Shown here: positions 1 through 64,000 of the stretch, piece after piece
Layout of the letters: the number at the start of each line of letters is the position of its first letter
Position numbering within the stretch: the first letter of the stretch is position 1
DNA from: a virus
Virus record (IMG/VR): IMGVR_UViG_3300025150_000006
Span: 1 to 64,000 of that record
Reading direction: 5' to 3' (one strand)
DNA length: 64,000 nt
Notes under the pieces: generated by a model
Database searches by the model: none
Seen by the model: only the letters and a program-made list of their open reading frames with translations
Told to the model about the DNA's origin: nothing
Made by a program: the position numbers and the translations under genes

Positions 1-1
1 G

Positions 2-112
2 GTCGCCAAGGTCAAAGGTGAGATCGTCACGGTCGAGTTCCCGGAACAAACCGTGCCCTGCCACCGAAGCAACCTGATTCTCTTCAATGAGAGACACCTA
101 GAACCTCGCTGA
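2..112 (+). CDS. 3' end of a hypothetical protein cut by the window edge
   Basis: Open frame VAKVKGEIVTVEFPEQTVPCHRSNL...EPR* with high-GC3 codons. Confidence 0.55.
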   Translation, partial: VAKVKGEIVTVEFPEQTVPCHRSNLILFNERHLEPR

Positions 113-133
113 TATAGTCGGCATCCCAAACCG

Positions 134-442
134 ATGGAGGTGGCCATGGGCATCCGCACCTGGTTCCTGTCCCGAGTCCAAAAGATCCCCCCTCAACCAC
201 TCGAACAACTGGACCCGGACCTTCTCACGTCTCCCGAACGGGCTCTGGTGGTCCGAGCACGCATTGAGGCCGGGCTGAAGCCCTGGCCCAGTCGAGACGA
301 CGACCACTACTTCAACACCATCATAGGTAAGTGCCGTGAGTGCGGTGCGGAGATCTACGGTGGGATTGCAAGTTCCGAGCGATGGCTTCCCGGTGGAGAA
401 CACTTCTCCCTGTGCGAGAAGCACATGAATCGCGTCCCCTAA
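134..442 (+). CDS. Hypothetical protein with CxxC...CxxH possible Zn site
   Basis: ORF with CRECG...LCEKH; GGAGG precedes the internal ATG, so the true start may be 146. Confidence 0.6.
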   Translation: MEVAMGIRTWFLSRVQKIPPQPLEQLDPDLLTSPERALVVRARIEAGLKPWPSRDDDHYFNTIIGKCRECGAEIYGGIASSERWLPGGEHFSLCEKHMNRVP

Positions 443-445
443 ACG

Positions 446-477
446 GGGGCTCAACTTGACGAAGCCATCCGTAGTAG
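446..477 (+). promoter_or_regulatory. Phage promoter-like motif, class I (GGGGCTCAA-N14-CCGTAGTAG)
   Basis: One of five exact copies with identical 14-nt spacing, all intergenic. Confidence 0.8.
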
Positions 478-502
478 GAATGTGACCAATTACCGGAGAC
501 GA

Positions 503-744
503 ATGATGACCGATGGAGATCAGAAGGTATTGGACGCCCTCCGTACCCTAGCTATGGCCCTGGGTGGATACCGCATCACCTTCCATCCCATCGCAACCAA
601 GTTTGCCCCCCGGAGCAGGCCAAAGACGTCCACACCGGGCACTGCTGCATCGCCCACGGGTGCAAGTACAACAACCCGGACTGTCCGGTGGAGACCGGGA
701 ACCTGCTGCAAGAGTTCCCGTGTGAGGAATGCACTGAAGCATGA
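503..744 (+). CDS. Small Cys/His-rich protein needing a -1 shift at the C6 run 606-611
   Basis: GGAG+ATG at 503 in one frame; the domain VHTGHCCIAHGCKYNNPDCPV...PCEEC lies in the -1 frame with no start codon and ends TGA 742-744 overlapping ATG 741. Confidence 0.55.
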
Positions 745-1649
745 TCCGGGTCAACCCCACCACCGCTCTGGAACTCCAGCAGCAACAACTTGAGTTCAGC
801 CAGTCACCCAATGGGTTGAAGTTCTGGGACAACTTCTACCACGATGCCCGCCAGATGAGCCAAGTGACCCGCTCGGCTGAGGTCTCGACACTCCGTACTG
901 CCCCAACCTACCTCGTCACGAAAGAGATGTATGACCTCGCCCTGTACGCTGCGAGGACGATGCCCAACACACCGCTCACGGCTTCTGATCTCCCGAGCAT
1001 CGCCGGATTCTGTCTCTACCAGGAACCCTCAGTAGCCCCTGACATCTCAGGGAAAGTCGTTTCCGACGCAGGCTTCTCCTGGCACCTCACCATCGTGGGA
1101 GACAAGCCCGGTGTCTTCTGGGTCAACTACAGTGACATCACGGACCCACGAGACGCTTTCTATGACCCGAACCTCCCGACTTGGGCTCCCCGCTTGCTTC
1201 CCATAGGGAGCTTCTTCGAGCCCTTCGGGGAGGGTGTCCCCTTCGATGACATCCTCATCAACCAGGAAACCACACAGGAGGCCCTGGATGAGAGCCTCCT
1301 CTATAGCCGGAAAGTCCCCCTCTGTCTCTTCGCTCTGATGCAGCAGACCATCGTCCAGACCGACACTGAGAAGCCCGAGCGGGCCACTCGCCGTCGGCTA
1401 CAGAAGGCCAACTCCCCCTTGCAGGGGAACCAGATCAAGGTGGTTCGACTCCGCCGTCTGGTTCGCCGGGACCCCAAGGACGGGGAATGCCGTCCTGTGG
1501 ACTGGACTCACCGCTGGGTCGTCAACGGCCACTGGCGAATGCAGCCCACCAAGGAGGGGGTGAAACGGATCTGGATCATGCCTTTCGTGAAGGGTGACCC
1601 AGATCTCCCCCTGCTCATCAAGCCGACGGTTCACCACCTCGTCCGCTAG
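741..1649 (+). CDS. Phage hypothetical protein with C-terminal HRWVVNGHWR...RIWIxPFVKG motif
   Basis: 302-aa ORF; GHWR motif is common in uncharacterised phage proteins. Confidence 0.75.
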   Translation: MIRVNPTTALELQQQQLEFSQSPNGLKFWDNFYHDARQMSQVTRSAEVSTLRTAPTYLVTKEMYDLALYAARTMPNTPLTASDLPSIAGFCLYQEPSVAPDISGKVVSDAGFSWHLTIVGDKPGVFWVNYSDITDPRDAFYDPNLPTWAPRLLPIGSFFEPFGEGVPFDDILINQETTQEALDESLLYSRKVPLCLFALMQQTIVQTDTEKPERATRRRLQKANSPLQGNQIKVVRLRRLVRRDPKDGECRPVDWTHRWVVNGHWRMQPTKEGVKRIWIMPFVKGDPDLPLLIKPTVHHLVR

Positions 1650-2422
1650 TCGAGGGGTGAAGGCCCCTTGACCGTGCCCGAGTCCTGGTAGTGTGACCCC
1701 TCGTCCTGACCGTAGAGGTCATCAACCTCTATGAGACGCCCAGGATCCACCTCTTCCTCTATTTGGCCCACATCGAACCCAAGATGATGAGGCCCGGTAG
1801 GAAGGAACCGAATGATCTCATTCTTAGCAATGGATCTGATGACGTGTGCCATCCCTTTGCCCCAGGCCGGGGTGAAGTAGATCTGGAACAGCCGGTCACC
1901 GGGTCGAACGAGCACAGGCTCCGTGGCCTCGATCTCCAGTGTCCACCTACCGTTGAACCCGTTGTCACCGACGCCTGCGGTCTTGTGAGCCTCGATGGAC
2001 AGGCGACCACAGGTGGAACGGCCGTCCAGATGAGGCACCACCCCACGGCAGTAGGTCGTCTCCAGCGTCTCCCCCAGGTAGAACTGGCCCGGCACGAGGA
2101 GCCAGTGGTCGTTGTACGGATACTTGGGCCGTCCTTGCCCGGTCGGACCGTAGCAAGAATACGGGTCCCCTGGAGGCCCCGGGCGGATGCCCCCCACCTT
2201 CAGGACATCCACCAACGGTGGGGGATTCTGGGGATCAATGGTCTGAAACCTCTTCCCTGAAACTGGATCATAGACGGTCACCCGACCCTCGGTGGGATGG
2301 TACATCTTGAGACTGTTCCCAAGCCGCAGGTCGATGCTGTTCGGCCCGATTTTCACCGGGTCGGGAGTCACCTTGATGAGCCCTGCTTCCATCAACAGCT
2401 TGATCGCCGGTCGTGTCAGCAT
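1646..2422 (-). CDS. dcd: dCTP deaminase
   Basis: IGPNSIDLRLG, GRSTCGRL, GVGDNGFNGRWTLEI, QIYF motifs. Confidence 0.9.
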   Translation of the reverse strand: MLTRPAIKLLMEAGLIKVTPDPVKIGPNSIDLRLGNSLKMYHPTEGRVTVYDPVSGKRFQTIDPQNPPPLVDVLKVGGIRPGPPGDPYSCYGPTGQGRPKYPYNDHWLLVPGQFYLGETLETTYCRGVVPHLDGRSTCGRLSIEAHKTAGVGDNGFNGRWTLEIEATEPVLVRPGDRLFQIYFTPAWGKGMAHVIRSIAKNEIIRFLPTGPHHLGFDVGQIEEEVDPGRLIEVDDLYGQDEGSHYQDSGTVKGPSPLD

Positions 2423-2601
2423 CCCTTCTGGTCCTTGTCTTCCAGGTCATCGCAGCAGGCTTCCAAGTATCGGATGGCCGCCGCAAGAAACGTCTCTGGA
2501 ATCATCTGAGGTGGCCGCCCCCGCTGGATGGTCTCGTGTGGGTCATAGGTCCGTTTGATAGAATCACACCAGTGCCTGATTCCTTTGGTGCTAACCGCCA
2601 T
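2416..2601 (-). CDS. Small hypothetical protein (MAVSTKG...)
   Basis: Fills the gap in the minus-strand operon with overlapping ends. Confidence 0.5.
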   Translation of the reverse strand: MAVSTKGIRHWCDSIKRTYDPHETIQRGRPPQMIPETFLAAAIRYLEACCDDLEDKDQKGC

Positions 2602-2860
2602 CAACCGTCCCCTTGTTCCAGACCGGTAGAGCCACAGTCTGGCCAGCCAGTGGGTGTGTGCAGTCTCCCAAGAACTGAATGTTGCCCTCACGAACAAAGG
2701 AGTGGCACACAGAATTGATCCCGTAGCGTACACGAATGGAGGGGGTCAAGGTCGGGTGCTCCAGGTCCCCATTCCACCCCCAAGGACTTGGATGGTGAGG
2801 TGTGACCTCGACATCCACGGCATGGGTCTCAGCACATCCGGGGCATCGAAACAAGAGCAT
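2591..2860 (-). CDS. DUF6527-like Zn-binding protein
   Basis: CPGC...WGWNGD...PTLTPSI...CHSFVREGNIQFLGDCTH. Confidence 0.75.
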   Translation of the reverse strand: MLLFRCPGCAETHAVDVEVTPHHPSPWGWNGDLEHPTLTPSIRVRYGINSVCHSFVREGNIQFLGDCTHPLAGQTVALPVWNKGTVDGG

Positions 2861-2892
2861 AGCCCCCTGTTTGGAACTTCGATCAGCCAACC

Positions 2893-3291
2893 TCAACCTC
2901 CCCACAACTGCCAGGCCAACCCGTTGAAGGCCAGGTGCATCAGATTGTCCGCGATGAACAGCAACCACAGGGTAAGCCACAGAGGCTTGTCCTTGTGGTA
3001 GCCAGTGGGCTGGCAGTCCTTCCACGGGAAACGCCAGCTCGAAGGGGCCAGTAGGTTCTTGGCCCACACCAGGTAGCGGGCCAACCGCCAGTGGTCGATG
3101 ACCAGGTGGGTTGCCCCAATCAGGATCAGGGGTTCCCACCTGGGCATCAACAGTGCGAACGGAAGGGTGTACAACGTCGCGTGTACAAGGGCTGGCCACC
3201 AGCGCTTCGTTTTCTCGTTGGCCATCCAGTCGCTCTGGGTGACATAGTCCCCGAGCACATGAAGCACCAGTAGCCAGTACCCTTCCATCAT
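2893..3291 (-). CDS. DUF3307-family membrane protein
   Basis: HVLGDYVTQSDWMA...H...THLVID...DNLMH and hydrophobic helices. Confidence 0.85.
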   Translation of the reverse strand: MMEGYWLLVLHVLGDYVTQSDWMANEKTKRWWPALVHATLYTLPFALLMPRWEPLILIGATHLVIDHWRLARYLVWAKNLLAPSSWRFPWKDCQPTGYHKDKPLWLTLWLLFIADNLMHLAFNGLAWQLWGG

Positions 3292-3298
3292 TGCTTCC

Positions 3299-5785
3299 TC
3301 AGTCCACGTCCAGCAGACCCTTGGCGACTTCGATCCCACGCTCGGTCGAGAAATGCTCGGCCTCCGTGAACACCCCCAGGAGCATACCCGTGCCGGGCAC
3401 CAGGTAGAACGTCCCCTCCTTCTCCGCCTTGGCGAGACTGATGGACGGGAACTTCTCGACGAGCTGGTCCGCCGTCAGGGCCTGCCCGAAGCTCTCCGGC
3501 ACGAGGCCGGTCGCCCCGACGTAGAACGCCAGCGGGGTGACGAACTTGGCGTACAGGTCGTCGATGGCCTTGTTCACAGCCTGGAGGGAGGACTTGAGCC
3601 AAGCCAGGGACTCGTCCTTGTCGTACCCGCCAGCCAGGAGGTCATCGATCTCCGGGGAGACGTAGGCCAGGGCCAGGGCCGCGTGCAGAGCACCTACGTC
3701 CCCGAGCCCAAGGAACCCGCTGTAGATCGGGAAGGTCAGGTCATCGACCGGGGTGAGCTTGGTACGGGCCGACAGGGCCTTGATCCCCCAGGTGTTCCCG
3801 TCCGCCCACCAGTCCTTGAGCGACGGCTTCTCCACCTCGGTGCCATCAGCCAGCTTCAGGGTGAACCGCCGCTGGAGGGCCGCATTGCCGCTGGCCAACT
3901 TGCCGAGGTTGGTGATCTCCGGGGTGCCGATCTTCACCTTGTAGGACAGGTAGGTATCCACCTCTCCCCGGTCCGTGGCCACCTTGAGGTCCGTGTAGGG
4001 CACGGTTGTCGGGGGGCTGAAGTACAGGGCCGGGGTGATGTAGCACTCCTTGAGTGCAGCCACCTGCTCAGAGGTCAGGGACTCGGACTCCCCCGCCGTC
4101 AGACCGGACAGGATCTTCTGGACGATGGTGAGCTGAGCCAGCTTCCAGAACAGATCCGCATCCAGATCGTCGAAAATCTGGTCGTAAGCCACCAGGGGCA
4201 TCGTGCTCAGGTCGATGTCGTACTGCTGCTCCGGGTTGAAATCTCCTGTTACGATGCCCATCTGCTTGAGGGCCGCGAAGCACCGCTTGTCACTCGTCTT
4301 GAGTGGCAAACTGGCGACGTTGACCTTGCCGTCTCCGACAAGGGTGTAGTTACGGAAGCTCTTGAGGTCGAGCTTGATCCCTGCGACCTCCTCGATCGAA
4401 CCGCCGGTCGTCAAATCGAGGAGCTTGCCATCCTCGACCAACCGGATGTTCGCCGTGGCGGTGTCCCGGTTGATGTCGATGCCCGAGACGGCCACAGCCG
4501 TGTTGTCCCGAGGAGTCTGGAGCTTGTGGGTCGGGGGGACGAGGTTGCCCGCATCATCACGAGAGCCAGCGATCTTCTTGAGACCACGACGGGTGTAGTT
4601 GGCACCCAGCTCCCTGGCGTTGACCCGCAGGCTGCTCTGGTACATCGAGAGCACCCGAAGCAACTCCAGCACGCTGGGGCCGGTCTCCCCGAGACCATAG
4701 CCGCCCTGGGTGACGATGAGGATCTTCTCGAACAGGTATTTCTCGATGTCAGCCGACATCGCAGCGACCTCGGAGGCCACCAGAGCCCGAGCGTGCCTCT
4801 TGATCAGAGGGGTGATCTGAGTGCTGACCATCGCGAACTTGGCGGCGTTCAGATTTCCCAGAGCGAGTTGAGCCCGGCAGAATGCCAGCAACGGTGTCAG
4901 GTCGGTGCTCTGGCCGTCGATGACCTCACCGCCCGCCAGGTTGTAGTTCGCCTCATCCACCTCCTGGTAGCGGTAGACGGTAGCATCATCGTCACCGGAG
5001 ATGCCACGGATGGTCAGGGACTCCGTCCCACCGAGCACCTTCTTGCCCTTCTGCGATACGAAGGTGATGAAGTCGAACTGACCGATGCCCGCTTCGATGA
5101 CCGGCGACATCTGGCCAGCGAGAAGGGTCTGCGTATCGTGCAGAGCCTTGTAGACCTCGCGGGCGTTGCTGGCCTGCATCGACTTGCCGCTCAGCCGGTT
5201 GGCGATGGCCGCGAGCAGGGCGAAGTCACAGTAGGACCGGTAGCCCACGGTGTTCACGAAGACGTTGGGGTGCTTCTCCAGCGCCTCGACCGCCTTCACG
5301 ATGTTCTGAGCCTCGGTGTAGGGACTCGGGTCGTTGGCGTAGCCATCGGTGTGGAGGGAGATGCAGGTGACCTCCTTGTCGTCGATGAGCTTCTCAGCCT
5401 GCACGAGCCCCTGGCTGATGCCCGTCATCCCACGAGTGCGGAGACCACGGATCTCGGAGAGATGGGGACTGTTCGGAGCCAGCACATCCTCGACGGTGAC
5501 GCGGCTGAAGTGGACGCGGCAGTCCCCGTTCGAGGCGTAGGTCAGGAAGCTGATCTTCATCGCGGGGTCGTTGAACTCCTCCGCTGTGAAAACCTTCTCG
5601 ATGATGTTCTTGACCGATTCGAGGTCACCCCACATCGAACCACTCACGTCGAGGATGGCGATGTGGTGGCTGGGGGAGACGACGGCCACCTTGGGGTCAG
5701 GCGTCACGTCCTCAGCTTCGACAGTGTAGAACCGGACAGGCTTGCCGGCATAGTTGTGCAGCGCGAACTTCATGTATCTCTCCAT
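3299..5785 (-). CDS. von Willebrand factor A domain protein (828 aa)
   Basis: MIDAS DVSGS...T...TDG in the N-terminal domain. Confidence 0.85.
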   Translation of the reverse strand: MERYMKFALHNYAGKPVRFYTVEAEDVTPDPKVAVVSPSHHIAILDVSGSMWGDLESVKNIIEKVFTAEEFNDPAMKISFLTYASNGDCRVHFSRVTVEDVLAPNSPHLSEIRGLRTRGMTGISQGLVQAEKLIDDKEVTCISLHTDGYANDPSPYTEAQNIVKAVEALEKHPNVFVNTVGYRSYCDFALLAAIANRLSGKSMQASNAREVYKALHDTQTLLAGQMSPVIEAGIGQFDFITFVSQKGKKVLGGTESLTIRGISGDDDATVYRYQEVDEANYNLAGGEVIDGQSTDLTPLLAFCRAQLALGNLNAAKFAMVSTQITPLIKRHARALVASEVAAMSADIEKYLFEKILIVTQGGYGLGETGPSVLELLRVLSMYQSSLRVNARELGANYTRRGLKKIAGSRDDAGNLVPPTHKLQTPRDNTAVAVSGIDINRDTATANIRLVEDGKLLDLTTGGSIEEVAGIKLDLKSFRNYTLVGDGKVNVASLPLKTSDKRCFAALKQMGIVTGDFNPEQQYDIDLSTMPLVAYDQIFDDLDADLFWKLAQLTIVQKILSGLTAGESESLTSEQVAALKECYITPALYFSPPTTVPYTDLKVATDRGEVDTYLSYKVKIGTPEITNLGKLASGNAALQRRFTLKLADGTEVEKPSLKDWWADGNTWGIKALSARTKLTPVDDLTFPIYSGFLGLGDVGALHAALALAYVSPEIDDLLAGGYDKDESLAWLKSSLQAVNKAIDDLYAKFVTPLAFYVGATGLVPESFGQALTADQLVEKFPSISLAKAEKEGTFYLVPGTGMLLGVFTEAEHFSTERGIEVAKGLLDVD

Positions 5786-5802
5786 GCAGAGGGTGCAGGA
5801 CT

Positions 5803-5832
5803 CTTACTCGGAAATGGGGGAAAAGAACCCCC
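5803..5832 (-). promoter_or_regulatory. Promoter-like motif, class III (GGGGGTTC-N13-CCGAGTAAG)
   Basis: Near-identical to the element at 6788-6819; sits just upstream of the vWA gene. Confidence 0.55.
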
Positions 5833-5834
5833 TT

Positions 5835-6206
5835 CTACTTCCCCTTCTTGGCGGCCCGACTCTCATCGTAGAGCTGTTCGAACCGCTTGATGCCTACGAG
5901 ATTCAGGCCGACGGCATTGGCGTAGTTCTGGAGCATGAGAGGACTCCACGCCCCACCACTGATCCTCAGCCGACGGGAATCCACCACTCTCCGCACCTTG
6001 GTCTGGCCTTCCAGTCTGAGGACGGGAGCACGGAAGATGAAGATCACCTGGTTGCCGGTCTTCGCCAGGAACAGGAACGCTTCCCCAGCCGCCAACTCAC
6101 CAGGGAAATGACTCGCCCGACGGAACAGCTCCAGGTTGGTGGCCTCACTTCGGGTGAAGGAACACTGGATGACTGCCTTGAGTCGGAGTTGGGTCAGGTC
6201 ACTCAC
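5835..6206 (-). CDS. Hypothetical protein
   Basis: GTG start overlaps the upstream TGA (GTGA); high-GC3 codons. Confidence 0.65.
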   Translation of the reverse strand: MSDLTQLRLKAVIQCSFTRSEATNLELFRRASHFPGELAAGEAFLFLAKTGNQVIFIFRAPVLRLEGQTKVRRVVDSRRLRISGGAWSPLMLQNYANAVGLNLVGIKRFEQLYDESRAAKKGK

Positions 6207-6766
6207 TGCACATCTCCGAGGTCGAACTGGTGATGAACCACCACCGTCAGTTTCCCATCGACGGTGAGGTTGATGGACTGGGCGTCGATGGACTCCATCC
6301 ACTGCTGGACGGCCCGCAGGTCGGCAGTGGTGCCGTTCGGGCCGTGGAGCGGGCTGATCACCAGATCTTCCGACTCCACGGGCTCCCTGTACATCTCCGG
6401 GGGCAGGGAGACCGGGATGATCTTGTCTGATGACTGCCCTTGCTCAGCCAACTTGGTCCGCACCGCTTGGAGGATGCTGTTGTCCACCCCGGAGCCATAC
6501 TTGGCTCGCAATGCCTTCTGGCACTGCATTCCGGTCTGTCCTAGACGGAGACAGGCTTCAATCAGCTTCATCTTCTCTTGAAGAGATCCGGGCCTCTTAC
6601 GGGGCTCTATACAGGTAGGCCCCTCCCCAAAGATAGTCTTGCGGAGTGCGGCCAAGGTCGCGGTTGAGACCGCAGAGCCGTACTCATCCCTAAGCGTCGC
6701 GAAGATCTGCTTGTTCGTCACACCCTGGCCAAGCAACTCAGTGACTCGTTCCATCTTTCCCAGCAT
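6203..6766 (-). CDS. Hypothetical protein with two HTH-like repeats
   Basis: Repeated unit ELLGQG..QIFATLRDEYGSAVS / CLRLG..CQKALRAKYGSGVD; GGAGG SD before ATG 6766. Confidence 0.65.
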   Translation of the reverse strand: MLGKMERVTELLGQGVTNKQIFATLRDEYGSAVSTATLAALRKTIFGEGPTCIEPRKRPGSLQEKMKLIEACLRLGQTGMQCQKALRAKYGSGVDNSILQAVRTKLAEQGQSSDKIIPVSLPPEMYREPVESEDLVISPLHGPNGTTADLRAVQQWMESIDAQSINLTVDGKLTVVVHHQFDLGDVQ

Positions 6767-6787
6767 AGGGAACCTCCGGTTGCCCCC

Positions 6788-6819
6788 CTTACTCGGAGGA
6801 AGCCAGGAGAGTACCCCCC
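6788..6819 (-). promoter_or_regulatory. Promoter-like motif, class III (GGGGGGTAC-N14-CCGAGTAAG)
   Basis: Second copy of the CCGAGTAAG element, upstream of a gene. Confidence 0.55.
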
Positions 6820-6846
6820 GAAAACCGGGATGTGTCAACTGAAAGC

Positions 6847-7119
6847 CTAGTCCTGCCTGATATTGGGTCGTTTCCCGGTCAGCAGCCATCGCATCAGGTG
6901 GTACTCACAGGGGACGTAACCCTGCTGGTCGTTCATGGCGAAAGCACGACGCGGGGCCGGGAACAGGAACGTGCAACGAACCCAAGGTCGGAGGAAGGGA
7001 TGTCCCAGGAACCATCCGACCTTGGGCCGCTCCCAGTCGATACCGAAGCGGATGCCACAACAGGTAGGGATGTCGTGCTTTCGTCCTTCTTCGGCCCAGT
7101 CGAGAACCCGACGGATCAG
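6847..7119 (-). CDS. Small Cys-containing hypothetical protein, start uncertain
   Basis: IPTCC...GYVPCEYH motif; no nearby canonical start. Confidence 0.4.
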   Translation of the reverse strand: MIRRVLDWAEEGRKHDIPTCCGIRFGIDWERPKVGWFLGHPFLRPWVRCTFLFPAPRRAFAMNDQQGYVPCEYHLMRWLLTGKRPNIRQD

Positions 7120-7328
7120 GTGAGGCCGAGGGCCTCCATCATCGGGATCGGAGCCGTGAGACCGAGCATCTCCCGCATCGTCCTCGGCTGGCGAGCTTTC
7201 TCCCACTTCTCCTCCAGGTACTCGGGGTCGTTCGCCATCAGACGCTTGTGGGTGAAAGCCGCAAGGCTCCCCACCACCATCGTGTGGACATCTTCGATCG
7301 CTACTGTGATGAACTGCTTCTGTGCCAT
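7116..7328 (-). CDS. Small hypothetical protein (MAQKQFIT...)
   Basis: GGAGG SD plus ATG; GC3-rich. Confidence 0.6.
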   Translation of the reverse strand: MAQKQFITVAIEDVHTMVVGSLAAFTHKRLMANDPEYLEEKWEKARQPRTMREMLGLTAPIPMMEALGLT

Positions 7329-7378
7329 GATGGACCTCCATCCCCTAATATACCCGAGTTTGCAGGAAAAACACAAAA

Positions 7379-7410
7379 GGGGCTCAACTCTGACCCCTCA
7401 CCCGTAGTAG
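7379..7410 (+). promoter_or_regulatory. Class I promoter-like motif
   Basis: GGGGCTCAA-N14-CCGTAGTAG. Confidence 0.8.
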
Positions 7411-7415
7411 GGTCA

Positions 7416-7860
7416 GAAGACAGAAGGTGCTCGGTAGCTGCCGAGCTAGTGAGGATGGCTCCTCATGAACAAGCGGAGTAGCGTTCGCACAACGGTAGGA
7501 AATCAACAGGCCACCCGTTAGGTAGCTGCTCAGTGGAGGACTTACCTGAGAAGCCCAGGGCTTCAGCCGGAGCCTTTGACGGGGGACAAAGTAAGGGGTG
7601 TCAGGTGGAGTCGATCGGGCTTCATCCCAGACTGTGAAGCCGGGCATCCTATCCCCCACCCATTGCTCTCTTTGGAGTCTCAACTGGGCGCTAGTGTTAA
7701 AGGCAACCGTCCACAAGGGCCGTGACTAAGCTCTAGGATAGAGTGCCCCACCCAACCGGAAGAGGTCTAGTCAACCAGAAGCCGGAAGGAGAAAACGCCC
7801 CCCTCACCCGGGGAAGTTCCAGGTGGAAGTCCTGGGCGTCCAGTTGAGCCCCCAAAGGGA
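7416..7860 (+). ncRNA. Putative structured ncRNA (~445 nt)
   Basis: No credible ORF; follows a class I motif; many hairpins plus long-range stem 7667-7691/7836-7860 whose G-U pairs work only on +. Confidence 0.55.
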
Positions 7861-7866
7861 CCCTTG

Positions 7867-8847
7867 CTACGAGAGCAATGAGGACAGCGAATGGGCATGG
7901 GAGAGCACCTCCGTAATGAGGGTACTCCCACCAATCACCGTTCCAAGAAAAACCAGGAAGTTTCTCGGGCTCAAGATGCCCTTACCAACTGCTGGGCCGA
8001 AGGCGCTGCGGATGCCGATGCCGTAGCGAGGCTGCTGCAAACCCCGGATGAATTTGACCGTCCGAGCTTTGGCTTCAGCCGCCTTGTCGAACTGACCCTC
8101 TGCATTGGACTTCAGCGACTCGTACTTGCTCGACTTGTCGATGCTCAGGCTCACGCCCCCAATCGAGTAGTCGAACTCCTCGTGGACCCAGTTGATGGCG
8201 AGAGCCATCAAGGCGTGGCTCATCGCCGCATAGTTGACGGCCATCGACCAGTCGGAGTTGCCTCTCAGCAAGCAGTTCAGATCACTGATGCCCGTGCGAG
8301 GTGGCATCATGTTCCACCAGCGCAACGCTTGATCCAGATAGACTTTCAACTCTTCATCGGTCCAGACGTAGCCGAAGATGCGGTTGTACTGCCCGATGTC
8401 ACACTCGTGCTCAGGTGGCCGGAAGTGGTAGTTCCGGTCTGGCGAATTATGTGAACAAATACAAGAGGTTGTGAGGATCAGGTTGTGGTTCCCTTCAACC
8501 GTCAGATCAAACATAAACTGACGGTCATCAATTTGAAGGACTGAAATCAAAGGGGTAACACGAACCTCACCCTCCCAAACCACAAGTACAGAGTCTCCGG
8601 GAACTAACGTTTCCGCATCCACAGCAAGATCAGGATTTGGGCTTCGGTATACTCGGTGCCCACCCGTAAAAACGGAAGAACCGAACTTTGTGGTTAGTTC
8701 CCAAATGGATTCCGGTCGAACATCCGCCCGGTGAACAGCCTGTACCTGCCGCCATTCCAATACACCCCCAGAAGATACGGACTGCACACGCAGTTCCCCT
8801 GCCCGGAATGCCTGACGCAATTGGTCTCGTTGAGCACTAGTGATCAT
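7867..8847 (-). CDS. Split-intein C-part (134 aa) fused to C-extein of a putative neck/head-completion protein
   Basis: Intein block B FTGGHRV, block F MFDLTVEGNHNL, block G CSHN|S; the extein resembles head-tail adaptor proteins (YSIGGVSLSID). Confidence 0.85.
   Translation of the reverse strand: MITSAQRDQLRQAFRAGELRVQSVSSGGVLEWRQVQAVHRADVRPESIWELTTKFGSSVFTGGHRVYRSPNPDLAVDAETLVPGDSVLVVWEGEVRVTPLISVLQIDDRQFMFDLTVEGNHNLILTTSCICSHNSPDRNYHFRPPEHECDIGQYNRIFGYVWTDEELKVYLDQALRWWNMMPPRTGISDLNCLLRGNSDWSMAVNYAAMSHALMALAINWVHEEFDYSIGGVSLSIDKSSKYESLKSNAEGQFDKAAEAKARTVKFIRGLQQPRYGIGIRSAFGPAVGKGILSPRNFLVFLGTVIGGSTLITEVLSHAHSLSSLLS
8446..8847 (-). mobile_element. IntC of an atypically split intein
   Basis: Begins with Met, no block A, ends HN followed by Ser+1. 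Confidence 0.85.
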
Positions 8848-9596
8848 AGCCCAAGATCCTCCTCAGTCCACACACAAAAGTGCCAGCCCCGTTGTTTAGC
8901 CTGATCTGCTGCAACCTTAAGACGTGTGATCTGCTTGTTGTTATTGCCGTAAGTGGGGTGATCCAGTACCCATTGTGGCTTGACTTCAATCAATTTCACC
9001 ACATTGTGGCTTAGAGTCACAACGAAGTCAGGGTAAATGCGTGCACCATCTTTCAAGACTAGTGGTGGCTCATACTGGTATGAAACCACAGAGGGGTCTG
9101 CATCTAGGAGGACCAAGGCCTGACGCTCATAGGTACTCCTAACCCGAAATTTCCCCTTCCGGTTGGAGCACTTCAGGGCAACTACCTCACACCAAATCCC
9201 TCGACCCCCACACTTCCCAAACTTGGATTTAGGGCTCTCTAAGAGAGAGTAAAATTTTCCACTTGCCCAATCCTCTCGAAGGCGTTTAGACAACCATGGC
9301 TTCTTTTCACCCGCTCTGGAGCGCCCCATCCGAGCTGCACTTTCCTGACGATTTTTCCGAGAAGCATCATTCCACATGGCCCCAGTGAGTCGCTGGATGG
9401 ATCCATTGGAAAGCCCTGTAATCTCGATCATCTCAGCCCAGGTACAACCAGATTCATGCAAGGTCGTCACGATAGCCGCCCGCTTATCCCTGACACCCAA
9501 TGGGGGTCGCCCCCTCTTTGAGAATGTATCCCAGTCGAGTTCCTGTGCCTTTAACAAGGGTGCCAATCGTGGGTGTGGTGTGCTCATGCCTAGCAA
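8844..9596 (-). CDS. Free-standing endonuclease: HTH plus TnsA-like PD-(D/E)xK domain
   Basis: RSTYE...YQYEP...YPDFVV...LIEVKP; lower GC; lies between the intein halves. Confidence 0.8.
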   Translation of the reverse strand: MLGMSTPHPRLAPLLKAQELDWDTFSKRGRPPLGVRDKRAAIVTTLHESGCTWAEMIEITGLSNGSIQRLTGAMWNDASRKNRQESAARMGRSRAGEKKPWLSKRLREDWASGKFYSLLESPKSKFGKCGGRGIWCEVVALKCSNRKGKFRVRSTYERQALVLLDADPSVVSYQYEPPLVLKDGARIYPDFVVTLSHNVVKLIEVKPQWVLDHPTYGNNNKQITRLKVAADQAKQRGWHFCVWTEEDLGL

Positions 9597-9634
9597 TACC
9601 TATAGGATAGATATTGTCTGGGAATAAGAGCATT

Positions 9635-10138
9635 CTACACTGGGCTCAAGTCGTGAAGGGTCTCCCAGAGATCATCCATGCGAACGACCATCCTTTCCCC
9701 ATCAACATCCAGTTCAACTGTTTCCTCAGCCCCCACGCAGTTGTCGCGGAGCATGACCCGCAACGTGCTGATCATCTCCAGCTCCTCTGCGGAGTAGATG
9801 CTGGAGATGGTAGACGCCGTGGACACCACCGCGAACTCTTGGACCACCTGCATCTGCGGGGTCCCAATCTGCTCACGGATGGTCCAACGGATGCGGTACG
9901 TCCCGATGGTGGCGTTCGCCGGCACCATCAGGGCAGCGTAGAACTCCCCCACCGCAGGGTTCACAGGCGTCCGGTCGGCTGACCCAATCAGCACTTCCAC
10001 TTCGGGTGGACCGGGATCCAGGAAATAGAGGCTGTAGGTGATCTCAGCCGGGTTGATGGGGACGTTGCTACTGTTCTTGAGGAAGATGTCCAGGTCCCCC
10101 CGAGCAACCTCCTGACCGGGATAGAAGGCGACGGCCAT
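9635..10138 (-). CDS. N-extein (133 aa) of putative neck protein fused to a 34-aa IntN
   Basis: ...LRDN|CVGAEETVELDVDGERMVVRMDDLWETLHDLSPV* matches intein block A, then a stop. Confidence 0.85.
   Translation of the reverse strand: MAVAFYPGQEVARGDLDIFLKNSSNVPINPAEITYSLYFLDPGPPEVEVLIGSADRTPVNPAVGEFYAALMVPANATIGTYRIRWTIREQIGTPQMQVVQEFAVVSTASTISSIYSAEELEMISTLRVMLRDNCVGAEETVELDVDGERMVVRMDDLWETLHDLSPV
9638..9739 (-). mobile_element. IntN of an atypically split intein (34 aa, acidic)
   Basis: Cys1, CxxxxTxV block A pattern, then xxDL helix. Confidence 0.8.
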
Positions 10139-10404
10139 CAGTTCACCTCGATGTCAGAGGCCCACAGGATGCCCTCATCCGGAGCTTCAAGCAACTCGCT
10201 CGACAGACGCTCCCTGATAGAGCGAAGGGTGTCCTGGTGCACCCGGAGACGGCCCACCAGCTCCGCGCTCTGCAAGGCAGGGGAGTAGTATAGGAAGTCG
10301 AGGAAGAACGTGGATCCTGCATCTGGAAGGATACGGAAGGCGTTGACCTCCCCGACCGCCTGGGGACCATCCTCTACAGGGCACTGGATTCTCCTATCCG
10401 CCAC
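10138..10404 (-). CDS. DUF3467-like protein, paralog of 20784-21050
   Basis: NAFRI...FFLDFLYYS...RLRV pattern shared with the 20784 ORF. Confidence 0.6.
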   Translation of the reverse strand: MADRRIQCPVEDGPQAVGEVNAFRILPDAGSTFFLDFLYYSPALQSAELVGRLRVHQDTLRSIRERLSSELLEAPDEGILWASDIEVN

Positions 10405-10436
10405 AGCCCCTTCCTTGTCAGGCCACCAGAGCATCA

Positions 10437-10808
10437 TCAACCCCCATCGACGAACTCGATGATGAGCCCCGTGGTGAACACCCCAGACCGGGTGGGTGCA
10501 ATGAGGACCACTTCATCGGTCTGCACCAGGTAGGTCAGAGCGGGCTCCTCAGCGTTGATCTCCGCGTAGAGCATGTCCCCGTCCGTGAACGTGTCAGGCA
10601 CGGTGTAGACGTAGGTAAATCTGCCCGCCTCTGCCGGTGTGGCAGGGTCCATCGCTGCTGCATCGACCAGGGTGTTCTTCGCCCCGGCGAGACTGTAGGA
10701 GAAGATGGTGATCGTCGGTCCCACGGTCGGGTCGAACGCGATGTTGGCCCCGTCCAAGAACCTGGCTTGGAACGTGAAAGGGTTGCCGATGACCGCCTGC
10801 TTTCCCAC
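10437..10808 (-). CDS. Putative virion Ig-like beta protein
   Basis: Beta-rich acidic 123 aa; resembles the N-extein at 9740-10138. Confidence 0.6.
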   Translation of the reverse strand: MGKQAVIGNPFTFQARFLDGANIAFDPTVGPTITIFSYSLAGAKNTLVDAAAMDPATPAEAGRFTYVYTVPDTFTDGDMLYAEINAEEPALTYLVQTDEVVLIAPTRSGVFTTGLIIEFVDGG

Positions 10809-10809
10809 T

Positions 10810-11058
10810 TCAGTCCTCCATGTGCGTCATGGTCTTCAGTGCCTTGATCTCGTCCGCGTAGGACAAGGCTGCCACCTTGGCTCGGCGGGTGAAGAACTGA
10901 GTCTTCAGGTCACGGATGTTGTCCGGCTTGGTGAACACAAACACCGTCCGGTCTCCGTCTCTCTCCGTCCCAAGGAACTCCACCGAGGCCGTCTTCAAGT
11001 AGGCGGCGTAGTAAAGGTCAGCGGTCTTGTACTTGCCATCTTCGGGCGTGTTGATCAT
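10810..11058 (-). CDS. DUF5659-like small protein
   Basis: YKTADLYYAAYL...VFVF motif; AGGAG SD. Confidence 0.7.
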   Translation of the reverse strand: MINTPEDGKYKTADLYYAAYLKTASVEFLGTERDGDRTVFVFTKPDNIRDLKTQFFTRRAKVAALSYADEIKALKTMTHMED

Positions 11059-11105
11059 GTCGGGACTCCTGCATTGACCATCTCGAAAGAGAGGTTGCTG
11101 TTGTT

Positions 11106-11133
11106 CTACCCTGGGGAACGTATAGGCGAACGA
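11106..11133 (-). promoter_or_regulatory. Class II (late-type) promoter-like motif
   Basis: TCGTTCGCCTAT-N12-GTAG. Confidence 0.7.
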
Positions 11134-11143
11134 ACGAAGCCCC

Positions 11144-11188
11144 AAAACACGAAAGCCCCCGTCCCGTGAAGGGCGAGGGCTTTCGTGT
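11144..11188 (-). terminator. Rho-independent terminator
   Basis: ACACGAAAGCCC/GGGCTTTCGTGT stem followed by a T run on -. Confidence 0.75.
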
Positions 11189-11202
11189 GGGAGACCTTCG
11201 GA

Positions 11203-12144
11203 TCAGAGAGGAACACCCAGGTGGTTGTAGACCCCGATGGCAGGGCCGATGCCAGTGGCCGCGATGGCGGTCACTCCATCCGCCGCCCATGCACGAGGAC
11301 GCCAGGCCGTGACGGCACCTGCGGAGTAGGCGAACTCCCGACGCAACAGTGTGATGTTGCCCTTGTACCCAGCGATGACGCCCGCTCCGTTCGAGATGTT
11401 GAACGCTCCCGTGGGGACCAGTGTCGGGCGGCTCCGGTATCCAGGCTCACCGGGCTCCAGGAACCCACCAGAGGCGTAGAACTGCCCCTGAGCGGCCACC
11501 ATTGCGGGGGTCTGTGCAGCCACGAGCGCCTGTCGCGCTGCCAGATCCAGGAACTGGTCTGCCGCGTTCCCGATGATCGTGTTGGCCGGAAGACGGTAGA
11601 TCTCCCCGGACAGGATTCGCAGGATGTCAGATACGGTGCCGAAAGACTTGTTCGTTCCCCCAGCCGTCAGCGAGTTGGATGTGAACGGAGGAACCTGATC
11701 CAACTCAATGTTGATCTGAGCTTCTGTCAGCGTCGCGCCCGCCATCACCCTCACGAGGAGGTTGGTGTTCATCCAGTTGCAGGATCCAAACGCAAACTGC
11801 GACCCGTTGGCATCCACATCCCCATTGTCATGGATGCGGTCCTTGAAGTACGCCGCCAACCCAAAGGTGGTCGTCGTGGTAGCCACACAGTCGTTGCCAC
11901 CACCGGTGGTGTCCGCTACAACAGCATCCGCCGTGAGGGTGGTGTTCAGTGAACCACTGATGTAGGAGATCCCGTTGACCACGGTGGTCCCGGCGGGATC
12001 CAGGGACTCTGCAACGTACACGTTCTGCGGTGTACCTTCGTAGATGCTGTTCCTCTGCCCGGCGTTGGGACGCAGGTCACCGAGGTTGAGCCCCACGCCG
12101 GCTAGGTCGTTCCGCAGGGGGATGATGAAGACTCGATCAGCCAT
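11203..12144 (-). CDS. Virion structural protein, paralog family A (1 of 3)
   Basis: Shared N-terminal LxxxDLxPNxxQxN, central GTxxxxLxxLxGxxY and C-terminal VYxxxG with neighbours. Confidence 0.75.
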   Translation of the reverse strand: MADRVFIIPLRNDLAGVGLNLGDLRPNAGQRNSIYEGTPQNVYVAESLDPAGTTVVNGISYISGSLNTTLTADAVVADTTGGGNDCVATTTTTFGLAAYFKDRIHDNGDVDANGSQFAFGSCNWMNTNLLVRVMAGATLTEAQINIELDQVPPFTSNSLTAGGTNKSFGTVSDILRILSGEIYRLPANTIIGNAADQFLDLAARQALVAAQTPAMVAAQGQFYASGGFLEPGEPGYRSRPTLVPTGAFNISNGAGVIAGYKGNITLLRREFAYSAGAVTAWRPRAWAADGVTAIAATGIGPAIGVYNHLGVPL

Positions 12145-12159
12145 TGTGAAACTCCTAAA

Positions 12160-13059
12160 TCAGATGACGTTGCCGAGGGCATCGTACACGGTGACAGCTC
12201 GGCCAGCGCCGCCTGCGAGGATGTTGCCCAACCCGATGGTCAAGGCCGTACCCGCTGCCCCATAGGTGAAAGCGGGGTTCTCAAACGCGAAGGTGGCCGC
12301 CTTGAGGTCAGCCAGGACACCATTCGTTGCCGACAGATGCAGGTCACCAGCATCGACGAGCTGCCGCACGTCGTTGAAGTTCGTGTCCTGGAGCCCAGTC
12401 TGCACGGGAGCCACCAGCGGGTCACCAGGGCGGAGGTAGGCCGGGGGAGCGTTGAATTTGCGCCCCCGCACTGCACCGTAGACACCCTCGACGCTCTGTG
12501 GCAGCTCCACGTTCGCACGGGCCACGAACGCCCCACGACGAGCACCGATGAAGTTCGGGACACCGTCCTCCAGAACTGCCGCCGCAGGCACACGGTAGCG
12601 CTCACCCGCCAGGATGCGGAGGATCTCCTCCACGGTGCCCGTCGAGTTGCCGGCCGTCAGGGACGAACCTGCACCGATACGAGCGGCGAGGATGGCGTTG
12701 ATCTCCACCGAGGTCAACGCCGTACCCGCTGCAACCGCAGCCTCGATGTCACCGGAAGCCAGGATCGCGTTGGCAGCCGTAGCTGCACGAGCGCCCACCT
12801 GGTTCTCGATGGTGTCGATGAGGTACGCCGACAGACCATAGGCATCCGCCGCCACCCCCGTGGTGATCGGGGGGCCTGCTGCCGTCGTGATGGGAAGGTT
12901 GACCCCATCGATCAGGTAGAAGGTCTGGTATCCCGTCTGACCCGAGTTCTGCCCGCTGAGGATAGGGTTGAGTTGGGACGTGTTTGGTTGCAGGTCCAGC
13001 ACCTGGAGCAGGCTGTCGTCCAGGTCATTCCGGGCGAGTACAATGTAAGCGCGGGCCAT
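12160..13059 (-). CDS. Virion structural protein, paralog family A (2 of 3)
   Basis: LQVLDLQPNTSQLN...GTVEEILRILAGERY...AVTVYDALG. Confidence 0.75.
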   Translation of the reverse strand: MARAYIVLARNDLDDSLLQVLDLQPNTSQLNPILSGQNSGQTGYQTFYLIDGVNLPITTAAGPPITTGVAADAYGLSAYLIDTIENQVGARAATAANAILASGDIEAAVAAGTALTSVEINAILAARIGAGSSLTAGNSTGTVEEILRILAGERYRVPAAAVLEDGVPNFIGARRGAFVARANVELPQSVEGVYGAVRGRKFNAPPAYLRPGDPLVAPVQTGLQDTNFNDVRQLVDAGDLHLSATNGVLADLKAATFAFENPAFTYGAAGTALTIGLGNILAGGAGRAVTVYDALGNVI

Positions 13060-13083
13060 CAGGGGTTCTCCTTGAGAGGACGA

Positions 13084-14376
13084 TCAGACGAGCAGAGTGC
13101 CGTCGTCGTCGTAGACGGTGACGGCCCGCTGGTTGAGCAACGTGGCCTGACGGGTCTGCTTCGACACCATCGTCGGAGCCAGATGAGCCTGCACATCAGC
13201 ATCGGGGAAAAGGGTGATGCCGGCGGCGAGGTTCGCGAGCTGGCCATTCAGGACCGACGCCGCGAAAGCCGTGCTGTGGAAGGTAGCCCGTGCAGCACCG
13301 ATCTCATTGTTCACGGTGTCACCACCGATGAACGTGGATTTGCTGTAGGCACCCCCCGTCTTGAGGGCCTTGGTGCCCGCTGTGGTGGCACCCCACTCAC
13401 CGGCCAGCATCCCCGTGTCGAACACGGTGTTGGCCTCAGTGAAAGAACCACGCAGCGTCGGAGACCAGGTAGTACCTGCGAACTTCACACTTCCTACGGG
13501 CACCGCATAGGTACGTCCCGCCAGGACAGAGAGCAGCTCGGCAAGTGTCCCTACGGACTGGGACAGGGAGACGGTAGCACCTGTCAGGTCCGCCTCGACG
13601 ACGGCCAGGGCCACATCAACAGCCACCAGCGTTGCTGCAAGGCCCGAGTCCACCAGATTCTGGATGGCAGCCGTGGCCAGACCCAGTGTCGTCACGTCCC
13701 ACAGAGCGTGGGTACGAACCGTGGACGACGCAGCCAGAGCCGCTGCGTCCAGCGCCACACGGGTCTGGTTCGACGTGGTGATGGTCAGCTCCGAAGTGGG
13801 TCCCGCCCAGGCGATAGCGAAGCTCTCGGCCGTGATCAGAACCACACTGCTGGGGGCACCAACATTCACACCAACAGGGTGAATGGTTGCCGGTGCAGGC
13901 ACGTCCGTGATGACCTGCACACCCGCGTCGTTCAACGCGAGGGTGAGGTTGGCCGCCGCCGCATCATCATCGGCACCCAGACCGACGAGAATGGGGTCAC
14001 CGACCGTACCTGCGTGGATGAGGTCGTTGGCACCTGCGGCGAACTCGAAGTAGACGCCCTTGAGGAGGATCTGGTCACCAGCCAGGGCACCCGTGAGGGT
14101 GACCGTGGCCGCAGCCTCCTCACCGGCACCTGGCTCGACCTTGTCCACCAGGTAGGCTCCCAGGCCCTCGAACACCATCTTGTTGGAGTGGGCGGCGGAT
14201 CCCACCACGACACCACTTGCATTCACCGTCGGAACATCCGTCCCAGGACGACGCAGGTAGCGTGTCTGGCCAGGAGGGTTCGTGGGGTTGTTGTCCTGGG
14301 ATACGTTGGGCCACAGATCAGTGATCTGGAGAACGCCATCAGGGACATTCGCGTTGGCCAAGCAGATGAACGGCAT
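13084..14376 (-). CDS. Virion structural protein, paralog family A (3 of 3), with inserted domain
   Basis: LQITDLWPNVSQDN...GTLAELLSVLAGRTY...AVTVYDDDG. Confidence 0.75.
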   Translation of the reverse strand: MPFICLANANVPDGVLQITDLWPNVSQDNNPTNPPGQTRYLRRPGTDVPTVNASGVVVGSAAHSNKMVFEGLGAYLVDKVEPGAGEEAAATVTLTGALAGDQILLKGVYFEFAAGANDLIHAGTVGDPILVGLGADDDAAAANLTLALNDAGVQVITDVPAPATIHPVGVNVGAPSSVVLITAESFAIAWAGPTSELTITTSNQTRVALDAAALAASSTVRTHALWDVTTLGLATAAIQNLVDSGLAATLVAVDVALAVVEADLTGATVSLSQSVGTLAELLSVLAGRTYAVPVGSVKFAGTTWSPTLRGSFTEANTVFDTGMLAGEWGATTAGTKALKTGGAYSKSTFIGGDTVNNEIGAARATFHSTAFAASVLNGQLANLAAGITLFPDADVQAHLAPTMVSKQTRQATLLNQRAVTVYDDDGTLLV

Positions 14377-14412
14377 CTTGTTCTCCGTGAGCTGATCAGG
14401 CTTGCGCCTCGT

Positions 14413-14440
14413 CTACTTGTGGAACGGTATAGAGGAACTA
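14413..14440 (-). promoter_or_regulatory. Class II promoter-like motif
   Basis: TAGTTCCTCTAT-N12-GTAG. Confidence 0.75.
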
Positions 14441-14441
14441 T

Positions 14442-15188
14442 TCAACCACGTCTCATCACACCATGAATCGAGTAAGGACACCCCCCAGCGTCAGGACACG
14501 CAAGGATGAGGCCCTTGGTTGTGCTGGCCAGCAACTTAGCCTCGGCTCCCGGAGGGATGGCCTGCATCAACTGAGCAGGGCCGAAGGAAACCAACAAAGT
14601 CTTGACGGCATCCGTGTTCTGCACCGTGAACTCCGAGAGAAGAAACGGGAACACCAAATACAGTGGTCGAGGTGCTACCGAGGTCAGATCCTCATCAAAA
14701 GGTGGAGCCTGACCGGCCGCAACACCGACCACAGCCGAAGGCGCGGTCCCCACAAGGGTGAATGTAGGCCGGGGCACCCCCATCGACTTCGCCGGGAGGA
14801 CACAGAACACTGCCCCAAGGGCAGAAATGAGTCCCACCCCAACGCGATTCTCCTGTACCTGAATGAAGGTCCACTGATGGTCCGGTGCACCAAAATCCTC
14901 GATATTGAGCACCGCATGGGTCGTCCCACGCCGGCTCTCCTCAATCAGATCCATCCCCCGACGTCGAATGGTAAGGGACCGGAAGGTCTGACCTCTTGCC
15001 ACCTCGAACAAAGGCACGGAACCGCCACCACCCACACCTGATCCCGCAGGGTTGCCGTAAGCATCGTTGGCAGACCCTGCTCCCCAGAACTGATAACCGA
15101 CCACCTGGGGGTCATTCCTCAAGTAGAGATGGATGAGATGCTTCGACCGCTCCAGCAACCCAGCGTAGGTATGAAAAGGACTTGCCAT
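14442..15188 (-). CDS. Putative structural protein, paralog family B
   Basis: Starts MASPFHTYAGLLERS, nearly identical to the upstream gene; TAATG overlap. Confidence 0.75.
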   Translation of the reverse strand: MASPFHTYAGLLERSKHLIHLYLRNDPQVVGYQFWGAGSANDAYGNPAGSGVGGGGSVPLFEVARGQTFRSLTIRRRGMDLIEESRRGTTHAVLNIEDFGAPDHQWTFIQVQENRVGVGLISALGAVFCVLPAKSMGVPRPTFTLVGTAPSAVVGVAAGQAPPFDEDLTSVAPRPLYLVFPFLLSEFTVQNTDAVKTLLVSFGPAQLMQAIPPGAEAKLLASTTKGLILACPDAGGCPYSIHGVMRRG

Positions 15189-15985
15189 TAGCGGTGCTCC
15201 CCCCCAACGACACCATGAAGTGAGAAAGCCGCCCCAGCCACCCCATCCGGGCAAGCCAGGAGCACTTCCTTGGTTGTGCCTGAGTACAAGGGCAGCTCAC
15301 CACCCGTTGGGATGTTCTGCATGGCCTGCTCCGGTCCGAATGACACCAGCAGATTCACCAAGGAAAGGTTGCGGATCGAGAGGGCCGTCAAAGGCTTGGG
15401 GAACACCAGGTACAACGCTCGGGGTGCCGCTGATGTCAGGTCCTCATTCAGGTCAGGGACTGACCCTGCGGCACTGTTCGTGCTCGAAGGTGCAATCCCC
15501 TGCAAACTGAAACTCGGCTGGTAGGTCCCGAAGAACTCCACCGGAGGGATGCAGTAGATGGGACCAAGCACCGGGTCTGCCGGAACCCCACCCAAGTCCA
15601 GTAGGCCAGCCGCTCGCTGCTCTTGCACCCGCAAAAACATCCAGCCGCCATCAGGAGCAATGGCTGCCCCGCCGACTGCTGGGACGATAAAGTCCTCCAC
15701 ATCGAAAAGAGCATGGGTCATCCCCCGCCTGCTCTCTTCAATGAGCCCCAGCTTCTTGCGCCGAAGGGTCGCCGAACGATAGCTCTGGCCACGGGGCACC
15801 TGGAACAACGCCAGTGGCCCCGCCCCACCCACACCGCTGTTCAACGGGTCGCCGTAGGCATCATCCACCGTGCGATGACCCCAGAACTGGTAAGCCTCCA
15901 CCAGGTTATCGTTGTGGAGATAGGTGTGGATAAGGTGGGTAGACCTCTCCAGCAAACCGGCGTAGGTGTGGAATGGCGAACTCAT
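15188..15985 (-). CDS. Putative structural protein, paralog family B
   Basis: Starts MSSPFHTYAGLLERS; collinear similarity to 14442-15188. Confidence 0.75.
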   Translation of the reverse strand: MSSPFHTYAGLLERSTHLIHTYLHNDNLVEAYQFWGHRTVDDAYGDPLNSGVGGAGPLALFQVPRGQSYRSATLRRKKLGLIEESRRGMTHALFDVEDFIVPAVGGAAIAPDGGWMFLRVQEQRAAGLLDLGGVPADPVLGPIYCIPPVEFFGTYQPSFSLQGIAPSSTNSAAGSVPDLNEDLTSAAPRALYLVFPKPLTALSIRNLSLVNLLVSFGPEQAMQNIPTGGELPLYSGTTKEVLLACPDGVAGAAFSLHGVVGGEHR

Positions 15986-16386
15986 GCCCGGTTACCCCGT
16001 GTCTTGGCTGCACGAGACCGCTTCTCGTACTCGGTGGTGTCCTTGCCTTTGCTGGCTGCGAGCTTCGCGGCATCGCCCCAGTTGTCCACCCGCTCACCCT
16101 CGACGTTGGGTGCCAGATTGAACTGGGGACCGTCCATCTTGAGCTGCGCCTCACGCTGTCCCACATGCTCTCGTCGTTGAGCCATCTGGCGCTTGATACG
16201 GATGTTCTTGCCCGGCCAGACATCCCCCCGCAGAACCCCACCCACACCGGTAGCGATCTGCATCTTGGCAGGCTCCCCGCACTCGGGGCACTCCTGTGGG
16301 GTGTTGCGGTTCGCGATGGCCAGGGTCGTGAAGAACCCCGTCCCACATTCCTCGTCACTGCATTTGAAACTGTACTCAGGCATCAC
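15982..16386 (-). CDS. FmdB-family zinc-ribbon protein
   Basis: MPEYSFKC...CG...CPECG. Confidence 0.8.
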   Translation of the reverse strand: MMPEYSFKCSDEECGTGFFTTLAIANRNTPQECPECGEPAKMQIATGVGGVLRGDVWPGKNIRIKRQMAQRREHVGQREAQLKMDGPQFNLAPNVEGERVDNWGDAAKLAASKGKDTTEYEKRSRAAKTRGNRA

Positions 16387-18842
16387 TGCACCTCCAATGA
16401 TGCAAGATACCGAGCTGCCAACTTTCGGCGATGCAATTCAAACTCAGGGAAATCTGCAACCATCTTACCAACACGCACGCTATCGGCTAGATAGCGTGCC
16501 TGACGTTGCTGAGCCTTGGGCACGGACCAACGATTGCTCGTGACATGATCCAGAACGGCAAGGACGTGTTTGCACGCCCGATGCTGACCATTGGGGTCCT
16601 TGATGTTGGGACGGGTGGCAGAACCTTGTGGGGACCCATACAGGTAGCCACCCGCCTTGGCCCAGTGCTCCGGCCCCTGCCACTGCCAGAAAGGACAAGA
16701 ACAGCTCACTTTGACGTGAGCCTTGCGGATGTCAGTGACGTTGCCTTTGCGTTGGGCCTTGAAACGTACACGGTAGGGATCCTTGGACCCCTGCACGTCG
16801 AACAACCAGACTCCGTTCTTCTCGCTCACCCGAGCGACCCGGAAGTCCAGCCCCTGTGCCCGAGACACCAAGTCACTGGCGCAACCCTCACGGATGTCCC
16901 GGATCAGAGCTGCCGTCCGGTAGGCCCTGCGAGCCACCTTCATATGGACGATCTGATCGAACATCTTGTGGAGGCCATCCTGGGTGAGGGTGTTCCACCC
17001 ATTGGCCTGAAGAAACTGGAGCACCTCACGATCCACAGCCCGGCCATTACGGTACTGCCTCCACAGGGGAGTCTTGATGAGCTGTGTGAGCGCCTCACGA
17101 CACTGTCGAGGAAGTGCTCGGTAGTTGAACTTGGCGGACTTCTCGACGTGGTCCTTGCCCGAAGGGTACACCCGACTCCCTGGATTGGAGTCGTGGACCT
17201 CGTCCTCGTAGGGGCCGTTCATGCCTGGTGTACCAGGCTTACGGTCACGACGTGACCGCTCATCGTGATCATTGGCTCGGTCGTAGACCTGATCGGGGTC
17301 CATATCCGGCGGACGCTGCTCCCGAAGGAAGTCGGCAATCACCTCAGAAGCCAGCCTGTGAGCAGCATCCTGATTGAACCAGGCATCGAACAAAGGGTCC
17401 TCCTCGTCATCCTCGTCCTCGTCGGAATCATCCTCGTCATCCGTGAGCAGATCATCGAGGTACAGGAACAACTCATCCTGGTACTCTTCCTCGACCACAG
17501 CCTCGGCGAAGAACGTCTCGATGTCCGTGGACTCCTGCTCCCCATCCCCCCACTCAATCAGGGCATCCCCCTCGGGAGTCACCTCCAGAAGTGTGCCCCA
17601 CTCATCGGTAGGGTAGTGGAAGAACGGGATGCCCTCGAAGGATGCCTTCTTGTCTTGCTTCTTCTTGCGGTCCATCTTGCTTCTCTGAGAGATAGTGCTG
17701 GGACCACCTCCGGGACGACGCTTGTGACGAGCTGGAAGCTCCTTCGCCTTCTCACGTCGAGACTGGAACCGGTTGTTGTTCTTGAGACGACGCCAGCGCC
17801 GAGTCACCTGACGCTTGATGCGTCCCTTGAGTCGCATGTACCGCTTGGCAAAGTACCGCTTCGCCCGGCCCTTCTGGACCTTCTCTCGCATGTTCCCAGG
17901 AGGATGGGGAGAGGTGAAACGAGGCTTGTACCCGGCTTCCACACCCCTCCCATCATCCCACTCTGCCCACACGTCAGAGAGGTCCCAATCCTGCTCAGCC
18001 GTCATTCCAGGGCGACGGCTCGGGGTGATGCCCGTGTTGTTGTACGGAGTGTCAGGATGCGTCTTGCCCCCGTCGTACTGGCCACCGGGCCGCCCCTTGG
18101 TGCGAGCCTTGTCCTTGTGGATGTTGCCATCCGAGCTGGACCCGGACTCACCAGGGACGTTCAGGACAGTGGGACCCTTGGTGGGCTTGCTGCGGCTCCA
18201 GGGCGGGGAGGGGAGACCCTGGGTTGGGTACTTGCCGTCCCCCTTCTCCTCATCACCCGTGTCGGATTTCTGCGGGGCAGGGTCCTTGACGAACGTGCGG
18301 TAACCACTCTGGTCCTGCGTCGTGATGGCGGCGTGGCGTGGATGCGTTCCGCACGTCTCTGGACGAGGATCCTTGAGTCCCACCCAGAACGTCGAGATGA
18401 TCACCGCTGTGCCACGCTCGTTGCGGAAAACCACCCGCAGATCACCGAGCTTCTTGTCGTTCCACTCGATGGGCTCACCACGCATGGTGTTGCGCTCGAA
18501 CTCTTCCCACTGCCACGACTTCTGTGACTTCCAGTCGTTGAGCTTCCGGCTGTAGTTCATCAACGCGACTCGAAGGTCACCTACCGTGATAGACCGCTGA
18601 TCCATCCGGTATTGGGCGTGGGGCGAGATCCGCATCGCCTTGAACAACCCGCCACCCTTGTCAGAGGTCATAGAGTAGACCTTGGCAGCCTCCGGGTTGC
18701 TCAGCTTGTCCCCGTGCTCGACCTTCTCGGCCAGGTCATCCCGCAGAACGGGGGACCTCACCTGATGTTCGATACGTTCCACCACCTTGCAAGGACCGCC
18801 CTGCCAACCAAGCGGGGGACTGAGATCGGCCTGACGTGCCAT
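16383..18842 (-). CDS. Multidomain putative internal head protein: DUF4258-like domain, basic tract, acidic tract, SWIM Zn finger
   Basis: ISPHAQYRMDQRSI; K/R-rich segment; CSCPFW...CKH; C-terminal RKLAARYLA. Confidence 0.75.
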   Translation of the reverse strand: MARQADLSPPLGWQGGPCKVVERIEHQVRSPVLRDDLAEKVEHGDKLSNPEAAKVYSMTSDKGGGLFKAMRISPHAQYRMDQRSITVGDLRVALMNYSRKLNDWKSQKSWQWEEFERNTMRGEPIEWNDKKLGDLRVVFRNERGTAVIISTFWVGLKDPRPETCGTHPRHAAITTQDQSGYRTFVKDPAPQKSDTGDEEKGDGKYPTQGLPSPPWSRSKPTKGPTVLNVPGESGSSSDGNIHKDKARTKGRPGGQYDGGKTHPDTPYNNTGITPSRRPGMTAEQDWDLSDVWAEWDDGRGVEAGYKPRFTSPHPPGNMREKVQKGRAKRYFAKRYMRLKGRIKRQVTRRWRRLKNNNRFQSRREKAKELPARHKRRPGGGPSTISQRSKMDRKKKQDKKASFEGIPFFHYPTDEWGTLLEVTPEGDALIEWGDGEQESTDIETFFAEAVVEEEYQDELFLYLDDLLTDDEDDSDEDEDDEEDPLFDAWFNQDAAHRLASEVIADFLREQRPPDMDPDQVYDRANDHDERSRRDRKPGTPGMNGPYEDEVHDSNPGSRVYPSGKDHVEKSAKFNYRALPRQCREALTQLIKTPLWRQYRNGRAVDREVLQFLQANGWNTLTQDGLHKMFDQIVHMKVARRAYRTAALIRDIREGCASDLVSRAQGLDFRVARVSEKNGVWLFDVQGSKDPYRVRFKAQRKGNVTDIRKAHVKVSCSCPFWQWQGPEHWAKAGGYLYGSPQGSATRPNIKDPNGQHRACKHVLAVLDHVTSNRWSVPKAQQRQARYLADSVRVGKMVADFPEFELHRRKLAARYLASLEVQ

Positions 18843-18843
18843 G

Positions 18844-19254
18844 TCAGCCTCCCCGCAACTGAGCCAGCAAGAACCTCACTGCCACACGGTCGATGACCAA
18901 AGCCTCCGTGGAAGCGTACCGATGCCCACCCCCACCAAATGCAGGCAGGACGGCTTCATCAACCATCTGCTTGTCGTGCAGTGGGAGCCGTGCTTCAAGG
19001 AACTTCTCGCCCATCTTGGATAGGGCCAACGACGTGCGGTCGAGATCCAGTTCTAACCGCTCCAGGCGACGGGGAGCCCCTTGGATGAGGTCCCCGGCAA
19101 CCTGGTGCAGGTGTTCCTTGTGATCGGACTGCTCCACCAACTTCATCGCCCGATTGATCAGGTGCTTGAGTCGGTGAGCTTCCACCCGAGCCGAGGAGAC
19201 GCCCTCCGTGACGAGAGCCCATGCTGCCTGGCTGCTTGCGATTCGATTGGGCAC
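18844..19254 (-). CDS. Putative internal head protein
   Basis: GTG start after GGAGG; C-terminal IDRVAVRFLLA motif. Confidence 0.65.
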   Translation of the reverse strand: MPNRIASSQAAWALVTEGVSSARVEAHRLKHLINRAMKLVEQSDHKEHLHQVAGDLIQGAPRRLERLELDLDRTSLALSKMGEKFLEARLPLHDKQMVDEAVLPAFGGGGHRYASTEALVIDRVAVRFLLAQLRGG

Positions 19255-19261
19255 GAGGGTC

Positions 19262-19315
19262 CTCCAGGGTAGGCCTGTCACCAGCACCTACCCTGGAGCC
19301 CCCATAGGGGGAGTA
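19262..19315 (-). promoter_or_regulatory. Class II promoter-like motif overlapping an SD-sequestering hairpin
   Basis: TACTCCCCCTAT-N12-GTAG (19288-19315); 12-bp stem CTCCAGGGTAGG/CCTACCCTGGAG covers GGAG. Confidence 0.65.
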
Positions 19316-19328
19316 CCGAAGAACAGCC

Positions 19329-20708
19329 CTAGCCCTTCTTGGCTGTAGCCTCAATCCGAGCCAGATGGCTACGGATCTGCTCGGCGACCTTCGGGGACTC
19401 CTTCGCACAGATCGCATCGAGAGCCTCGGGCCAGTCACCGTAGAAATCCACGGCCTCCTCAACCCGCTTCTGCCAGTTCCGCTTCGTGTTCCACCCCTCG
19501 ACGATCAGGGCGATCTCCTCGTCCTCTGTCTTCTCCGGGGGCAGGGCTACCTTCTTACGGGTGGCACCAGCCACCGCAGCATCGGGCAGCAGATCGGCCA
19601 GGTCGTCCCCGTACATGGCCTCGTCCACATCCCCCGTGGCCCCACTCTCACGAACATCGTCGATGCCGACGTTGCCCTTGCGAGAGATCTGGGTCGTCTG
19701 CCGGGCACGGAGCGCTTGGGGCTCGTGCGTGTGGGCGGGGTCCGCGATGACCTGAGCCCCCGTCTCCCGACCAGTGGGAGTTGAGGCCACTGCCCGACCA
19801 ACCTGCACCGGATGGGAACTCGCCGACTTGAGGACGTTGACTGACTTGACTTCACCGGCCTCAACTACGCCCTCACCGACGGTGGCGCCAGCCGAGAACG
19901 CATACTTCCTCCCGACCGGCACACCACCAGCGTCATCCTCGATGACCTGGTACTTGCCCAGCTTGCCAGCCCGCCGGGTGCCCTGATTGGCCTCCGCTTG
20001 TCGATTCCCGCCCATCTCCTCACGAGACTTGCGGGGGTCCCGTGCCTCCAACTCCGCGTGACGAGCTGCGATCCGCTGCTGGTTGATGCGCTCAGCCCGT
20101 GCGACATCCGCACGATCCGAAGGGGAGATCTTGTCGTGACCACCACCCGAGGAGTGCACCGGGCGGGCCTGCATGTAGGTCCGCTGGGTGTGCTCCATCA
20201 GAGCAGCCTCGATGTCCGGGTCCACGTCAGCCGCGTTCTGCGGCGGTGGGGCATCCGGATTCGAGTCCACATCGAAAGCACTGATACCGATGTCCTGCTT
20301 GCGCTGCTGACGGGTCGAGCGCAACTGGGCCAGTCGGTCCGTGTTCCCGTTCTGGGCAGCCTGTCGGATCTGCTTCTGCTCATCCAGCGTGCTCACCAGG
20401 GCCTCATCCTCGGAAGCCTCACCCATCGAGAACTCGTCCCCTCGGTCACGGGCCTCTGGTGTGGCGTGACTGACCTTCACACCCGCCGCCTTGGACTTGT
20501 AGGTGGTGTGCTGATCGGACTCTGGCACGAACCAGTCACCTTCCAGGGCACGAAGTTGGGGCACCGAATACTCTGTACCGCCGTACCGAATGGTGTGCCC
20601 ATCGTACTGGAAGATGTCATCCATCAGGATGTCCATCTCGTACTTGCCAACGTGGATCTTGTTCGTGGCCCGGAAGGACCGGAACTCGCCTCGTGCGAAC
20701 GTACTCAT
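19329..20708 (-). CDS. Hypothetical protein (459 aa, largely disordered)
   Basis: Long GC3-biased ORF with GGAGG SD. Confidence 0.75.
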   Translation of the reverse strand: MSTFARGEFRSFRATNKIHVGKYEMDILMDDIFQYDGHTIRYGGTEYSVPQLRALEGDWFVPESDQHTTYKSKAAGVKVSHATPEARDRGDEFSMGEASEDEALVSTLDEQKQIRQAAQNGNTDRLAQLRSTRQQRKQDIGISAFDVDSNPDAPPPQNAADVDPDIEAALMEHTQRTYMQARPVHSSGGGHDKISPSDRADVARAERINQQRIAARHAELEARDPRKSREEMGGNRQAEANQGTRRAGKLGKYQVIEDDAGGVPVGRKYAFSAGATVGEGVVEAGEVKSVNVLKSASSHPVQVGRAVASTPTGRETGAQVIADPAHTHEPQALRARQTTQISRKGNVGIDDVRESGATGDVDEAMYGDDLADLLPDAAVAGATRKKVALPPEKTEDEEIALIVEGWNTKRNWQKRVEEAVDFYGDWPEALDAICAKESPKVAEQIRSHLARIEATAKKG

Positions 20709-20783
20709 CTATGTCCTCCATCAGGAGTGGGGTTCCCCTCACGGGGCATCAGGGCACCTTACCCGGCCAACTTGCGCGCCTGA

Positions 20784-21050
20784 TCAGGCCGCAGGTAGAT
20801 CTGTACCCGCCCCAAGTGCTAAACCATCCAGGCAGGCATCAAGACTGTCTCGAATCACAGGCAGAAACGAGTTGCGAACAGAGACCTTCAACGCCACCTG
20901 AGCCCGATTCTCATTCTCTGAGTATACCAGGAACTCCAACAGGCACCGCCCAGGGCCACCCTCGCACAGCCGAAAGGCGTTGCTGTAGACTCCCAGTGCT
21001 TTCCGTGGGTCCACATGGACCTCACACTCCACCCGGGCTTGTCTCGGCAT
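20784..21050 (-). CDS. DUF3467-like protein
   Basis: GVYSNAFRL...LLEFLVYS; paralog of the 10138 ORF. Confidence 0.6.
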   Translation of the reverse strand: MPRQARVECEVHVDPRKALGVYSNAFRLCEGGPGRCLLEFLVYSENENRAQVALKVSVRNSFLPVIRDSLDACLDGLALGAGTDLPAA

Positions 21051-21161
21051 CGTGGTCACCTTTTCGAGCAGGTAGACCTCTATACCCGTGAAACCAATCT
21101 GAGGGAGCGAGGTCCTGTGAACCCGCCCACCGGGTAGAGTAGCCATCAAAGGAGACTCCCC

Positions 21162-21587
21162 ATGAAACCACTCTACGTCGTTGGCTTCCTGTTCACCCAA
21201 GACGGCTCCCAGGTCGTCCTCATCCAGAAGAACCGTCCCGTGTGGCAAGCAGGGAAATTCAATGGCCTCGGGGGCAAGCTCGCTCCCTCCGAGAGCTGGG
21301 AGGACGCCATGAGCCGGGAGTTCAAGGAAGAGGCCGGGGTGCTGATCCCACCCGGGGACTGGCAACACATGGCCACGCTGTTCAACGATCACTTCGAGTG
21401 CAGGTTCTTCCGGGCCTTCTCGGATCTCGCGCTGAACGCCCAGACGATGGAGACCGAGAACGTGTCCATCGTCCCTGTGAAGAACGTCATCAACCTGCCG
21501 ATCGTCACCAACCTGCACTGGCTGATCCCGATGGCCCTGGATGAAGGACTACACTTCCCCGTCGCGCCCATCAAGGATGGCCCCTGA
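21162..21587 (+). CDS. NUDIX hydrolase (MutT-like)
   Basis: Nudix box GGKLAPSESWEDAMSREFKEEAG. Confidence 0.9.
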   Translation: MKPLYVVGFLFTQDGSQVVLIQKNRPVWQAGKFNGLGGKLAPSESWEDAMSREFKEEAGVLIPPGDWQHMATLFNDHFECRFFRAFSDLALNAQTMETENVSIVPVKNVINLPIVTNLHWLIPMALDEGLHFPVAPIKDGP

Positions 21588-21591
21588 ACGC

Positions 21592-21625
21592 AAAAAGGGC
21601 CGGTTCCCCGTGAGGAACCGGCCCT
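21592..21625 (-). terminator. Rho-independent terminator
   Basis: AGGGCCGGTTCC/GGAACCGGCCCT stem plus TTTTT on -. Confidence 0.8.
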
Positions 21626-22143
21626 GAGTGTTGACGGCCAGTGGGGGCGGGCCAACACCCTGAAACGACGAAACCCACCGTTTTCCGAGGAAAAGACGGT
21701 GGGTTCGTGTTCTGGCTTGGGCGACTTTGGTGTTTGAAGACCACTCTCGCCGGTTGCCCCCATCCTCCCGAAGGAGGTCACCGTTGCCGTGTAGCTCTCG
21801 CTAGGTTGGCTTTGGTGAGATGGGTCGTGATGAAGGTGATGGACCCTTCGTCCCCATCGCGGGTTTGGGCAGTATATTTCAACTGTCCTGGGATTGGGTA
21901 GTAGGCCCCTCTCCCATGACGCTTACCGCTAAGCGTCCCATCGTTGAGGCTGATTGCGAGTCAACCCCTACTGCCGTTTCCCAGTGACCAAGAGCTACTT
22001 GATATGGTTGAAACGGAGGCTCCGCCAGGTTTCCCCTTTGGAACGAGTTCAGGTGGCTGCCTGAACCTTCCGAGCGAGACAGTGTATAGGGGCCTCCCCT
22101 GTACCTGGTTCCCTTCGGGCCGAAGGCGTCTCCGCCAGCGACG
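21592..22143 (-). ncRNA. Putative large structured ncRNA (~550 nt)
   Basis: Bounded by a sigma70-like promoter and a terminator; GNRA/UUCG-capped hairpins and a T-loop-like UGAAA hairpin on -. Confidence 0.7.
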
Positions 22144-22149
22144 AAAAGG

Positions 22150-22178
22150 GTTCTAACCGAGGTGCCCCCGAGCGTCAA
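22150..22178 (-). promoter_or_regulatory. Sigma70-like promoter TTGACG-N17-TAGAAC
   Basis: Near-consensus -35, 17-nt spacer, A-rich upstream tract. Confidence 0.6.
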
Positions 22179-22206
22179 CACCTTTTTTCGTGAGGTGCGA
22201 TCTTTT

Positions 22207-23319
22207 CTAAGGAGCCTGCACGGGGACGGTGTAACTCGGTGTAATCAAGGTCCTACCGTCGTCACCGACGATTGGAACAACAAACTGTTCCAGTAGGTCC
22301 GGGTCCCAGGGGGACGGGATGTCCCACGCAGTGGACACGGTAGCCACGTACACCATGTCCCCGGGCGAGAACACGTCATAGTCGGCAGCAGTTAACCCAT
22401 CAGGGAGTCCAACAGTTGTATCGACGATGACCGACGGGGAGTAGAAAAACGTCTTCATCCATGCTCCAATCGACGGTGCGCTGTCATGGGGCGCATAGTA
22501 GAAAGCGATCATGTATCCCACCGGAGAGACGGCATCGCAGTTCGACTCATACCAGGAACCCGTGCATGGCGAGTATTTCTTCGGATCCTTATAGTAGTAG
22601 GGGGCTCCTCCGACCTCAAGATGGCCAAAGCTCCCGGTGCACCCAGCAGAAGGTTTCATCTCCCCAGGGAATTCCTCAAGATAGCAGTCCGCATCGGTGA
22701 ACAGCCAATCCTTTGGATCCTCACCATCGGGGACCAGACCAAGGTCCACTACGTGCATCTTGATCGCCCGCTTGGTCTCGGTGGTCACGGTCACGCCGGG
22801 AGCCACAAGGTGAATCTCAACGGAGAAGCCGTGAAGGGGGAGCGGGGTGGCCGTGTCCTCGGGCTCGGTGTCGGCAACCACTGTATCCGTCACCGTGTCC
22901 GCGACCACTGTATCCGTCACCGTGTCCGCGACCACTGTATCGCTACTGGTGTCGGTCAGCCCTGCCGTGTCGGTATCCGCAGTGTCCTCAGCAGTGTCGG
23001 CAGCGACCTGGGTGTCGGTATCCTCCGTGTCCTCGGCAATGATGTCGTTTCCGGCGTCATCCGTGTCCTCGGCAACCAGGGTGTCCGAATCGACCGTGTC
23101 ATCACCGGCCAGGGTGTCATCAGTGAGGAGGGTGTCATCAGTGAGGAAGGTGTCATCAGCGAGGAAGGTGTCCGTCTCCGTGTCCCCACCGTAGGCATCA
23201 CCACCGAGCACGTCAGGCTGATCGGTGTTAGTATCGTAGGGGCTCCACGCGCGATCCGCCTGGATGCACCCCATCATCAGGGGGGCCATCAACAGAGCTG
23301 TTAGGGTCGAGCGGAACAT
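22207..23319 (-). CDS. Lipoprotein with a D/T-rich repetitive linker
   Basis: Signal peptide with LMMG-C lipobox; (A/T)DDT(F/L)L and ADTVTDTVV repeats. Confidence 0.75.
   Translation of the reverse strand: MFRSTLTALLMAPLMMGCIQADRAWSPYDTNTDQPDVLGGDAYGGDTETDTFLADDTFLTDDTLLTDDTLAGDDTVDSDTLVAEDTDDAGNDIIAEDTEDTDTQVAADTAEDTADTDTAGLTDTSSDTVVADTVTDTVVADTVTDTVVADTEPEDTATPLPLHGFSVEIHLVAPGVTVTTETKRAIKMHVVDLGLVPDGEDPKDWLFTDADCYLEEFPGEMKPSAGCTGSFGHLEVGGAPYYYKDPKKYSPCTGSWYESNCDAVSPVGYMIAFYYAPHDSAPSIGAWMKTFFYSPSVIVDTTVGLPDGLTAADYDVFSPGDMVYVATVSTAWDIPSPWDPDLLEQFVVPIVGDDGRTLITPSYTVPVQAP
22850..23190. repeat. Intragenic tandem repeats (27-nt and 18-nt units)
   Basis: accactgtatccgtcaccgtgtccgcg about 2.5 copies; ggtgtcatcagtgagga(g/a) 3-4 copies. 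Confidence 0.8.
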
Positions 23320-23340
23320 GGGGTCCTCCTAGTTACAACC

Positions 23341-23372
23341 CTACTACGGACCACGTCCGCATCTTGAGCCCC
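23341..23372 (-). promoter_or_regulatory. Class I promoter-like motif upstream of the lipoprotein gene
   Basis: Reverse complement reads GGGGCTCAA-N14-CCGTAGTAG. Confidence 0.8.
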
Positions 23373-23391
23373 AAAAATGAAAGATCTTTTT

Positions 23392-23423
23392 GGGGCTCAA
23401 GTCAAACCACAGGTCCGTAGTAG
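23392..23423 (+). promoter_or_regulatory. Class I promoter-like motif, divergent partner
   Basis: Exact motif. Confidence 0.8.
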
Positions 23424-23500
23424 GGGTGTCGATGGAAACACCCCCACACAGGAGACCCTATGATGCGCTAACCCAATCCCCCATTATGAAACTTGTAGAG

Positions 23501-23531
23501 AAAGCCGTCGGGTTGCGCCCCGGCGGCTTTT
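23501..23531 (+). terminator. Rho-independent terminator
   Basis: AAAGCCGTCGGG/CCCGGCGGCTTT stem then a short T run. Confidence 0.7.
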
Positions 23532-23540
23532 CCCGTTTCG

Positions 23541-23572
23541 GGGGCTCAACTCTTTCCCCCCTCCCGTAGTAG
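23541..23572 (+). promoter_or_regulatory. Class I promoter-like motif
   Basis: Exact motif upstream of the 23612 ORF. Confidence 0.8.
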
Positions 23573-23611
23573 TCGCAGTCGCGCACAACCCGACAGGAGA
23601 ACACTGATCCC

Positions 23612-24100
23612 ATGAACGTTTCCGCACTTCTCAACGCCATCATCGCCCGTGCCAATGCCCTGGAGCATCTGGCCACGGAACAGCGCAACGAAGCCGAACA
23701 GCTCCGCAACCTCATCTTCGGTGCCCCCGAAGTCGAGGCGGAGCCCGACGCCGAACCGGAGCCCGCACCGGTTCCTGCCGAGGCCCCGAAGCCGAGGCCC
23801 CAGCCGGCCGCCGTCCTCCCGAAGGCCCCGTTCATCCCCAAGCAGCCCCCGCTCCAGGAGATCAAGGACCTGGCCGCTGAGGTCGGCGTGGACGTGAGTG
23901 ACCTGTTCCCGGCCGGCGGAACGAAGCCCACCAAGGCGACCAAGTCGGCCGCCATGGCCCGCATCTTCAAGGCGAAGAAGGACGCGGCCGAGATGGCGAG
24001 GCTGGTCGAGCAGGATGAGGCGGACAAGGCTGCCCTCCTCAACTCGGACATCGGCACGGACGAGGAAGAGGACATCGACCTGGGCGACCTGGGCGACTGA
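23612..24100 (+). CDS. Hypothetical protein (Pro/Ala-rich, acidic tail)
   Basis: AGGAG SD and very strong GC3 bias. Confidence 0.75.
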   Translation: MNVSALLNAIIARANALEHLATEQRNEAEQLRNLIFGAPEVEAEPDAEPEPAPVPAEAPKPRPQPAAVLPKAPFIPKQPPLQEIKDLAAEVGVDVSDLFPAGGTKPTKATKSAAMARIFKAKKDAAEMARLVEQDEADKAALLNSDIGTDEEEDIDLGDLGD

Positions 24101-24149
24101 CCCAAGCACGGGTCACCAGGGCTCAAAGCTCCTGGTGACCCGTAGGGCT

Positions 24150-24410
24150 AGGGCTTCACGAACAGATCGAACAACCCCCCATCGGCAGCCTGTGCTGCGA
24201 TGGCGGCACGGACCTGTAGGTCCGGTCCATAGGCTCGGGTGTAGTTCAGGGCACGACCGCGCCCTGGATGCAACTGATCCCAGTTGGCGGCCTTGTTCCC
24301 GATCCGAGGACTCCCATCACGTATTTCATCTCAGGGCCATCCAGTCCAGAGTTAAGAGGTATACCCCGTTTCCTCGGATGAGGAACCCCTGCTTCAATCA
24401 ACAAGCCCCA
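24150..24410 (+). ncRNA. Possible structured ncRNA (~260 nt)
   Basis: Follows a degenerate class I motif (24119-24145, N13); consecutive hairpins; possible GGGCTT/AAGCCC closing stem. Confidence 0.35.
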
Positions 24411-24521
24411 TACCGCAGTTGCGAAACACCCACCCACCACCGAGGTATCTAGTCTAGGGCCAAAGCCCAACTAACTGCCTGAAATGATTGAATCCAACTA
24501 ATTTCTCGCAACTGCGTTAAA

Positions 24522-26660
24522 CTACCGCCGTTGCCACACCAAGATCGGTTCACCCCCTGACCTCCGGTTCAGGTTCGACAGAGGCATCATCAATGTCTCA
24601 ACCTCGACCAACCCAGCCAACCGAAACTCCTCGCGTGCCGTCTCCACCAGAGGATGAACAACATCCTTGTCCTTCACATCTGCGATGTTCATCACCCAGT
24701 GGCCACCCGACACCAAGGCTTCTGCCCCACGATGAATCATCGGCTTCAAGAATCCATCCCGCCAACTCTCAAACGTCCCGTACTCCGACCATGACTGGTC
24801 ACCACCCACGTATTGCTCTTGCTGGAAGTACGGCGGTGACGTGAACACCATCTGCACAGGTGGGGGGCTGAACTCCTCCGCAGGACACAGATGGATCTCT
24901 GTCTCATCAGAGGCCCCTAACCATTCTGCAAGCCTCAGGTTGCCATCTACTGTGGCCTCCGCCACGTCCGTCGCGACGTAACGGACACCTGCGGCTACCG
25001 CACCAACCAGTCGGCCACCGAAGCCTGCACAGGGGTCCCAGACGCTATCTCCCGGCTTGCAGTAGCGCTTGTACAAGGCAGCGGCCACCGCGGGACGGAA
25101 GATGGTAGGGGTGCGGGCGTTAGCGCACACAGCCTTGAGAACCCGTGGCGGGGTCACCGGGTCACCAACCTTGAACTGCCACTTGATGGCACGCTTCATA
25201 GCCTTGGGGTCGTGCCACGCCTGTAACGCCGATGCATTCCCCTTATACTTGGCCTGGTAACGATTCGGGAAGAACGAGTAGCACAGGGACAGTCCCAAGG
25301 GGCTGTGATCCAGGACCGCCTCTTTCGCTCGAAGGCTCCGCATCTTCTTGTCACGGACAAGACTGGACACCTGCTCAGGGTAGGGGAATTTCACCTTCCC
25401 CAGGATGGCCTGAACATCCAGAATCCATGCTTCCTGTGTGGGGGAGTCTTGGGCCCTCCACAAGGAAGTGTCCGGGTATTTCACTTCCAACTGCACACCA
25501 CCATCCGGGAGGAAATCCTTCGACTTGGGACCCGTCTTGAGGGGTGGGTGACCCGCTTCTCGGATTCTTCGGTAAATGGTTGCCTTGTGCACCCCGTAGA
25601 CCTCTGCAACCTCTTGACCAGTGAGGCCACTCTTGATCAGAGTGTGCATCTTGTCCCCCTCATGCCCAAGCAACAAAGGGCGTGCTGTCACCAAGGGCTG
25701 GGGGCCCGTCAACCAAGGGGCAGATGTCTGGGGCCTACCTTTGGGGGGGTTGTAAGCAATCCCCATCTTTTGAAGTTTGCGACGCAGCGTGGAGCTACCT
25801 ACGCCTAACTCACGAGCCATCCGGTCTATCGGGACACCCTTGGCAACACCATCCAGAAGGTCTACCTCTGTCAGCCTCTTCCGAACCTGATAGTGGGGCC
25901 CCTGGAAACCAAACGTGAGTTTGTAAGCCATGCAGGCAGGGATATGGGGGGTGACAATCTCCAAGAACCGTTCTGCGGTGTCCTCTCGTTCCATGTGGAA
26001 CGTCCCCGTCTTCCCCTGCCGTGTCTGCCAACGCGGCTTCAGCCCAAACTTCTCGAAGATGGCCTGAGCCACCTGATGGCTGGCCTTGTCCGCCCCAAAA
26101 ATGATTCCAGGCCACCAACCAGCGGTCCCGTCATCCAGATACCAGATGGCCAGAGCAAAATCATCCACGAGGTCCACAACCTCAGGTAACAGTCGTTTCC
26201 ATCCCTTGTGGTGATCCGCGTAGAACAACTCCTGCCAAGAGTTCAAAGAACCATGGGCACAAGTGCGCATACAGAACTGAGGATAGCCCTCCTTACTGGG
26301 GACTGCATACACCGGGGGGTCAAACTTGACCCAGTCACCCCACTGCTCAGTCTTCCACTGTAGGTAAGGCACCTGCTCCTCACAATGCCCCTCAGTGTAG
26401 TAGGTGGCATTGACCTGACGAACAAGGCGACCGTCACCCAGCATAGAGCCCACCAACAGAGATTGGAGCCTCCCCTCAATGGGGAGGACCTGATTCCGCT
26501 CCCATTTCGGGATGGCTGTGATCTCGAAACGGTTCCTCCAGTTCTGCACACGTTTCTTGGTAGTGCCCAGATGCTCTGCGATCTGGAGGTCCGTGAGTTG
26601 TTCATCCTCGACCATGGCTCGAAGGGCTTCGGGAGACACGGGGCATGGGATTGCTTTCAT
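24522..26660 (-). CDS. HTH-LAGLIDADG endonuclease-HTH-DNA amino-methyltransferase fusion
   Basis: LVGSMLGDG and LAIWYLDDG; DPCAGFGG (motif I) and FTSPPYF (motif IV); TATAAT 7 nt before ATG 26660. Confidence 0.8.
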   Translation of the reverse strand: MKAIPCPVSPEALRAMVEDEQLTDLQIAEHLGTTKKRVQNWRNRFEITAIPKWERNQVLPIEGRLQSLLVGSMLGDGRLVRQVNATYYTEGHCEEQVPYLQWKTEQWGDWVKFDPPVYAVPSKEGYPQFCMRTCAHGSLNSWQELFYADHHKGWKRLLPEVVDLVDDFALAIWYLDDGTAGWWPGIIFGADKASHQVAQAIFEKFGLKPRWQTRQGKTGTFHMEREDTAERFLEIVTPHIPACMAYKLTFGFQGPHYQVRKRLTEVDLLDGVAKGVPIDRMARELGVGSSTLRRKLQKMGIAYNPPKGRPQTSAPWLTGPQPLVTARPLLLGHEGDKMHTLIKSGLTGQEVAEVYGVHKATIYRRIREAGHPPLKTGPKSKDFLPDGGVQLEVKYPDTSLWRAQDSPTQEAWILDVQAILGKVKFPYPEQVSSLVRDKKMRSLRAKEAVLDHSPLGLSLCYSFFPNRYQAKYKGNASALQAWHDPKAMKRAIKWQFKVGDPVTPPRVLKAVCANARTPTIFRPAVAAALYKRYCKPGDSVWDPCAGFGGRLVGAVAAGVRYVATDVAEATVDGNLRLAEWLGASDETEIHLCPAEEFSPPPVQMVFTSPPYFQQEQYVGGDQSWSEYGTFESWRDGFLKPMIHRGAEALVSGGHWVMNIADVKDKDVVHPLVETAREEFRLAGLVEVETLMMPLSNLNRRSGGEPILVWQRR

Positions 26661-26823
26661 GCAAAGGATTATACACAGGTAATCCTCCAAGGTGCAGCTG
26701 AAATGAGGATGAGAAGTTCGGAAGAATGCGTCCATTCTTAGTGTGTCGGTCAACCAATGCACGCAACATAACCTACAGCCCAAGCCCTGTTTGAATGGGT
26801 GTGGTGCTTTTAACTCCAAAAGC

Positions 26824-26859
26824 AAAACGCCCCCTCAACCGGAGTTGAGGGGGCGTTTT
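26824..26859. terminator. Bidirectional Rho-independent terminator after the capsid gene
   Basis: AAAACGCCCCCTCAAC-CGGA-GTTGAGGGGGCGTTTT perfect inverted repeat. Confidence 0.9.
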
Positions 26860-26904
26860 GGAAAGCGCGCTGGGGAAACCCGTTTAGTTCAACGGGTTTT
26901 CAGG

Positions 26905-27777
26905 TCAGCGGGTGACCGTCAGACGAGCCAACCCACGGGGGTTGTAGGCTCCGAGGCCCAAATTTTCAAAAATCGAGAAACCAATCATCCGGCGCTTCGG
27001 GTCGTCGGCCGAGAGGACGGTCAGCTCGGTACGGACGGGGATCCGACCGAACATCTCGGGCTCACAGCAGAGGTAGACCGTACCGTTGGGGACGAGACGG
27101 CTGGTGACGACGTTGGCACCGTAGATCACACCCTGGAGACCGGTCTTGAGCAGGGTTGCCTGGGACTCGATGTCGAGGATGTCGCGGCCGAACTTGCGGA
27201 TGTCCGCGTAGTCCCTGGCGTTCATGTAGATGCGGGCGACCCGGAGGTCATGCCGCTCGATGAGCGCGAAGGCATCCGCGAGGACCGCACCCGAGATGGG
27301 GGCGATGACCGGGATGTCGGCGTTGAGCTGACCGGGGAGGCTGTCGAAACCGGCAGTGGCCACGGAGTCGAGAACGGCGAACACTCGCTCGTCCTCAGCG
27401 GCCTGGATCTGCGCACGCCCGAGGTCCTGGGACCGCTCGATGAGATCGAAACGGCGCTCCTTGATCTGGGTGAGCGGGATCTCCGGGTTCGAGGCGATCT
27501 CGAACAGCGGGAAGATGACACGACGGGGCTTCGTGACGGCGAGGATATTCTGACCCTCTTCGCCGACCACGTATGCCGTGACGTCGGGGTCCTTGTCGTA
27601 GATCGGCAGCGCGCCGTCGGGGAGCTGCTCGACCAGGAAGGTCTTGCGGCCCACGGCGGCGTAGTCGCGACGAGTACGCAGGGGCTGTGTCATCGAGGCA
27701 GCGAGCTTCGCACGACCCTGGGGGGTCTTGATGTACTCGCCGATGATCTTCTGCTTGACAGCGTTGGTGACACTCAT
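26905..27777 (-). CDS. Major capsid protein (HK97-like fold)
   Basis: 290 aa, GAGGAGG SD, extreme codon bias, strong terminator; spine helix (DLIERSQ...IQAAEDERVF) and YGANVVTSRLVP. Confidence 0.85.
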   Translation of the reverse strand: MSVTNAVKQKIIGEYIKTPQGRAKLAASMTQPLRTRRDYAAVGRKTFLVEQLPDGALPIYDKDPDVTAYVVGEEGQNILAVTKPRRVIFPLFEIASNPEIPLTQIKERRFDLIERSQDLGRAQIQAAEDERVFAVLDSVATAGFDSLPGQLNADIPVIAPISGAVLADAFALIERHDLRVARIYMNARDYADIRKFGRDILDIESQATLLKTGLQGVIYGANVVTSRLVPNGTVYLCCEPEMFGRIPVRTELTVLSADDPKRRMIGFSIFENLGLGAYNPRGLARLTVTR

Positions 27778-27790
27778 GACGGTGACCTCC

Positions 27791-28429
27791 TCAGATCCGC
27801 TGGTCGTAGACCAGGTCGCCTTGGGTTGCATCGGGGGCCATCTTCACGATGCCGATGACAGTGGGCTGGAGGTTCTGCACCGTGGCAGCGTGGATGTCCC
27901 CCTGCTCCCAGAGCTGAGCATTGGAGTTGGCATCGTCGGCCGCGAGGGCGTTGGTGAGGTAGCCGTTCTTCGAGGCGAAGAGCTTCTGGCCGACGTTGTA
28001 CGCCGTCAGAGCCACACCGTCGGCGAGCGACTTGTCCTCAAACAGCGTGTTGCCGAACGTACCCTGACCCGAGACGTATGGGTTCTTGCCCGAGGCCGTA
28101 CCCGGCGTGTTCTCGAACGCATTGCCGTTCGCGCTGTTGATGAAGACACCGAGGATGCCGACGTTGCCTGTGCCAACGGCCGGAGGTCCACCGATGAAGT
28201 TGCTGCCGCCGCCTGCATCGCCGCGAGCAAAACAGACCGAGCCGCTCAGAACGCCCGAAAGCGTCTGATCGACCTGAGCCGTGATTGCCGTGGCCACCTG
28301 GGGTGGGTTCGTCTGAGTGAAGGCATCATCGGTCAGCACGCCTACTGAGTTCGCAATCCCGAGGTTCAGGATCCGCAGCGCGCTGCTCGACTCCGTCCAT
28401 CCACCGCTTGCCTGTCCGAGCAAAGGCAT
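27791..28429 (-). CDS. Putative capsid decoration/cement protein
   Basis: Between scaffold and MCP; G/T/N-rich beta protein. Confidence 0.6.
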   Translation of the reverse strand: MPLLGQASGGWTESSSALRILNLGIANSVGVLTDDAFTQTNPPQVATAITAQVDQTLSGVLSGSVCFARGDAGGGSNFIGGPPAVGTGNVGILGVFINSANGNAFENTPGTASGKNPYVSGQGTFGNTLFEDKSLADGVALTAYNVGQKLFASKNGYLTNALAADDANSNAQLWEQGDIHAATVQNLQPTVIGIVKMAPDATQGDLVYDQRI

Positions 28430-28543
28430 TTCGCCCTCCTTGCTCCCTGTTTACAGGGTGTGGTTTCTGGTGACCTTGCCCGGCTATGCGGATGGGGTCC
28501 GGTTCTGCCTCCCTCTGCGACATGCTGAGTTTGGCCTTTACGT

Positions 28544-28571
28544 CTATATGTGGAGGGCTATCGGCTAAATA
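28544..28571 (-). promoter_or_regulatory. Class II promoter-like motif for the decoration/MCP operon
   Basis: TATTTAGCCGAT-N12-ATAG. Confidence 0.55.
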
Positions 28572-28587
28572 GTGGGGATTCCTCAAA

Positions 28588-28645
28588 GAAACCCCCCGTT
28601 CCACCAACCTGCCTCCGATTATCGGAGGCAGGTTGGGGAGGGGTT
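28588..28645 (-). terminator. Hairpin/terminator after the scaffold gene
   Basis: CCAACCTGCCTCCGAT/ATCGGAGGCAGGTTGG inverted repeat with TTTCTTT downstream on -. Confidence 0.65.
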
Positions 28646-28655
28646 CAACACCCGA

Positions 28656-30269
28656 TCAGGAGAACGAGCCGCTCACGTCGGGGTCGGAGGCCCAGAGGTT
28701 CGACAACTCGTGGATGTCACCGTTGGCCGAGGCGGCCTTGGAGCGGACAGCACCGACGGTCTTGACGCCCTTGCTGGCCTTCTTGGGCTGGGGCTTGAGG
28801 ATGCTGGCCAGGCGAGCGCTGGCCTCCTTGTCGGAGTCCCCACCCTCGTCGTCGGCGTCCTCATCGTCCGACCCGAAGACCTCACGGAAGGCGGCCTCAT
28901 CGGCGGCAGTCAGGTTGGTCCCGTCTGCCAGACCCATCGGGTCGAACCCGGTGGCGAAGAAGTGAGCATCGGCCTCCTTGTCGGAGCCGTCCTCATCATC
29001 CTCGTCCTCGTCCTCGTCGTCCGAAGCCTTCTTCTTGCCGGCCTCGACACCCTCATCGTCGTCATCGTCGGCGTCGGGCTCGTCCTCAGCCTTCTTGGCG
29101 GCCTTCTTGGCCTGGGCGGCCTTCAGGACCATCAGGGCCTTCTTGGCGGCCTTCTTGGCGGCCTCGACCTCGGCATCCGCGTCGTCCTCGTCCTCATCGT
29201 CGTCGGCCTTCTTGGCCTTCTTGCCGGCGACCTCGACGTCATCCTCATCCTCGTCGTCCGAGGCCTGAACACGCATCGCGGCGAGCATCTCCATCTCGTC
29301 ATCGTCGAACTCGTCGCCCATCAGGTCGTCGCCGCAGGCTTCCTTGTCGGAGCCCTCGTCCTTCTTCTTCTCGCAGTTGTCACGAAGCGCCTCGGGGAGC
29401 TTCTCGCAGCCGGCGAGGACCTCGTGGCGAGCGATGATGCCGTCACGGTCGGTGTCCATCGAGGCGAACATGGCACGGGGGCCACCCCAGTCCTCGGCGG
29501 TCACGAAGCCGTCGCCATCGCTGTCGAAGGCATCGAACATCGCCATCACGGGGTTGGCGGCCTTGTCGTTGATGTTCGAGATGGCCTTCTCTTCCGCCTT
29601 CTCCTGCTCAGCCGTCTCGCCAGAAGCACCGATGGTCTGACCATTCGGGTCGTTCTGGCTGGCTGCGGCACGGAGTGCCTTCAGCTCGCTCTCCATCGCG
29701 GAGAGACGGGCCATCAGACCCTCCGTCCCGTCGTCGAGATCCATGTCCATCCCGTCGTCGAGACCCATGTCCATCCCGTCGTCGGGGAACATCCCCATCA
29801 GCTCGTCCTCCATCCCCATGAAGTCCCCACCGAGACGCCCGATGCTGGCGTCGAGAGCGGAGTCGTCCATGGACATGAACCCGAAGGCCTGGTCCTCGAT
29901 GGCATCCCAGGACGCCTTACGACCGTTGGACGTGAGGGTGGCCTTGGCGAGCACGAGGGCCTTCGCCGACTTGCGACGGACCATCTCCATGAGGCTGGCC
30001 TGGCGACCGACCTGACCCTGGTGGGCCGGGTGATCCTGGTCCTCGACCCCGTAGCCGGGAATCGCGGGCGGGCCGCTGTCCCCGTAAGGGCCGGGGTGGA
30101 CGTCCTCGGCGAACTCGGACGGGCCTCCGATCATGTACGGGGCCGAACCCGGGTCATCCTGATCATGAGCCGGGTGATCCTGGTCCTCAACTCCGTAGCC
30201 GGGAAGTGCGGGGGGTGCAGCCGCCTTGCGGTCAAGGGCTGCCCACGTCATGCGCTGACGAATGCTCAT
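28656..30269 (-). CDS. Putative scaffolding protein with an EF-hand pair
   Basis: Between protease and MCP; acidic low complexity; loops DSDGDGFVTAED and DTDRDGIIARHE. Confidence 0.7.
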   Translation of the reverse strand: MSIRQRMTWAALDRKAAAPPALPGYGVEDQDHPAHDQDDPGSAPYMIGGPSEFAEDVHPGPYGDSGPPAIPGYGVEDQDHPAHQGQVGRQASLMEMVRRKSAKALVLAKATLTSNGRKASWDAIEDQAFGFMSMDDSALDASIGRLGGDFMGMEDELMGMFPDDGMDMGLDDGMDMDLDDGTEGLMARLSAMESELKALRAAASQNDPNGQTIGASGETAEQEKAEEKAISNINDKAANPVMAMFDAFDSDGDGFVTAEDWGGPRAMFASMDTDRDGIIARHEVLAGCEKLPEALRDNCEKKKDEGSDKEACGDDLMGDEFDDDEMEMLAAMRVQASDDEDEDDVEVAGKKAKKADDDEDEDDADAEVEAAKKAAKKALMVLKAAQAKKAAKKAEDEPDADDDDDEGVEAGKKKASDDEDEDEDDEDGSDKEADAHFFATGFDPMGLADGTNLTAADEAAFREVFGSDDEDADDEGGDSDKEASARLASILKPQPKKASKGVKTVGAVRSKAASANGDIHELSNLWASDPDVSGSFS

Positions 30270-31774
30270 TGCATGTCTCCTTTGATGTGGCGACTGCCAG
30301 GTGAAACTTGAAACCCACTTCGAGCCTGGCCTCGCCGTGAGATGAGCTTGCCGAGCCTGATAAGAACTCTTGCTTCGGCGGTGGTGGGCTTACGGCCGAG
30401 AGCCGCCTGACAAGCCCGTGCAAACTGATTCAACGACTCGTAGCCCTGAACGGACCCCAGTCGAAGAGCAGTCCGGTACAGGGGCACGGGGATAGACACC
30501 CCGTACTCCTGGTTCAGCAGTGCAACCTTGTCGAGCAGAGCCACATCACTGGATGCGGTCCGGCAGAGGAAACCCAGGGTGGCCCCATACACGAGATTGT
30601 GCTCGCTGGGCACCAGGTCATCCATCTCTGCTTGCTTGACCAGATTGTCGTTGGGAGCCGTTGCGGCATCCTCGGGACCAAGGGCCTCATCAAGGTCCTT
30701 CTGGTCCATGTCCTTCTTGAGCTTCTTTCGCACCCGGTCTTTCAGGTGTGTCTCAAGCTCTTCCTCAACGTCCTCGAAAGGACCCTTCTTGGGCTCTTCC
30801 CTGGCAGGGGCTGCATCATCAGCCGGAGCATCTTCTTCGTCACCCCAACCAGCCATGAAAGAGTCACCATTGCCAAAGGCAATGGCTGCGGCCTTACGGC
30901 GCTGTCCCTTGGTCCACTGCTCGGGAGGGGTCTGGAGGATGACCGAAGCTGCTTTGCCCAGATCATCTCCCTTGTGGATGGCAAGAATGTTCCGAAGCAC
31001 TGCACCAGTGAACGCCGGGGTTCCTACCCACGATGCCTCGATGAACTGATTGCCACCGGTGGGGTCCAGGCTAGGATGCCCGCACAGCTCCGCGACCCGA
31101 TGCTGCCGACCCTGCTCGTCGAAGAAGGTGTTGCCCTTCTCGTATTTGATGTGGGGACACATCTCGGTCTCGTCCGCTGCCCAGTGCCCGCACTTGGTGC
31201 AGATGGTGCCATCGACAGTGCAGCCCATGGACAGGGTGCTCATCTTGCCGGACTCGATGGCCTCTACCAGGTCCTCGTGCTTCCGGTCCGTCGCGATGAG
31301 GATGTCCACATAGACCGTGTCACCGAGGTCTCGGGCCACTGCATCAATGATGCGTCCCTTGCTCAGCTCCTCGACCTGGACGTGCTCGACGAAATTGTGC
31401 CCACCGATGAAGGTCCGGTAGCTCTTGAGCAGAACATCCCGGTCCCAAGCATCGAGGTTGTTGTTGATGTACTTGTCAGCACCGAGCTTGACCCGGAAAT
31501 TGCCAAACTTCCGATTGACCCGGAACCCACCCTCCATCACCGACCCGAGCTTCGCATTGGGTGGGGCGTAGGTATCCACCGATGCAACGATGGTCACATG
31601 GGTGAGTAGGTAGTCCTTCGGGACGAAAAGCTTTCCAAAAATCTCGGATGCCCGGTCGATGAGGTTCTCACTGACCTCTGCCGATGCCTTGGCTGCTTTG
31701 CGGACCTTGGCCCAGCCGGACCCGTTGACGTTGGGCGTTTGGATGGAGCCCCTGGCGAACTTCAAAAAAGCCAT
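30266..31774 (-). CDS. Putative prohead maturation protease with a Zn finger
   Basis: NFVEH...KGRIIDA...TLSMGC, CTKCG...CPH, FIEASWV..PAF; canonical position. Confidence 0.7.
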   Translation of the reverse strand: MAFLKFARGSIQTPNVNGSGWAKVRKAAKASAEVSENLIDRASEIFGKLFVPKDYLLTHVTIVASVDTYAPPNAKLGSVMEGGFRVNRKFGNFRVKLGADKYINNNLDAWDRDVLLKSYRTFIGGHNFVEHVQVEELSKGRIIDAVARDLGDTVYVDILIATDRKHEDLVEAIESGKMSTLSMGCTVDGTICTKCGHWAADETEMCPHIKYEKGNTFFDEQGRQHRVAELCGHPSLDPTGGNQFIEASWVGTPAFTGAVLRNILAIHKGDDLGKAASVILQTPPEQWTKGQRRKAAAIAFGNGDSFMAGWGDEEDAPADDAAPAREEPKKGPFEDVEEELETHLKDRVRKKLKKDMDQKDLDEALGPEDAATAPNDNLVKQAEMDDLVPSEHNLVYGATLGFLCRTASSDVALLDKVALLNQEYGVSIPVPLYRTALRLGSVQGYESLNQFARACQAALGRKPTTAEARVLIRLGKLISRRGQARSGFQVSPGSRHIKGDMQ

Positions 31775-32640
31775 CAGCCCACCGCCTTCTTGTTACGGTT
31801 GGCCAGGAACTTCTTGCCCTTGGCAGTGAGCTTCATCTCAGCCTTGCCCACCATCTCGGCAATGCCGAACTTGGTGAACTTGGTGAGGTCCCTCTGCTCC
31901 ATATGAACTGTAGAGACCTTGCCCTTCTCAGCCATCGTCTCCAGAAATCCGATCTGGTGTTTGTCCAGACCAAGGTCCTGGATGCTGGCCTTCTTACCGG
32001 CCTCGATCGTCTCGTCCCAGTCATCTGAGAGACCATCCTCGGACCCGTCCGCGAAATCATCGAGGTAGTCGGGGTCACCGATGATGTCCTCACGCTTGAT
32101 CAGGAACAGGCAGGTCGGGCATCCCAGCAGTCTGTGGCTCTTGCCCTCGGACCGCTTGTAGTTGGCCGGGCGAAGGAAAATGGGATTCCCCTCCTCATCC
32201 GCTTTGCACTTGGGGCAAATGTACTTGCCGTCTTCGCACTCGACCTTGCTGCCCCGGTAGTGACGGTCCTTGCCGGCCCAGTAGAGGGCGGACTTCACGT
32301 AGGCCTGAGCCACTCGGTCGAGGACTTCAGCAGCCGTCTTGGCAGGCCCACCTGGAACACTCACCGTCCCGGCACCGCCGGGAACGGTTGTGTTCTCCAC
32401 ACTGGGTGGGATAGCGATCACATTGGTGACCCGCTGCAAGTCCTCGACCGAGTAGCGACCTGGTCCCCAGGGGAACTCCAGGTCCACTTGGCCGATGCCG
32501 GGCCAAACAGCAACCACACGCCCCGCCTGGGACTCATCCGTCGCGCCGCCGGCAAGCGGAAACGCGAGGTCACCAACAGAGAACTCGCGGGCTCTCTGTT
32601 GGTAGTCCAAGTAGGCGGTGGCTTGGTGCTGCTGTCCCAT
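31774..32640 (-). CDS. Putative head protein with a Zn ribbon
   Basis: CPKC...CPTC; KTA and LDRVAQAY motifs. Confidence 0.7.
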   Translation of the reverse strand: MGQQHQATAYLDYQQRAREFSVGDLAFPLAGGATDESQAGRVVAVWPGIGQVDLEFPWGPGRYSVEDLQRVTNVIAIPPSVENTTVPGGAGTVSVPGGPAKTAAEVLDRVAQAYVKSALYWAGKDRHYRGSKVECEDGKYICPKCKADEEGNPIFLRPANYKRSEGKSHRLLGCPTCLFLIKREDIIGDPDYLDDFADGSEDGLSDDWDETIEAGKKASIQDLGLDKHQIGFLETMAEKGKVSTVHMEQRDLTKFTKFGIAEMVGKAEMKLTAKGKKFLANRNKKAVG

Positions 32641-32666
32641 TATTGACCTTCTACCTTGGAGGCCGT

Positions 32667-33380
32667 TCAGACAGGCTTGGCGAGACCAGCGAGGATCTCA
32701 GTCATTCGAGCGAGCTTCCCGGCAGCGGCCGAGGGCACGTCATTCGCCAGGTGCGGCAGGACATGAGCCGCCGCCCGCGTCAGAGCCGCGAGACGATCCT
32801 CGTTCTCCGAACCCTCCAACAGGCGGGTCTGGAACTGGAGGACATCGAGACCGGTGGAAGCCAGCTTGGTGCCGAGTGCTTGAACACCCGCATCCTGGCT
32901 GGCAGCACAACGGCCTGCGGCCTTGTTGATGTCCAGGTACAGGGCTGCCATCTTGGTGCCCAACTCCAGGGCAGCCTGGATGCCAGGCTTCGCGGTCTGG
33001 CGCTCGGAGCCATCAGGCAGCTCGCCCCCTTCCTGCTTCTCCCGCAGCTCGCGGTTCTCCTGCTGGGTGAAGTGCCCGTTCATGTAGGACTCGTCACCCT
33101 CTTGCTCCTGGGGACCCGACTTCTCCTCGCCGATCTCATCGGGGTTTTCCCCCTGATGGGCCGCGTTGAGGTCGGGCTCACCCGTGAGCGCGAGCTTCGA
33201 GATGTCGATGCCGGCTCGCTTGGCGATGTGGTCGCTGAGCAGGTCGCACTGGTAGGCGAACTTCTTGGCGATCTCAGGCTTGATGCCGTAGATGGCAGCC
33301 TGAGCGGTGATGAGGTTTGCAGCCTTGTCCAAGACAACGCCCGCATCCTGTGCAGCCTGCTTGGTGAGCTTCATGGCCAT
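32667..33380 (-). CDS. Putative head/core protein
   Basis: GGAGG SD; GC3-biased helical protein. Confidence 0.7.
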   Translation of the reverse strand: MAMKLTKQAAQDAGVVLDKAANLITAQAAIYGIKPEIAKKFAYQCDLLSDHIAKRAGIDISKLALTGEPDLNAAHQGENPDEIGEEKSGPQEQEGDESYMNGHFTQQENRELREKQEGGELPDGSERQTAKPGIQAALELGTKMAALYLDINKAAGRCAASQDAGVQALGTKLASTGLDVLQFQTRLLEGSENEDRLAALTRAAAHVLPHLANDVPSAAAGKLARMTEILAGLAKPV

Positions 33381-33440
33381 ATGGTGATCCTCCGTGTCCG
33401 ATGCCGAGGTGGACAGCACAGGGCACACAGTGGCCCTTCG

Positions 33441-33468
33441 CTAATACCTCTGGCGTATAGGGGAACTA
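33441..33468 (-). promoter_or_regulatory. Class II promoter-like motif
   Basis: TAGTTCCCCTAT-N12-TTAG. Confidence 0.7.
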
Positions 33469-33492
33469 TGCAAAAAACTCGCAGATCCATTT

Positions 33493-36400
33493 TCAGGGAC
33501 CTTCCTCTCCTCCAGACCCCGCAAGAACCGCTTTCTCCATCTCCGAAAACTCTTCCGGGGTCATCTGCTCGATTCTTTTCCGCTCAGCCGGATCCGTGAC
33601 TCCTTCGAGAAAGTCCCTCTTGCGTTCCGCGAACGGGCGCTCGGGCCGAAGGGTCTTGTCCTCCGCCAGCTTAGGATCCGCTCCGGCTGCAATGGCCGTC
33701 ATCACTGCAACGGGGACGTCCTGCGGGTTGGGCTTCTCGTCCATCTCGGACAGAGCATCCACGATGCCCTGAGCCTGAGCCTGCTGGATCTTCTGAGAGC
33801 CGTCCTTCATGCAAACGGCAGCCTCTTCTCCGCTATCCAGGCACTTCTTCAAGAACTCGTCACAGGCTGCATTCATGTCTTCCCGGCTGGCATCTTCCAG
33901 ATCCTTGGCCACCTGGTCGTAGACCTCGGAGCTGTTGCTTGGATCCTTCTTCTGACGAGCGATGCTGGCCGCTACCCCCTGCACGGTCGTCATCGAGTTG
34001 ACACTCATGTCGAGGAGGAGAGACCTCAGGTATTTCTTCACGTCGTCGGACAGTTCACTGTTGCCCAGTGCATCTGCAAGGGACTGCCAGGGGGCATCCT
34101 TGGACATCGTGACCAGGTCCTCATCACTGAGCTTCCCCATAGCATCCCGCACAACTTCCCGGCCTTCCGCCTGGTACATCTGCGTGGGATCCTCCAGAAA
34201 CAGCATCTTGGCACTGTTCTGCTTGACCATTTGCTTGAACAGCACCTTGAGCTTGCTGTTCAGGGGCTCTCTCAGCAACTTCCCATTGGCCCACTTCACG
34301 TCGAAAGGCTCATCGTTGAGCACAGACGCAGCGTGCAGACCGTCGATGATGGAGTTCAACTCCTTGGCCTCTGGAGAGTCCGGAGTCATACCCTTGAGCT
34401 GCTGTACGGCGTTCTCAGCGATCTTGAGCCGGTGCTCCGGGGTCACCCTCCGGTAGAGCTTCATCGCCTGCTCTGCCCGAGACGCCAGAGCGTCACTGTC
34501 CATCGGTTCCGACGACAGAGGCTTCCCGCCCAAGTGACTGGGGTCGAGCAACAGGTGCTCCTGAGCCTTGGCCTGCACAAAGGCCCGTGCCACAGCTTCA
34601 GGACTTGATGTGTCCAGGTGCAGGAAAGGGTCCTTTCCCAGCTCCTGCATCATCTGAACCGTGACATTCTCATCCGCAAGCTCCTTGCGCAGGCCACGCA
34701 TCTCCACCTGGTAGGCCGCATAGAACTCAGGTGACTCCATCATCACCATCACCTGAAGGGCCATGTCCTCTGACAGGATGCCGTCCTTCTCAAGGGACGC
34801 TGCCAACGTCTCTGTCTCATTCTTAAACCGAGCCTTGTCCACCTTGGCCTGCTCGGCCTTCTGCTTCTTCTTGGCCTCCTCCGCCGCTGGGTCCGCCTTG
34901 CCATCCGCATCGGCAGTTCCCTTGGCGTAAGCTGTGGCCTGCTCCTTGGCCTTGTCATCCTCACCGAAAGTGTGGGTGACACCCTTAGGGTTCATTGCCA
35001 CCCAGACACCGGACTCTGCCTGCCAGACATCCCCCGCCTTGTGCTTGCCCTCTTCGGCAATCAGCCTACGCACCCATCGGGAACCCACCCGAGCCTCTTG
35101 TCCCTTCCACCAAGTCCCACGGGACTTGTCCCAGCCTCCCCGTGCTGTCTCGAAACTGAACTCCCGAATCGGGTACGTCACAGACTGGGCTGCAAAGTCC
35201 ATGTCCAACGAGACACGAGCGGCATGAGCGTGGGTGGTTGTCACCCCTCCGGCTGATTGGAACCACAAGGTCCCCTTCTTCCCGGTCTGGGGGTCCTTCA
35301 CCCGCCAACCCAAACCAATGTCGAGAACACGGTACTGGTGGCCCACCAAAGTCACCACAGCGTCAGACTTCTGAGCCCGCTTCTTATAGTTCTGGCTCAG
35401 GTCCTTGTCACCGTCCGCTCCGAAGCTCTCGATGTCAGGGTCATCCTCCCGCATCCTGTGTCGGCGGAGGTCATTCCGGGGAGGCTTCTTGCTTGGGTTC
35501 TTGTGATGCAGTTCCCGGACGTCCTCATCCTCTTTCTCGGCGTGGGTCTTCGTGCCCTCGACGAACCATCGGGCGGCAAGACGACGAGAAGGCTGAGTCA
35601 ATCCCTTGCAGTCCGGGCAGAGATTAGTCGTCTCAACCCGTGGACCCAAGCACCGACACTGGCTGACCGCCCCGCACTTGGGACAGATGTTCCGGTAGTG
35701 CTGCGGCTGTGACCCCTGCTTGTTGAGCCTCTCCTTGACGGTCCCGTCCCGCAGGAAGTTGTCCTCGATGCCAGGCACGAGATACTGGCTGCGCAGAGTG
35801 CTGGCCTCGTGGCCCACCTCAGCGGCGGCCTCGTCCAACGCCTGCTTGAACTCGGCCTTGAGTTTCTTCTGCCGTTCCTTCTTGTCGGTAGGAAGGGTGC
35901 CACCCTTGGAGCGGATGGCCTTGAGCTTGGTCTGCATCTCCCGGTTGGCGTGGAGCCCCCGGATGTCCTTGGCCGTGATGTCAAAGGACTTGAGGTACTC
36001 GTTGATGCCAGAGGCATCCGTCCCCTCGAACACTGAATCCGACCCCGACTTGCCCTCCAGCGCCTTCTCCAACCCGGCCACGAGTGCAGGGTCACTGGTG
36101 CTCTTGGTCTGCTTCACCCCGGACTTGCCCACGTAGGAGATGGTAGCCGTCGAGCCCTTGACGGTGACGTGCTTGGCCTGCCAACCGGTGACGCCGTAGT
36201 GACCGTCCTTGGCTGACGCCTCATTGCCAACGCGCTCGAAGGTGTCGTTCATCAAGCCGACGATCAATGCCTTGTGCCGGGTGGCCTCGTCTCCTGACTT
36301 GAGGTCCTTCTTGACCTGAGCCTGGAGCTTATGGAGCTTGCCACGGAGCTTCTCGATACGGTCAGCCTTGTCCCGGTGCCGGTTGGCGATCTGCTGATCA

Positions 36401-39400
36401 CTGTACTCGTAGACCGTCGTGGTGCCCTTGCCGTCAGCCTTGGGCACCTCCTTCTTGGACTTGAACTTCCCGGCTGCCAGCCTCCCTGAACCGGAGAGCA
36501 CGGGGAAAACCCGGTAGATCTCCTTGATGGCCTTCTTCCACTTGCCTGGTGCCTGTTCCCGCCAGACCTTCATTGGGACAAACACGTCCCCGTGAATCAC
36601 TGAGAGTAGGTAGGCCTTCTGCCTGCTCTCAGCGTCCTCACCCCGAAGATGCTTCTGGGCAGCCTGAATCATGTCCGTCAACTGCGGGTAGAACTCAACG
36701 TCATCCAGGAGATAGTTCTCGGCAAAAGTCTTGCTCTCATCGTAGAGCATCCGCTCTTGGCTGTGCCCCGGCGTCTGGATCCGTTGGGGAGGCAACCCAC
36801 CAGGGCTCCCGAGACTGGCCATGAGAGTCTGAGCAACGTGCTCCATCTCGTGACGGACTGTGTCCTCCAGTGCCTTCAAGGACTGCTTGAACTTGACCTT
36901 GATGTTGAGCGTCTTCGTCTTGGGGTCCCAACTGCCCAGGGAAGAGCCCGTTGCCCATCCCAGCACCACACGAAGGATCTTCCACTCCACGGGCAGCTTC
37001 TTGGGAAGTGCCGAGGCTGGTGACCAACCACTCAGGTCCATTGGGAACTTACGGACCAGAGGCCGTTTGCCTGCCAAGGGGGGTACACCAGGACGGAGAT
37101 AAGGCTTCAGCTCAGCCTCATCCCGTTTCGGGTATCCCATCAGGTCGGCGGCGACTGCGGCCTGCACCCATTCCGTGACGTCCGCCACCATGGCCGGGGG
37201 TGCCGTCCACAGCCCGGCGGTTTTCTGGGACGCATACCGAAGTGCCCGCACCCCTCCGTCGGAGTTGTGCTGGACTTGAGGCTTGTCCTCCCCGGCCTTC
37301 CAAGAGTACCACTGACGTCCCACACGGAACACGTAGCCTAGCACCCCACCACCGTAGTGGTCACCAGGGTCATCCTGAATCCCCTCGAACTCGGTCTGGC
37401 CCCAGGCGAACACAGCATAGGCCTCATCAGCCTTGCTGAACCACTTCTTCATCTGAGACGTGAATCGAGCGGTCTTGAGAAGTGAGACTGGGACCACGGT
37501 CTCGGTCTCCCCAGAGGCTGCCACGGCATCTGCAAACTGCTGGGTGAACAGCAGAGGCAGGGAGTTGACAGGCACGTTCTTCTCAATGCCATCCCCACCT
37601 GTGTCGAGCACGATCTTGTGCGTCACGGCCTGGATGTACCGATGAGCAACTCGGGTTGCCGCCTCCTTGTCCTGCTTGGCCTGAGCCTCATCGTAGCGGA
37701 CCTTGAACACTTGGACCTCTTTCTTGGCCCCCTGACCGGCATCGCCCTTGGGCTTCTTCCTCACGACGATGGTGGGGTCACCTTTCTCCGTCTCCCCGAA
37801 GCCTTCGATGCGACCAGGTGAATTGCGATATTTCCCGAGAAGGACTGGATCCCCAATATTGAGTTCAAACGTCTTTCCCGTCCGGGAAAAGATGCCCGTA
37901 CTCACGGAGTAGTTCTCTGGCCCAACGGATTTGATCTGAGACCCGTTGTCCACTGGGGTGATTCCGTCGCCAAAGTTCGAGGTTGTCGATCCGGTTGTCG
38001 ATCTTGTCCCCATTGATATGGTGGACGGTCTCCGTGCGCAGGAGTCTCCTACCGAGGAATTGCTCCATGACATAGCGATGTTCGAGGATTCTCCTGCCCT
38101 CGACATTGATGCTGCGGTATCCGTCTCGGTTGAGCCATCCCTCACCCTTGAGGGCTCGCTCTGCGGCCTCCGGGTCACCCTTTCGCTTCCAGAGATAGTA
38201 ATGGCGCTCGCAGTATCCCTTTGCATAGTGGTATTCGCCACAACCCTCGACGCCACACGTTCGATCGCGTCTGCGAATCCCCTCCAAGGAGCCCGTCCGC
38301 CTGAGCATGTTGTAGTGGGTGCGGCAGTAACTCCGAACTGCGGGCTTCTTTCCGCAACCATCAAAGGTGCAAGTGAGAGATGGAGGCAAGTCGCCCACCG
38401 GCTCTGGACGTTTCCCTTTTCGGTGTTGTTGGTAGTGCATTGTGCAGAAGCCCCTGGCTTCATGAGCCCGGCAGCATCCTGCCACTGAGCACTGGCGGTC
38501 GTGATGTCGTTCTGATCTTGGTCGTCCCATGACACCAATGTATCAGCACCCTGAATCTGCAACCTGTTCTTGTACTTGCCCATCAGGACCGGGTCCCCGA
38601 CGTTCAACTCGAAAATCTTGGCCGTCCTGCCTCCCTTGAGGTCATCACGGACTCGCTGGGTCAGCCGGCGGCCATCCGAGGCCAGAGCGGGATCATCCAA
38701 CAGGTGACGCCGTGCATAGTCCTGCACCTGCCGCACCGCTGCACCCTTGAGGTTGAACTCTGCCATCAGGGTCTTGGTGTCGAGCACCTTGCCCGGCTGG
38801 TTGAGCACCCGCACATACTGGTCAGAAGCAGCGTGAGACAGCCCTACCGTCACCTCACGCACACGAGCCATCTGATGAGCGTCGAGGAACGTGAGTCGCT
38901 TCCCACTCGGGAGACCCAGATCCATCAGGTCGAAAATGAAATCGACCTTCGCCTCACGATCCACCCAGTTCCCCAGGGAGTCACGGAACACCTTGTCCTT
39001 CTGAGCGATCTCCTTGATCACGTCGAGGAGCCCGAGCTTCTGCATCTCCAACAGAGCCCTCTTGCCCGTGGGCTCCTTCAAGAACGTGTTGATGAGCATC
39101 CCACTCAGATGAGCGGCAGGGATGTTGTGGAGCTTCGCCTTGTTCTTCTCGATGCTCTGCTTGACCTCGGGGGACAGCTTGAATCCGTACTTGATCAGGA
39201 ACTTGATGGCCCTGATCATCCGGCTCGGGTCGTCTGAGAACGTCTTATCCGGGCTGGACGGGCACCGCATCATCCCTTCTTGGAGGTCCTTCAGACCACA
39301 CCCAGAAAGGTCAAGAATCTCAGCCTTTTCCGGGCCTTCAGCCAGATCGTGCAGACGCCAGAGAAGGCAGTTGAACGTAAATTCACGACGACACACATCC

Positions 39401-39828
39401 TGCTCAATGGTCGCGGGTGTGACCTTGTCCGGGGTGTATCCCCCCTGGCCGTAACTCTCCGTCCGAGCATTCGCAATCTCGATGTCTTCACCACGCAGGT
39501 TGGCTTCCCCAAGCATCCAGTCACCGACGATGTGCATCAGAGCCACACCGTACTGGTTGGTCGTGATGTTCGTCTTCGCGGGGATCGCTCGGGCCACTTC
39601 CTTAGCGAACCACTCGGAGTCCTTGCCAGTAGCCACAGAGTCGATGACGACGTCGATGTCCTTCACAGGATACTTTTGCCCTGTAGGGTCCAGCACAAAG
39701 TTCCTTACTGCCCCTCCGACGACATAGACGTGCTTGCTCACACCCAGTCGCTTCGACAGGTCCGAGAGGAACTTCATCAGGGCCAGGCTGGCCTGATCGT
39801 CCATTGCAATGCGGGTTTGTTGAGCCAC
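33493..39828 (-). CDS. Giant putative polyprotein: CCA-adding/poly(A)-polymerase-type nucleotidyltransferase, SH3-like domain, HExxH domain, type IB topoisomerase, Zn finger, helical C-terminal region
   Basis: VVGGAVRN..DIDVV, ARTESY, DVCRREFTFNCL, DPSRMIRA; HEMEH; ERVGN..GKSG..KDIR..GH..SQYL; likely GTG start at 39828 after GGAG. Confidence 0.85.
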   Translation of the reverse strand: MAQQTRIAMDDQASLALMKFLSDLSKRLGVSKHVYVVGGAVRNFVLDPTGQKYPVKDIDVVIDSVATGKDSEWFAKEVARAIPAKTNITTNQYGVALMHIVGDWMLGEANLRGEDIEIANARTESYGQGGYTPDKVTPATIEQDVCRREFTFNCLLWRLHDLAEGPEKAEILDLSGCGLKDLQEGMMRCPSSPDKTFSDDPSRMIRAIKFLIKYGFKLSPEVKQSIEKNKAKLHNIPAAHLSGMLINTFLKEPTGKRALLEMQKLGLLDVIKEIAQKDKVFRDSLGNWVDREAKVDFIFDLMDLGLPSGKRLTFLDAHQMARVREVTVGLSHAASDQYVRVLNQPGKVLDTKTLMAEFNLKGAAVRQVQDYARRHLLDDPALASDGRRLTQRVRDDLKGGRTAKIFELNVGDPVLMGKYKNRLQIQGADTLVSWDDQDQNDITTASAQWQDAAGLMKPGASAQCTTNNTEKGNVQSRWATCLHLSLAPLMVAERSPQFGVTAAPTTTCSGGRAPWRGFADAIERVASRVVANTTMQRDTASAITISGSERVTRRPQSEPSRVRDGSTETDTAASMSRAGESSNIAMSWSNSSVGDSCARRPSTISMGTRSTTGSTTSNFGDGITPVDNGSQIKSVGPENYSVSTGIFSRTGKTFELNIGDPVLLGKYRNSPGRIEGFGETEKGDPTIVVRKKPKGDAGQGAKKEVQVFKVRYDEAQAKQDKEAATRVAHRYIQAVTHKIVLDTGGDGIEKNVPVNSLPLLFTQQFADAVAASGETETVVPVSLLKTARFTSQMKKWFSKADEAYAVFAWGQTEFEGIQDDPGDHYGGGVLGYVFRVGRQWYSWKAGEDKPQVQHNSDGGVRALRYASQKTAGLWTAPPAMVADVTEWVQAAVAADLMGYPKRDEAELKPYLRPGVPPLAGKRPLVRKFPMDLSGWSPASALPKKLPVEWKILRVVLGWATGSSLGSWDPKTKTLNIKVKFKQSLKALEDTVRHEMEHVAQTLMASLGSPGGLPPQRIQTPGHSQERMLYDESKTFAENYLLDDVEFYPQLTDMIQAAQKHLRGEDAESRQKAYLLSVIHGDVFVPMKVWREQAPGKWKKAIKEIYRVFPVLSGSGRLAAGKFKSKKEVPKADGKGTTTVYEYSDQQIANRHRDKADRIEKLRGKLHKLQAQVKKDLKSGDEATRHKALIVGLMNDTFERVGNEASAKDGHYGVTGWQAKHVTVKGSTATISYVGKSGVKQTKSTSDPALVAGLEKALEGKSGSDSVFEGTDASGINEYLKSFDITAKDIRGLHANREMQTKLKAIRSKGGTLPTDKKERQKKLKAEFKQALDEAAAEVGHEASTLRSQYLVPGIEDNFLRDGTVKERLNKQGSQPQHYRNICPKCGAVSQCRCLGPRVETTNLCPDCKGLTQPSRRLAARWFVEGTKTHAEKEDEDVRELHHKNPSKKPPRNDLRRHRMREDDPDIESFGADGDKDLSQNYKKRAQKSDAVVTLVGHQYRVLDIGLGWRVKDPQTGKKGTLWFQSAGGVTTTHAHAARVSLDMDFAAQSVTYPIREFSFETARGGWDKSRGTWWKGQEARVGSRWVRRLIAEEGKHKAGDVWQAESGVWVAMNPKGVTHTFGEDDKAKEQATAYAKGTADADGKADPAAEEAKKKQKAEQAKVDKARFKNETETLAASLEKDGILSEDMALQVMVMMESPEFYAAYQVEMRGLRKELADENVTVQMMQELGKDPFLHLDTSSPEAVARAFVQAKAQEHLLLDPSHLGGKPLSSEPMDSDALASRAEQAMKLYRRVTPEHRLKIAENAVQQLKGMTPDSPEAKELNSIIDGLHAASVLNDEPFDVKWANGKLLREPLNSKLKVLFKQMVKQNSAKMLFLEDPTQMYQAEGREVVRDAMGKLSDEDLVTMSKDAPWQSLADALGNSELSDDVKKYLRSLLLDMSVNSMTTVQGVAASIARQKKDPSNSSEVYDQVAKDLEDASREDMNAACDEFLKKCLDSGEEAAVCMKDGSQKIQQAQAQGIVDALSEMDEKPNPQDVPVAVMTAIAAGADPKLAEDKTLRPERPFAERKRDFLEGVTDPAERKRIEQMTPEEFSEMEKAVLAGSGGEEGP
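35740..36471 (-). other. Type IB (poxvirus/bacterial-like) topoisomerase catalytic domain inside the polyprotein
   Basis: Catalytic R, K, R, H, Y present in the expected contexts. Confidence 0.8.
37822..37884 (-). repeat. Recoded copy 2 of a 21-codon duplication
   Basis: RTGKTFELNIGDPVLLGKYRN versus copy 1 RTAKIFELNVGDPVLMGKYKN. Confidence 0.85.
37865..38530 (-). CDS. HNH homing endonuclease nested out of frame in the polyprotein gene
   Basis: Three CxxxGC...CxxHY repeats plus EHRYVME..VHHINGDKIDNRIDNLELW; TG-A-TACATT 6 nt upstream of ATG. Confidence 0.9.
   Translation of the reverse strand: MGRPRSERHHDRQCSVAGCCRAHEARGFCTMHYQQHRKGKRPEPVGDLPPSLTCTFDGCGKKPAVRSYCRTHYNMLRRTGSLEGIRRRDRTCGVEGCGEYHYAKGYCERHYYLWKRKGDPEAAERALKGEGWLNRDGYRSINVEGRRILEHRYVMEQFLGRRLLRTETVHHINGDKIDNRIDNLELWRRNHPSGQRVSDQIRWARELLREYGHLFPDGKDV
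38566..38628 (-). repeat. Copy 1 of the 21-codon duplication
   Basis: See 37822-37884. Confidence 0.85.
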
Positions 39829-39840
39829 AGGCCACTCCAA

Positions 39841-39881
39841 TGAGGTCCCCTTCTGTTCAAGGGGACCTCATAGGCGAACAA
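39841..39881 (-). promoter_or_regulatory. Partial class II motif overlapping a 12-bp hairpin upstream of the polyprotein gene
   Basis: TTGTTCGCCTAT; TGAGGTCCCCTT/AAGGGGACCTCA. Confidence 0.5.
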
Positions 39882-40699
39882 CCGCCTAGAACCTGAAAAG
39901 CACCCTCATCCTCCGAAACATCTTGCAGGCGGGATTCCGCCACACCCGTCCAGTGAGGATCACGGTCCACACCCCGGAAAGACATCCCCTCAAGAATTGC
40001 AGCTTCACCTGTAGTGCCAGACCCACAAAAAGGGTCTACGACCACCCCTCCAGGAGGGCACACCACCCGAACCAGTTGCCGCATCCAACCCACCGTTTTC
40101 TCGGCGGGATGGTCGTGCTTGTGTTTTGAGACTGGGAACCCCTCAAACAGGTGAGACAACCGAGGTTCCCCCACCTGCATGTACCCCACCCCCCATTGTT
40201 CGTGGTTAGCCTTCGAGGATTGCTGTGTCCCCGGCTTACGAGCCAGCACCCACAGTTCTGTTTCCTGTACAAGCTGGGTAGACAATCCACCATCGACCAA
40301 AGGGGATTTGGGCCTACGGCGATGCAGACGACGGATCAGGATGTCAATGGTAGGGAGACCTGCACGTTCCAGGCCCTCCATCAGCCAATGGAGGCTGGAC
40401 TGGAAACCCCAAAACACCCCATAGCCACCCGGCTTCAACACCCGGCTACATTGTTCAAGTACAGGATAAACCTGTTTCTCAAAACCAGGACGCATCGCCA
40501 AATGAGTCCGATGATGGGTTTGAAAATTGGCTCGTGTCCGGTTAGTGGGGGAATCCCAACCGAGGTAACGTGAATCCCCGCCCCCGAAAGGAACCATCAT
40601 ATTCCGACCAGAGGGCGGATCGGTAACAATGGCATCAGCACTGTTGTCTGGCCACGAACCCATCACATCAGCCGCATCCCCCAGACTCACATCATACAT
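39857..40699 (-). CDS. DNA N6-A/N4-C methyltransferase (beta class)
   Basis: IVTDPPS, HPAEKT, DPFCGSGTT. Confidence 0.85.
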   Translation of the reverse strand: MYDVSLGDAADVMGSWPDNSADAIVTDPPSGRNMMVPFGGGDSRYLGWDSPTNRTRANFQTHHRTHLAMRPGFEKQVYPVLEQCSRVLKPGGYGVFWGFQSSLHWLMEGLERAGLPTIDILIRRLHRRRPKSPLVDGGLSTQLVQETELWVLARKPGTQQSSKANHEQWGVGYMQVGEPRLSHLFEGFPVSKHKHDHPAEKTVGWMRQLVRVVCPPGGVVVDPFCGSGTTGEAAILEGMSFRGVDRDPHWTGVAESRLQDVSEDEGAFQVLGGCSPMRSP

Positions 40700-42393
40700 C
40701 AGAACCGACCCTCGCCCTCAACCTTGGGCTTCGTGTACTTGAGGCCCAGGTACTCAGCAATCTTCGCCGTGAAGTCCGTGTTCTCCGCGAGACCATCACC
40801 AACCCTGGTGTAGAGGCCTCGAAGGATCTCGTTGAACGTCGCGTCCTGGAACGTACCGAAGTCTCGTGCCAGCTTCTCGCGAATCGTGATGGGGTCGAGG
40901 TTGAGATGTTCGAGGATGGTGTCGATGTCGAGGGACCCCTTCTGGTAGAGGTTCATCAGAGCATCGAAGGTCTCGGTGTTGTCACGGAAGGAGAGCCTGG
41001 TGAACGAGAGGTGCGGGACGATGACCTGAAGGACACCATCCTCATCCTCCTCAACGAACCCCATCCGCAGACACATCGGCCGGAAGAACTGGTCCTCGAC
41101 CAGTTCTTGCAGAGTCTCCCGCATCAGCATAAACCTGGTGTTGATGACCTCCAGGTTGATGCGGTCTCCCGAGTAGCTGGACTCACCCGACAACAGACTC
41201 TCGGTCACGCCCAGGCCGGCATACATATGCCGGTCGGTCATGTCGAAGACCCAACTCCAGTCAGGCAGCCGCTGGTCCGCACCCATCTCCTCCCAGGTGA
41301 CCTGGAAGTTGGTGATGATCGAGAAGTCCGGGTCTTGCAGAGCAAGGTCAACCTGCTCTCGCAAGTCCTCCGTCTGCTCAGCGTTCATGTCCTCGGCGTA
41401 GATCAACCGGTAGGGCGTCATGTGCCGGGAAGCGATCGAAGTCAGTGATTGTCGGACCTTGTCGCGGAACACCAGTGTTCGGAGGCACCGTTCGAGGATG
41501 CTCTTGCCCCGTGGCTCGTACTGGGACTTCTTCCGGGCCATGTTGTAGTAGAAGGAACCGGCCTCGGGGTCCGTGTTGAGAGGGACGTTCATCCCCTCTG
41601 AGATAGCGGCCACCACATCTTGTGGCATCGAGTTCACGATGCGGATGGCGTTGGGGTCACCGGACTGGGCTCGATTGAAGATAGCCTTCGTCTTCGAGTC
41701 CGGGATCAGCTCGACCAGCTTCTCCTCGGTGAAGGGGAAGCTCTCGATGTGAATCTGCTCCGGGGGCAGGGTCCGCACCGCAGACCAACCCTTGTAGTTC
41801 TTCTTGAGCCAAGCGACGGCCCGCTCCTTGGCGTCCTCCCGAACGACCTTCCTCTCAACGACCTCGCCCTCCTTGGTGATCTCCCGAACGACCTCGTACT
41901 CGACCGTGTCGGGCATGTCGTCGGAGGTGTCCTCACAGAAGATATGGGCCTCACCAAGCAGGTTCCACTCGTGACTGATCTCCATCAGCCGGTGAAGGAG
42001 ACCCACCCGCTTCGCCCAGTTCTCACAGAACCGGAGAGCCGCAGCCGCCAACTTCTCGTTCTTCGCTGCGGGTTTACGAAGCCGTACCTTGGACAAGGGA
42101 AGCTCGTCGAGCAGGTCGATGGCCTGCCCCACGAAGGGGTCGTGGTCGTAGAAGAAGCGGAAATAGTTGCGCTTCTCGTCATCGGACTGGGGCAGCTCCA
42201 GGAAGTCCGTGGACAGCTCGGGGGAGTAGAAGTTGCCTCCGGCACCCATGGAGGTGTTGCCACCTCCGCCTGCCAGGGAAGCCGCCCGCATCGAAGAAGT
42301 GAGGATCTTGGTGGGCTTTCCCACGGTCACACCCGCACGCTCCGCAATCTTGCGGACCACAATGGTGCTGTCAGGGTCATTCGTCCTAGCCAT
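40699..42393 (-). CDS. Portal protein
   Basis: 564 aa between TerL and head genes; FYDHDPFVGQAID and RGKSILERC portal-like motifs. Confidence 0.8.
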   Translation of the reverse strand: MARTNDPDSTIVVRKIAERAGVTVGKPTKILTSSMRAASLAGGGGNTSMGAGGNFYSPELSTDFLELPQSDDEKRNYFRFFYDHDPFVGQAIDLLDELPLSKVRLRKPAAKNEKLAAAALRFCENWAKRVGLLHRLMEISHEWNLLGEAHIFCEDTSDDMPDTVEYEVVREITKEGEVVERKVVREDAKERAVAWLKKNYKGWSAVRTLPPEQIHIESFPFTEEKLVELIPDSKTKAIFNRAQSGDPNAIRIVNSMPQDVVAAISEGMNVPLNTDPEAGSFYYNMARKKSQYEPRGKSILERCLRTLVFRDKVRQSLTSIASRHMTPYRLIYAEDMNAEQTEDLREQVDLALQDPDFSIITNFQVTWEEMGADQRLPDWSWVFDMTDRHMYAGLGVTESLLSGESSYSGDRINLEVINTRFMLMRETLQELVEDQFFRPMCLRMGFVEEDEDGVLQVIVPHLSFTRLSFRDNTETFDALMNLYQKGSLDIDTILEHLNLDPITIREKLARDFGTFQDATFNEILRGLYTRVGDGLAENTDFTAKIAEYLGLKYTKPKVEGEGRF

Positions 42394-42940
42394 TCACCAC
42401 CCCACCCACTAGACGCCTGAAGATGGCAAGGACGTAGCCGTCGTTGCCCTCCTCGCCTTGCTGGCGAGCAATCTCCAAGGCTCGTTGCCACAACACGCCC
42501 TGAGTCGGCAGAGCTTCAGAATCCAGCTCGGGCTCTTCCTCCACAGATTCTGGCTCTTCCTCGGGGACTACGTCCTTCCCCTCCAAGAATCCAAGCACCC
42601 GGCGAAGACGGTCCTGATACTCTTGCCCACGACGAGAGGGCCTGGAAACTCCAGCGGAACGTTCTCTCCCCTCTAGCCAAGAACACAGGGCTCGGGCCTC
42701 CTGCTTGATGTCCACCTCCTCCGAGGTGCCTTCCAGGTGCCCTATGGCCCCAATCAGGCGCTCCGCCTTGGCCAGCCGAGCCAACTTATCCCGATAGGGC
42801 GCATCCTCAGAAGCCTGGGACCGGGATGCCTGAGCACACACTGCCAACGCTGCACGGACGGCCTGGTGGGCACGAGCCAGGTGCGTGTGCAGCTCACGGT
42901 CAGCAGATGACCGGGAAAGTGTGGCGCGAAGACGACCCAT
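42386..42940 (-). CDS. Hypothetical protein
   Basis: ORF packed in the operon. Confidence 0.65.
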   Translation of the reverse strand: MGRLRATLSRSSADRELHTHLARAHQAVRAALAVCAQASRSQASEDAPYRDKLARLAKAERLIGAIGHLEGTSEEVDIKQEARALCSWLEGRERSAGVSRPSRRGQEYQDRLRRVLGFLEGKDVVPEEEPESVEEEPELDSEALPTQGVLWQRALEIARQQGEEGNDGYVLAIFRRLVGGVVNG

Positions 42941-43195
42941 CTAGTCCCATTTCTCCTTCTTGGTCAGGTAGCCCTGCTTGAAAGCGACCTTGAGCACGGT
43001 CTTGAGCAGGTTGATGTCTTCCGCAGACCCGTCGAAAACCGACTTCCACGAACCACCAGCCTGAGAGAATACCCGTGAAACACGATCGAACTCACTGGGA
43101 ACCGGTGTGATTTTGCCGTTGAGGACCAGACTGGTCATCTTGAGCAAGAACCGATGGTCCGCACGAAGGGGCCACTGTGGGGTCAAACTTGCCAT
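42941..43195 (-). CDS. Hypothetical protein
   Basis: ORF packed in the operon. Confidence 0.65.
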   Translation of the reverse strand: MASLTPQWPLRADHRFLLKMTSLVLNGKITPVPSEFDRVSRVFSQAGGSWKSVFDGSAEDINLLKTVLKVAFKQGYLTKKEKWD

Positions 43196-43198
43196 GAA

Positions 43199-46100
43199 TC
43201 ATCGGCCTCCCCGACCACGAGACGTATTCCGACTGAGGGCCGAGCGCTGCCGATCTGGGCTAGAACCACCCAGCCGAGTCCGAGCTGATGCCTTGCGCAT
43301 CATCTTCGCCAGGTCCGTCGGGGTGGGGATGTTCCCACGGTGCCCCGGTCGGGTGTCTGTACCTGCAATATACTTTCGCTTACCGATGTGCTGGGTAGCC
43401 TCCCAGACCATTCGGACGAGGGCGTCTGAGTAGTCATCGTACTTGCCAGGTGCATTGGGGGCCTCGACCGTGATGATGTACTTCGAGTGCATCTCCGCCT
43501 GAAGTTCCATCATCTCCGCGATGTACTCTGCGTGCCACTCCCCACCCTCGGTCTCGACCTCGGGAGCGTCGAACAACAGCACCTTGCCCTCGTACATGAG
43601 GGTTTTGAAGTTGGCGAAGACCTGACTGGTGAGCTGCTTCGTGAAGAACACCGACTCACACTGGATCAAACCCTTGTTGTGCAGAGCCGTCTCGAACGGG
43701 ATACCGGCCCACTGATCAAACAAGCCCTTCTCGATATAGAACTTCCTCGACAACCCGTGGATCCACGCCGTGATGTCGTCGAACGACAAACGGGTCAGGT
43801 TCTTGTAGTTTCCTTCGCCCGCTCGGATGCGCTCAATGTGGTCGAGCACGATGTTGCTCTGGTAGTCGATATGGCCAATGGCAACCGCGCAGTAGTCACC
43901 ATCCACCAGACCCGCCGAGATGTCGATGCCCATGAAGTGGGGGGCTCGGGCCGGAGCCTTGAGTGCAGGGCTGTGACTGTCATCCACACAACGCAACAGA
44001 GCATTTGGCTCCAGCCAGCCCTTGGTACGGTTGGTGAAATCAGCCCCGAACTCGGTGAAGAAGCTGTCCTGGTCCGTCTCATACTCTTCTGCGAGGAACG
44101 AAGCCTCCACCGTTGGGTTGACTTCCCAGGTCGGTGCCTGGATACAGAGCATGTTCTGGGAAGCCAGGCCACCCATGAACCCCTGACGGTACTTCCGATA
44201 GAAGAACCCTTGCTTGCCCAGGGGGCTGGAGATGGACAGGATGCGGCCTTCGACCTTGCCTACTGCTCGACGACGGTTGTTCGGGTCCTTGGGGGAGAAA
44301 GCGGCCAGCGAGGGCTTGACAGCTCGGTAGATCTTGAGGGCGTCCGACTGCCCTGCATCGTTGAAGTGGGCAAGCTCGTCGAGGATGATGACGATGTTAC
44401 CAGCACCACGGAGACCCTTGGCGACACAGCTCTTGAAACTGACCTTGATGGTGGCCTTGGCCGTGGGGTCGTCGGAGTACCGACCGAATCGCTGAATGTC
44501 CTCTGGCGACTGGAACTTCGCGTAGGACATCGTGTTGTTGGCGGTGTAGGGCTTGTAGAAAGCACAGTTACCTGTGACAATGTTCCCCTCCAGGGTGAAC
44601 GTCCCATGCCCCTCCACCGTGGCACAAAACACCTCCTCCACCCGATCAGTCGCCTCAACCGACCGGACAGTCCAATACTTGTGGCGCTGCGCCTTCCCAC
44701 CCCCTGCGGAGAGGAAGTTCTCCCGGTGCTGCAGAATCACGAAAAAGGACTCATCCAGATGGCTCCGCTGGAGTGCAAGAGAAAACATCGTATGAGGCTG
44801 GCCCGTGAGGTTGGACACCCTATCTTCGCGGCGGATGGTGAACGTCCCAATCCCCAACACGGCGCACACGTCTCGGACAAACAGGAGGTTGGCCTCAACC
44901 GCACTGCTAATAATGACCTGACCACCCTTGGAGCAGGACCCGTCTGCGGCGAAGTAGCCCATCAGCCACCCCAACAGGTAGCTGTGGTTCTCCTCGATGG
45001 AGGGCAGTTCCCGGAAGAAGTTTGGCAAGGCTCCGAAGCGGGTGGCGTTGATGCCAGGCTGGTCCGTCGAGGGGCAAAGAGCAAAGTACGGCTGAAGGTG
45101 GGAGTCCTTCTCCCCCACCAAGTTCACCGACGTGGCGTGACGCTGACCCTTTGAGGTGCTGCCGTCTCCAAAGGTAAACCCATGGGCGACACCGAAGGGT
45201 GAACCCGTCACCTTGTTCTTGTAGCTCCGGCCGTACACCTGCTGAAGCCGGTGCTTGCCGGGCCGCAATTCCGTGGTCTTGAACTCCCTGTAGCCCTTGC
45301 CTCGGTGTGGCTTCCGCTGGTCCAACGTGAGCCAACGGTGATCCCCCGTGCAGTGAATGACCTTCTCGACTCCTTGCCGGGAAAGCACCAACCTGTAGAG
45401 GCGCTGCCTGCCGAAGGACCGCACCGGTGCTGCTACCCAGGCCCCCTTCCCCGTCAGTACCGTGGGGGTCGTACCCGCCAACTCACCAATGGGTTTGATG
45501 CCATCAGCGGTAATCACCTCGGTGTCCCGAGCGAAACAGTTCGAGAAGTGACCGCTGGCCTCGTTGTACAACAGCCCGGCCTGATCCTTGTCCGTTGCGA
45601 CCGAGATGAGCTGGATCACGTTCGTCTTGGGGATGCCGTAATAGAGCTGCGGGTTGTCCTTCAAGATGAGCTTGTAGACCTCGTAGGCCATCACGCAGGC
45701 ACAGATGAACGTATTGTGGCTAGTCATTCCATTGGCGACGAATGACTCCCCGTCGGGCACGTTCAGGTCAAACACCGGATTGACCCCTTCCTTGATGTCC
45801 TTCACGGGATCGAAGAAGTAGTCCAGATCCAACAGGTGCTCAAAGTGAGCGATGACCTCAGGGTCGGCCCCGAGCCCCCGAGCCACTGGCAGCACTTGCT
45901 CCAACCGGGGGTAGGTCATCTCGTCCAGGGCTGCCGGCTTGATCGTGTTGCCCAGTACCTCCCGTAGGGCCGACCGACTCCATGCTTTTTTCTGACCCGG
46001 ACGGGGATGCACAACGGGCACAGACTCTAAGAGACGCCGTGCCCAATCCCTCTGATGGGGGATTGACTCGGCATCCCCCCCTTCCTTCCCAGCGGCCTCC

Positions 46101-47545
46101 AAGGACTGGAGCAGGGGGTCCATTTTCTTCCTAGAATCAAACCCCACCCGCTCTGCGAAGCCCCTCCTGTGCCGAAGTCCACGGATGGTCAGAATCCAAT
46201 AGACATTGCCCTTGATGGTTTTGGGCTTGATCCGGCTAACGATGCCCAGATTGAGCAACAGCGTCTGAACTTCCCGAGCAAGACGCCCACTGGCAGTGCT
46301 GTAGGATACGATCTTGCCTCCAGACTCGACCCCGCCATCCGTCTCAAACAACCCACGCAAAAATGCCTGTACCACGGGACGAGGCGACTGAAGGATGGAC
46401 CAGGGCACCATCTTGGCATCCCGGTCCGTTCCCAACCTGAACCCCAAGTCGTGAAGGAACGCCCGCATCCCCACGCTGCCAAACTTGATGGCCCCGGTGT
46501 TTTCCGTGCGCTTGTCCATCACCACGGAGTAACCGCCCAACAAGCCGGTGTAGAGGGCTTTCAGGGTGTCCCACGTCTCGTCATGCTCGACGGTGACCTC
46601 GACTCGGCCCTTGTAGTTCCACAGACCATCCCCCACAAGGTAGCCCAGAAAGCGTCCCCAGTCCTCCGTCAACTTGTCTGGGAACTTCAACTCCCGGTAG
46701 CCCGCGGCATTGTGGAAAGGAGTGCAGTCAACGTACTCCGACGCCCACAGGTCAGTGTTCCGGTGGATGCACACCACGTCCCCGACTGCCAAATCCGCCA
46801 GATAACGCCAAGCCACCACACCTTGCTCAGTGAGCACCTTGATCCGGTGGTTGTCCGTCCCCCCTAGATGATAGCCACACCGGGTCGTCAGAGTTCGAGT
46901 TGCCTTCACCCCACCGTTGTAGAAATAGGCCGACCGGGACTTTTGAGCCCCCTCCTGAGCCACCCCCACTTCAAGGACTTGAACTTCAGGACCATCTGGG
47001 TCGCCCATTTCCTCGATGCGTCGGATGCCCCCATCCGTCAACACGAGACTGTCCCCGAGAATGCACTTGCCTGAACGACGACCGATGGAAAGCACCAGCT
47101 CTCGGCGCTCCTCCCCCGCGATGACCTCACTGATGTTGCTGCGACCCTCATTGAACAGGAACCGGAGATACTCAGCCTCCGTCATGTACCGAGGGTTCTC
47201 TCGCCGCCAGTCTGTGATCTTGACCCGGAACTTGTAGTACCCGGTCTCATCCTCCATCCCAGCCCCTTCAGCGACCACCTCTGCCTCGGAACCACCTTCA
47301 TCAGGGAGGAAAGCCTGCTCCTTGTAGGCCGGATGATCTGTGGGGATGGGCTTGTTGAGGTCGAACCCATAGGGGTTGTCGTCGAGAGGGATGCCGTAAT
47401 GGGCCTTCAAAATCACCCGCTGTACCGGGTACAACGGAATGTTGAGTCCCCAGGTGGACTCGACAAACGTGATGATGTCAACCGCCCGATAACCAGACTG
47501 CTGTTGCCTGCCGGCTTCGAGGGCGATGTCCGCCAGGCGACTCAT
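43199..47545 (-). CDS. terL: Terminase large subunit with two inteins (about 673 aa after splicing)
   Basis: Walker A GRRSGK|T, Walker B IILDE, ISSP, nuclease MGID...DDYSD. Confidence 0.92.
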   Translation of the reverse strand: MSRLADIALEAGRQQQSGYRAVDIITFVESTWGLNIPLYPVQRVILKAHYGIPLDDNPYGFDLNKPIPTDHPAYKEQAFLPDEGGSEAEVVAEGAGMEDETGYYKFRVKITDWRRENPRYMTEAEYLRFLFNEGRSNISEVIAGEERRELVLSIGRRSGKCILGDSLVLTDGGIRRIEEMGDPDGPEVQVLEVGVAQEGAQKSRSAYFYNGGVKATRTLTTRCGYHLGGTDNHRIKVLTEQGVVAWRYLADLAVGDVVCIHRNTDLWASEYVDCTPFHNAAGYRELKFPDKLTEDWGRFLGYLVGDGLWNYKGRVEVTVEHDETWDTLKALYTGLLGGYSVVMDKRTENTGAIKFGSVGMRAFLHDLGFRLGTDRDAKMVPWSILQSPRPVVQAFLRGLFETDGGVESGGKIVSYSTASGRLAREVQTLLLNLGIVSRIKPKTIKGNVYWILTIRGLRHRRGFAERVGFDSRKKMDPLLQSLEAAGKEGGDAESIPHQRDWARRLLESVPVVHPRPGQKKAWSRSALREVLGNTIKPAALDEMTYPRLEQVLPVARGLGADPEVIAHFEHLLDLDYFFDPVKDIKEGVNPVFDLNVPDGESFVANGMTSHNTFICACVMAYEVYKLILKDNPQLYYGIPKTNVIQLISVATDKDQAGLLYNEASGHFSNCFARDTEVITADGIKPIGELAGTTPTVLTGKGAWVAAPVRSFGRQRLYRLVLSRQGVEKVIHCTGDHRWLTLDQRKPHRGKGYREFKTTELRPGKHRLQQVYGRSYKNKVTGSPFGVAHGFTFGDGSTSKGQRHATSVNLVGEKDSHLQPYFALCPSTDQPGINATRFGALPNFFRELPSIEENHSYLLGWLMGYFAADGSCSKGGQVIISSAVEANLLFVRDVCAVLGIGTFTIRREDRVSNLTGQPHTMFSLALQRSHLDESFFVILQHRENFLSAGGGKAQRHKYWTVRSVEATDRVEEVFCATVEGHGTFTLEGNIVTGNCAFYKPYTANNTMSYAKFQSPEDIQRFGRYSDDPTAKATIKVSFKSCVAKGLRGAGNIVIILDELAHFNDAGQSDALKIYRAVKPSLAAFSPKDPNNRRRAVGKVEGRILSISSPLGKQGFFYRKYRQGFMGGLASQNMLCIQAPTWEVNPTVEASFLAEEYETDQDSFFTEFGADFTNRTKGWLEPNALLRCVDDSHSPALKAPARAPHFMGIDISAGLVDGDYCAVAIGHIDYQSNIVLDHIERIRAGEGNYKNLTRLSFDDITAWIHGLSRKFYIEKGLFDQWAGIPFETALHNKGLIQCESVFFTKQLTSQVFANFKTLMYEGKVLLFDAPEVETEGGEWHAEYIAEMMELQAEMHSKYIITVEAPNAPGKYDDYSDALVRMVWEATQHIGKRKYIAGTDTRPGHRGNIPTPTDLAKMMRKASARTRLGGSSPDRQRSALSRNTSRGRGGR
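44567..45538 (-). mobile_element. Intein 2 (324 aa) with LAGLIDADG endonuclease
   Basis: N|CFARDTEV...CTGDH...GFTFGDG...MGYFAADG...VTGN|C. Confidence 0.9.
45713..47065 (-). mobile_element. Intein 1 (451 aa) with LAGLIDADG endonuclease, in the P-loop
   Basis: K|CILGDSLV...GTDNH...LGYLVGDG...LRGLFETDG...SHN|T. Confidence 0.92.
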
Positions 47546-47558
47546 TAGGTGGACCCTC

Positions 47559-48239
47559 CTAGATCGACTTCTTCATCCGCGTCTTCGCTTCGTCCTTCCA
47601 GTCATCATCCACCATGTTGGAGAACCGGCTGAAGACCGTCTCGATCTGCTCGGGTCGGAGGTGGGCGAAGTTCATCGCCTCACGGAAAGTGTCCATGATC
47701 TGTCGGAACAGCACCGCAAATGCTGGGGACTCCATGTCGATATTCCGCGTGGTGAGCTGGTCCATACGCTTGAGCCACGTCTCTGCCGTGGCTCGAAGGG
47801 CCTGCACACGCTTCGAGGACAATCCTGATGTGTCCTTTCCCTCGCGAGCAGCCTCCAGGCGCTCGAACTTGAGGCTGGCAGCTTCCTCGCCGAGGCCCAT
47901 GATGATGGCCTGGAGCAAGTCCGCCGATTCAGGATTACGCCGCATCTGCTCAAGGATGTCGTCGGCGTTCATCACCGCATCCTTGCGCTTGAGGACCTCC
48001 GCCACAGTGGCGTTGGCAGGACCAACATCCACGACGTTCTTACGGCCTGGCTTCCCCTTCATAACGATGGGGTCGCCGAGCTTGTTCGTCTGAACTACGT
48101 CCGTGTCGGCAAGATCCGACACAGCCTTGTACTTCTGCTCACCCTTGGCCGTCAGCACCCGCACACGAGTTGCACTTGGGGGAATCTTGGCCAGGAGGTC
48201 AGCTCGGAGCTGCTTATCCTGGGCACTCTTACGGGGCAT
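47559..48239 (-). CDS. Putative terminase small subunit
   Basis: Helical 226 aa directly upstream of terL; position only. Confidence 0.45.
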   Translation of the reverse strand: MPRKSAQDKQLRADLLAKIPPSATRVRVLTAKGEQKYKAVSDLADTDVVQTNKLGDPIVMKGKPGRKNVVDVGPANATVAEVLKRKDAVMNADDILEQMRRNPESADLLQAIIMGLGEEAASLKFERLEAAREGKDTSGLSSKRVQALRATAETWLKRMDQLTTRNIDMESPAFAVLFRQIMDTFREAMNFAHLRPEQIETVFSRFSNMVDDDWKDEAKTRMKKSI

Positions 48240-48250
48240 GAGCGGGCCTC

Positions 48251-48793
48251 CTATGTGAACTCAGGCGGATAGGGTGACGGGTCGCCCTGGTCCATGAACC
48301 CTGGCTTGACCGTCGCCGCCAACACGAAAGCACTCGCGGCACCCCACTCTACCACCTCCATGCGATGCTCATCACCGTGGGCTACAGTCGTAGAGATCGT
48401 CACAGTGTCGATGCCATCCGAGACGGCCGTGAACCCAGGCAGAGCCAAGATAGCAGCCGCGAGGTTGGCGGCCAGAGCGATGTCGTTGGCCCCCACAGCG
48501 AAATCCACTCCGGGACGAAGCTCGAACGCGCCTACCCGGATGAGATGCTCGCCAGGCACACAGTTGGCCTGCACAACAGCAACATCAGCCGTGGCGGCTA
48601 CGACCCCTCCTGGAGCCCTCACCCGAGCAATCAGACCGTGACCCAAGCCACGCTTGACCCAGGAGAATGTCTCCGTCTGCCGAATAGGGGCAGGCTGCCC
48701 GAGGGCCTTGACCGTCTGGCTCGGATCCGTCCCAAACGGATGCACAGGGACATGAATCGTGAACGCCGGGCCACTGCGGAACTTGTCTGCCAT
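48251..48793 (-). CDS. Putative structural protein
   Basis: FAVGANDIALAANL resembles the inserted domain of the 13084 protein (GLGADDDAAAANL). Confidence 0.6.
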   Translation of the reverse strand: MADKFRSGPAFTIHVPVHPFGTDPSQTVKALGQPAPIRQTETFSWVKRGLGHGLIARVRAPGGVVAATADVAVVQANCVPGEHLIRVGAFELRPGVDFAVGANDIALAANLAAAILALPGFTAVSDGIDTVTISTTVAHGDEHRMEVVEWGAASAFVLAATVKPGFMDQGDPSPYPPEFT

Positions 48794-48802
48794 CGGATCC
48801 CC

Positions 48803-51064
48803 CTAGAAGTTCCAGCCATCACCGAACAGTACGTCCCCGATGTTTTCCGTGACCGAGGGGTCATCCAACTCGACGTTCATCGAGTCACCGAGGTTGAACT
48901 CTCCGGGGTTGAACAGTGACGCCGTGATCTCGTGATCTGAAGCGTTGGCCACCTGGAGCATCTTCCGCTTGAAATCCGCCGCATCCTTCGGGATCTGGTG
49001 GAGAAGCTCCTTGCCGTACTTCGTGCAGACACCATTGGCGTTGGCCAACGTGCACCCAGCACATCGGTCCATCGCCTTGACGAACCGAATCTGGTTTGCC
49101 CGGTGCAACGACGCGGACTTCTCGCAACCCGTGGACCCCGTCTTCGACGCATAGGCCTCGGCGTCAACGTAGAGGTGACCCGAAAGCCCCTCGTGCTCGT
49201 CACGAAGCATCGCGATGAGACCCTCACCCGCTGCCCGCAGGGGGCTAGCAAACCGGATGGTCATCAGAGCCGTGAGGTCATCCCCCGCCATCCCCTCGGA
49301 CATCTTCTGGCGGACCCAGCGGGCCATGCTCTGGAACTCGGCGACCCGGATTCCACTGGCAGCCGATGCCTGACGCATCGCCTCCTGATCGGCTGCCAGC
49401 TTCTTAGGCCTGGGACCCTGCTGGAGAGCCCGCTTGATGACGGGGCCACCGTACTCCTGAGCTGCCGCCGACCGCTTCATCGCGACCTTGCGAGTGCCCG
49501 AGGAGTTGGCGTAGGCCGTGGCCAGCTTGAGCATCTCCTCAGGAGTGCCCTGCTCTAGGGCCAGACGTGCCTCCTTCTCAGAAAGCTGCCCGGCATCTAG
49601 CATCGCTACAACGTGGGCACGAGCCTTGTTACCCTGAACCCTGGACAGCTCCGCCTGAGCGAACGCGGTCCACACTTTTCGAACGGCCTGCCGATGAGCG
49701 GTGACTCGGGTGCCATCCCCATCGTACTGGGCCACCTTGGGCATCTGGTTCGCCCGAGCCAGAGATTCGGCAGCCTTGCGGATGGCCTCCGGGCTCGCCT
49801 TGGAGTGGCTGAGCTTGAGCACGTCAGCCTGGGAGATGAGCCCAGCCGCTCCTGCCTTCTGTACGGTCACCAGGGCCGCCTTACGGGCCCTGGCCTGGTC
49901 ATCCCTGGCAACGACCTGCCGAACTTGGCGGGGGGCCTCAGCAGCCATCCTCCTGGCCTCTGAGAGGGTCACCCGGTCAGCCGGGCGGACATCCACCGGC
50001 TTCACCGAAGCAGTGTGCCCCACCTCACGAGGTCCAGTCAGGAACGCGAGCTGGAGGGTCTTCTTCGGGTCGCCACCGACGCTGGCCACCTTGTAGCCAG
50101 CCGCTGTCAAGTTCGCCGTGTAGATCTTGAGGGCCTTCTTCCAGGGCACCTCGGAGACCATCTCCATCCCGAGCTTGGCAGCAACCGCCGGATCCTCGGT
50201 GAGTACATAGCGAGCGGTACGAGCGACCTTCCGAAGCTCCTTGGCCCACTTGCCATTCCGCAGACCTGGAAAGGCACTGGCCCGAACAAACACGTTGCCC
50301 GCGACTCCGTGATCCGCTGCGATGATGCCTACTGCCTTGGATGCCATCTTCTTGTCGAGGTTGGCGTGCAGGTAGTTGGCGATCTCCCCCATCGTCCGAC
50401 CATAGTGGGACATCCGCACGGCCTTCTTGAGATGCCAGGAGGCATCCCCAGCATTCTTCCCTACACCAGGCGTCGCGGGACGACCGGACTCGATGGAGTC
50501 CTCGTAGTTCGCGATCTCCTTGTCCCGGTTCGGGACGAGAGCGAGACCATCCGTTCTCCGGTTCACACCCCAGGCCTCCTCCAGCTCGATGGAGGAGTTC
50601 AACGGGGGCTTGTCCGGGCGCAACTCCTTGGGGAGTCGGGCAGGGTCCTGCTCTTGAGTGGGGTCGAGCCAGCTCAGGTCCGCCAGACTGGCAGCGTGCT
50701 GCTCAGCAGCAGTCATGTGCAGGCCACCCTCGTTGGGGGACAGCATATCCCCCAGGTCGAAAACACCCTCGTCCTCGTCTACGAAGGACAGATCCCCAAA
50801 GTCATCGGCCTCCTTGGAGTCACCCTCGCCGCTCATGAGCCCATCGGGAAGAGCGGACATCCCCTTGGTCTGAGCAGGGGTGATGGGGCCTGACATACCA
50901 CCCAGGTCCCCGTGGTTCCGAAGTCCCTCACCCAAGGTCTGGTCGTGATGGAAACCATCAAGGCCATAGTTGGACCCTTCAGTCCAGGTGAAGTCATCCG
51001 ACGGAAGGTCTGACCCCGCCATGAACGCATCCTCCCAAGACGCCTGCTTCTTCTTGGTGCTCAT
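48803..51064 (-). CDS. Putative head protein (753 aa) with C-terminal Cys cluster
   Basis: KKQA, KEA, KVA sites; C...CAGC...C. Confidence 0.7.
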   Translation of the reverse strand: MSTKKKQASWEDAFMAGSDLPSDDFTWTEGSNYGLDGFHHDQTLGEGLRNHGDLGGMSGPITPAQTKGMSALPDGLMSGEGDSKEADDFGDLSFVDEDEGVFDLGDMLSPNEGGLHMTAAEQHAASLADLSWLDPTQEQDPARLPKELRPDKPPLNSSIELEEAWGVNRRTDGLALVPNRDKEIANYEDSIESGRPATPGVGKNAGDASWHLKKAVRMSHYGRTMGEIANYLHANLDKKMASKAVGIIAADHGVAGNVFVRASAFPGLRNGKWAKELRKVARTARYVLTEDPAVAAKLGMEMVSEVPWKKALKIYTANLTAAGYKVASVGGDPKKTLQLAFLTGPREVGHTASVKPVDVRPADRVTLSEARRMAAEAPRQVRQVVARDDQARARKAALVTVQKAGAAGLISQADVLKLSHSKASPEAIRKAAESLARANQMPKVAQYDGDGTRVTAHRQAVRKVWTAFAQAELSRVQGNKARAHVVAMLDAGQLSEKEARLALEQGTPEEMLKLATAYANSSGTRKVAMKRSAAAQEYGGPVIKRALQQGPRPKKLAADQEAMRQASAASGIRVAEFQSMARWVRQKMSEGMAGDDLTALMTIRFASPLRAAGEGLIAMLRDEHEGLSGHLYVDAEAYASKTGSTGCEKSASLHRANQIRFVKAMDRCAGCTLANANGVCTKYGKELLHQIPKDAADFKRKMLQVANASDHEITASLFNPGEFNLGDSMNVELDDPSVTENIGDVLFGDGWNF

Positions 51065-51648
51065 GAAGGGCCTCCCTCGTCCATTTCAGCTTCTTCACCC
51101 TCGGCCCAATCCTCGGGGTCTTCCTTGATCTCATCCACGTCATCCATGATCTGCTGGACCTCTGAACGGGCGCGGGGGTCTCCACCGGAGTCGTTCACGT
51201 CGGGATGCCAGTGGATGGCCTTGATCTCATCATCGAGTGTATCTGCAATGGAGGACAGAGCCTCATCACAGTTCGAGAGCTGCTTACGGATGTCCTTCAC
51301 GGGCATCACATAGCCCTTGCCCCCGAGATTCCCATCAGGAGAGATCCTCTGACTCTTGATCTTCGTGAACGTCGTGCGGGCGGTCTGGATGTGACCAAGC
51401 GCCATCAGCACACTGCGGAGGGTCCGAGCAAGGGGCTCAAGATTCTTGCCGTCGAACTTGTAGTCGGGGTCGATGTTCCGCTCGGAAGAACCAGGTGGGT
51501 TCCAGCCCCACTCGTGGTGGTCCCCGCCCCGATCCTTAATGAACCGGACCTCGCCAGCCGTCTTCGACCGTGTCGGCCGCAAGGCCGCCCGCACGAAACG
51601 TGCAGTGACTCGCTCAACGGCTTGTTTCATCTGGCGGTTATCGGACAC
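51061..51648 (-). CDS. Putative internal head protein
   Basis: VERVTARFVRA and SKTAG motifs. Confidence 0.7.
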   Translation of the reverse strand: MSDNRQMKQAVERVTARFVRAALRPTRSKTAGEVRFIKDRGGDHHEWGWNPPGSSERNIDPDYKFDGKNLEPLARTLRSVLMALGHIQTARTTFTKIKSQRISPDGNLGGKGYVMPVKDIRKQLSNCDEALSSIADTLDDEIKAIHWHPDVNDSGGDPRARSEVQQIMDDVDEIKEDPEDWAEGEEAEMDEGGPS

Positions 51649-51668
51649 GAGGGGTTCTCCTCCGGCTT

Positions 51669-51696
51669 CTACTGGTTCGCTGGTATAGGCTCACTA
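51669..51696 (-). promoter_or_regulatory. Class II promoter-like motif
   Basis: TAGTGAGCCTAT-N12-GTAG. Confidence 0.7.
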
Positions 51697-52551
51697 GCGC
51701 CCAACCATTGAGGGCTCCAGGTTGAAGTCCTTCTTCATCAGGTCCCAGTTAACCGAGAACCAACGTCCGGTCCATTCGATGTACCGATGCTGGAGCAGGT
51801 ACAACACACGAGCAGCGACCGCGATGGGCAGCAAGGTGAACGTCCCAAATCCGAAGATATTGAGCACCCCACCAAAGGCTGAACCCGGCAGAGAAGCCAG
51901 GAAATCAGGGAAAGACATAGCCCCCGTGACGGCATCGGTGAGACCCTTGAAATCCCACTCGAACTCCGTGACGTTCATCCACACCCAGATGTAGATGCCC
52001 ACCATCAACACCCCCATGATGTGAGGAGCGTGCTGACGTAGCATCTCACCGAAGGAACCCAAGTGGCTGATCCCGGCGTCCAGCACCTTCTTGAGCTTGG
52101 GGGACTTGGCCATCAGGCCACTGATCAGGTCATTGAACGACTTGAGTTTGCCCTTCTCCAGCGTGTAAATGCGCAGGGGCCACGAGTCGAACATCTTGTG
52201 GATGAGTCCTCGCAGAGCCTTCTTCGCCTTCGCGGCCAGGTCCTTGATCGCCCTCGGAATGTCCAGAAGGCTCTTGATGCCGATCAGGTGCTTGAACTTC
52301 TCCCAGAGTTGGGGTGCTTTCTTGAACACCTCTACGAGCTGCTTGAGCTTGCGAATGAGTCCACCGAAAGCCACCCGCCCCTGATACTGAGGCAAGTAGA
52401 AGTGCTCTGCAAAGGCAGCCACCACGTCAGGCGTCAATCCCGACGTGGCCAGGCGTGTGCTTGAGCCGGCACACGCGGCGGTGGCTGCCATACGGACCAG
52501 GTAGCGGTCCGCCAGCCGGTCAATTGCCTGGCGAGCCTGGCCCATCATCAC
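51694..52551 (-). CDS. Putative head/ejection protein with hydrophobic helices
   Basis: N-terminal IDRLADRYL; C-terminal TM-like segments. Confidence 0.65.
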   Translation of the reverse strand: MMMGQARQAIDRLADRYLVRMAATAACAGSSTRLATSGLTPDVVAAFAEHFYLPQYQGRVAFGGLIRKLKQLVEVFKKAPQLWEKFKHLIGIKSLLDIPRAIKDLAAKAKKALRGLIHKMFDSWPLRIYTLEKGKLKSFNDLISGLMAKSPKLKKVLDAGISHLGSFGEMLRQHAPHIMGVLMVGIYIWVWMNVTEFEWDFKGLTDAVTGAMSFPDFLASLPGSAFGGVLNIFGFGTFTLLPIAVAARVLYLLQHRYIEWTGRWFSVNWDLMKKDFNLEPSMVGR

Positions 52552-53186
52552 ACCTTTAGAGGATTCCCGTCCTCGGTAAACAGTCGCTCGATGACGAACT
52601 CGCCACCCTCCTCACGGAACGCCCACAGATCCTTGGTCGCCTTGTGCACCAGGTCATTCGAGCCAGTCTTGGACTGCTCGAACATCTCTGAGATGCTACT
52701 GAACTCGATGAAGCTCCTCCGTACCTGGTGAGCCTTCTTCGAGTTGCCAGCCACCCGGCGAAGGTGCTCAGGACTCACCGGCAAGAACTGCCCATCGTCC
52801 CAGGCCACCATCACCATCCCGTTATGCACCGTCACGTCATCACCGTTGGCGTGACGCACGGTGACGACCGTCCCCTTGTCCTCGGGGAGACTGGCGTAGG
52901 CCAGTACAGAACCCAAGTTATGGGCGAACGACACACGAGTCCCTGCCGTCACAGGGAGCTGGAGAGCATCCGCTGCCCTGGACCGATCGGTCAATGCCCG
53001 GAGAGCACTCGTCGAGGAGCCCTCCAGAGTTCGACCCTGGAGGACGTGGTCGATCATCCCAGTGTCACCCCAGTGGATGTCATCCCCGACCTCGTCACGT
53101 CCGGGCAAGAAACTAGCCGTGGCAGCCTGCTTCTGAACCTTGGGAGGTGCCTGCTCTGCGTCACCAATGAAATCAGTCAGGTCCAT
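52548..53186 (-). CDS. Hypothetical structural-region protein
   Basis: KQA/KKA sites; LVHKATKDLW motif. Confidence 0.65.
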   Translation of the reverse strand: MDLTDFIGDAEQAPPKVQKQAATASFLPGRDEVGDDIHWGDTGMIDHVLQGRTLEGSSTSALRALTDRSRAADALQLPVTAGTRVSFAHNLGSVLAYASLPEDKGTVVTVRHANGDDVTVHNGMVMVAWDDGQFLPVSPEHLRRVAGNSKKAHQVRRSFIEFSSISEMFEQSKTGSNDLVHKATKDLWAFREEGGEFVIERLFTEDGNPLKV

Positions 53187-53194
53187 GGGTCACC

Positions 53195-54454
53195 TCACGC
53201 GATCCGAGTTGCTTGCCACTCAACCGTCATGGTCTGGTTGGTGGCAAAATTGATGGTGAACCCAGTGGCCAACTTGCCCGTGATCCACGGGGTTTCATCA
53301 TTGGCAGGCTGCGAAGGAACTTCGAGATGCACCTGGTAGACCGCATCCGACATGGGAACATCGAACGACACCGCTACCGTGGTGGCAGCCCCGAAGACCG
53401 CAGACCCGGTCTGGGTGGGGAGGTCCAACACGGCACCGGCGGCAGGTGCCGTGATCGCTGCAATGGATGTGTTCCGGGCCGTGCAAGTCACGGTCTCGGT
53501 CACGAGCAACTCCGCCATCGAGCAGTTGTGGAACTGGAACGTCTGGTTACCCGACAAGGTCACGGCGGGGAGGACTGTGCCCTCAACGAACAAAGTTCCA
53601 GACCCGGCCAGATCCACTGCAAAAGGTGTAGCGAGACCAGTGTTCTCCGCGATCGCCCCGCAGTCGATGATCCGATAGGTGCCCTCCCCTGAAAAAGGAA
53701 CGTCGTTGGCCGTGTCGAACCGAAGGTCAATGGCCCCCACGCCCTGGACGTAGGACAAACGAAAAGTGCCCACTTCCTGGATGAGCAACAGACCCAGGTC
53801 TGCTGCTTCCCCCCACTGGCCCCCGGTGACGATCAGGTTCTCGACCGCCGTCGCCCAGATGTTCCGGGTGCCACCAGCCGAGTCGGCACTCAGGTCACAG
53901 TCCTTGATCACGATGCCCGAGGACCCCACCGTCGAGGCTGCAGCACCAATCACTCGGATGCACGCCTTGTTGGTGTGGACGTTCGTGATGGTGAACCCCT
54001 GGATGAGGATCGAGAGAGGGATGGTCCCAAACTGAGCCGAGATGATGACCGTGTGGTCAGCACCAGGGGCATCGGGAGTCGCTTCGAGAACGGACTCAAT
54101 AGTGGGGTGGCCCAAGCCAACCAGGCGAACGCCATCACGGACGATGTTGACCGTCTCGGTATAGACCCCTGGCAGCACCAGGATGAGGTAGGGATTCGCC
54201 GAGGAGGCCGATGTAGGCACCACGTCAAGGGCTGACTGGATGGTGGTGTACGCCGCCCCGGCTCCACTCTTGCCGACCACCAACACGTTGGTGATGGCGT
54301 TCAACCCAGCAAGCTGGGACAGAGTGAGGGGGCTTGTGATGATCGTGTCTTGGAACGCGAGCCCACCCGTGCCAGCGTCACGGCTGATACGTCGAGTCCC
54401 GGCGGAGCCGGGCTCAATGTCAATCTGGTCGATGAGGAATGGAGCTTGCGCCAT
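53195..54454 (-). CDS. Pectin-lyase-like beta-helix protein with a C-terminal lectin-like beta-sandwich
   Basis: YTTIQSALD...LPGVYTETV (pectinesterase-like start); C-terminal VSFDVPMSDAVY..TGFTI. Confidence 0.7.
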   Translation of the reverse strand: MAQAPFLIDQIDIEPGSAGTRRISRDAGTGGLAFQDTIITSPLTLSQLAGLNAITNVLVVGKSGAGAAYTTIQSALDVVPTSASSANPYLILVLPGVYTETVNIVRDGVRLVGLGHPTIESVLEATPDAPGADHTVIISAQFGTIPLSILIQGFTITNVHTNKACIRVIGAAASTVGSSGIVIKDCDLSADSAGGTRNIWATAVENLIVTGGQWGEAADLGLLLIQEVGTFRLSYVQGVGAIDLRFDTANDVPFSGEGTYRIIDCGAIAENTGLATPFAVDLAGSGTLFVEGTVLPAVTLSGNQTFQFHNCSMAELLVTETVTCTARNTSIAAITAPAAGAVLDLPTQTGSAVFGAATTVAVSFDVPMSDAVYQVHLEVPSQPANDETPWITGKLATGFTINFATNQTMTVEWQATRIA

Positions 54455-54457
54455 CGG

Positions 54458-55063
54458 TTACCTCACCTGACCTTGATACTTGTGGAGCGTGGTCCGCACG
54501 TACTGCCGGATGTCCTTGGCCATCTGGGCGTAAGGGCCATTTCCCCCGCCATCAAACTCTGTCTCTTCCACCAGGTCGTCCAGGATCTGGGCGGCCTCCA
54601 ACCCCTTGGAAGCATAACTCTCCAGAGCCTGCTTGAGCTTGGCCCTGTACTGTCCTGCCCCGGCGAGCCGAGTAGTGGCATACCTTCCCTTGCGAAGGAC
54701 ACCCTTGGCGGCAAGTTGACAGAACAGGCCAACCCGCATCCGGCGATTCATCAAAATCGGGCTCCCTGACCGACTCATCTTCAGGTAGGCATCCAACCCC
54801 TTCTCATCCGCTGTCACACCGCGAAGACGACTGGCTTCCTCTCCGAGAAGGGCTGACATCGTATCACGGTCGTAGCCCATCTTGCGTGCTTCCTCACGGA
54901 AGACGTTGATGCCCCAGTCGGAGAGTTCCCCCTGGTTATACCGATCGGGATCACGACCGAAATCCGCCAACATCATCTTGGCGGTCCCAATCAACCCCAG
55001 GGGGGATGCGAGCACTCGAAGGGCTAGTTTGTCTATCCGTGCTTCGTTCATCTTGTTCCTCAC
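54458..55063 (-). CDS. Putative internal head protein
   Basis: IDKLALRVLA and TRLAG motifs. Confidence 0.6.
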   Translation of the reverse strand: MRNKMNEARIDKLALRVLASPLGLIGTAKMMLADFGRDPDRYNQGELSDWGINVFREEARKMGYDRDTMSALLGEEASRLRGVTADEKGLDAYLKMSRSGSPILMNRRMRVGLFCQLAAKGVLRKGRYATTRLAGAGQYRAKLKQALESYASKGLEAAQILDDLVEETEFDGGGNGPYAQMAKDIRQYVRTTLHKYQGQVR

Positions 55064-55749
55064 ACGAACACATCGTAGCCAACCAGCACAGGTGAGCCAG
55101 CCGCTGGAACGTGCCCCAACGTGATGGTGAACCCCGTCTTGAGCTTGGTCACGGTCGGGACATAGGCGTCGAAGAACCCCTGAGGTGCCAACAGCACTCG
55201 GTAGTTCGTCGTGGACAGCGGAGTGGTGAACACCACTGCCTTGGACCCAGCATCGGTGTCTGCGATGGACACCGTACCTGACAGGTCACTGGTGCCCGAC
55301 GTCTTGACGAGCACCGAGTAGCCCACCGTCTTGGGAGCCGCCAGGGTGCCGTAGACCGTTGCAGCCTCAACCGTGAACCCAGTTGTGGTCCAGCCCGAAG
55401 TGATGAGCAACGTCGAGTCAGGGATGGTGAGCACCACCCGATAGTTCGTGTTGTTCAGCACCCCCGGCGGGATGACTACAGCCTGACTTGTCTGCCCCGT
55501 GAACACCACGTTACCCGACTCGACCTCTGTCTCCAGTTGAAGCAAGGTGACGAGTTCGGTGGCCGCCTTGATGTCGGCCATCACGGTCGCGGACATCGCG
55601 GTGTACGGGTCACAGATCCCGCCGGTCGGTGTGCGGATGTTCCGCACCGACACCACACCCTGTGCATCCACCACGACGTCGAAGTAGTAGGACTGCGACC
55701 CCGAGGTGGACTTGTAGGTGTGAACCGACTGTTGGCGGGTGAGGGCCAT
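55060..55749 (-). CDS. Structural protein with two lectin-like beta repeats
   Basis: Duplicated TNYRV...TGFT unit. Confidence 0.65.
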   Translation of the reverse strand: MALTRQQSVHTYKSTSGSQSYYFDVVVDAQGVVSVRNIRTPTGGICDPYTAMSATVMADIKAATELVTLLQLETEVESGNVVFTGQTSQAVVIPPGVLNNTNYRVVLTIPDSTLLITSGWTTTGFTVEAATVYGTLAAPKTVGYSVLVKTSGTSDLSGTVSIADTDAGSKAVVFTTPLSTTNYRVLLAPQGFFDAYVPTVTKLKTGFTITLGHVPAAGSPVLVGYDVFV

Positions 55750-55752
55750 CGA

Positions 55753-57723
55753 CTACAGCCCCAGGGCTGTGTTAATCGCCCTACGATCAAAAGAAGTCAC
55801 CCCGGACTCGAACTGCATTACCCGGCCATCATAGTAACCAAAGAGGATCTCCTTGCCTCGACTCTTCTTGGTCACATAGAGACGCCTGCCCTTCCATACC
55901 GAGGATGCCGTGAATCCAGCATCCTGAACAGCCTCCAGACCCTCCTGGAGAGAAAGAGAAGCAGCCGTCCGCTGAGCACGCAGCTCGGCGAGACGAGACG
56001 AAGTTGAAGCAATCCTCAGCTTCAGCACTGCCACGCCCATGCTGCCGTGAGCCAGTGAGACACCATAATCCCTCTTGAACAGGATCCACTTCGCCTGTCC
56101 CTGAAGGACCGGAGCACCATCCACGATGGGGAAGAGCTGCTTGCTGTACACGTTATACTTCTCGGAGTACGTCGTGCGTCCCACCATGAACTCTTGCTCA
56201 CCTGCCTCATAGGTAGACTTGTAGGTGATGAACAGACGCTTGCCCTTGGTCAGGCCGTCGTACTGACTGTCCGACATGAGTGTGGCCAGATGAGCATTGT
56301 TCTCCTCAGGAGAAGCGAACAGCCTCATCTTCGGGACCTCAGAGCCCTGATAGGCCATGACGAAGTAGGCATTGTACTTGTAGGCGGACCACTTGCCCGT
56401 GTCAGAAGTGAGCTTGGCTACCACCCCATGGTAGTTGAACTTGGCAAGGGCCTGGATGAGCACCTTGCGAGTCTTCGCGGCCACTTCCTTGGCTTGATCG
56501 TTGGTGGCACCCGGAGACAGAAGACCTTCGATGACGAAACCTTCTGCACGGTAAGGGACACCATCAGGTGTGATGGTGTTTTCCCTTTCATGTCCCCAGG
56601 CCTCAATCGGACCGGCACCAAGTCCTGACCTCTTCAGGGTGGCTGCCATCAACTTGTAGATGGCAGCCGCTGCCCCCGCAAAGTCCTTGTTTGCCGACCG
56701 ACGCTTGGCCTCCCGGTCCATGATTGGGGCCAAGATCCTATGAGCTGCCTGTGCTTGTGCCTGTGCTGCTCGAATCACTTCCTGAGTCGTCCCCTCAGTT
56801 TCAACTGAGAGCCACTTGGACCCAGTGGTTGCCTTCAGGAACTCCTCACTCCACTTGGGCTGGAGATAGTAGCTGTAGCTGGCCTTGAGCGAATCCTGGG
56901 AGGGACCCCACTGATGGATCTCAATCTGGATCTCGGTTGGCCCACCGCCGATGCTGGGGAGCGTTGGGACCTCAATCTCGGCCTTGCCTGAAAGCCCACC
57001 CGTATGATTGGGAGTCACCTTGAACTTGCTCACCCGACCACCGAGAGCTTTTGCAGCGGCGTCCGACCAGGCACGCAGTGCCGGAGTGACCTGGCTATCA
57101 TCACCGGCGGTCTTGCCCTTGAACTGATCCATCTCGGCCTGGACCTTGGCCATCCTGGCCAACAATGCTGTTCGGTTCACGGTTGCTTCCTTGTTCTTGT
57201 ACTTCGAGCGGTCCACCCCTCCGGGCCAACGCTGCTGAACATACTTCTTGTTGTACTCGCTCTTCTCATCCAGCTCACCAGCGAGCCTCTCATCACCACA
57301 GGCGCAGGTGGCGTGGCGCTGAAGGAGCGGGATGATGAACTGGCGGGACTCGGGAACCTCCGAGGCGACCCGTAGAAGGGCTTGCTTGATCGTGCCCGCT
57401 TGCTTGTGCTGTGCCCAAAACAAGTCGGACTCTTCTTTTGCCTTCGCTATGACCGCTTGGGCCTTTTGAGCACCAAGCGGCGTGAGCTGCATGTTGAGGG
57501 GGTAGTCCATGTCGATGACCACCCCGCCCCTACCTGCATTGATATAGCCCTTCTTCAAGAGGGCTATTGCTAGACGCGGTGGGATCCCCGAATCCCGGAT
57601 GGTCCATTCATTGTGGTCTCTCGGCGGGTCCACTTTGAACTTCTTGACGTCAGCCTTGTACAACCGAACAAGGGCTTCATCGATCGTTCGTACAGGACTG
57701 GCCGCTTGCTTGATCGTGCTCAT
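55753..57723 (-). CDS. Putative internal-head polyprotein
   Basis: TIKQA twice, LLRVASEVPESRQFIIPLL, and RLA/KTA/RIA/RTA junctions. Confidence 0.65.
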   Translation of the reverse strand: MSTIKQAASPVRTIDEALVRLYKADVKKFKVDPPRDHNEWTIRDSGIPPRLAIALLKKGYINAGRGGVVIDMDYPLNMQLTPLGAQKAQAVIAKAKEESDLFWAQHKQAGTIKQALLRVASEVPESRQFIIPLLQRHATCACGDERLAGELDEKSEYNKKYVQQRWPGGVDRSKYKNKEATVNRTALLARMAKVQAEMDQFKGKTAGDDSQVTPALRAWSDAAAKALGGRVSKFKVTPNHTGGLSGKAEIEVPTLPSIGGGPTEIQIEIHQWGPSQDSLKASYSYYLQPKWSEEFLKATTGSKWLSVETEGTTQEVIRAAQAQAQAAHRILAPIMDREAKRRSANKDFAGAAAAIYKLMAATLKRSGLGAGPIEAWGHERENTITPDGVPYRAEGFVIEGLLSPGATNDQAKEVAAKTRKVLIQALAKFNYHGVVAKLTSDTGKWSAYKYNAYFVMAYQGSEVPKMRLFASPEENNAHLATLMSDSQYDGLTKGKRLFITYKSTYEAGEQEFMVGRTTYSEKYNVYSKQLFPIVDGAPVLQGQAKWILFKRDYGVSLAHGSMGVAVLKLRIASTSSRLAELRAQRTAASLSLQEGLEAVQDAGFTASSVWKGRRLYVTKKSRGKEILFGYYDGRVMQFESGVTSFDRRAINTALGL

Positions 57724-57729
57724 TGGATC

Positions 57730-58038
57730 TCACCAGATTCCGGTCGTTTCGAAGCCACGCTTCTCAAACCACTGACCAAGGGCCATCAAGCCGTCGTGAT
57801 CCTTGGACCACAGCTCCAGGCCATCAAAACTGGAAGCGACACCGAGGTCCGCAACACGCGGAACACCCTTCATCGCGACCTTGCCGTCACGGAACGAGTA
57901 GAGCAGACTCGCCAAGTTACGGATTTCCTGTGCACCGTACAGCACACGAATCCGATACTCCGGGAACGAGACCTCACGGAGCCACCTTTCGGCGACCCGT
58001 TTCGTCATCAGCACCTGGTTTTTGGACTCATTCTTCAT
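57730..58038 (-). CDS. Putative internal head protein
   Basis: TKRVAERWL motif; first gene after a class II motif. Confidence 0.65.
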   Translation of the reverse strand: MKNESKNQVLMTKRVAERWLREVSFPEYRIRVLYGAQEIRNLASLLYSFRDGKVAMKGVPRVADLGVASSFDGLELWSKDHDGLMALGQWFEKRGFETTGIW

Positions 58039-58058
58039 GGGCGAAGCACCCCTATGCT

Positions 58059-58086
58059 CTACCTGGTCGGCGGCATAGGCGAACTA
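58059..58086 (-). promoter_or_regulatory. Class II promoter-like motif at the start of the morphogenesis region
   Basis: TAGTTCGCCTAT-N12-GTAG. Confidence 0.75.
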
Positions 58087-58090
58087 ACGC

Positions 58091-58693
58091 CTAGTCGATG
58101 ACGTGAGTCCAACGGCCATCCCATGCCGGACGCTGAACCTCACGGAGGATGTTCAGGTTCTCGGCAATGGTATCGAACATCGCCGCCAGATCCGTCAGAC
58201 CATTGTGGTCGCGCATCCTCTTAACCGCTCGAATGAACCGATGCCGCACTAGCCCCTGGGTGACACCAAGCCTCTTGGCGACCTCACTCTGACAGGTCGT
58301 CTCCCACATCAACACCATGATCTGGGCGTCGAGGGGGTCCGGCAAGAAACCGGTCATGGCTTCTTCAAGTTCGGGGCGGGTGATGCTGGGGAGCTGGAGG
58401 AGGAACTGGATGCGGGAGGTAGCACGTTTGAGACGGTAGCAGACCGTGGGTTGACTAACCCCGAAGATGATCGCGATGTCCGTCTGATTGATGTGCCGGA
58501 AGAAGTACAGGTCTACGAAGTCAGCTTCCCGAGGAGGAAGTTGATCGAGCATCCCCCGTACCCGGTCAATCTTGACCATGGACTCCTCAGATGGCTCGGT
58601 GAACACCGATTCCAGATGAGATATGGAGTCCTCGTTCGAGTACCGAGTCTCGATGTCCAGAGGGTCCGTCATGTGATGTCCTGACCAGCTCAT
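58091..58693 (-). CDS. Protein with tandem sigma70 region-4-like HTH domains
   Basis: LDQLPPRE...QTDIAIIFGVSQPTV and QSEVAKRLGVTQGLV; no region 2 recognised. Confidence 0.75.
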   Translation of the reverse strand: MSWSGHHMTDPLDIETRYSNEDSISHLESVFTEPSEESMVKIDRVRGMLDQLPPREADFVDLYFFRHINQTDIAIIFGVSQPTVCYRLKRATSRIQFLLQLPSITRPELEEAMTGFLPDPLDAQIMVLMWETTCQSEVAKRLGVTQGLVRHRFIRAVKRMRDHNGLTDLAAMFDTIAENLNILREVQRPAWDGRWTHVID

Positions 58694-58771
58694 CGCAGTC
58701 CACGTTGCTCGCGACTCAGATCAAGAAGCACCAAGACCACCCCCACTATACCAAAAACTATCGTTCGTCCA

Positions 58772-59320
58772 TCATCCTGCATCAACCTCCTCAAGAAACA
58801 CCCTGGGGATTGTGGCAACAACATCCAAGGATCTCAGGGTGATACGCACGAAACCGTTATCTTGGTCAAGACCTGCAATAAACCCCTCCAACCCCCTGTA
58901 GGGACCATCGAGGATACGCACCTGCGCCTTGAGTGGGATCTCAGCCGTGACCATCTCCCGCAGCTTGCGCTGCATGGCTCCCACCTGGGCATTTGAGATC
59001 ACAGACAGGTAACGCAACTTGTGCTTTCCCTGCCTGGTACTCATCACCTGGCTGACATAGGGGGTCTTCTCCAGAGCGAAGTACGCCACCTCGTCAAGTC
59101 CAGACCCCACGAAAGCGTAGCCCTCCATCAGGTGGACGGGGGTCATCTTTCCGTCGCGTGTGAACAACGCGACGGGTACGAACACCGGATGATCGTCCCC
59201 CACATGAAGATCCCGACGAAGGGCTCTTTCGAGGACCCCCTCAACCGCCTGTAGTTCGCCTGCGTGGGTTAGCTCAAGAGCTACCCAGGTGTGTTCGTCA
59301 CGGAGATCCCCCATCACCAC
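58772..59320 (-). CDS. NusG-family transcription factor (NGN plus KOW)
   Basis: WVALE...VFVP...LMEGYAFV; KOW VRILDGPYRGLEG. Confidence 0.8.
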   Translation of the reverse strand: MVMGDLRDEHTWVALELTHAGELQAVEGVLERALRRDLHVGDDHPVFVPVALFTRDGKMTPVHLMEGYAFVGSGLDEVAYFALEKTPYVSQVMSTRQGKHKLRYLSVISNAQVGAMQRKLREMVTAEIPLKAQVRILDGPYRGLEGFIAGLDQDNGFVRITLRSLDVVATIPRVFLEEVDAG

Positions 59321-60719
59321 TTTCCTGATCGAGGTCCAGGATGGTCTGGTGGAGCATCAGTGCGAAGTTCGCAGGTGTGATAACTGACGATGACTTGCTC
59401 CGGTTGCCAACCACGCTCAGATCCCGCTTGATGGAGGCCGGTCCGCGCTCGGCGGCCACCCAGGCGGCGTCCTGGTCAGGAACCATACCAAGGTCCGGCG
59501 AACTTCCCTGCATGTCTGGAACCGAAAAACGTGGTTCCTGTGGAACCGCACCCTGAACAGGGACTTGATCAAGGGTCTTCACTGGAAGTGCGGGTGTCGG
59601 CGCGGATACGGAAACACCCGTGGCCTGCACTTGAAGCACCGCCACGGGATCACGAACAGAACCTCCAACGTGATGCAAATGGGCGAGGTCCATCAGCAAC
59701 ATCGCAGCGGTTGGCCTACCCGGCCGGGCAGCAAAACGTGAAGCAAACCCCAAGAGCTTGGACCCCAGTGATCCACCCAAGGCCACCAACCGTTCCTTGC
59801 CCCAATGGGCTGGGACAGATTCCCCAAGAGATGCCTGAAAGGCCAACATCGACACTTCGGCCAACCTGTCATAACAGGTGGCCGGAGAAGCCCTCTCCAT
59901 GATCCTCCGGGCCGCCTCAAATGCCGCAGGGAGGTTGGTCCCGATCGCGTCAAGGAGATCCAGATAGGCGGTGTTCAGATCCAGGTGAAGGTACTTCTCG
60001 ACGTGCTCTCGGGTGACCCCTCCAAGCATAGAGACACCCTCGATAGCCTTGAGGGCATCGCGGATGTGGCACTCGGTGATCTCGGCCACCAGGGTGAGCA
60101 TCTCGGGCTCGAAAGAGATGTTCTCCTGCTCGCAGATGTGCTGGAGCCGGTCTGCAATGAGCTGTGGCTGCATTGGTTGAATCACGAAGGCTGGGGCACA
60201 ACGTGAAAGCACCGTGGCCCTCATCCGCTCGGGCTCGGTCGTGCAGAAGATGCAGGTGAGCTGCTTGTCCTCAGACCCCGGCATCGTGTCTTCAAGGGGC
60301 TTCAGCAGTGCATCCAGAGCATCCTTCGATAGCTGGTGAGCCTCGTCAAAGAGATAGATCCGACGTTTACCTGAGAAGGTGCTGTACTGGATCTCCTCCT
60401 TGATCTTGTTCACGTCTCCCTTGCCCGAGTGGGTTGCCGCATCCACCTCCATGAAATCCAAGGAGGTGCCGTGCTCTAGCAACCCTTTGCATGAATGGCA
60501 TTCATCACAGGGCTCCCCGTCCTGTGTGTTCTCACAGAGCAGAGCACGGGCCAAGATACGACCCAAGGTGGTCTTACCTCGGCCGCGTTCTCCGCAGAAC
60601 AGGTAGGATTGCCGGAACCCCCGCCCCTGTACAACGTACTGCTTCAGGATGGTGATGGTGGCGTCTTGCCCCAACACATCACTGTAGCGGTAGGGACGGT
60701 ACTTGATGTCGAGACTCAC
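59298..60719 (-). CDS. dnaX: DNA polymerase III gamma/tau clamp loader
   Basis: KYRP...DVLGQ, GERGRGKTT, Zn motif CDECHSC, DEAH, SRC. Confidence 0.92.
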   Translation of the reverse strand: MSLDIKYRPYRYSDVLGQDATITILKQYVVQGRGFRQSYLFCGERGRGKTTLGRILARALLCENTQDGEPCDECHSCKGLLEHGTSLDFMEVDAATHSGKGDVNKIKEEIQYSTFSGKRRIYLFDEAHQLSKDALDALLKPLEDTMPGSEDKQLTCIFCTTEPERMRATVLSRCAPAFVIQPMQPQLIADRLQHICEQENISFEPEMLTLVAEITECHIRDALKAIEGVSMLGGVTREHVEKYLHLDLNTAYLDLLDAIGTNLPAAFEAARRIMERASPATCYDRLAEVSMLAFQASLGESVPAHWGKERLVALGGSLGSKLLGFASRFAARPGRPTAAMLLMDLAHLHHVGGSVRDPVAVLQVQATGVSVSAPTPALPVKTLDQVPVQGAVPQEPRFSVPDMQGSSPDLGMVPDQDAAWVAAERGPASIKRDLSVVGNRSKSSSVITPANFALMLHQTILDLDQESGDGGSP

Positions 60720-60740
60720 AGCAGTCCTCCTCTACTCAGA

Positions 60741-61241
60741 TCAGGGCGTGTTCTTGCCCTTCTTCGCTGGGGCGGGGACAGCCTTCTCCCCAAAGAGAGA
60801 CAGGATGATGTCCGCCTCCGGCGTGGAACCACTGGTACGCCAGAACCCGTACTCCTCGACCTCCTCGCGGAAGAAGGACACGTCGGGCAGCTTGACGAAG
60901 AACCGCATCTTGTGAGTCTCGGGGTTCTCCTCGACACCACAGGCACAAAGGTGATGGAACAGCAGAGCTTCCCGCTCGCCATCACTCATCGTCTCCCACT
61001 GGTCGCCCGCGAGGGTGATGACGAACTTCCACTCCTTCTCCCCGTCCACGACGGACAGCAGAGGGGTCGCCTTGGAGGTCTTGCCTGCGATGATCACGTC
61101 ACCGCTCTTGCCCGCCTTCTCCTTGAAGACGATGAGGATCTCTTCATCGACAAGGGCGAGCCCGGAGAGGACCGCGTTCTTGGCGATCAGGGCCTGCATG
61201 GTCTTGTAGACCTCGTCACCAGCTTTCCACAGATCAGACAT
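60741..61241 (-). CDS. Putative phage metallopeptidase-like protein
   Basis: FVITL...W...REALLFHHLCAC..PDV..FREEVEEYG; HELxH motif degenerate. Confidence 0.6.
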   Translation of the reverse strand: MSDLWKAGDEVYKTMQALIAKNAVLSGLALVDEEILIVFKEKAGKSGDVIIAGKTSKATPLLSVVDGEKEWKFVITLAGDQWETMSDGEREALLFHHLCACGVEENPETHKMRFFVKLPDVSFFREEVEEYGFWRTSGSTPEADIILSLFGEKAVPAPAKKGKNTP

Positions 61242-61251
61242 CGTTGCTCTC

Positions 61252-61953
61252 CTATGGGAACGCCGCTCGCATCGCGGCAACGCCACCTTGGTTCCAGATC
61301 TCACCGGGGTCCTTACCCCGGTAGTTCACAGCTACTGCTCTCACCTTTACCCAATTGAGGTATTGCAGAGCCCCCCACCGCTTCCTTCCCTTCTCGTCGA
61401 TGAATCCGTGGACCCCGTGCTGCCCCGCCTCATCATTGTCGTAGACCATCTTGACCCAACCCCGGCAGAACCGGCGGAGGAACTCTATGTGTTTGTCGGT
61501 GAGCTTGGCTCGCAGGCTTGCCAGCACCACATCCCCTGACGGAACTGCCCATTCCATCGCGAACAAATCGAACAGACCCTCCACGATCCACACATCGGCC
61601 CCCGCCCAGATGCGCTGCATAGTCTGAGGCGTCAAGCCAAACCACAACGGATGCCACCCCGCATCAGGCAGAAGGTAGCGGGTGACCATCTTCTCCGGTA
61701 GCTTCCGACCCTCGAACCCAAGCACCTTGCCCTTGGGGCTGAACAAGGGCCAGATGGCCCAGTCCCCAAGCAGCTCCCCCTTGGTCCCGTACCTCTCACA
61801 GAAATCCAGCTCCGGGCAGTCTTCGAGCAAGGGTTGCCAGGTCTTGATCCCGAACTGACATATGGACTCTTCCGAAGCCCCACGGCCCAGGAAATAGCCC
61901 TCGTGAGCTTCAGTCAGTGACAGGTTCGGGAGGTGATTCAGCAGCCAGCTCAT
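61252..61953 (-). CDS. DNA primase (DnaG catalytic/Toprim core, no Zn-binding domain)
   Basis: GFEGR, IVEGLFD, YDNDEAG, KDPGE. Confidence 0.85.
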   Translation of the reverse strand: MSWLLNHLPNLSLTEAHEGYFLGRGASEESICQFGIKTWQPLLEDCPELDFCERYGTKGELLGDWAIWPLFSPKGKVLGFEGRKLPEKMVTRYLLPDAGWHPLWFGLTPQTMQRIWAGADVWIVEGLFDLFAMEWAVPSGDVVLASLRAKLTDKHIEFLRRFCRGWVKMVYDNDEAGQHGVHGFIDEKGRKRWGALQYLNWVKVRAVAVNYRGKDPGEIWNQGGVAAMRAAFP

Positions 61954-62599
61954 TGCGGGCGGGTCCTTGGGAGATGGCCATGCCCCGTGCAGCGTTGTGA
62001 ACCACCCCGGCGATCTTCTTTGCCGTCACCAGGCTGGCTACCCCCACGAATGCACGGTCCTTCGGGACTACGATGATCGTGCCATCCGGCACCCACGATG
62101 AGGGCCGGAACGGGAGACCGATCTCCTCGATGAGCGGTCGAAGCTCCGGGGGCATCAGGTCCACCAGCTCTACTCGCTTGCCATCTTCCTCGACCCCCTC
62201 CCCATCGTCCTGATCATCGAGCATTGCTACAGAACCCGTATGGCTTCGGGGGATGAGCAACTCCAATGCCCCCAACTCGTAGAACTCCAGATGGTCTACC
62301 GCCGCTCGGAGTCCTTCCATCGTCAACGGCTGAATGTTGCCCCACTCCTGTTGACGACCCATCGCGACCACGGCGTCCACGACCTCGGCGAAGAACTCAC
62401 CCAGAGTCGTTTCCCGTACAGCGGCCTTCACAACTGGCCCCGGGTGAGGCTGTGTGATCCACATCACGGATGAGGATGAAGACACCAGGTAGGGTGCCGT
62501 TTCCTCTGCCACCTGGAACTCCAGCATCAACGGGACGACGTTCTTCCGTTGCATCGCCCGAGACTGGAGCCTTGTTACAACGAGCAGGTGACTCATCAC
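61910..62599 (-). CDS. Hypothetical protein, weakly capsid-fold-like
   Basis: SSWVPDGTIIVV resembles MCP TSRLVPNGTVYL. Confidence 0.6.
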   Translation of the reverse strand: MMSHLLVVTRLQSRAMQRKNVVPLMLEFQVAEETAPYLVSSSSSVMWITQPHPGPVVKAAVRETTLGEFFAEVVDAVVAMGRQQEWGNIQPLTMEGLRAAVDHLEFYELGALELLIPRSHTGSVAMLDDQDDGEGVEEDGKRVELVDLMPPELRPLIEEIGLPFRPSSWVPDGTIIVVPKDRAFVGVASLVTAKKIAGVVHNAARGMAISQGPARNELAAESPPEPVTD

Positions 62600-63093
62600 C
62601 TACCTCCTAGCTTCTTGACGAGACCTGACAACCAGGTCACCGATTCAGGTTCCTCGTCATCATCACTCTCGCCCGCCTCCTGGATGGCTTCCTCGACCTC
62701 CCGAACGCTCGGGACCTCGTTGGGATCGTCGAGCACCCACATCAGAGCCGCGAGATCAGGGAACTCCGAAGCGATAAGGCCTCGATCACCGCTTTGGATG
62801 AGGGCGTGGAACTCTTCCTTCACCTCAGCCTTGGTCTTCAAGGGCTCCCAGAAGGGGCAGCTCCGAGCCATGTCCGAGCATCCTGGAATCCGGTCATCAC
62901 AGGGGATGTGTCGTGGCTTCCCCTTCATCCCCATGAACCCACAAAGGTGCACCGAACTGGTGTCATCCAGCGGAAACTCCACGTTGTGGGTGCAGGTGTC
63001 AGGGCGTTGCTTGAACAAGTCGCGCAACCGCTTCTTGAGATGACGGAAGGTCACCTGCTTGACCTGATGTCGGATCTGACCTTGTGACCGCAT
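62596..63093 (-). CDS. Cys-rich hypothetical protein
   Basis: C-x-HN...C...C...C...CPFW. Confidence 0.65.
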   Translation of the reverse strand: MRSQGQIRHQVKQVTFRHLKKRLRDLFKQRPDTCTHNVEFPLDDTSSVHLCGFMGMKGKPRHIPCDDRIPGCSDMARSCPFWEPLKTKAEVKEEFHALIQSGDRGLIASEFPDLAALMWVLDDPNEVPSVREVEEAIQEAGESDDDEEPESVTWLSGLVKKLGGR

Positions 63094-63128
63094 TCTATCT
63101 CCCCTGAAAGCCCCTCACCCTACCCGTC

Positions 63129-63671
63129 CTAGTCGTCCAGATAGTCCAGAACCGCCGCAACCTCTTCCGGCGTCACCTTGGCGACTCGCATCCCGATGAA
63201 TGCCAGAACCTCCTGACATTCAGCATCTGTCAGGGGCTTGATGGCCTGGCGGAGTTCCTTCTTCGGGTCATCGACCTTTTTGGGGACCCGCCCTTGACTC
63301 TGAATCTCCAAACGTCGGGTCACCCACTGACTCTGAGGAACCGAAGTCCAAACTACTGCCTTACATCCAGAACGAGTTACACGTTGTGTTCCTGAATCCG
63401 TGATTGCTCCCACCAACACTAAGTCTCGGCGACGGGCACTTGCTGTTTGATGACGAAGTCCAAGGGCCACCTCTATTTCATCATCAGTTGCCCCATTGGG
63501 ATGCTGGTCTACAATGTACTGTAAAACCTTAGCCTTCAGAATGGATACATGCGGTTTAATGCTCTGAGCAGCCTGCTCCGAAGTGTTGGATCCTCGCACA
63601 AAAGGTGGACCTCCCTCGGCCGAGGGGGAGTCCAGCAGAAAACCCAGGTCATCTTCGTCATCCCAGCTCAT
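63129..63671 (-). CDS. Winged-HTH protein
   Basis: TSEQAA...GATDDEIE...HQTASARRRDL...RVTRSG. Confidence 0.7.
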   Translation of the reverse strand: MSWDDEDDLGFLLDSPSAEGGPPFVRGSNTSEQAAQSIKPHVSILKAKVLQYIVDQHPNGATDDEIEVALGLRHQTASARRRDLVLVGAITDSGTQRVTRSGCKAVVWTSVPQSQWVTRRLEIQSQGRVPKKVDDPKKELRQAIKPLTDAECQEVLAFIGMRVAKVTPEEVAAVLDYLDD

Positions 63672-64000
63672 CTCAACCTCTCGAACTTCGCCCCACTCTT
63701 GGTCCGCACAATCCGGTAGGCCCGGTTTGCAGCATCCACGAGGGCGGGGTTGTGGGTCACCAACAGGATGTCGATCTCCAGGCGCTCACAGATCAACTGG
63801 AGGAACTCGCCCATGTTCTGGACGTAGTTGCCGTCGAACGCCGGCAGGCTCTCGTCGAGAAGGAGCAGGGGCCGAAGCCCCCGCCTCTTCATCACGATGA
63901 TGCGCAGCAACACCGACTGCACCGTGGCCACAGCCCCACCAAAGGCATCATTGGTGACGCCTCGGATCACCGTACCGTCGGGCCTCTCATGAACCGTGAG
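63668..64000 (-). CDS. C-terminus of an SbcC/Rad50-like ATPase, cut by the window edge
   Basis: FGG signature-like, LLLLDE Walker B, LVTH. Confidence 0.8.
   Translation of the reverse strand, partial: LTVHERPDGTVIRGVTNDAFGGAVATVQSVLLRIIVMKRRGLRPLLLLDESLPAFDGNYVQNMGEFLQLICERLEIDILLVTHNPALVDAANRAYRIVRTKSGAKFERLR

Follow-up and report, generated by a model that had tools for sequence, protein, structure and literature searches.

The interval of interest lies in the window, by which is meant the whole 64-kb stretch of DNA that was analysed, and which makes up the first 64 kb of a 105,230-bp IMG/VR virus record (G000). The start of that record is identical over 127 nt to the end of a 169,413-bp record, G002 (window 1-127 = G002:169287-169413), so the two records adjoin each other in the genome of a single jumbo phage, which spans at least 274 kb. 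Its GC content is about 60%, and CheckV rates the G000 and G002 pieces as 24% and 32% of a genome, respectively. Two more IMG/VR records from other samples, G001 and G003, are contained within G002 at 99.99-100% identity. Nearly all long ORFs of the window run on the minus strand, and 2 of the genes there, gene X and a gene of 70/71 aa, enclose a gap of several hundred nucleotides in which the following features are found or predicted.

7116-7328, minus strand: 70/71-aa gene, with RBS GGAGG at 7339-7335, a positive codon-usage score, and homologues in the relatives L036 and L006
7340-7376, minus strand: upstream region of the 71-aa gene, TATATTAGGGGAT followed by GGAGG, conserved with L036
7380-7410, plus strand: bipartite promoter-like motif, GGGCTCAA (7380-7387), a 14-nt spacer, and CCGTAGTAG (7402-7410)
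7389-7417, unstranded: 8-bp inverted repeat TCTGACCC / GGGTCAGA, with the -10 box in the hairpin loop
7417-7866, plus strand: ORF-free body, a putative non-coding transcript antisense to the minus-strand operon
7661-7691, unstranded: left arm of an imperfect inverted repeat, with a degenerate -35-like box GGAGTCTCAACT
7789-7816, minus strand: weak terminator-like hairpin and short T run, about 50 nt after the stop of X
7836-7880, unstranded: right arm of the inverted repeat, with a perfect inverted -35 box AGTTGAGCCCC at 7842-7852 and 10 nt in the last codons of X
7866-7912, minus strand: remnant of gene Z (a DUF7487 gene in relatives), with RBS GGAGG at 7912-7908, ATG at 7898-7896, and 11 codons, MPIRCPHCSRS
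7867-8847, minus strand: gene X, an intein C-part fused to a conserved virion C-extein

The intein-splicing match of X is weak, and its virion C-extein is well conserved. X ends in a C-terminal extension of 28 aa (7870-7957, minus strand) past the ...PRNFL end that is typical of most relatives, and this extension is common to the relatives L006 and L066, which carry gene Z. The 70/71-aa gene is the actual downstream neighbour of the gap, and an identical copy of its 70-aa protein is encoded on 22 public contigs. An ORF of 164 aa at 6847-7341 on the minus strand is probably a mis-call that merges frames, rather than a single gene. This ORF differs in frame from the RBS-led start at 7328, and within the ORF only 6850-7116 is conserved in relatives (L003, L006 and L047, at 66-79% aa identity). 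There is also a second short motif, TATATTAGGGGAT / CATAATGGGGGAT, found on the minus strand at 7340-7352 and 23476-23488 and at both sites back-to-back with plus-strand copies of the promoter motif described below. The TATATTAGGGGAT-type motif upstream of the 71-aa gene is conserved in L036 as well, and it may be another promoter class.

The stretch 7342-7866 is non-coding. A codon-usage log-odds score, with 74 long ORFs as its training set, comes out below zero in each of the six frames over 7300-7860, compared with +0.15 to +0.5 for real genes, and the GC codon-position pattern (GC3) of the genome is seen in no frame of the stretch. Stop-codon recoding was rejected as a candidate explanation: TAA, TAG, and TGA are mixed in each frame, so that no single reassignment opens an ORF. 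The longest ORF of the stretch, 110 aa on the minus strand at 7384-7716, was searched against 1.84 billion representative proteins and matched only itself and a tandem-repeat artefact (P0002), and a near-open plus-strand frame at 7465-7722, interrupted by one TAG, has no homologue. A sequence-only reading had described the stretch as ORF-free, and on codon usage, GC3, stops, and homology searches it is. A conserved short protein, set beforehand as the finding that would refute an RNA here, was looked for with a negative result.

The same reading had a class I phage promoter pointing into the stretch on the plus strand and converging on the end of the split-intein gene, and both points hold, with a complete motif copy at 7380-7410 facing the end of X. 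This copy fits every conserved position, including a weaker downstream consensus ggtCAGAAg, and the predicted transcription start lies near 7417. The exact form GGGCTCAA-N14-CCGTAGTA(G) is present in 5 copies in the window, where 0.00 would be expected. Allowing one mismatch per box, GGGCTCAA-N14-CCGTAGTAG is found 41 times on both strands of the 274 kb (G000+G002), with a spacer of 14 nt in 41/41. Most of these copies are 20-45 nt upstream of an SD and ATG, and there are five back-to-back divergent pairs among them. Example sites in the window are 447, 7380, 23371 (minus strand), 23393, and 23542, and a T-rich tract often abuts the first box. The related records G004 and G005, at about 72-81% nucleotide identity, have the same motif. 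The genes behind the motif are non-structural, including an ADP-ribosylglycohydrolase, an RNA ligase, and a metallophosphoesterase, which suggests an early/middle promoter class. By its architecture, the 7380 motif is a genuine promoter-like element of the phage's repeated class. As to what might read it, no sigma-70-type RNA polymerase or sigma gene was found in the 274 kb, and a search for a T7-type polymerase gene had no match there and matched no control genome either. The AAC...CGT cores of the motif presumably recall ECF-sigma promoters, though with shorter spacing.

The hairpin at 7389-7417 has its 5' arm in the promoter spacer, so an RNA started near 7417 would be without it. Over all 41 copies, the longest stem averages 4.10 bp against 3.76 +/- 0.14, a mild enrichment; about 5 of the 41 have a strong hairpin, and there is no general hairpin around the -10 box. 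Where such hairpins do occur, as at G002:10012 (plus strand), G002:166801 (minus strand), and window 7389-7417, they are perfect over 12, 10-15, and 8 bp, respectively, with the -10 box in the loop, and are built from the promoter spacer and the first transcribed bases in an arrangement like that of the promoter-early stem-loop (PeSL) cassettes taken up below. A hairpin at 24117-24147 (plus strand), after the plus-strand gene 23612-24100, has a degenerate promoter-like GGGCTCAA-N12-CCCGTAGGG in its loop and 3' arm. The promoter copy at 23393-23535 (plus strand) is followed by an SD and the 3-codon frame ATG-ATG-CGC-TAA, and then by an intrinsic terminator of canonical form, GCCGTCGGG...CCCGGCGGC TTTT, behind which the next promoter copy follows at once. 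The unit is about 100 nt long and has no real gene, so near-empty cassettes occur in this genome.

What relatives have at the same place was asked with the X protein, which retrieved a syntenic set of 55 loci, 16 viral and 39 from metagenomes. Synteny is conserved on both sides, and the interval after X varies from relative to relative. L036 and L003 have a gene Y of 131-161 aa on the same strand as X; L047 and L062 have two small genes; L006, L041, and L043 have a DUF7487 protein of 370-440 aa, which is gene Z, also carried by L066; and L005, with the X closest to that of the window at 80%, has a reverse-oriented gene of 270 aa. The 161-aa ORF in the slot after X in L003 (L003:4628-5113, plus strand) has a downstream in-frame GTG that gives a twin-arginine-type signal, RRDFILTSAATLVAAAAVPATG, an unusual cargo for a virion module.

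In the window, the RBS and first 11 codons of Z overlap the 28-aa extension of X, and this overlapping-gene arrangement is kept though Z is gone. Homology to the relatives ends directly after the X stop, at 7866/7867, and the sequence beyond 7866 aligns with Z no better than shuffles do (p 0.6-0.8). The idea of a decayed Y, Z, or L005 270-aa gene was rejected after tblastn, tblastx, and Smith-Waterman alignment with shuffles were non-significant beyond those 11 codons. The left breakpoint is at about 7376, up to which L036 shares TAYATTAGGGGAT...GGAGG, and is 3 nt from the promoter motif; the right breakpoint, 7866, is 14 nt from the inverted -35 box. Between the breakpoints, blastn and nhmmer find no similarity to the gap in the 55 syntenic loci, and there is none in INPHARED or in five records that share the promoter motif (G001-G005). 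Exact 18-19-mers of the gap in IMG/VR turned up only one chance palindrome, and a search for a paralogue elsewhere in the phage turned up only the promoter motif. Across the 55 loci, the five records, INPHARED, and IMG/VR exact words, in searches that left out records very close to the window, no homologue of the stretch was found, and hence no compensatory base changes. Having breakpoints at about 7376 and 7866 and no homologue of the gap, 7377-7866 (the left end being approximate) is a lineage-specific replacement, which left X and the promoter region of the following gene intact while Z and its neighbours were lost.

The main point of interest is then whether the DNA that came in encodes a structured RNA, since the sequence-only reading had put forward an ncRNA candidate of about 445 nt and had listed its complementary pairs. 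Every one of those pairs is present. Perfect hairpins are found at 7429-7446, 7450-7465, 7550-7564, and 7618-7641, and the count of those of at least 6 bp is 4 against 1.9 +/- 1.4 per 482-nt genome window, with 15% of windows having 4 or more. The fold of 7379-7860 on the plus strand has z = -2.14, a value that comes from the -35 box at 7379-7389 pairing with its inverted copy at 7842-7852, the pair GGGGCTCAACT / AGTTGAGCCCC closing the minimum-energy fold of the 482-nt interval. On the scale of a genome background made from 234 windows of 450 nt, with energy regressed on base composition, this interval ranks on the plus strand at the 7th-8th percentile if the -35 box is included and has z +0.12 if it is not, and an RNA started downstream of its own promoter does not contain the -35 box. 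For the transcript alone, 7417-7866 on the plus strand, z is -1.06, a stability equalled or bettered by 20 of 100 shuffles; measured against the genome background, the plus strand of this interval is at z -0.45 (30th percentile) and its minus strand at z -0.16. Plus-strand sliding windows of 120 nt are all above z -1.7, and notable values are confined to minus-strand windows at 7340-7480 (z -2.0 to -2.7), which cover the promoter hairpin and two perfect hairpins.

Rfam 15 at gathering thresholds has 0 matches in the whole window, and for 7200-8000 with E up to 10 there was only noise, the best at 17 bits against cut-offs of 60-85. ARAGORN found nothing. A group I or group II intron joining X to the next gene was rejected, there being no intron model match, and the flanks being two distinct genes, in relatives as well as here, with a stop, an RBS, and a start of their own. 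No plus-strand terminator-like site was found in 6500-9000, that is, none within 1.5 kb of the promoter, and the 3' end of the putative 7417-7866 transcript is therefore undefined. A specially structured RNA in the stretch is not supported. What holds of the ncRNA candidate is an ORF-free stretch behind a real promoter, and what does not is its structured-RNA part, the covariance models naming no known family and the transcript folding in an ordinary way.

The one uncommon structural feature of the stretch is the long-range inverted repeat, with 25 nt at 7667-7691 / 7836-7860 that are 84% complementary, extendable past a 13-nt bulge by a perfect 10-nt pair at 7661-7670 / 7871-7880. Inverted repeats of at least 20 nt within 500 nt number 6 in the 64 kb, and one of these is a divergent promoter pair. 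The 25-nt repeat closes a domain of 207 nt, for which z is -2.0 on the plus and -1.0 on the minus strand. The long-range helix had been given a plus orientation fixed by its wobbles; the helix is present, but the wobbles come to two G-U positions that favour plus only weakly, and with two such positions in a single sequence the orientation cannot be fixed. Both arms contain -35-like boxes that are closer to each other than to any other promoter copy. The repeat can be explained as a local inverted duplication made in a rearrangement no less well than as a helix under selection.

We think it somewhat better than an even bet, with a probability of about 0.55, that 7377-7866 (approximately) is lineage-specific non-coding filler, namely a promoter cassette, orphan or emptied, where X meets the 71-aa gene, a hypervariable junction. 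It is the repeated promoter without a gene, together with promoter-derived boxes at both breakpoints, that points to such a cassette. The ancestor would have held the DUF7487 gene Z and further small genes at this junction, as L006, L041, L043, and L066 still do, and in this phage everything past the X stop would have been replaced, the RBS and 11 codons of Z probably remaining on account of their overlap with the 3' end of X. The replacement would have brought in one intact early/middle-type promoter facing X and two inverted -35-like boxes. If it fires, the promoter would give rise to a non-coding RNA, folded in an ordinary way and not under selection for its fold, which would extend antisense into the 3' end of X, and any effect would come through antisense pairing or transcriptional interference and not through a dedicated RNA fold. 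Phage genomes rarely retain 490 nt of useless DNA, which counts against calling this filler, as do the promoter copy being perfect and not decayed, and the 25-35-nt inverted repeat being rare in the genome and slightly favouring the plus strand.

How such a product may arise is suggested by the PeSL cassettes of T4-type phages, which are dozens of promoter and stem-loop repeats, the stem-loop often overlapping the -10 box, that mark the breakpoints of insertions, deletions, and replacements between related phages, with a few copies inside virion modules beside ORFans (Arbiol et al. 2010, PMC2839356). The motif here is likewise strong and repeated dozens of times, with a stem-loop over the -10 box in some copies, and promoter repeats are likewise at the replacement breakpoints, 3 nt away on the left and 14 nt on the right, where relatives carry different genes. 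The differences are that GGGCTCAA-N14-CCGTAGTAG is not sigma-70-like, that only about 5 of the 41 copies have a strong hairpin, and that the 7380 copy is without any gene behind it. Repeated promoter motifs serving as recombination points, as in PeSL cassettes, could yield a product like the one at this junction, and from the breakpoint positions we infer recombination at the motif.

Among the alternatives to an emptied cassette, the one that survives best is a functional cis-antisense RNA, in which an early or middle plus-strand RNA, by overlapping X, a late gene, at its 3' end or 3' UTR, lowers or times the expression of X or of the late operon by an RNase III duplex or by polymerase collision. 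The precedent is the lambda OOP RNA, a 77-nt RNA from pO that is convergent with and overlaps the 3' end of cII, and whose action is RNase III-dependent. As with OOP, a promoter without an ORF of its own converges on the 3' end of a protein gene, and that promoter is intact, of consensus quality, and of a class tied to non-structural genes, facing a virion gene. OOP is, however, short with a defined terminator, whereas here the promoter is 450 nt from the X stop, has no plus-strand terminator to define a short RNA, and is in an arrangement conserved in no relative, and an emptied cassette gives the same geometry trivially. A regulatory role of this kind is possible, but on balance we consider it unlikely.

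The minus strand may be where a function is to be sought, with the gap an intercistronic element, namely a 3' stabiliser, an RNase III-type processing site, or an attenuator, composed of the inverted repeat from the last X codons, the terminator at 7816-7789, and the hairpin and T-rich run at 7417-7355. Its role would be to keep the X mRNA apart from the 71-aa gene, upstream of which lies a conserved element belonging to that gene. In its favour, the genes on either side are both read from the minus strand, terminator-like sites are found on that strand, the inverted repeat reaches with its right arm into the end of X, and the only local windows of significant stability are those at 7340-7480 on the minus strand (z -2.6 to -2.7). 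The fold of the inverted-repeat domain on that strand is nevertheless unremarkable (z -1.0), the terminators are weak, and relatives manage without such a spacer, all of which makes an element of this type improbable.

An RNA of about 445 nt with a fold-dependent function, in the manner of GOLLD and ROOL, is a little more improbable again. Like those RNAs, the stretch is ORF-free, several hundred nucleotides long, and in a phage genome, in this case behind a real promoter, and one can add the z of -2.14 for the 482-nt fold and a long-range helix of 20-30 bp that closes the 207-nt domain at z -2.0 on the plus strand. GOLLD, ROOL, and similar families are defined by conserved, covarying structure. 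The stretch differs from them in having no match in Rfam even with E raised to 10, no excess folding stability in the transcript once the untranscribed -35 box is taken away (z -1.06, 30th percentile), ordinary local windows and hairpin counts, and no homologue in any database searched, hence no covariation. By contrast, another ncRNA candidate at 21601-22050 on the minus strand has the most extreme fold of any 450-nt window in the genome, with a composition-corrected z of -3.8 and neighbouring offsets at -2.8 to -3.5, and it deserves effort far more than the 7377-7866 stretch does.

These elements might also be combined into a working device, and we are quite doubtful of that. One form would be an early/middle antisense RNA of about 450 nt whose 3' domain, 7661-7880 with its 30-bp imperfect helix, acts on the end of the split-intein virion gene by clamping or mimicking the end of X. 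The other form would be a flipping promoter cassette with -35-box inverted repeats at its ends, by which early transcription switches between silencing X and driving the downstream 71-aa operon.

An invertible or mobile promoter cassette in its own right is highly improbable. It would be bounded by the 11-bp repeat GGGGCTCAACT (7379-7389) / AGTTGAGCCCC (7842-7852), and a flip would redirect the promoter from antisense to X to sense into the 71-aa gene. The attraction is that a perfect 11-bp repeat, which is the -35 box, is 3 to 14 nt from both homology breakpoints, so that, as in fimS and Hin/Gin/Cin-type invertons, short inverted repeats bracket a few-hundred-bp segment with a promoter. Unlike in those systems, the repeat is merely the -35 box, there is no second orientation observed, and no serine or tyrosine recombinase (PF00239, PF00589) was found in the 274 kb of G000+G002, an incomplete genome. 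There is no other copy of the segment, and a scan for flipped junctions found nothing, as did its control for unflipped junctions.

A small protein, either an 87/110-aa product of the minus-strand ORF at 7384-7716 or one from the plus-strand frame at 7465-7722 read through its TAG, has next to no probability and was already largely refuted above, as the 87-aa ORF being called by the source's own gene caller on one contig, and a GAGGA 8 nt before the ATG of the plus-strand frame, are set against codon-usage scores of -0.24 and -0.44 and a random-like composition rich in Leu, Arg, Ser, and Pro.

As an RNA gene, then, 7377-7866 fails, and it is not to be carried forward as a new large phage ncRNA. 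The promoter consensus, from 41 copies with fixed spacing, is useful for mapping transcription in this phage group. The junction itself is a clean example of a repeated motif, non-sigma-70 and predicted to be a promoter, placed exactly at a gene-replacement breakpoint without a gene, in an uncultivated jumbo phage larger than 274 kb. It supports the view that promoter repeats may drive cassette turnover well beyond the T4-type phages.

Follow-up and report, generated by a model that had tools for sequence, protein, structure and literature searches.

A candidate fractured gene for an adaptor-like phage protein, with a short-IntN split intein around a free-standing TnsA-like endonuclease gene

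Introduction

How a phage could obtain one intact protein from a gene that is cut in two, with an endonuclease gene between the halves and what looks like part of an intein on each of them, is the question raised by the locus described herein. A previous study (Dassa, London, Stoddard, Schueler-Furman and Pietrokovski 2009, PMC2677866) described fractured genes, found mainly in phages, whose eight hosts are enzymes of DNA synthesis, repair or packaging, and whose nucleases are GIY-YIG or Vsr-like. In these genes, and especially in the terminase locus, two neighbouring ORFs on the same strand each encode part of the host protein together with one half of a split intein, and are separated by a free-standing endonuclease gene.

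Atypically split inteins of the short-IntN type have an IntN of about 15-37 residues and an IntC of more than 100 (PMC13014065). A short IntN that can be synthesised is wanted for protein semisynthesis and labelling, and few natural short-IntN split inteins are known, namely AceL-TerL, GOS-TerL, VidaL and PolB16; further natural candidates are lacking, according to a 2026 paper (PMC13014065). AceL-TerL (25/104 aa) and GOS-TerL (37/115 aa) are split after the first helix, at the "S2" site, and VidaL and PolB16 are split at "S1" (PMC11766414, PMC13014065).

The locus studied here belongs to a huge uncultured phage, represented by a contig of 105 kb that is rated 24% complete by CheckV. The stretch analyzed, called the window, comprises 64,000 nucleotides (positions 1 to 64,000 of IMG/VR record IMGVR_UViG_3300025150_000006). 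A preliminary description of the window had read the locus as a fractured virion gene with an atypically split intein around a TnsA-like endonuclease. We arrive at much the same reading, with a probability of about 0.85: an intein and a free-standing endonuclease gene form a cassette in an adaptor-like gene, and trans-splicing would restore a host protein of 325 residues. That the locus is a new member of a rare known group, fractured genes whose split intein has a short IntN like those of TerL, is well supported. No earlier description of an adaptor-like host or of the TnsA-like nuclease family in fractured genes was found in the literature searched. The locus would take fractured genes beyond DNA enzymes, to a protein of virion assembly, and add a third nuclease fold family to their cassettes.

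Results and Discussion

Organization of the locus

Three ORFs on the minus strand make up the locus, in the order N-fragment, TnsA-like endonuclease gene and C-fragment, and their positions in the preliminary description proved correct to the base. The N-fragment (9635-10138; 167 aa) consists of a 133-aa extein (9740..10138) and a 34-aa IntN (9638..9739), next to which comes the stop codon (9635-9637). A spacer of 47 nt (9588..9634), AT-rich with 38% G+C, leads from this stop to the start of the free-standing endonuclease gene (8844..9587), which encodes 247 aa from an ATG at 9587. The frame can also be read from a TTG at 9596 (8844-9596), but the ATG, which relatives use too, appears the more likely start. 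The C-fragment (7867-8847; 326 aa) consists of a 134-aa IntC (8446..8847) and a 192-aa C-extein with Ser as its first residue (7867..8445 including the stop codon, 7870-8445 without it).

The stop codon of the nuclease gene overlaps the start codon of IntC by 4 bases, as first noticed in the preliminary description. A Shine-Dalgarno-like purine-rich run (8857..8864, minus strand) lies within the last nuclease codons, 9 nt before the IntC start codon, where it codes for a conserved Thr-Glu-Glu motif near the nuclease C-terminus. The cassette from IntN to IntC (1,294 nt) has a G+C content of 50.8%, lower than in the window (59.8%) and in the exteins (57.5-61.4%), in keeping with the earlier remark that the middle endonuclease gene is AT-richer. 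A scan for promoters and terminators around the nuclease gene, spacer included, gave no match above chance.

The same split layout was found in LR745208.1 and about 12 IMG/VR contigs. It is not a product of chance, as it recurs in many independent contigs, and the same recurrence rules out a sequencing or assembly artefact.

The intein halves

Judged by their motifs, the intervening pieces belong to the intein family (HINT, class 1). The IntN holds block A, begins with Cys1 and has a net charge of -8, made up of the 10 acidic and 2 basic residues counted previously. The IntN of nine related loci is 30-34 aa long with a net charge of -5 to -9, and all 9 IntN sequences compared begin with Cys. 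Over its first 45 residues, IntC has a charge of +3, complementary to the -8 of IntN. IntC carries blocks B (Thr-x-x-His), F (Asp) and G (His-Asn) and is followed by Ser; block B, the terminal His-Asn and the Ser were already recognized in the preliminary description. Thr61, His64, Asp114 and Asn134 are invariant across 26 IntC sequences.

An IntC profile matched solved inteins (2jmz, E 3.6e-10; 4e2u, 3.8e-6; 7cfv, 2.8e-5; overall range to 1e-2), while a PDB sequence search with a single unsplit intein gave nothing useful. The window IntC alone scored 21.1 bits (E 3e-4) against Pfam PF14890 (Intein_splicing), under the cut-off of 35.8, and the unsplit allele L008 passed that cut-off with 36.8 bits. 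The profile matches and the unsplit allele bear out the original assignment of intein halves around the endonuclease gene.

In an alignment with unsplit alleles, the split point falls in a short variable linker that separates a conserved acidic stretch from the following conserved segment. The break may lie after a predicted first helix that follows block A. With 34 and 134 residues from separate genes, the window intein is within the length range of the short-IntN group. Both halves are under purifying selection, as observed in one related pair, L005 and L007, in which the nuclease gene is lost or replaced: dN/dS was 0.06 for IntN, 0.11 for IntC and 0.07-0.10 for the exteins, with dS near saturation.

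The splice junction

The preliminary description predicted a junction of RDN-SPD and proposed a search for contiguous homologs as a check. That search was run, and in 90 of the 120 best database relatives, all uninterrupted proteins, the exteins abut exactly at the predicted junction; residues 1-133 of the N-extein align to residues 1-133 of these 90 homologs. In L011, the closest empty allele, residues 1-133 of the N-extein and 1-164 of the C-extein align back to back. In the window, Cys1 comes directly after Arg-Asp-Asn, and the predicted spliced product has 325 residues (133+192).

All 28 alleles that carry IntC, counting that of the window, have Ser or Cys at +1; of 90 empty alleles, 72 have Asn there and just 3 have Ser or Cys. 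This contrast bears on the possibility that the intein halves no longer splice and that the fragments are held together only non-covalently. A precedent is the nuclease-split NrdA of Aeromonas phage Aeh1, which assembles without splicing (PMC3045599), and in many members of the family the penultimate His of block G is replaced by Ser, Gly or Lys. The window IntC nonetheless retains His-Asn. In every split allele Cys1, Thr-x-x-His, the Asp of block F and the final Asn are all present, and the +1 residue is Ser or Cys, unlike the Asn of most empty alleles. One would expect this combination only of an intein whose chemistry is in use, and we therefore regard purely non-covalent assembly as improbable. 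That the fragments can act in trans is suggested by one contig whose halves, each with its intein part intact, are 67 kb from each other.

The host protein

The N-extein comprises an N-terminal Ig-like beta-sandwich domain (over residues 1-105 in a model of the homolog P0006) and one helix. In the C-extein, a helical adaptor-like domain is accompanied by a Gly-rich tail, which is conserved, and by a hydrophobic C-terminal extension of 28 aa. Pfam and PHROGs searches with both extein-bearing ORFs and eight neighbours returned no host-protein family, and a PDB sequence search with a host profile gave nothing useful. With a model of the whole protein, Foldseek found mainly generic Ig-like domains and one weak portal-adaptor chain (8gtd_M, E 5e-3), and VIA-align matched only the Ig-like N-domain; the C-extein was therefore modelled alone. 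When this model was compared with 48,161 chains by VIA-align, the first 13 rows were all phage adaptor or neck proteins (Z 6.8-9.0, 80-110 residues aligned), although such Z values are within the chance range for helical domains. Foldseek with the same model gave nothing at E below 1 in the PDB, and in BFVD only gp165 of phage G, a protein of unknown function.

The helical core of the C-extein can be superposed on the T4 gp13-gp14 neck (9lu4), Pa223 (9nwi), GP4 (8jov) and SU10 (7z47) over 80-102 residues, with Z of 7-9 and rmsd of 2.2-5.8 A, scores in the range where helical folds match by arrangement alone. Unlike these chains, with which it has no sequence-level match, the host protein has an additional Ig-like domain at its N-terminus. 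Tunturiibacter phage Tunturi_5 has a contiguous homolog (gp319) that is annotated as a head-tail connector, and the locus shares its strand with the genes for the major head protein (26905-27831), the protease (30266-31774) and the portal (40699-42393). Fold likeness, annotation and strand together suggest that the host is probably a head-to-tail adaptor (neck) protein of the virion. Since the C-extein model resembles adaptor and neck chains, the original term "virion gene" is probably right, with the sequence-family searches contributing nothing to it. The comment that a structural-protein host would be unusual agrees with Dassa et al. (PMC2677866).

A further possibility is that the gene is dead, having been disrupted by insertion of the nuclease gene, and is decaying while its function is supplied from elsewhere. 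The contig covers only 24% of the genome, which leaves room for another copy, and the nuclease gene itself is decaying in some relatives, being frameshifted in L083 and down to a remnant of 28 aa in L005. Against this, all three ORFs of the window are open, its exteins share 60-87% identity with intact homologs and have lost no invariant residue, exteins and intein halves evolve at a dN/dS of about 0.1 in related split loci, and no second copy of the host gene was found on the 105-kb contig. Taken together, these findings make a dead gene very improbable.

The endonuclease gene

The product of the middle gene has an N-terminal helix-turn-helix-like region and a TnsA-like PD-(D/E)xK core. Its match to Pfam PF08722 (E 7e-8; 33.4 bits, cut-off 26.5) and its intact catalytic set, Glu154, Asp187, Glu201 and Lys203 (E / D / E-x-K), which is invariant in 7 orthologs, justify the name TnsA-like that it was first given. 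A PDB sequence search with the nuclease gave nothing useful. All 13 nuclease homologs from IMG/VR adjoin the IntC of the adaptor-like gene; the N-fragment is also adjacent in 11 of these 13 loci, lies 67 kb off in one (L087 = L032) and is past the contig end in L090. Among the IMG/VR loci, nuclease homologs occur only beside the intein of this gene, and only where that intein is split.

The same core also occurs in TnsA of Tn7 and in the TnsA-like "head completion" nucleases that are virion-associated in jumbo phages (PMC7824862), with the conserved E, D and E-x-K. The middle gene might have a role other than, or beyond, selfish homing, as a head-completion nuclease like the T4 gp4 homologs that happens to be lodged here. 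Its core matches phrog_218, "head closure" (E 8e-12), and complete relatives have a TnsA-like gene elsewhere, with a core 30-38% identical. A gene needed for head completion would fit poorly with its distribution, as no homolog was found within 4 kb of roughly 65 empty-allele loci, and the gene is missing from unsplit alleles, replaced by an HNH gene in L007, a remnant in L005 and frameshifted in L083. Moreover, unlike TnsA of Tn7 and the T4 gp4 homologs, this nuclease is encoded inside an intein, only at split inteins, and has its own N-terminal DNA-binding-like region, unmatched by other TnsA-like genes. We consider a head-completion role unlikely.

A homing role, in contrast, is suggested indirectly by the foreign G+C content, by the exclusive association with one site and by the scattered presence of the intein on the extein tree. 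Intein presence and absence are indeed scattered among near-identical exteins: the intein label requires 23 changes on the C-extein tree, at least 12 of them forced by well-supported branches, and one pair with identical exteins differs in intein presence.

A model for expression, splicing and spread

In the model that we favor, the cassette is mobile, and the nuclease gene lies within the intein frame, in the loop after block A and a short helix-like stretch. Its position there would account for the unequal sizes of the intein halves, 34 and 134 residues. Co-transcription of the three genes is probable, and the overlapping stop and start codons, together with the internal Shine-Dalgarno-like run, probably couple C-fragment translation to that of the nuclease gene. 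Binding of the acidic IntN to the basic N-terminal region of IntC would complete the HINT fold, after which class 1 splicing (Cys1, Thr-x-x-His, Asp, His-Asn, Ser+1) would join the exteins, with the intein halves discarded, to give a product with a presumed role in the virion. The nuclease would cut intein-less or nuclease-less alleles of co-infecting relatives and thereby spread the cassette.

This arrangement of host halves, split intein and free-standing nuclease gene is that of the fractured genes reported previously, from which it differs in its adaptor-like structural host and its TnsA-like nuclease (PF08722). By layout, the intein itself can be likened to the short-IntN inteins of the TerL type, which also have Cys1, an acidic IntN limited to block A and a short segment after it, and a long IntC with blocks B, F and G. 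Unlike AceL-TerL, GOS-TerL, VidaL and PolB16, it has another host protein, a Cys1/Ser+1 pair, a longer IntC and natural unsplit alleles. The unsplit counterparts provide matched cis/trans pairs for studying the association and splicing of split inteins.

Allele states among relatives

The contexts of relatives were taken from IMG/VR loci, to which the L-numbers refer. IntC is carried by 28 relatives, the window's own included, and 27 of the 120 best hits are further IntC clusters, whose IntC is 31-68% identical to that of the window. The locus is thus part of a large and diverse family of short-IntN split inteins.

A more tentative reading, which we find rather doubtful at present, is that the adaptor gene offers a natural time series of atypical intein splitting, from an unsplit intein, through a nuclease gene in the block A loop, an HNH gene at the same point and a decayed nuclease gene, to halves 67 kb apart. 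If it were true, short-IntN split sites would arise from insertion of a free-standing nuclease gene rather than from loss of an internal nuclease domain, and the split would be kept since the host protein needs the arrangement. Neck assembly might also have gained a timing step, because translation of the C-fragment is proposed to be coupled to the nuclease gene. As to the states themselves, L006, L008 and L016 have an unsplit intein in one ORF and no nuclease gene; L007 has a split intein with an HNH nuclease in place of the TnsA-like one; L005 keeps a split intein beside its nuclease remnant; and one contig has its two halves, each with an intact intein part, on opposite strands and 67 kb from each other.

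Organization of the locus

Three closely packed ORFs occupy the minus strand at 7867-10138 of the window. The N-fragment ORF (9635-10138, minus strand, 167 amino acids (aa)) ends in a 34-residue tail, IntN, with Cys first and 10 acidic and 2 basic residues. The nuclease ORF (8844-9596, minus strand, 247-250 aa), for which an ATG at 9587 is the counterpart of the start codon in relatives, hits PF08722, a family of TnsA-like endonucleases, with its C-terminal half (E 7e-8, over the Pfam cut-off). The C-fragment ORF (7867-8847, minus strand, 326 aa) starts 4 bases ahead of the nuclease stop; in its residues 1-134, IntC, there are a Thr-x-x-His motif and a block with Asp, and the segment closes with His-Asn, the next residue being Ser. 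Counted from codon 1 of IntN to the final codon of IntC, the 1,294-nt cassette has a G+C content of 50.8%, versus 59.8% for the window and 57.5-61.4% for the exteins. The preliminary description of this locus proved exact when ORF coordinates and intein-tail composition were re-read.

The last 28 codons of the C-fragment (7870-7953) encode a hydrophobic C-terminal extension of the C-extein, which is absent from about two-thirds of homologs, has a similar form in about one-third, and belongs to a long C-terminal helix (160-191) in the predicted model. Just downstream, 7379-7860 holds few ORFs and had been noted as a candidate non-coding RNA; beyond the C-fragment stop there is a weak hairpin resembling a terminator (7798-7816, minus strand). 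Two adjacent minus-strand ORFs of about 300 aa (11203-12144 and 12160-13059), without family match, have similar N-termini and look like paralogs. A homolog lies directly upstream of the N-fragment in a related locus (L085, 571-1500), and the two window ORFs are probably conserved structural genes beside the adaptor. At 3299-5785 (minus strand), an 828-aa protein carries a von Willebrand factor A domain at its N-terminus (PF00092, E 5e-5) and also matches phrog_2426, of unknown function.

Contiguous homologs and the predicted splice junction

A search of 5.8 billion proteins with the C-extein retrieved 1,029 relatives, the best 120 of which were classed by the sequence preceding the C-extein. 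Ninety of these 120 are uninterrupted proteins of about 297-326 aa, in which the window's N-extein aligns to residues 1-133 and the C-extein match begins at the very next position. Contiguous homologs of the joined exteins, abutting at the predicted junction, were thus found. Another 28 of the 120, the window's included, start with a homolog of the 134-residue IntC. In empty alleles the junction reads Arg-Asp-(Asn/Gln), then mostly Asn-Pro-Asp, and in all IntC-bearing alleles position +1 is Ser or Cys; at the sequence level, this pattern is what marks an intein insertion site requiring a +1 nucleophile. The exteins also align back to back with the closest empty allele in IMG/VR (L011; 78% and 86% identical).

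Identity of the intein

Against Pfam, the window's IntC alone matched PF14890 below threshold (E 3e-4). A profile built from 26 IntC-bearing proteins matched solved inteins over positions 26-132, namely Methanocaldococcus KlbA (2jmz, E 3.6e-10), Pyrococcus RadA (4e2u, E 3.8e-6) and the Spl DnaX mini-intein (7cfv, E 2.8e-5), with weaker matches to the PolII, TFIIB, NrdJ-1 and CDC21 inteins. Since the matched segments begin 34-68 residues into the solved inteins, IntC lacks only the N-terminal stretch which IntN would contribute. These matches and that to PF08722 bear out the proposed split intein around a TnsA-like nuclease.

An unsplit form of the same intein occurs in three IMG/VR contigs (L006, L008 and L016), where a single ORF of 460-480 aa carries a mini-intein of 154-177 residues at the same site; that of L008 is over the Pfam cut-off and matches at both ends. 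Aligned with these alleles, the window's break point falls in a short variable linker past a conserved acidic segment.

Nature of the host protein

No family for the host protein was found in the sequence libraries. For one contiguous homolog, AlphaFold (pLDDT 73) predicts an Ig-like beta sandwich (1-105), which matches only generic macroglobulin and Ig domains, a helix, a junction region (134-157) that is highly conserved but poorly modelled, and a C-domain of helices. A second model, of the C-extein by itself (pLDDT 74), was compared with 48,161 representative chains, and the first 13 rows were all adaptor or neck chains of phages, each from a portal-tail structure. The best was 9nwi_A (Z 9.0 over 92 residues, rmsd 3.7); 9lu4_D, from the T4 gp13-gp14 neck, scored Z 8.6, and others included 8jov_G, 9k09_d, 7y22_X, 7z47_A and 8q01_b. 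For a helical domain no single Z is more than modest, and Foldseek gave no match to this model; nonetheless, 13 such chains on top are hard to ascribe to chance. A contiguous homolog, gp319 of Tunturiibacter phage Tunturi_5, is annotated as a head-tail connector, and the window's gene shares its strand with those for the major head protein, the protease and the portal. The host protein is quite likely a head-to-tail adaptor (a probability of roughly 0.7), judging from the predicted-model matches, this annotation and the strand, and the same evidence makes the earlier proposal of a virion gene probable.

The nuclease and probable mobility of the cassette

Common to seven nuclease orthologs are a helix-turn-helix-like region at the N-terminus and, past a variable middle, a PD-(D/E)xK core, whose Glu, Asp and Glu-x-Lys are invariant and intact in the window's copy. 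In a pattern scan of IMG/VR, all 13 recovered homologs adjoined the IntC of an adaptor-like gene, 11 of them with the N-fragment adjacent; none was found within 4 kb of empty alleles (about 65 loci). The PHROG match of the nuclease, "head closure", is traceable to the TnsA-like head-completion nucleases of jumbo phages (PMC7824862). Complete relatives carry genes of that type elsewhere, with only the catalytic core in common with the window's nuclease.

The nuclease stop overlaps the IntC start in the window and in L012, L013 and L015, and in the window a purine-rich run, encoded by a conserved Thr-Glu-Glu motif of the nuclease, lies 9 nt upstream of the IntC start. Together these suggest that translation of the C-fragment is coupled to that of the nuclease gene.

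The nuclease itself is variable. At the same split point, L007 has an HNH nuclease (3172-4008; PF01844, E 2e-9), its close relative L005 retains only a 28-residue remnant of the TnsA-like gene (3874-3957), and a frameshift divides the first-site gene of L083 into two ORFs. In a tree of 113 rows, built from the 164 shared C-extein residues, intein-bearing alleles are scattered, requiring 23 changes, at least 12 of them forced by well-supported branches (mean of shuffles, 25.5), and one pair of alleles with identical exteins differs in intein presence. With its foreign base composition, this distribution looks like that of an actively moving or often lost cassette, for which the nuclease would presumably provide cleavage and homing.

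In LR745208.1 (minus strand), two more nuclease-like ORFs, 4570-5694 and 643-2076, flank the fractured gene, and mobile nuclease genes seem to have piled up there. The ORF on the upstream side contains a PD-(D/E)xK-like motif and is without a Pfam match; the downstream one has a DUF7487 match and a Ros/MucR-like zinc finger.

Evidence for probable use of the intein halves

The same fractured layout recurs in the 485-kb uncultured phage LR745208.1 and about a dozen IMG/VR contigs, with Cys1, Thr61, His64, Asp114 and Asn134 invariant. Between L005 and L007, dN/dS is 0.06 for IntN, 0.11 for IntC, and 0.10 and 0.07 for the exteins, ratios that are rough at this high dS. As the nuclease gene is a remnant in one and replaced in the other, selection acts on the intein halves themselves. 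In IMGVR_UViG_3300009687_000006 (L032 / L085, about 61.6 kb and about 130 kb), a 163-aa N-fragment with a 30-residue IntN is in the usual place, and the block of nuclease gene, IntC and C-extein is 67 kb off on the opposite strand; if the assembly is right and not chimeric, these halves can meet only as proteins. IntN carries a net charge of -5 to -9 throughout the relatives compared and IntC is basic over residues 1-45 (median +3), in keeping with the association by charge that split inteins are described to show (PMC13014065). Comparative sequence evidence supports the reading of the locus as a fractured gene, for which we infer splicing, homing and a virion location.

Relation to known systems

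In layout, the locus corresponds to the fractured genes of Dassa et al. 2009 (PMC2677866), where eight DNA-metabolism and packaging enzymes are combined with GIY-YIG or Vsr-like nucleases; here, the host is adaptor-like and the nuclease TnsA-like. The unequal split (34/134) agrees with the short-IntN class of AceL-TerL (25/104), GOS-TerL (37/115), VidaL and PolB16 (PMC11766414, PMC13014065). The locus therefore extends an already known kind, the fractured gene with a short-IntN split intein, by a new member. In the open-access literature, we found neither an adaptor or neck gene described as carrying an intein nor a fractured gene with a TnsA-like nuclease, and for split inteins in huge phages only the PolB case of phage MIJ3. 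New here are the intermediate forms (unsplit alleles, nuclease replacement, nuclease decay and dispersed halves), the extein tree, the selection estimate, and a nuclease clade recovered only at the adaptor-gene site. The locus holds real practical interest for the chemistry of inteins.

A second intein site in the adaptor-like gene

In L072 (IMGVR_UViG_3300009514_000001, 2622-6346), two split inteins, each with a short IntN, break the adaptor-like gene into three pieces. One of them, the second, at a conserved Asp-Glu-Phe/Asp-Tyr-Ser site within the C-extein, has Ser1, Ser+1 and a 33-residue IntN. A nuclease gene of DUF559/Vsr-like type (PF04480) separates its halves, and here too the stop and start codons overlap. 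PolB16 is stated to be the only known natural source of short-IntN split inteins that lack catalytic cysteines (PMC13014065). An insert also occurs at this second site in L093/L094 and L096, and in L083 (3953-5401) the site holds an unsplit intein.

What the first reader, a model, noticed from the sequence alone, without database searches (positions are those of the whole stretch)
16383..58038. Recurrent R-[VL]-A-x-R-[YFW] helix across unrelated head-region proteins: candidate capsid-targeting signal
Seen: RKLAARYLA (16383, C-term), IDRVAVRFLLA (18844, C-term), LDRVAQAYV (31774), TRVAHRYIQA, RRLAARWF and ARVGSRWV (polyprotein), ERVTARFVRA (51061, N-term), IDRLADRYL (51694, N-term), IDKLALRVLA (54458), LLRVASE (55753), KRVAERWL (57730), RKIAERA (portal N-term). 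It usually sits at termini or next to an x-A site, and I did not see it in the replication or accessory genes. Inference: an address tag analogous to the T4 capsid targeting sequence that loads diverse cargo into the prohead.
Basis: partly seen in the sequence, partly recalled or inferred. Interest (0 to 1): 0.85.

Follow-up and report, generated by a model that had tools for sequence, protein, structure and literature searches.

The report
Terminal address tag on huge-phage cargo
An uncultured huge-phage lineage puts one short basic helix (A-x-R-V-A-x-R-[Y/W]-L) on the N- or C-terminus of many unrelated proteins, next to protease-type cut sites, so it is probably a removable label that loads enzymes into the phage head; no experiment has shown this.

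Summary
The motif is real. In the 105-kb contig that holds the window, R[VL]A.R[YFW] occurs 7 times in coding frames against 0.15 expected, and never on the non-coding strand. A matrix trained only on relatives finds 9 sites against 0.2 expected. A complete 436-kb relative has 19 to 27 sites against about 1. A cultured, more distant phage of similar GC (Tunturi_5) has none at termini.

About half of 96 non-redundant copies lie within 25 residues of a protein end (14 expected), in at least 22 unrelated protein groups. Within one orthologous family the tag sits at the N-end, the C-end or both. It is always outside a conserved core that is bounded by [KR]-x-A|[SGA].

That site motif is concentrated in scaffold-like proteins beside the head protease. 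It is also conserved in the N-termini of the portal and the protease. Annotated replication genes lack the tag.

Best reading: a cleavable, position-independent prohead-targeting peptide, like T4's capsid targeting sequence in logic and like encapsulin loading peptides in placement. The binding partner, the cleavage and the packaging are all inferred.

First-stage notes from overlapping windows of this genome report the same motif. Follow-ups elsewhere in the scan describe analogous tags with different sequences.

The parts
16404..16424 (-). C-terminal tag KLAARYL of the 819-aa protein (residues 807-813 of 819)
   Evidence: Orthologues in G001 and G006 end in RVAARYL + 6-9 residues.
18868..18888 (-). 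C-terminal tag RVAVRFL of the 147-aa protein (residues 134-140 of 147). The R-Y-A-S site lies at 18910-18921, just upstream.
   Evidence: 68 of 81 short homologues end in the tag (strict or relaxed pattern).
32296..32316 (-). Variant tag RVAQAYV in the 288-aa protein next to the protease, preceded by K-T-A-A
   Evidence: The variant R-V-A-x-A-[YFH]-V is conserved at the same position in the family. One 107-aa relative ends in KVASRYL.
37633..37653 (-). Internal tag RVAHRYI (residue 730) of the 2115-aa polyprotein, preceded by K-E-A-A
35563..35583 (-). Internal tag RLAARWF (residue 1420) of the polyprotein, after the topoisomerase IB module
   Evidence: Conserved in G001.
35071..35091 (-). Internal tag RVGSRWV (residue 1584) of the polyprotein
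   Evidence: G001 has RVALRWL at the aligned place.
33493..39840 (-). 2115-aa portal-adjacent cargo polyprotein: CCA/polyA-type nucleotidyltransferase (38-278) and topoisomerase IB (1153-1348). An HNH gene lies in another frame at 37865-38530.
   Evidence: Its modules are separate N-tagged genes in G005 and other relatives.
51592..51612 (-). N-terminal tag RVTARFV of the 195-aa protein (residue 13). The K-T-A-G site lies at 51553-51564.
52498..52518 (-). N-terminal tag RLADRYL of the 285-aa protein (residue 12). The R-L-A-T site lies at 52444-52455.
55010..55030 (-). Weak N-terminal variant KLALRVL of the 201-aa protein (residue 12), unverified
   Evidence: No homologues in the set.
57979..57999 (-). 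N-terminal tag RVAERWL of the 102-aa protein (residue 14), with no cut site after it
30266..31774 (-). Head maturation protease, the presumed enzyme for the [KR]-x-A sites. Its own N-terminus has a conserved K-[IV]-R-x-A-[SA].
   Evidence: phrog_18299, E 3.8e-13
28656..30269 (-). Acidic scaffold-like 537-aa protein with 12 [KR].A[SGAT] sites (2.9 expected)
32667..33428 (-). 253-aa helical protein with 8 sites (1.4 expected). In relatives it is fused to the C-end of tagged topoisomerase polyproteins.
26905..27831 (-). Major capsid protein, no tag. It is one candidate receptor, not shown.
   Evidence: phrog_2522, E 2e-48
40699..42393 (-). Portal protein. It has no tag, but a conserved M-R-x-[KR]-x-A-[ST] lies before the conserved body.
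48803..51064 (-). 753-aa protein with 17 [KR].A[SGAT] sites (4.5 expected), next to the tagged small genes

Best explanation
The motif is a short basic amphipathic helix. Its fuller consensus is [S/M/L]-A-x-[R/K]-[V/L/I]-A-x-R-[Y/W/F/H]-[L/I/V]-x-[R/A]. It serves as a portable, position-independent docking tag in one lineage of uncultured huge phages.

The proposed sequence of events is as follows. The tag is fused to either end of cargo proteins, or placed between modules of cargo polyproteins, through a variable linker that carries a [K/R]-x-A|[S/G/A] site. During head assembly the tag binds a conserved component inside the prohead, either the scaffold core or the inner face of the capsid shell, so the cargo is enclosed. 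The head maturation protease then cuts at the [K/R]-x-A sites. This frees the cargo cores from their tags and splits polyproteins into modules. The cargo is later delivered with the DNA.

What is shown: the motif, its excess over chance, its terminal placement, its modularity within families, its link to the site motif, and the concentration of that site motif in head-assembly proteins.

What is inferred: binding inside the prohead, cleavage at the sites, presence in virions, and injection.
For: Excess and strand specificity:
- G000: 7 strict hits against 0.145 in shuffles, 0 on the plus strand.
- 64 related loci: 83 hits in coding-strand ORFs (300,735 aa) and 0 in opposite-strand ORFs (59,872 aa).
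- Complete genome G006: 27 hits in minus-strand frames against 1 in plus-strand frames. In called genes, 19 against 1.09 in shuffles.
- A matrix trained without G000 finds 9 G000 sites at 13 bits or more, against 0.21.
- The motif holds in contigs of 47-68% GC, and its codons vary at synonymous sites.
- Negative control Tunturi_5 (58% GC, 98,440 aa): 1 internal hit.

Terminal placement: 50 of 96 copies against 14.4 +/- 3.2 expected. N-terminal tags start at residues 4-21, and C-terminal tags end 1-9 residues before the stop.

Modularity:
- At least 22 unrelated protein groups carry the tag.
- In the 195-aa family, of 87 anchored homologues 35 have a tag-like helix at both ends, 24 at the N-end only, 18 at the C-end only and 10 at neither. 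The core always begins at [KR]-[TV]-A|G-E-V-x-F.
- The 285-aa family keeps the helix and then R-x-A-[SA].
- In G005 the polyprotein is split into genes that start with the tag at residues 6-7. The topoisomerase IB module carries its own tag in relatives.

Link to the head:
- [KR].A[SGAT] is enriched beside tags.
- It is concentrated in the scaffold-like 537-aa protein (12 against 2.9), the 253-aa protein (8 against 1.4), the 753-aa protein (17 against 4.5) and the 916-aa protein (17 against 4.8).
- It is conserved in the portal and protease N-termini.
- Tagged genes flank the portal, the protease and the MCP.

Structure: AlphaFold puts the tag in a helix (residues 3-23) followed by a low-confidence linker that holds K29-T-A-G32.

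Cargo types are plausible for injected enzymes: topoisomerase IB, nucleotidyltransferase, GNAT, 2H phosphoesterase, C39-like and WLM-like peptidases.

The tag is absent from the RecA, RecD2, RNR, clamp-loader, SNF2, nuclease, polymerase-like and GroEL genes.
Against: - There are no virion proteomics, no cleavage data and no identified binding partner. No cultured phage carries the system.
- Most tagged proteins have no recognisable function, and the two folded cores match nothing solved. 'Head protein' status therefore rests on gene neighbourhood.
- In G006 about a third of the tagged genes lie far from the head module, at 154, 180, 243, 252-255 and 269 kb.
- The 102-aa family has the tag but no cut site.
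- Only 40% of N-terminal tags have a recognisable site within 45 residues.
- The first three residues of the tag (R-V-A) themselves fit the site motif, so tag and site are not cleanly separable.
- Gene starts come from naive ORF calls, so exact N-terminal distances are uncertain.
Confidence: 0.6

Rival explanations
1. The helix is a substrate-recruitment (exosite) element for the maturation protease, not a capsid address. It would dock the protease so that nearby [KR]-x-A sites are cut, while entry into the head is decided by something else.
For: Tags and sites are neighbours on the outer side of conserved cores. The tag itself begins with R-V-A, which fits the site motif. The protease is the one head component whose link to the sites is most direct.
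Against: The spacing between tag and site varies from 0 to more than 40 residues. The heavily cut scaffold-like proteins have many sites but no tag. The 102-aa family has a conserved tag and no site. Polyproteins carry fewer tags than sites.
Confidence: 0.15
2. The helix docks these proteins to some other phage or host hub unrelated to the capsid, for example a chaperonin, a replication or transcription factory, a tail or baseplate part, or another tagged protein through helix-helix pairing.
For: Short terminal motifs shared by unrelated proteins are typical of hub binding in general. The contig encodes a GroEL-like chaperonin. Several tagged genes of G006 lie far from the head module. A follow-up elsewhere in the scan found that a shared phage leader tracked an enzyme rather than the capsid (e1-127136).
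Against: None of the annotated replication or recombination proteins carries the tag. The flanking site motif is the one that is concentrated in scaffold-like proteins and conserved in the portal and protease. The most consistently tagged genes sit between the portal and the MCP or just after the MCP. I looked for no co-occurring partner gene outside the head module, and none is known.
Confidence: 0.15
3. There is no shared function. The matches reflect Arg/Ala/Val-rich composition of a 60% GC genome, ordinary amphipathic helices, or local paralogy.
For: The pattern was defined after the fact. R, A, V and L are common residues. One 10-residue string (TRVAHRYIQA) is identical in two proteins, which could be a local duplication.
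Against: The excess is 17- to 50-fold over shuffles, with almost nothing in reversed sequences or on the other strand. The motif persists at 47% GC. It is conserved in orthologues while flanking linkers vary in length and sequence. The terminal bias has a z-score of about 11. The GC-matched Tunturi_5 lacks it. At least 22 groups without other similarity carry it.
Confidence: 0.03
4. It is an export or leader signal: a Tat/Sec-type signal peptide, or a RiPP/bacteriocin-type leader removed by the C39-like peptidase.
For: Some copies are N-terminal, basic, and followed by small residues and an x-A site. A C39-like peptidase domain is encoded at 97064-100144.
Against: There is no twin arginine and no uncharged hydrophobic core. 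The segment after the helix carries E, R or Q in orthologues. Many copies are C-terminal or internal. Carriers include proteins of more than 1000 residues. There is no Gly-Gly site. In G006 the C39-like protein is itself tagged.
Confidence: 0.02

Closest known systems
Phage T4 capsid targeting sequence (CTS) of internal proteins IPI-III and Alt, removed by prohead protease gp21 (Mullaney and Black 1996, as cited in PMC10052503)
   Same: A short peptide shared by unrelated proteins, joined to a prohead-protease-type cut site. It is carried by enzymes that make sense as injected cargo. The proposed order is the same: load, then clip.
   Different: There is no sequence similarity. The presumed site is [K/R]-x-A| rather than the hydrophobic-x-Glu sites of T4 (my own knowledge) or the A-x-E of giant phage SPN3US (PMC10052503). 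The tag also works from C-termini, at both ends of one protein, and between polyprotein modules, whereas the T4 CTS is N-terminal. Nothing has been tested experimentally here.
Encapsulin cargo-loading peptides (short terminal peptides that bind the inside of an HK97-fold shell; PMC8346489)
   Same: A short terminal peptide, usable at either end, that would address diverse cargo to the interior of an HK97-type shell.
   Different: The consensus is different (from my own knowledge, encapsulin peptides are Gly/Ser/Leu-rich, not Arg/aromatic helices). Encapsulin tags are not removed by a protease. The shell here is a DNA-packaging phage capsid with scaffold and portal.
N-terminal propeptides of giant-phage head and ejection proteins (phiKZ, 201phi2-1, SPN3US; PMC10052503, PMC5694885)
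   Same: Giant phages load many proteins into the head. Some of these carry short (20-24 residue) or long propeptides that the prohead protease removes, and a targeting role is suspected.
   Different: The two papers I read describe no shared targeting motif for those phages. Except for the protease itself, their propeptides are N-terminal only. The lineage here is unrelated to phiKZ-like phages; its portal is nearest to phage G and Tunturi_5.
Coat-binding C-terminal helices of scaffolding proteins (P22-type; my own knowledge)
   Same: A basic amphipathic terminal helix that binds the inside of the procapsid shell by charge and hydrophobic contacts.
   Different: Those helices belong to one scaffolding protein, not to a set of unrelated cargo proteins. 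The scaffold-like proteins here end in a different conserved peptide (E-L-S-x-L-W-x-S-x-P-D-V-S).

Membership tests
T4-type capsid targeting sequence system | One short peptide shared by otherwise unrelated phage proteins | tested here: met
   At least 22 groups without other similarity carry the tag. The excess over chance is shown.
T4-type capsid targeting sequence system | The tag lies at the extreme N-terminus of the precursor | tested here: not met
   30 copies are N-terminal, 20 are C-terminal and 46 are elsewhere among 96. One family carries the tag at both ends.
T4-type capsid targeting sequence system | The tag is removed by the prohead protease at a consensus site | tested here: inconclusive
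   [KR]-x-A[SGA] sites flank the tags on the core side. The site motif is concentrated in scaffold-like proteins, the portal and the protease. Cleavage itself was not observed.
T4-type capsid targeting sequence system | The tag is sufficient to carry a foreign protein into the prohead | not testable with these tools
   This needs a reporter fusion and prohead purification.
T4-type capsid targeting sequence system | T4-like cleavage specificity (hydrophobic-x-Glu) and sequence similarity to the T4 CTS | tested here: not met
   The sites here end in Ala after a basic P3 residue. The T4 consensus is from my own knowledge. A-x-E for SPN3US is from PMC10052503.
Encapsulin cargo-loading peptide | A short peptide at the C- or N-terminus of cargo, separated from the cargo by a flexible linker | tested here: met
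   (helix, then a low-pLDDT linker).
Encapsulin cargo-loading peptide | Binds a pocket on the interior of the HK97-fold shell protein | not testable with these tools
   No multimer prediction is available. The MCP was identified only by phrog_2522.
Encapsulin cargo-loading peptide | The shell is a DNA-free nanocompartment without portal, terminase or protease | tested here: not met
   A portal, a maturation protease and scaffold-like proteins are present.
Tat/Sec signal peptide | N-terminal only, an uncharged hydrophobic core, small residues at -1 and -3 (and twin Arg for Tat) | tested here: not met
   C-terminal and internal copies exist. Charged residues follow the helix, and the presumed site has a basic residue at -3.
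RiPP or bacteriocin leader with C39 peptidase | A leader on small precursor peptides, cut after Gly-Gly, encoded beside its maturase | tested here: not met
   Carriers are 100 to more than 2000 residues long and include enzymes. There is no Gly-Gly site. The tags are scattered over the genome.

The most novel reading that the evidence does not exclude
Huge phages of this lineage use a single bidirectional cargo-loading peptide, usable at either protein end and between polyprotein modules. It binds the conserved procapsid interior and is clipped at [K/R]-x-A by the head protease. The tag would then be a computable label for the whole injected proteome, which here includes topoisomerase IB, a CCA-type nucleotidyltransferase, an acetyltransferase and peptidases. 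It would also be a ready handle for loading foreign proteins into very large capsids.
Probability: 0.5. Interest if true: 0.8.

Novelty: new variant of a known kind. Interest (0 to 1): 0.65.

Why it matters
Huge phages are known almost only from metagenomes, and most of their genes have no assigned role. A tag that marks head cargo would sort dozens of genes per genome into the class 'packaged and probably injected'. The 195-aa family alone has over a thousand homologues. The tag would point to what these phages deliver at infection, such as DNA topology, RNA-end and acetylation enzymes and proteases. The proposed cleavage rule ([K/R]-x-A|) would predict mature protein ends. A tag that works from either terminus would be more flexible for engineering protein loading into capsids than the T4 sequence. 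It would also link phage cargo loading with encapsulin cargo loading. All of this depends on the packaging claim, which is untested.

Tried and rejected
- Nucleotide and protein searches of the cultured-phage collection with the region, the 656-aa protein and the 285-aa protein found nothing. The 195-aa protein matched only an uncultured record, LR745208. No proteomics can therefore be borrowed.
- A pattern scan of IMG/VR with the 656-aa protein found nothing.
- PHROG and Pfam give no families for most tagged proteins.
- AlphaFold models of the 195-aa and 102-aa cores gave no significant PDB match: prefoldin-like and ferredoxin-like similarity at E of 0.08 or above.
- The protease has no solved homologue by sequence.
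- The portal RKIAERA and 656-aa LLRVASE instances are rejected.
- The RVASRVV hit at polyprotein residue 528 is rejected. It lies in the Ser/Thr-rich stretch overlapped by an HNH gene in another frame.
- A long matrix from the 285-aa family alone was too family-specific to be useful.
- A nucleotide-level signal is rejected, because the codons vary at synonymous sites.
- Signal-peptide, RiPP-leader and clamp-binding readings are rejected on placement and sequence.
- Tunturi_5, the nearest cultured relative with similar GC, lacks the tag and so cannot serve as a test system.
- I could not identify the receptor.
Full report
**Setting.** The window is the first 64 kb of a single 105,230-bp virus contig. 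The contig has about 60% GC and nearly all its genes are on the minus strand. CheckV-type completeness is about 24%, so it is a fragment of a much larger genome. Nothing in the cultured-phage collection matches at the DNA level. The portal (40699-42393) is 62% identical to the uncultured 485-kb record LR745208, 34% to Tunturiibacter phage Tunturi_5 and 25% to Bacillus phage G. IMG/VR holds 47 related loci, and one of them lies on a complete 435,804-bp genome with terminal repeats, called G006 here.

The genes I could name are these:
- major capsid protein, 26905-27831 (phrog_2522);
- head maturation protease, 30266-31774 (phrog_18299);
- a very acidic scaffold-like protein, 28656-30269;
- a DNA methyltransferase, 39857-40699;
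- a 2115-aa protein next to the portal, with a CCA/polyA-type nucleotidyltransferase and a topoisomerase IB core;
- an intein-bearing 1448-aa protein, probably the DNA polymerase by synteny with Tunturi_5;
- a clamp loader;
- beyond the window, a PD-(D/E)XK nuclease, a phosphoesterase, an intein-bearing ATPase, RecA, a RecD2-type helicase, ribonucleotide reductase, an SNF2 helicase, a C39-like peptidase domain and a GroEL-type chaperonin.

**Is the motif there?** Eight of the twelve listed strings are present as written, in frame, in long minus-strand ORFs. R[VL]A.R[YFW] occurs 7 times in the 33,441-residue gene set, against 0.145 +/- 0.38 in 2000 within-protein shuffles. It occurs once in reversed sequences and not at all in the three plus-strand frames. 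The seventh position is always L, I, V or F. Two strong copies lie beyond the window, at 87382 and 100775. The second shares ten identical residues with the polyprotein copy.

The pattern was defined after the fact, so I looked for independent replication.
- In 64 related loci, a slightly wider pattern hits 83 times in coding-strand ORFs (300,735 residues) and never in opposite-strand ORFs (59,872 residues).
- In three further contigs of 47%, 59% and 68% GC, the hits again follow the coding strand.
- A position matrix built only from terminal copies in relatives finds 9 sites in G000 at 13 bits or more, against 0.21 in shuffles.
- In the complete genome G006 there are 27 hits in minus-strand frames and 1 in plus-strand frames. 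In called genes there are 19, against 1.09 +/- 1.0 in shuffles.
- Tunturi_5, a cultured and more distant relative of 58% GC with 98,440 residues of ORFs, has one internal hit and no terminal ones.
- The codons of the ten G000 copies differ freely at synonymous positions, so selection acts on the peptide.

Position -2, which was not part of any pattern, is Ala in 25 of 44 copies. The fuller consensus is therefore A-x-R-V-A-x-R-[Y/W]-L-x-[R/A]. The mean net charge of the 14-residue window is +2.6.

Its relatives read VRKVADRKGV, VRDIPTRKGV and so on, with no aromatic residue. LLRVASE lies at about residue 118 of the 656-aa protein. It lacks the second Arg and the aromatic residue, and is simply an R-V-A-S site. 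RVAQAYV in the 288-aa protein is a family-wide variant, R-V-A-x-A-[YFH]-V-K-K-A-L-Y-W, found in 7 of 11 members. A 107-aa relative ends in KVASRYL at that place. KLALRVL in the 201-aa protein is a weak match that I could not check. A further pattern hit, RVASRVV at polyprotein residue 528, lies in a Ser/Thr-rich stretch overlapped by an HNH endonuclease gene in another frame. I discount it.

**Placement.** Of 96 non-redundant copies, 30 start within 25 residues of the N-terminus and 20 within 25 residues of the C-terminus. Uniform placement in the same proteins predicts 14.4 +/- 3.2 terminal copies. C-terminal tags end 1-9 residues before the stop codon, which does not depend on start-codon choice. 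N-terminal tags begin at residues 4-21 of the longest ORF. Several 'internal' copies in G006 have a start codon 4-7 codons upstream, so they may really be N-terminal.

**Modularity.** The carriers fall into at least 22 groups with no other similarity, and 17 of these have terminal copies. Five families are informative.

1. The 195-aa family (window 51061-51648) is the most telling. Its conserved core starts at an invariant A-G-E-V-x-F preceded by K/R-T/V, and ends in an acidic D-P-E-x-W-A-E stretch. Outside the core, linkers of 0 to about 40 residues lead to a tag at the N-end, the C-end or both. The family has 1052 homologues at E of 1e-5 or better. Of the 120 listed, 87 could be anchored. 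Of these, 35 have a tag or close variant at both ends, 24 at the N-end only, 18 at the C-end only and 10 at neither. The residues before the core are KTA (56), RTA (19) or RVA (9). The C-terminal tags are usually preceded by K-T-A-[SA].
2. The 285-aa family keeps the N-terminal helix (x-R-V-A-D-R-Y-L-I-R-L-A-A-R-x-A) in about 73 of 109 homologues. A variable stretch follows, then R-x-A-[SA], then the conserved body. The body contains two long hydrophobic segments.
3. In the 147-aa family, 68 of 81 short forms end in the tag (strict or relaxed pattern). Its likely true N-terminus reads M-P-x-K-T-A-S|S-Q-A-A-W.
4. The 819-aa family ends in the tag in G000, G001 and G006.
5. The 102-aa family has the tag next to its folded core and no site.

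**Polyproteins.** The 2115-aa protein carries tags at residues 730, 1420 and 1584. In G005 the corresponding region is split into several genes, two of which begin M-P-S-A-P-T-R-V-A-G-R-F-L and M-P-T-V-D-K-V-A-A-R-W-L. There the topoisomerase IB module is immediately preceded by R-L-A-D-R-F-L. In other relatives the topoisomerase gene starts with R-I-A-A-L-H-M, H-I-A-A-L-Y-R or I-V-A-A-R-Y-L. G000 has a decayed R-L-A-A-G-K-F at the same junction. The internal copies therefore mark module borders.

The 470-aa protein beyond the window is a tandem duplication. Each of its two halves begins right after K-x-A-[AG], and the second half is headed by the tag.

**The x-A sites.** [KR].A[SGAT] lies within 12 residues upstream of 8 of 15 C-terminal tags, against a background of 6-9%. 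That gives a binomial tail of about 1e-5 by my own calculation. It lies 7-45 residues downstream of 10 of 25 N-terminal tags, against 14-19%, or about 0.01. The site is always on the core side of the tag.

Across the G000 proteome the site motif is over-represented (180 against 109). The excess comes from a few proteins:
- the 753-aa protein: 17 against 4.5;
- the 253-aa protein: 8 against 1.4;
- the 916-aa protein: 17 against 4.8;
- the scaffold-like 537-aa protein: 12 against 2.9;
- the tagged 475-aa protein: 7 against 2.2;
- the 656-aa protein: 9 against 3.5.

The portal keeps M-R-x-[KR]-x-A-[ST] just before its conserved body in most relatives. The protease keeps K-[IV]-R-x-A-[SA] near residue 25. 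Scaffold, portal and protease are the classical substrates of head maturation proteases. In giant phage SPN3US the portal, the ejection proteins and the protease itself are all processed, with propeptides of 20 to 254 residues (PMC10052503). This is the main link between the tags and the head. It is circumstantial.

**Structure.** With the family alignment, AlphaFold places residues 3-23 of the 195-aa protein in a helix (pLDDT about 70). A low-confidence segment at 29-42 follows, containing K29-T-A-G32, and then a helical core. In the 102-aa protein the tag is helix 13-23 in front of a compact alpha/beta core. Neither core matches a solved fold convincingly.

**What carries the tag, and what does not.** In G000 and G006 the named carriers are enzymes that are not obviously structural: topoisomerase IB (twice in G006), the CCA/polyA-type nucleotidyltransferase, a 2H phosphoesterase-like domain, a GNAT acetyltransferase, a C39-like peptidase and a WLM/SprT-like metallopeptidase. 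The other carriers are unannotated. None of the replication, recombination or nucleotide-metabolism proteins carries the tag. Nor do the MCP, the portal or the scaffold-like proteins.

In G006 about two thirds of the tagged genes lie in the roughly 90-kb stretch that wraps from 431 kb to 84 kb and contains the MCP, scaffold, protease, polyprotein and portal. The rest sit in five small groups elsewhere.

**Interpretation.** The data fit a removable docking tag. The cargo is made with the helix on a flexible linker. The helix binds something conserved inside the assembling prohead. The protease then cuts at [K/R]-x-A and releases the cores. This is the logic of the T4 capsid targeting sequence. 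The placement at either terminus recalls encapsulin loading peptides. I give this reading 0.6.

The main rivals are these:
- The helix recruits the protease rather than the capsid (0.15). Arguing against it are the variable spacing, the tag-less but heavily sited scaffold proteins, and the site-less 102-aa family.
- The helix binds some non-capsid hub (0.15).
- Composition or chance is essentially excluded.
- Signal-peptide or RiPP-leader readings are contradicted by the C-terminal and internal copies and by the size and nature of the carriers.

**Literature and earlier notes.** Two full-text searches found no description of this motif, or of a shared targeting peptide in huge phages. The SPN3US papers state that the role of giant-phage propeptides is still open and only suggest T4-like targeting. 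First-stage notes on overlapping windows of this genome report the same motif and the [KR]-x-A code. Follow-ups elsewhere in the scan describe analogous leader tags with different sequences in T4-like and other phages. One of them found a shared leader that tracked a radical-SAM enzyme instead of the capsid, which is why I kept the hub rival open.

**Limits.** Gene calls are from ORF length and codon-position GC, not from a trained gene finder. The relatives were chosen through head genes, so 'clade-wide' means the lineage with portal identity of about 52% or more. The receptor, the cleavage, the packaging and the injection are all unobserved.

Noticed in passing
window 37865-38530 (-), inside ORF 33493-39840: A 221-aa HNH endonuclease gene (PF13392, E 1.4e-8) lies in another frame inside the polyprotein ORF. 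The host frame there is Ser/Thr-rich. It is flanked by two copies of an SH3-like segment, K-I-F-E-L-N-V-G-D-P-V-L-M-G-K-Y-K-N and K-T-F-E-L-N-I-G-D-P-V-L-L-G-K-Y-R-N. This looks like a mobile insertion, and how it is removed is unknown.
   Followed up: partly
G000 97064-97426 (-) (L084:15064-15471); window 18757-19251 (-): A C-terminal domain of about 110 residues, ending ...F-E-A-V-A-Y-L-S, closes the C39-like 1026-aa protein. The same domain ends the long (about 235 aa) forms of the 147-aa family and some C39-like relatives. In G000, similarity to the long form continues past the TGA stop of the 147-aa gene. The domain's role is unknown, and it may be a second shared module.
   Followed up: partly
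window 28656-30269 (-): The scaffold-like acidic protein has an EF-hand calcium-binding loop match (PF00036, residues 242-261) and two copies of P-G-Y-G-V-E-D-Q-D-H-P-A-H. Its family has its own leader (M-x-R-x-R-x-T-W ... [KR]-[KQ]-A-S-x-P-P) and a conserved C-terminal E-L-S-x-L-W-x-S-x-P-D-V-S.
   Followed up: partly
window 51694-52551 (-): After its presumed propeptide, the 285-aa family has two long conserved hydrophobic segments (V-A-I-Y-I-W-I-W-M-N-V-V-E-F-E-W-D and F-G-F-G-T-F-T-L-L-P). This would suit a membrane-active ejection protein.
   Followed up: no
window 30266-31774 (-), C-terminal 45 residues: The protease family ends in a conserved basic amphipathic helix, x-L-[IL]-R-L-[GS]-K-[LI]-[LI]-S. 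It is different from the tag and could be the protease's own incorporation signal.
   Followed up: no
G000 94271-97021 (-): The 916-aa protein repeats a leader of about 35 residues, A-D-P-T-x-N-M-S-x-E-D-A-x-K-W ... D-K-F-K-[QT]-A-[GA], at residues 18-52 and 435-469. It has 17 [KR]-x-A sites. It may be a second type of module header.
   Followed up: no
window 43199-47545 (-); G000 68655-70901, 78309-82346, 89186-94261 (-): Inteins with LAGLIDADG domains interrupt four large genes: the polymerase-like protein, an ATPase, ribonucleotide reductase and an SNF2 helicase. A free-standing LAGLIDADG/HTH/methylase ORF of 767 aa lies at 24522-26825, between the MCP and downstream head-module genes.
   Followed up: no
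L022:1938-2876 and L033:14196-16463 (relatives): Some tagged proteins carry a small domain with G-I-K-V-E-M-E-H-T directly after the tag. Precomputed PF18905 is listed on several 195-aa family members that have this C-terminal extension.
   Followed up: no

Follow-up and report, generated by a model that had tools for sequence, protein, structure and literature searches.

The window examined here (the whole 64,000-nucleotide stretch of DNA, which makes up the first 64 kb of a viral contig of 105 kb in IMG/VR) very probably contains, on its minus strand, a real and new gene for a large structured non-coding RNA. Comparison of six loci shows, at the level of sequence, a conserved, covarying, non-coding element that has a defined strand and promoter-like and terminator elements and is mobile within a hypervariable slot. 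The features that mark a structured non-coding RNA, compensated base pairs and the absence of a conserved ORF, are both found. Large, intricately folded RNAs of bacteria and phages are rare, and past examples have been ribozymes, ribonucleoprotein cores and, recently, self-assembling RNA cages. The present RNA would be a further large and ornate one, unrelated by sequence and model to the catalogued families, that comes from giant uncultured phages and is encoded in the capsid module rather than beside tRNAs. It would widen the set of candidates for new RNA biochemistry, and it is a defined target: at ~480 nt, and with six natural variants and a covariance model available, it lends itself to structure determination and to experiments on the uses that giant phages make of abundant non-coding RNA.

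Architecture of the predicted RNA

The features of the RNA gene in the window, in the order of the predicted transcript, are as follows:

22183..22188, minus strand, A-tract, UP-element-like, just 5′ of the −35 box
22150..22178, minus strand, promoter-like element TTGACG/17 nt/TAGAAC, kept across six loci
22045..22142, minus strand, predicted 5′ domain (RNAalifold, 5 sequences)
22142-22119, minus strand, GAGA-capped hairpin of the 5′ domain
22118-22070, minus strand, composite hairpin of the 5′ domain
22066-22047, minus strand, 7-bp hairpin GTTCAGG/CCTGAAC of the 5′ domain, compensatory changes in homologues
21831..22044, minus strand, conserved core (model R1/R2, 212 positions, 11 helices)
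within 22044-21831, minus strand, GAAA-capped core hairpin
22018-21972, minus strand, long irregular core helix
21968-21946, minus strand, core hairpin GGGGTTGAC/ATCAGCCTC, compensatory changes in homologues
21943-21937 with 21863-21858, minus strand, helix CGATGGG/CCCGCG that closes the four-way junction
21936-21919, minus strand, junction hairpin ACGCTTA/TAAGCGT, compensatory changes in homologues
21916-21889, minus strand, hairpin within the four-way junction
21888-21868, minus strand, junction hairpin CAGT...ACTG, compensatory changes in homologues
21849-21832, minus strand, last core hairpin, GAAGG/CCTTC
21709..21830, minus strand, predicted multibranch 3′ domain with GNRA- (GAGA, GCAA) and UUCG-capped hairpins
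within the 3′ domain, minus strand, hairpins TAGC-GAGA-GCTA and CCTCC-TTCG-GGAGG, both recovered in homologues with compensatory changes
21750-21721, minus strand, hairpin of the 3′ domain
21662..21708, minus strand, family terminator, stem ACGAACCCACCG.../...CGGTGGGTTCGT then TTTCGTCGTTT
21708-21668, minus strand, terminator stem AACCCACCG/CGGTGGGTT, compensatory changes in all full-length members
21660-21627, minus strand, extra hairpin specific to the window copy
21625-21596, minus strand, second terminator and T-run, strong and called by the terminator scan

Nearly all of the minus-strand elements that the original prediction listed for 21592-22178 are present, among them a TTGACG hexamer (22178-22173) that is followed by 17 nt and TAGAAC (22155-22150). 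Its size estimate of ~550 nt was somewhat too large, since the homologues (below) end at the first terminator and the conserved RNA is thus nearer to 480 nt (about 22142 to 21665). The comparative model divides this RNA into a 5′ domain of hairpins that varies among members, a conserved core arranged about the four-way junction, and a 3′ domain with many GNRA-capped hairpins, which is also the most weakly aligned part. The stem of the GAGA hairpin there covaries among members (UAGC/GCUA, CCGC/GCGG and CCCCGU/GCGGGG), and the G-U pair pointed out earlier in the core hairpin GGGGTTGAC/ATCAGCCTC is retained in five of the six members and is G-C in L027, the most distant one. Not every proposed element survived the comparison: the CCTTCGG/CCGAAGG palindrome shows no conservation in the homologues, and the hairpin CAGT...ACTG, which had been called T-loop-like, has no conserved T-loop and carries a plain GAAA tetraloop in L007. 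A tRNA-like (T-loop) reading of the four-way junction is not supported, given that GAAA loop and a negative ARAGORN result.

The sequence blocks that are invariant in the five closer members sit in loops and junctions, and they include the loop G(A/U)CCAUCA of the last core hairpin (hairpin 11). L027 has a 5′ domain reduced to 44 nt and is without helix 2 and without the conserved hairpin-11 loop; the four-way junction region is its best-retained part, and for this reason the junction is likely to be the functional heart of the RNA. An idea that the loop CCAUCACCU(U/C)C mimics an anti-Shine-Dalgarno sequence was dropped because L027 is without that loop.

We also observed that the invariant GAUGG in the junction-closing helix (21937-21941, minus strand) is complementary to CCAUC in the hairpin-11 loop (21838-21842, minus strand). 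This CCAUC is invariant in the five closer members, and the matching segments in L027 are GGCGC and GCGCC. The two segments may form an alternative pairing, a pseudoknot or a conformational switch, or their complementarity may be coincidence (~3% by chance for L027 alone, by our own rough estimate).

At the 3′ end, the T-rich tail that follows the covarying terminator stem is TTTCGTCGTTT in four of the full-length members and TTCTTGTTTT in L027. The hairpins found at 21592-21660 in the window are absent from L004, L007, L107 and L027. The second terminator (21625-21596) abuts the stop codon of a convergent NUDIX hydrolase gene and is possibly bidirectional, and the hairpins of 21592-21660 probably also terminate transcription of that gene.

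Conservation, covariation and non-coding character

Five further distinct homologues were found, one of which (L105) is cut by the end of its locus; their sources are uncultured relatives of Bacillus phage G that were recognised by their major capsid protein. Loci anchored on the capsid gene gave two pairs of identical copies (L005/L007 and L003/L004), in which the RNA starts 0.55-0.85 kb after the capsid gene. A scan of metagenome contigs with a three-block pattern added L105 and L107 (nhmmer E = 2e-81 and 6e-27), and the R1 covariance model of the 212-position core then found the distant L027 with 17 bits (E = 0.0016 in a 1-Mb search). L027 is counted as a member on the grounds that its promoter (A-tract/TTGACG/17 nt/TACAAC) is of the same kind, that it ends in a terminator and that the same small conserved gene lies directly downstream; its score of 104 bits against model R2 is circular, as R2 includes L027. 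Five members have covariance model scores of 148-213 bits, and there is a single copy of the RNA per genome.

Searches beyond these loci were negative. The RNA was not found in ~100 other loci of capsid relatives (~1.4 Mb in total), in the complete 485-kb relative LR745208, in phage G or in Tunturi_5, and INPHARED phages gave no match by blastn of the region or megablast of 15 kb. Pattern scans of IMG/VR returned only four contigs already known, and the 8 matches to the pattern in GTDB genomes were chance ones that yielded 0 model hits. No new RNA-bearing loci came from IMG/VR and GTDB with the small downstream gene and a 459-aa neighbour as probes, and a second capsid-based harvest, centred on L027, yielded no new members. 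One candidate, L041 19521-19686 (15 bits), was rejected as a false positive that lies inside the coding sequence of a zinc-ribbon protein. About 50 further relatives are visible at the protein level (Logan, ENA, NCBI). In the collections searched, the RNA is rare and confined to one subclade of uncultured phage-G-like huge phages.

The predicted minimum free energy of the window RNA (559 nt) is −257 kcal/mol, compared with −205 ± 7.7 in dinucleotide shuffles (z = −6.8). The opposite strand folds nearly equally well (z = −5.9), so folding energy alone does not settle the strand; the minus strand is fixed by the excess of G-U over A-C cells (42 versus 11) and by the orientation of the promoter and terminator. 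Single-sequence folds of L027 and L107 are likewise more stable than their shuffles (z = −8.7 and −5.8, respectively), and several core helices recur in them, in the L107 fold most plainly.

The check for covariation that the original prediction called for gave compensatory changes in half of the core pairs. In the core alignment (six sequences, 212 positions), which was fitted by the covariance model and so favours the model structure, 87.6% of cells have standard pairing compared with 75.2 ± 1.3% after shuffling (0 of 500 shuffles reach the observed value), and 32 of 64 pairs are changed on both sides with pairing kept compared with 12.4 in shuffles. When the 3′ partners are slid by 1–3 columns, pairing is 35–52%. 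Pairing reaches 79% of cells or more in ten of the 11 core helices, and compensated pairs occur in eight; the helix that closes the junction (CGAUGGG/CCCACG) varies on one side only. Unfitted MAFFT/RNAalifold alignments give the same helices, with 44 of 142 pairs compensated for three sequences and 47 of 118 for five, and compensatory pairs number 16 of 27 in the 5′ domain and 17 of 36 in the 3′ domain. The covariation is descriptively strong rather than strong in the formal R-scape sense, the set of six distinct sequences (one of them cut, and two pairs closely related) giving statistics of the R-scape type low power.

These changes bear directly on the possibility that the region has no function, as spacer or as what is left of a decayed gene, and that its hairpins (stacked terminators, for example) are there by accident. 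Such an origin would fit the patchy distribution, the insertion hot spot and the stacked terminators at the 3′ end of the window copy. It is already disfavoured, and we consider it extremely unlikely, in view of the double-sided compensatory changes at half of the core pairs, the conserved promoter geometry, and the loop and junction blocks that are invariant in the five closer members though the neighbouring coding DNA is only ~68–71% identical.

The region also lacks the marks of a protein-coding gene. There is no third-position GC periodicity across 21580-22180, although it is present in both flanks, and the earlier statement that there is no credible ORF agrees with the comparison, in which no ORF is conserved among the members and no codon periodicity is seen. 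The stop-free frames of ≥25 aa in one member agree neither in frame nor in length with those in the others, and their cross-matches are short, scattered and in all frames. The invariant AUG in AACGAUGGG lacks an upstream Shine-Dalgarno sequence, and the frames that start from it in three members have 19, 10 and 103 codons. The RNA region has no tandem repeats.

The suggested search of Rfam was carried out with Rfam 15 (4227 families). It gave no match at the gathering score for the whole window and no credible match at E ≤ 10 for four members (the window copy, L107, L007 and L027); at that threshold only chance-level matches to terminator-like hairpins appear, which differ by member and include no recurring family. 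The sole RNase P match is to the L107 terminator hairpin (12.6 bits versus a gathering score of 60, E 2.6). ARAGORN finds no tmRNA, and it finds 0 tRNA genes in the 64-kb window. There are no flanking exons of the kind an intron reading calls for, since the RNA unit has its own promoter and terminator; the flanking genes also differ among loci. The lack of tmRNA, RNase P and group I/II intron signatures noted in the original prediction is thus borne out, and its proposal of a new class is upheld by the missing Rfam match in four members, the strong covariation and the lack of a conserved ORF. An alternative is a highly diverged ROOL, GOLLD, group I/II intron, RNase P, tmRNA or phi29-type pRNA that the Rfam models miss: in its size, its origin in a phage and its many GNRA loops the RNA is like ROOL and GOLLD (PMC12286853, PMC5737381), and the position in the head-assembly module loosely recalls packaging RNA. 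That 4227 families give no credible match to any of four divergent members at E ≤ 10, together with the ARAGORN result and the absence of flanking exons and of a tRNA island, makes such an identity very unlikely.

Predicted transcription signals and the variable slot

CheckV rates the 105-kb contig as 24% complete, from which a genome of several hundred kb is expected. In IMG/VR there are 579 relatives of the capsid protein, and the contigs that carry them reach 618 kb; the nearest relative of the protein in the phage collection is that of the uncultured 485-kb phage LR745208 (84% identity), and it is 47% identical to that of Tunturiibacter phage Tunturi_5 and 40% to that of Bacillus phage G. 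By these relatives the virus is a huge, uncultured phage of the phage-G-like kind, and the RNA gene lies in its head-morphogenesis module. With Tunturi_5 as a relative, Acidobacteria are one guess for the host. The genes and motif around it in the window are as follows:

20787-21050, minus strand, small conserved gene, the other border of the slot that starts at the capsid gene
21162-21587, plus strand, NUDIX hydrolase gene (Pfam E = 6e-10), convergent and downstream of the RNA
22207-23319, minus strand, 370-aa ORF upstream of the RNA and on the same strand, no Pfam/PHROG match
23340-23420, minus strand, recurring pre-gene motif, hairpin TT(C/G)(T)GAGCCC...GGGGCTCA(G/A), then (A)GTAGTAG(G)
23458-24126, minus strand, 222-aa ORF between the homing-endonuclease gene and the RNA, no Pfam/PHROG match
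24522-26825, minus strand, 767-aa LAGLIDADG-methylase ORF with HTH domains and a LAGLIDADG_2 endonuclease (E = 4e-15)
26905-27831, minus strand, major capsid protein gene (PHROG major head protein, E = 2e-48)

The promoter-like element is kept in all six loci, with an invariant −35 box TTGAC[GC], a spacer of 17 nt and a −10 box that is TA[GC]AAC, TACATT or TACTTT; the spacer sequence diverges although its size is constant. All six also have GAAAAAAG or AGAAAAG 3–15 nt upstream of TTGAC, and this A-tract may serve as an UP element. A scan for consensus sigma-70 promoters in the window did not call the RNA promoter because its −10 hexamer ends in C, as it does in four of the loci; support for the promoter comes from its conservation in five further loci. 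The neighbouring genes are preceded by a hairpin + GTAGTAGG motif that is clearly unlike the TTGAC/TAnAAC element of the RNA and recurs at L004:11290-11350, L007:11180-11250, L105 and L107:930-960. This motif probably marks a promoter that belongs to the phage itself, perhaps a late one, or else a processing signal.

The slot that contains the RNA, bounded by the capsid gene and the small conserved gene, is variable, and in the window the LAGLIDADG-methylase gene and two genome-unique ORFs precede the RNA. The methylase part of the 767-aa ORF is a weak N6/N4 DNA methylase match (24.8 bits, just under the Pfam cut-off of 26.7) that is backed by PHROG methyltransferase matches. In L010 and on the contig of L027 a homologue of this ORF comes directly after the capsid gene, and LR745208 has a more distant one. 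Neither the 370-aa nor the 222-aa ORF has a counterpart in LR745208 or in the three related contigs G001-G003, and the 370-aa protein, used as a synteny probe, has no relatives in IMG/VR; both ORFs seem to be cargo that was acquired recently at the hot spot in which the RNA also lies. At L010:10560-12830 the LAGLIDADG-methylase gene fills the slot, and of the RNA only the family terminator (about 12765-12805) remains before the small conserved gene, so that the RNA body appears to have been lost or never to have been there, and the RNA appears to be dispensable in close relatives.

At the equivalent position L013:15640-15860 (= L132:15574-15758) has a different arrangement, a ~190-nt unit that has its own promoter (TTGACT/17 nt/TAGATT) and a strong terminator and contains a GGAAGG...CCUUC hairpin. 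It matches model R2 weakly (13 bits, E = 0.03) and could be either a reduced relative or some other small RNA. The convergent gene at the same position in L013 is NUDIX-like by eye.

No two members share the gene upstream of the RNA. Downstream, a convergent NUDIX gene comes next in the window and in L004 (12342-12785, minus strand), and a convergent 232-aa ORF in L007; in L107 and L027 the small conserved gene follows on the same strand within about 70–90 nt of the terminator. L007, L107 and L027 have no NUDIX gene there, and a functional link between the NUDIX hydrolase and the RNA, such as processing of the RNA 5′ end, is pure speculation. A search for a partner protein (G000 versus G001-G003 and LR745208) found none that travels with the RNA; only genes of unknown function track its distribution, and these contigs are too fragmentary for that to carry weight. 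The neighbours are proteins without a family match, the NUDIX hydrolase and the LAGLIDADG-methylase, and features of retrons, DGRs, CRISPR or type III toxin-antitoxin systems (an adjacent reverse transcriptase, Cas gene or toxin) are absent.

In L107 and L027 a promoter, a structured region, a terminator and a gene follow one another as in a classic attenuator, which raises the question of whether the RNA is a cis-acting leader (riboswitch, attenuator or antitermination RNA) by which read-through into the small conserved gene and the structural genes beyond it is controlled. A convergent gene intervenes in the window, L004 and L007, L010 retains the terminator and downstream gene without the RNA, no conserved alternative anti-terminator pairing is present, and 480 nt is far beyond the length of known leaders; we therefore regard a leader as unlikely. 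An independent transcription unit is favoured instead by the promoter geometry and terminator kept in six loci, by the differing upstream genes and by the convergent downstream genes in three.

Proposed role and comparison with known systems

We propose that the RNA is made from a stand-alone gene as a ~480-nt non-coding transcript, or, with read-through of the first terminator, as one of ~550 nt. The minus strand would probably be transcribed by host RNA polymerase with its primary sigma factor from the A-tract/−35/−10 element, and transcription would stop at the intrinsic terminator. We infer both the use of this promoter and the transcript ends from the sequence, and the assignment to the host polymerase from the fact that the neighbouring genes bear the different, phage-specific hairpin + GTAGTAGG motif. 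The gene would be accessory, moron-like cargo in an insertion-prone slot beside the capsid gene.

The product may be a stable RNA whose fold does its work in trans, whether by forming an RNA-only assembly, by serving as a scaffold that binds proteins or by acting as a decoy. The RNA probably acts neither by antisense pairing nor as a cis-regulator; GNRA tetraloops, multi-way junctions, invariant blocks and the lack of a linked protein favour a scaffold, decoy, assembly or catalyst over an antisense RNA or a simple leader. We put forward the trans-acting scaffold or decoy mechanism tentatively, as a possibility that falls short of an even chance. Less probable still, and better seen as a speculative proposal, is a new class of ornate phage RNA whose fold is itself the effector, whether as an RNA-only assembly, a ribozyme or a structural or packaged part of the capsid, with the invariant GAUGG, whose pairings with CCCAC of helix 7 and with the CCAUC loop of hairpin 11 exclude each other, possibly acting as a conformational switch. 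The idea of a capsid component comes from the position of the RNA gene in the head module.

The nearest analogues of the RNA are ROOL and GOLLD, large phage and prophage RNAs of unknown function that form RNA-only cages (PMC12286853). The original assignment to their size class is apt as an analogy of size, complexity and phage origin and does not extend to membership, since both models are unmatched and the tRNA neighbourhood is missing. ROOL, which averages 581 nt (Weinberg et al. 2017, PMC5737381; cryo-EM in PMC12286853) and is encoded by phages and prophages, resembles the present phage RNA in being large, ornate and multi-junction and in having no adjacent partner protein. ROOL usually lies near tRNA islands and spans several phyla, whereas the present 64-kb window has no tRNA and the RNA is seen only in one subclade of huge phages; the ROOL model is unmatched by the window copy, L107, L007 and L027. 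GOLLD likewise has conserved and variable parts, as does the present RNA with its conserved core and varying 5′ and 3′ domains, but GOLLD is often >800 nt and lies beside or around tRNAs, whereas here there is neither a model match nor a tRNA context. On every feature of membership examined (model match and tRNA location), the present RNA thus differs from these analogues.

Phi29-type pRNA is also a phage-encoded structured RNA with a host-type promoter, and the present gene lies in a head-morphogenesis module; pRNA is ~170 nt long, its model does not match the present RNA, and the latter shows no link to the portal or to packaging and appears to be dispensable in close relatives (L010). As a genetic unit the gene is most readily compared with phage morons, which also have their own promoter and terminator, lie between conserved structural genes and are patchily distributed, with the difference that the cargo here would be a large structured RNA in place of a protein gene.
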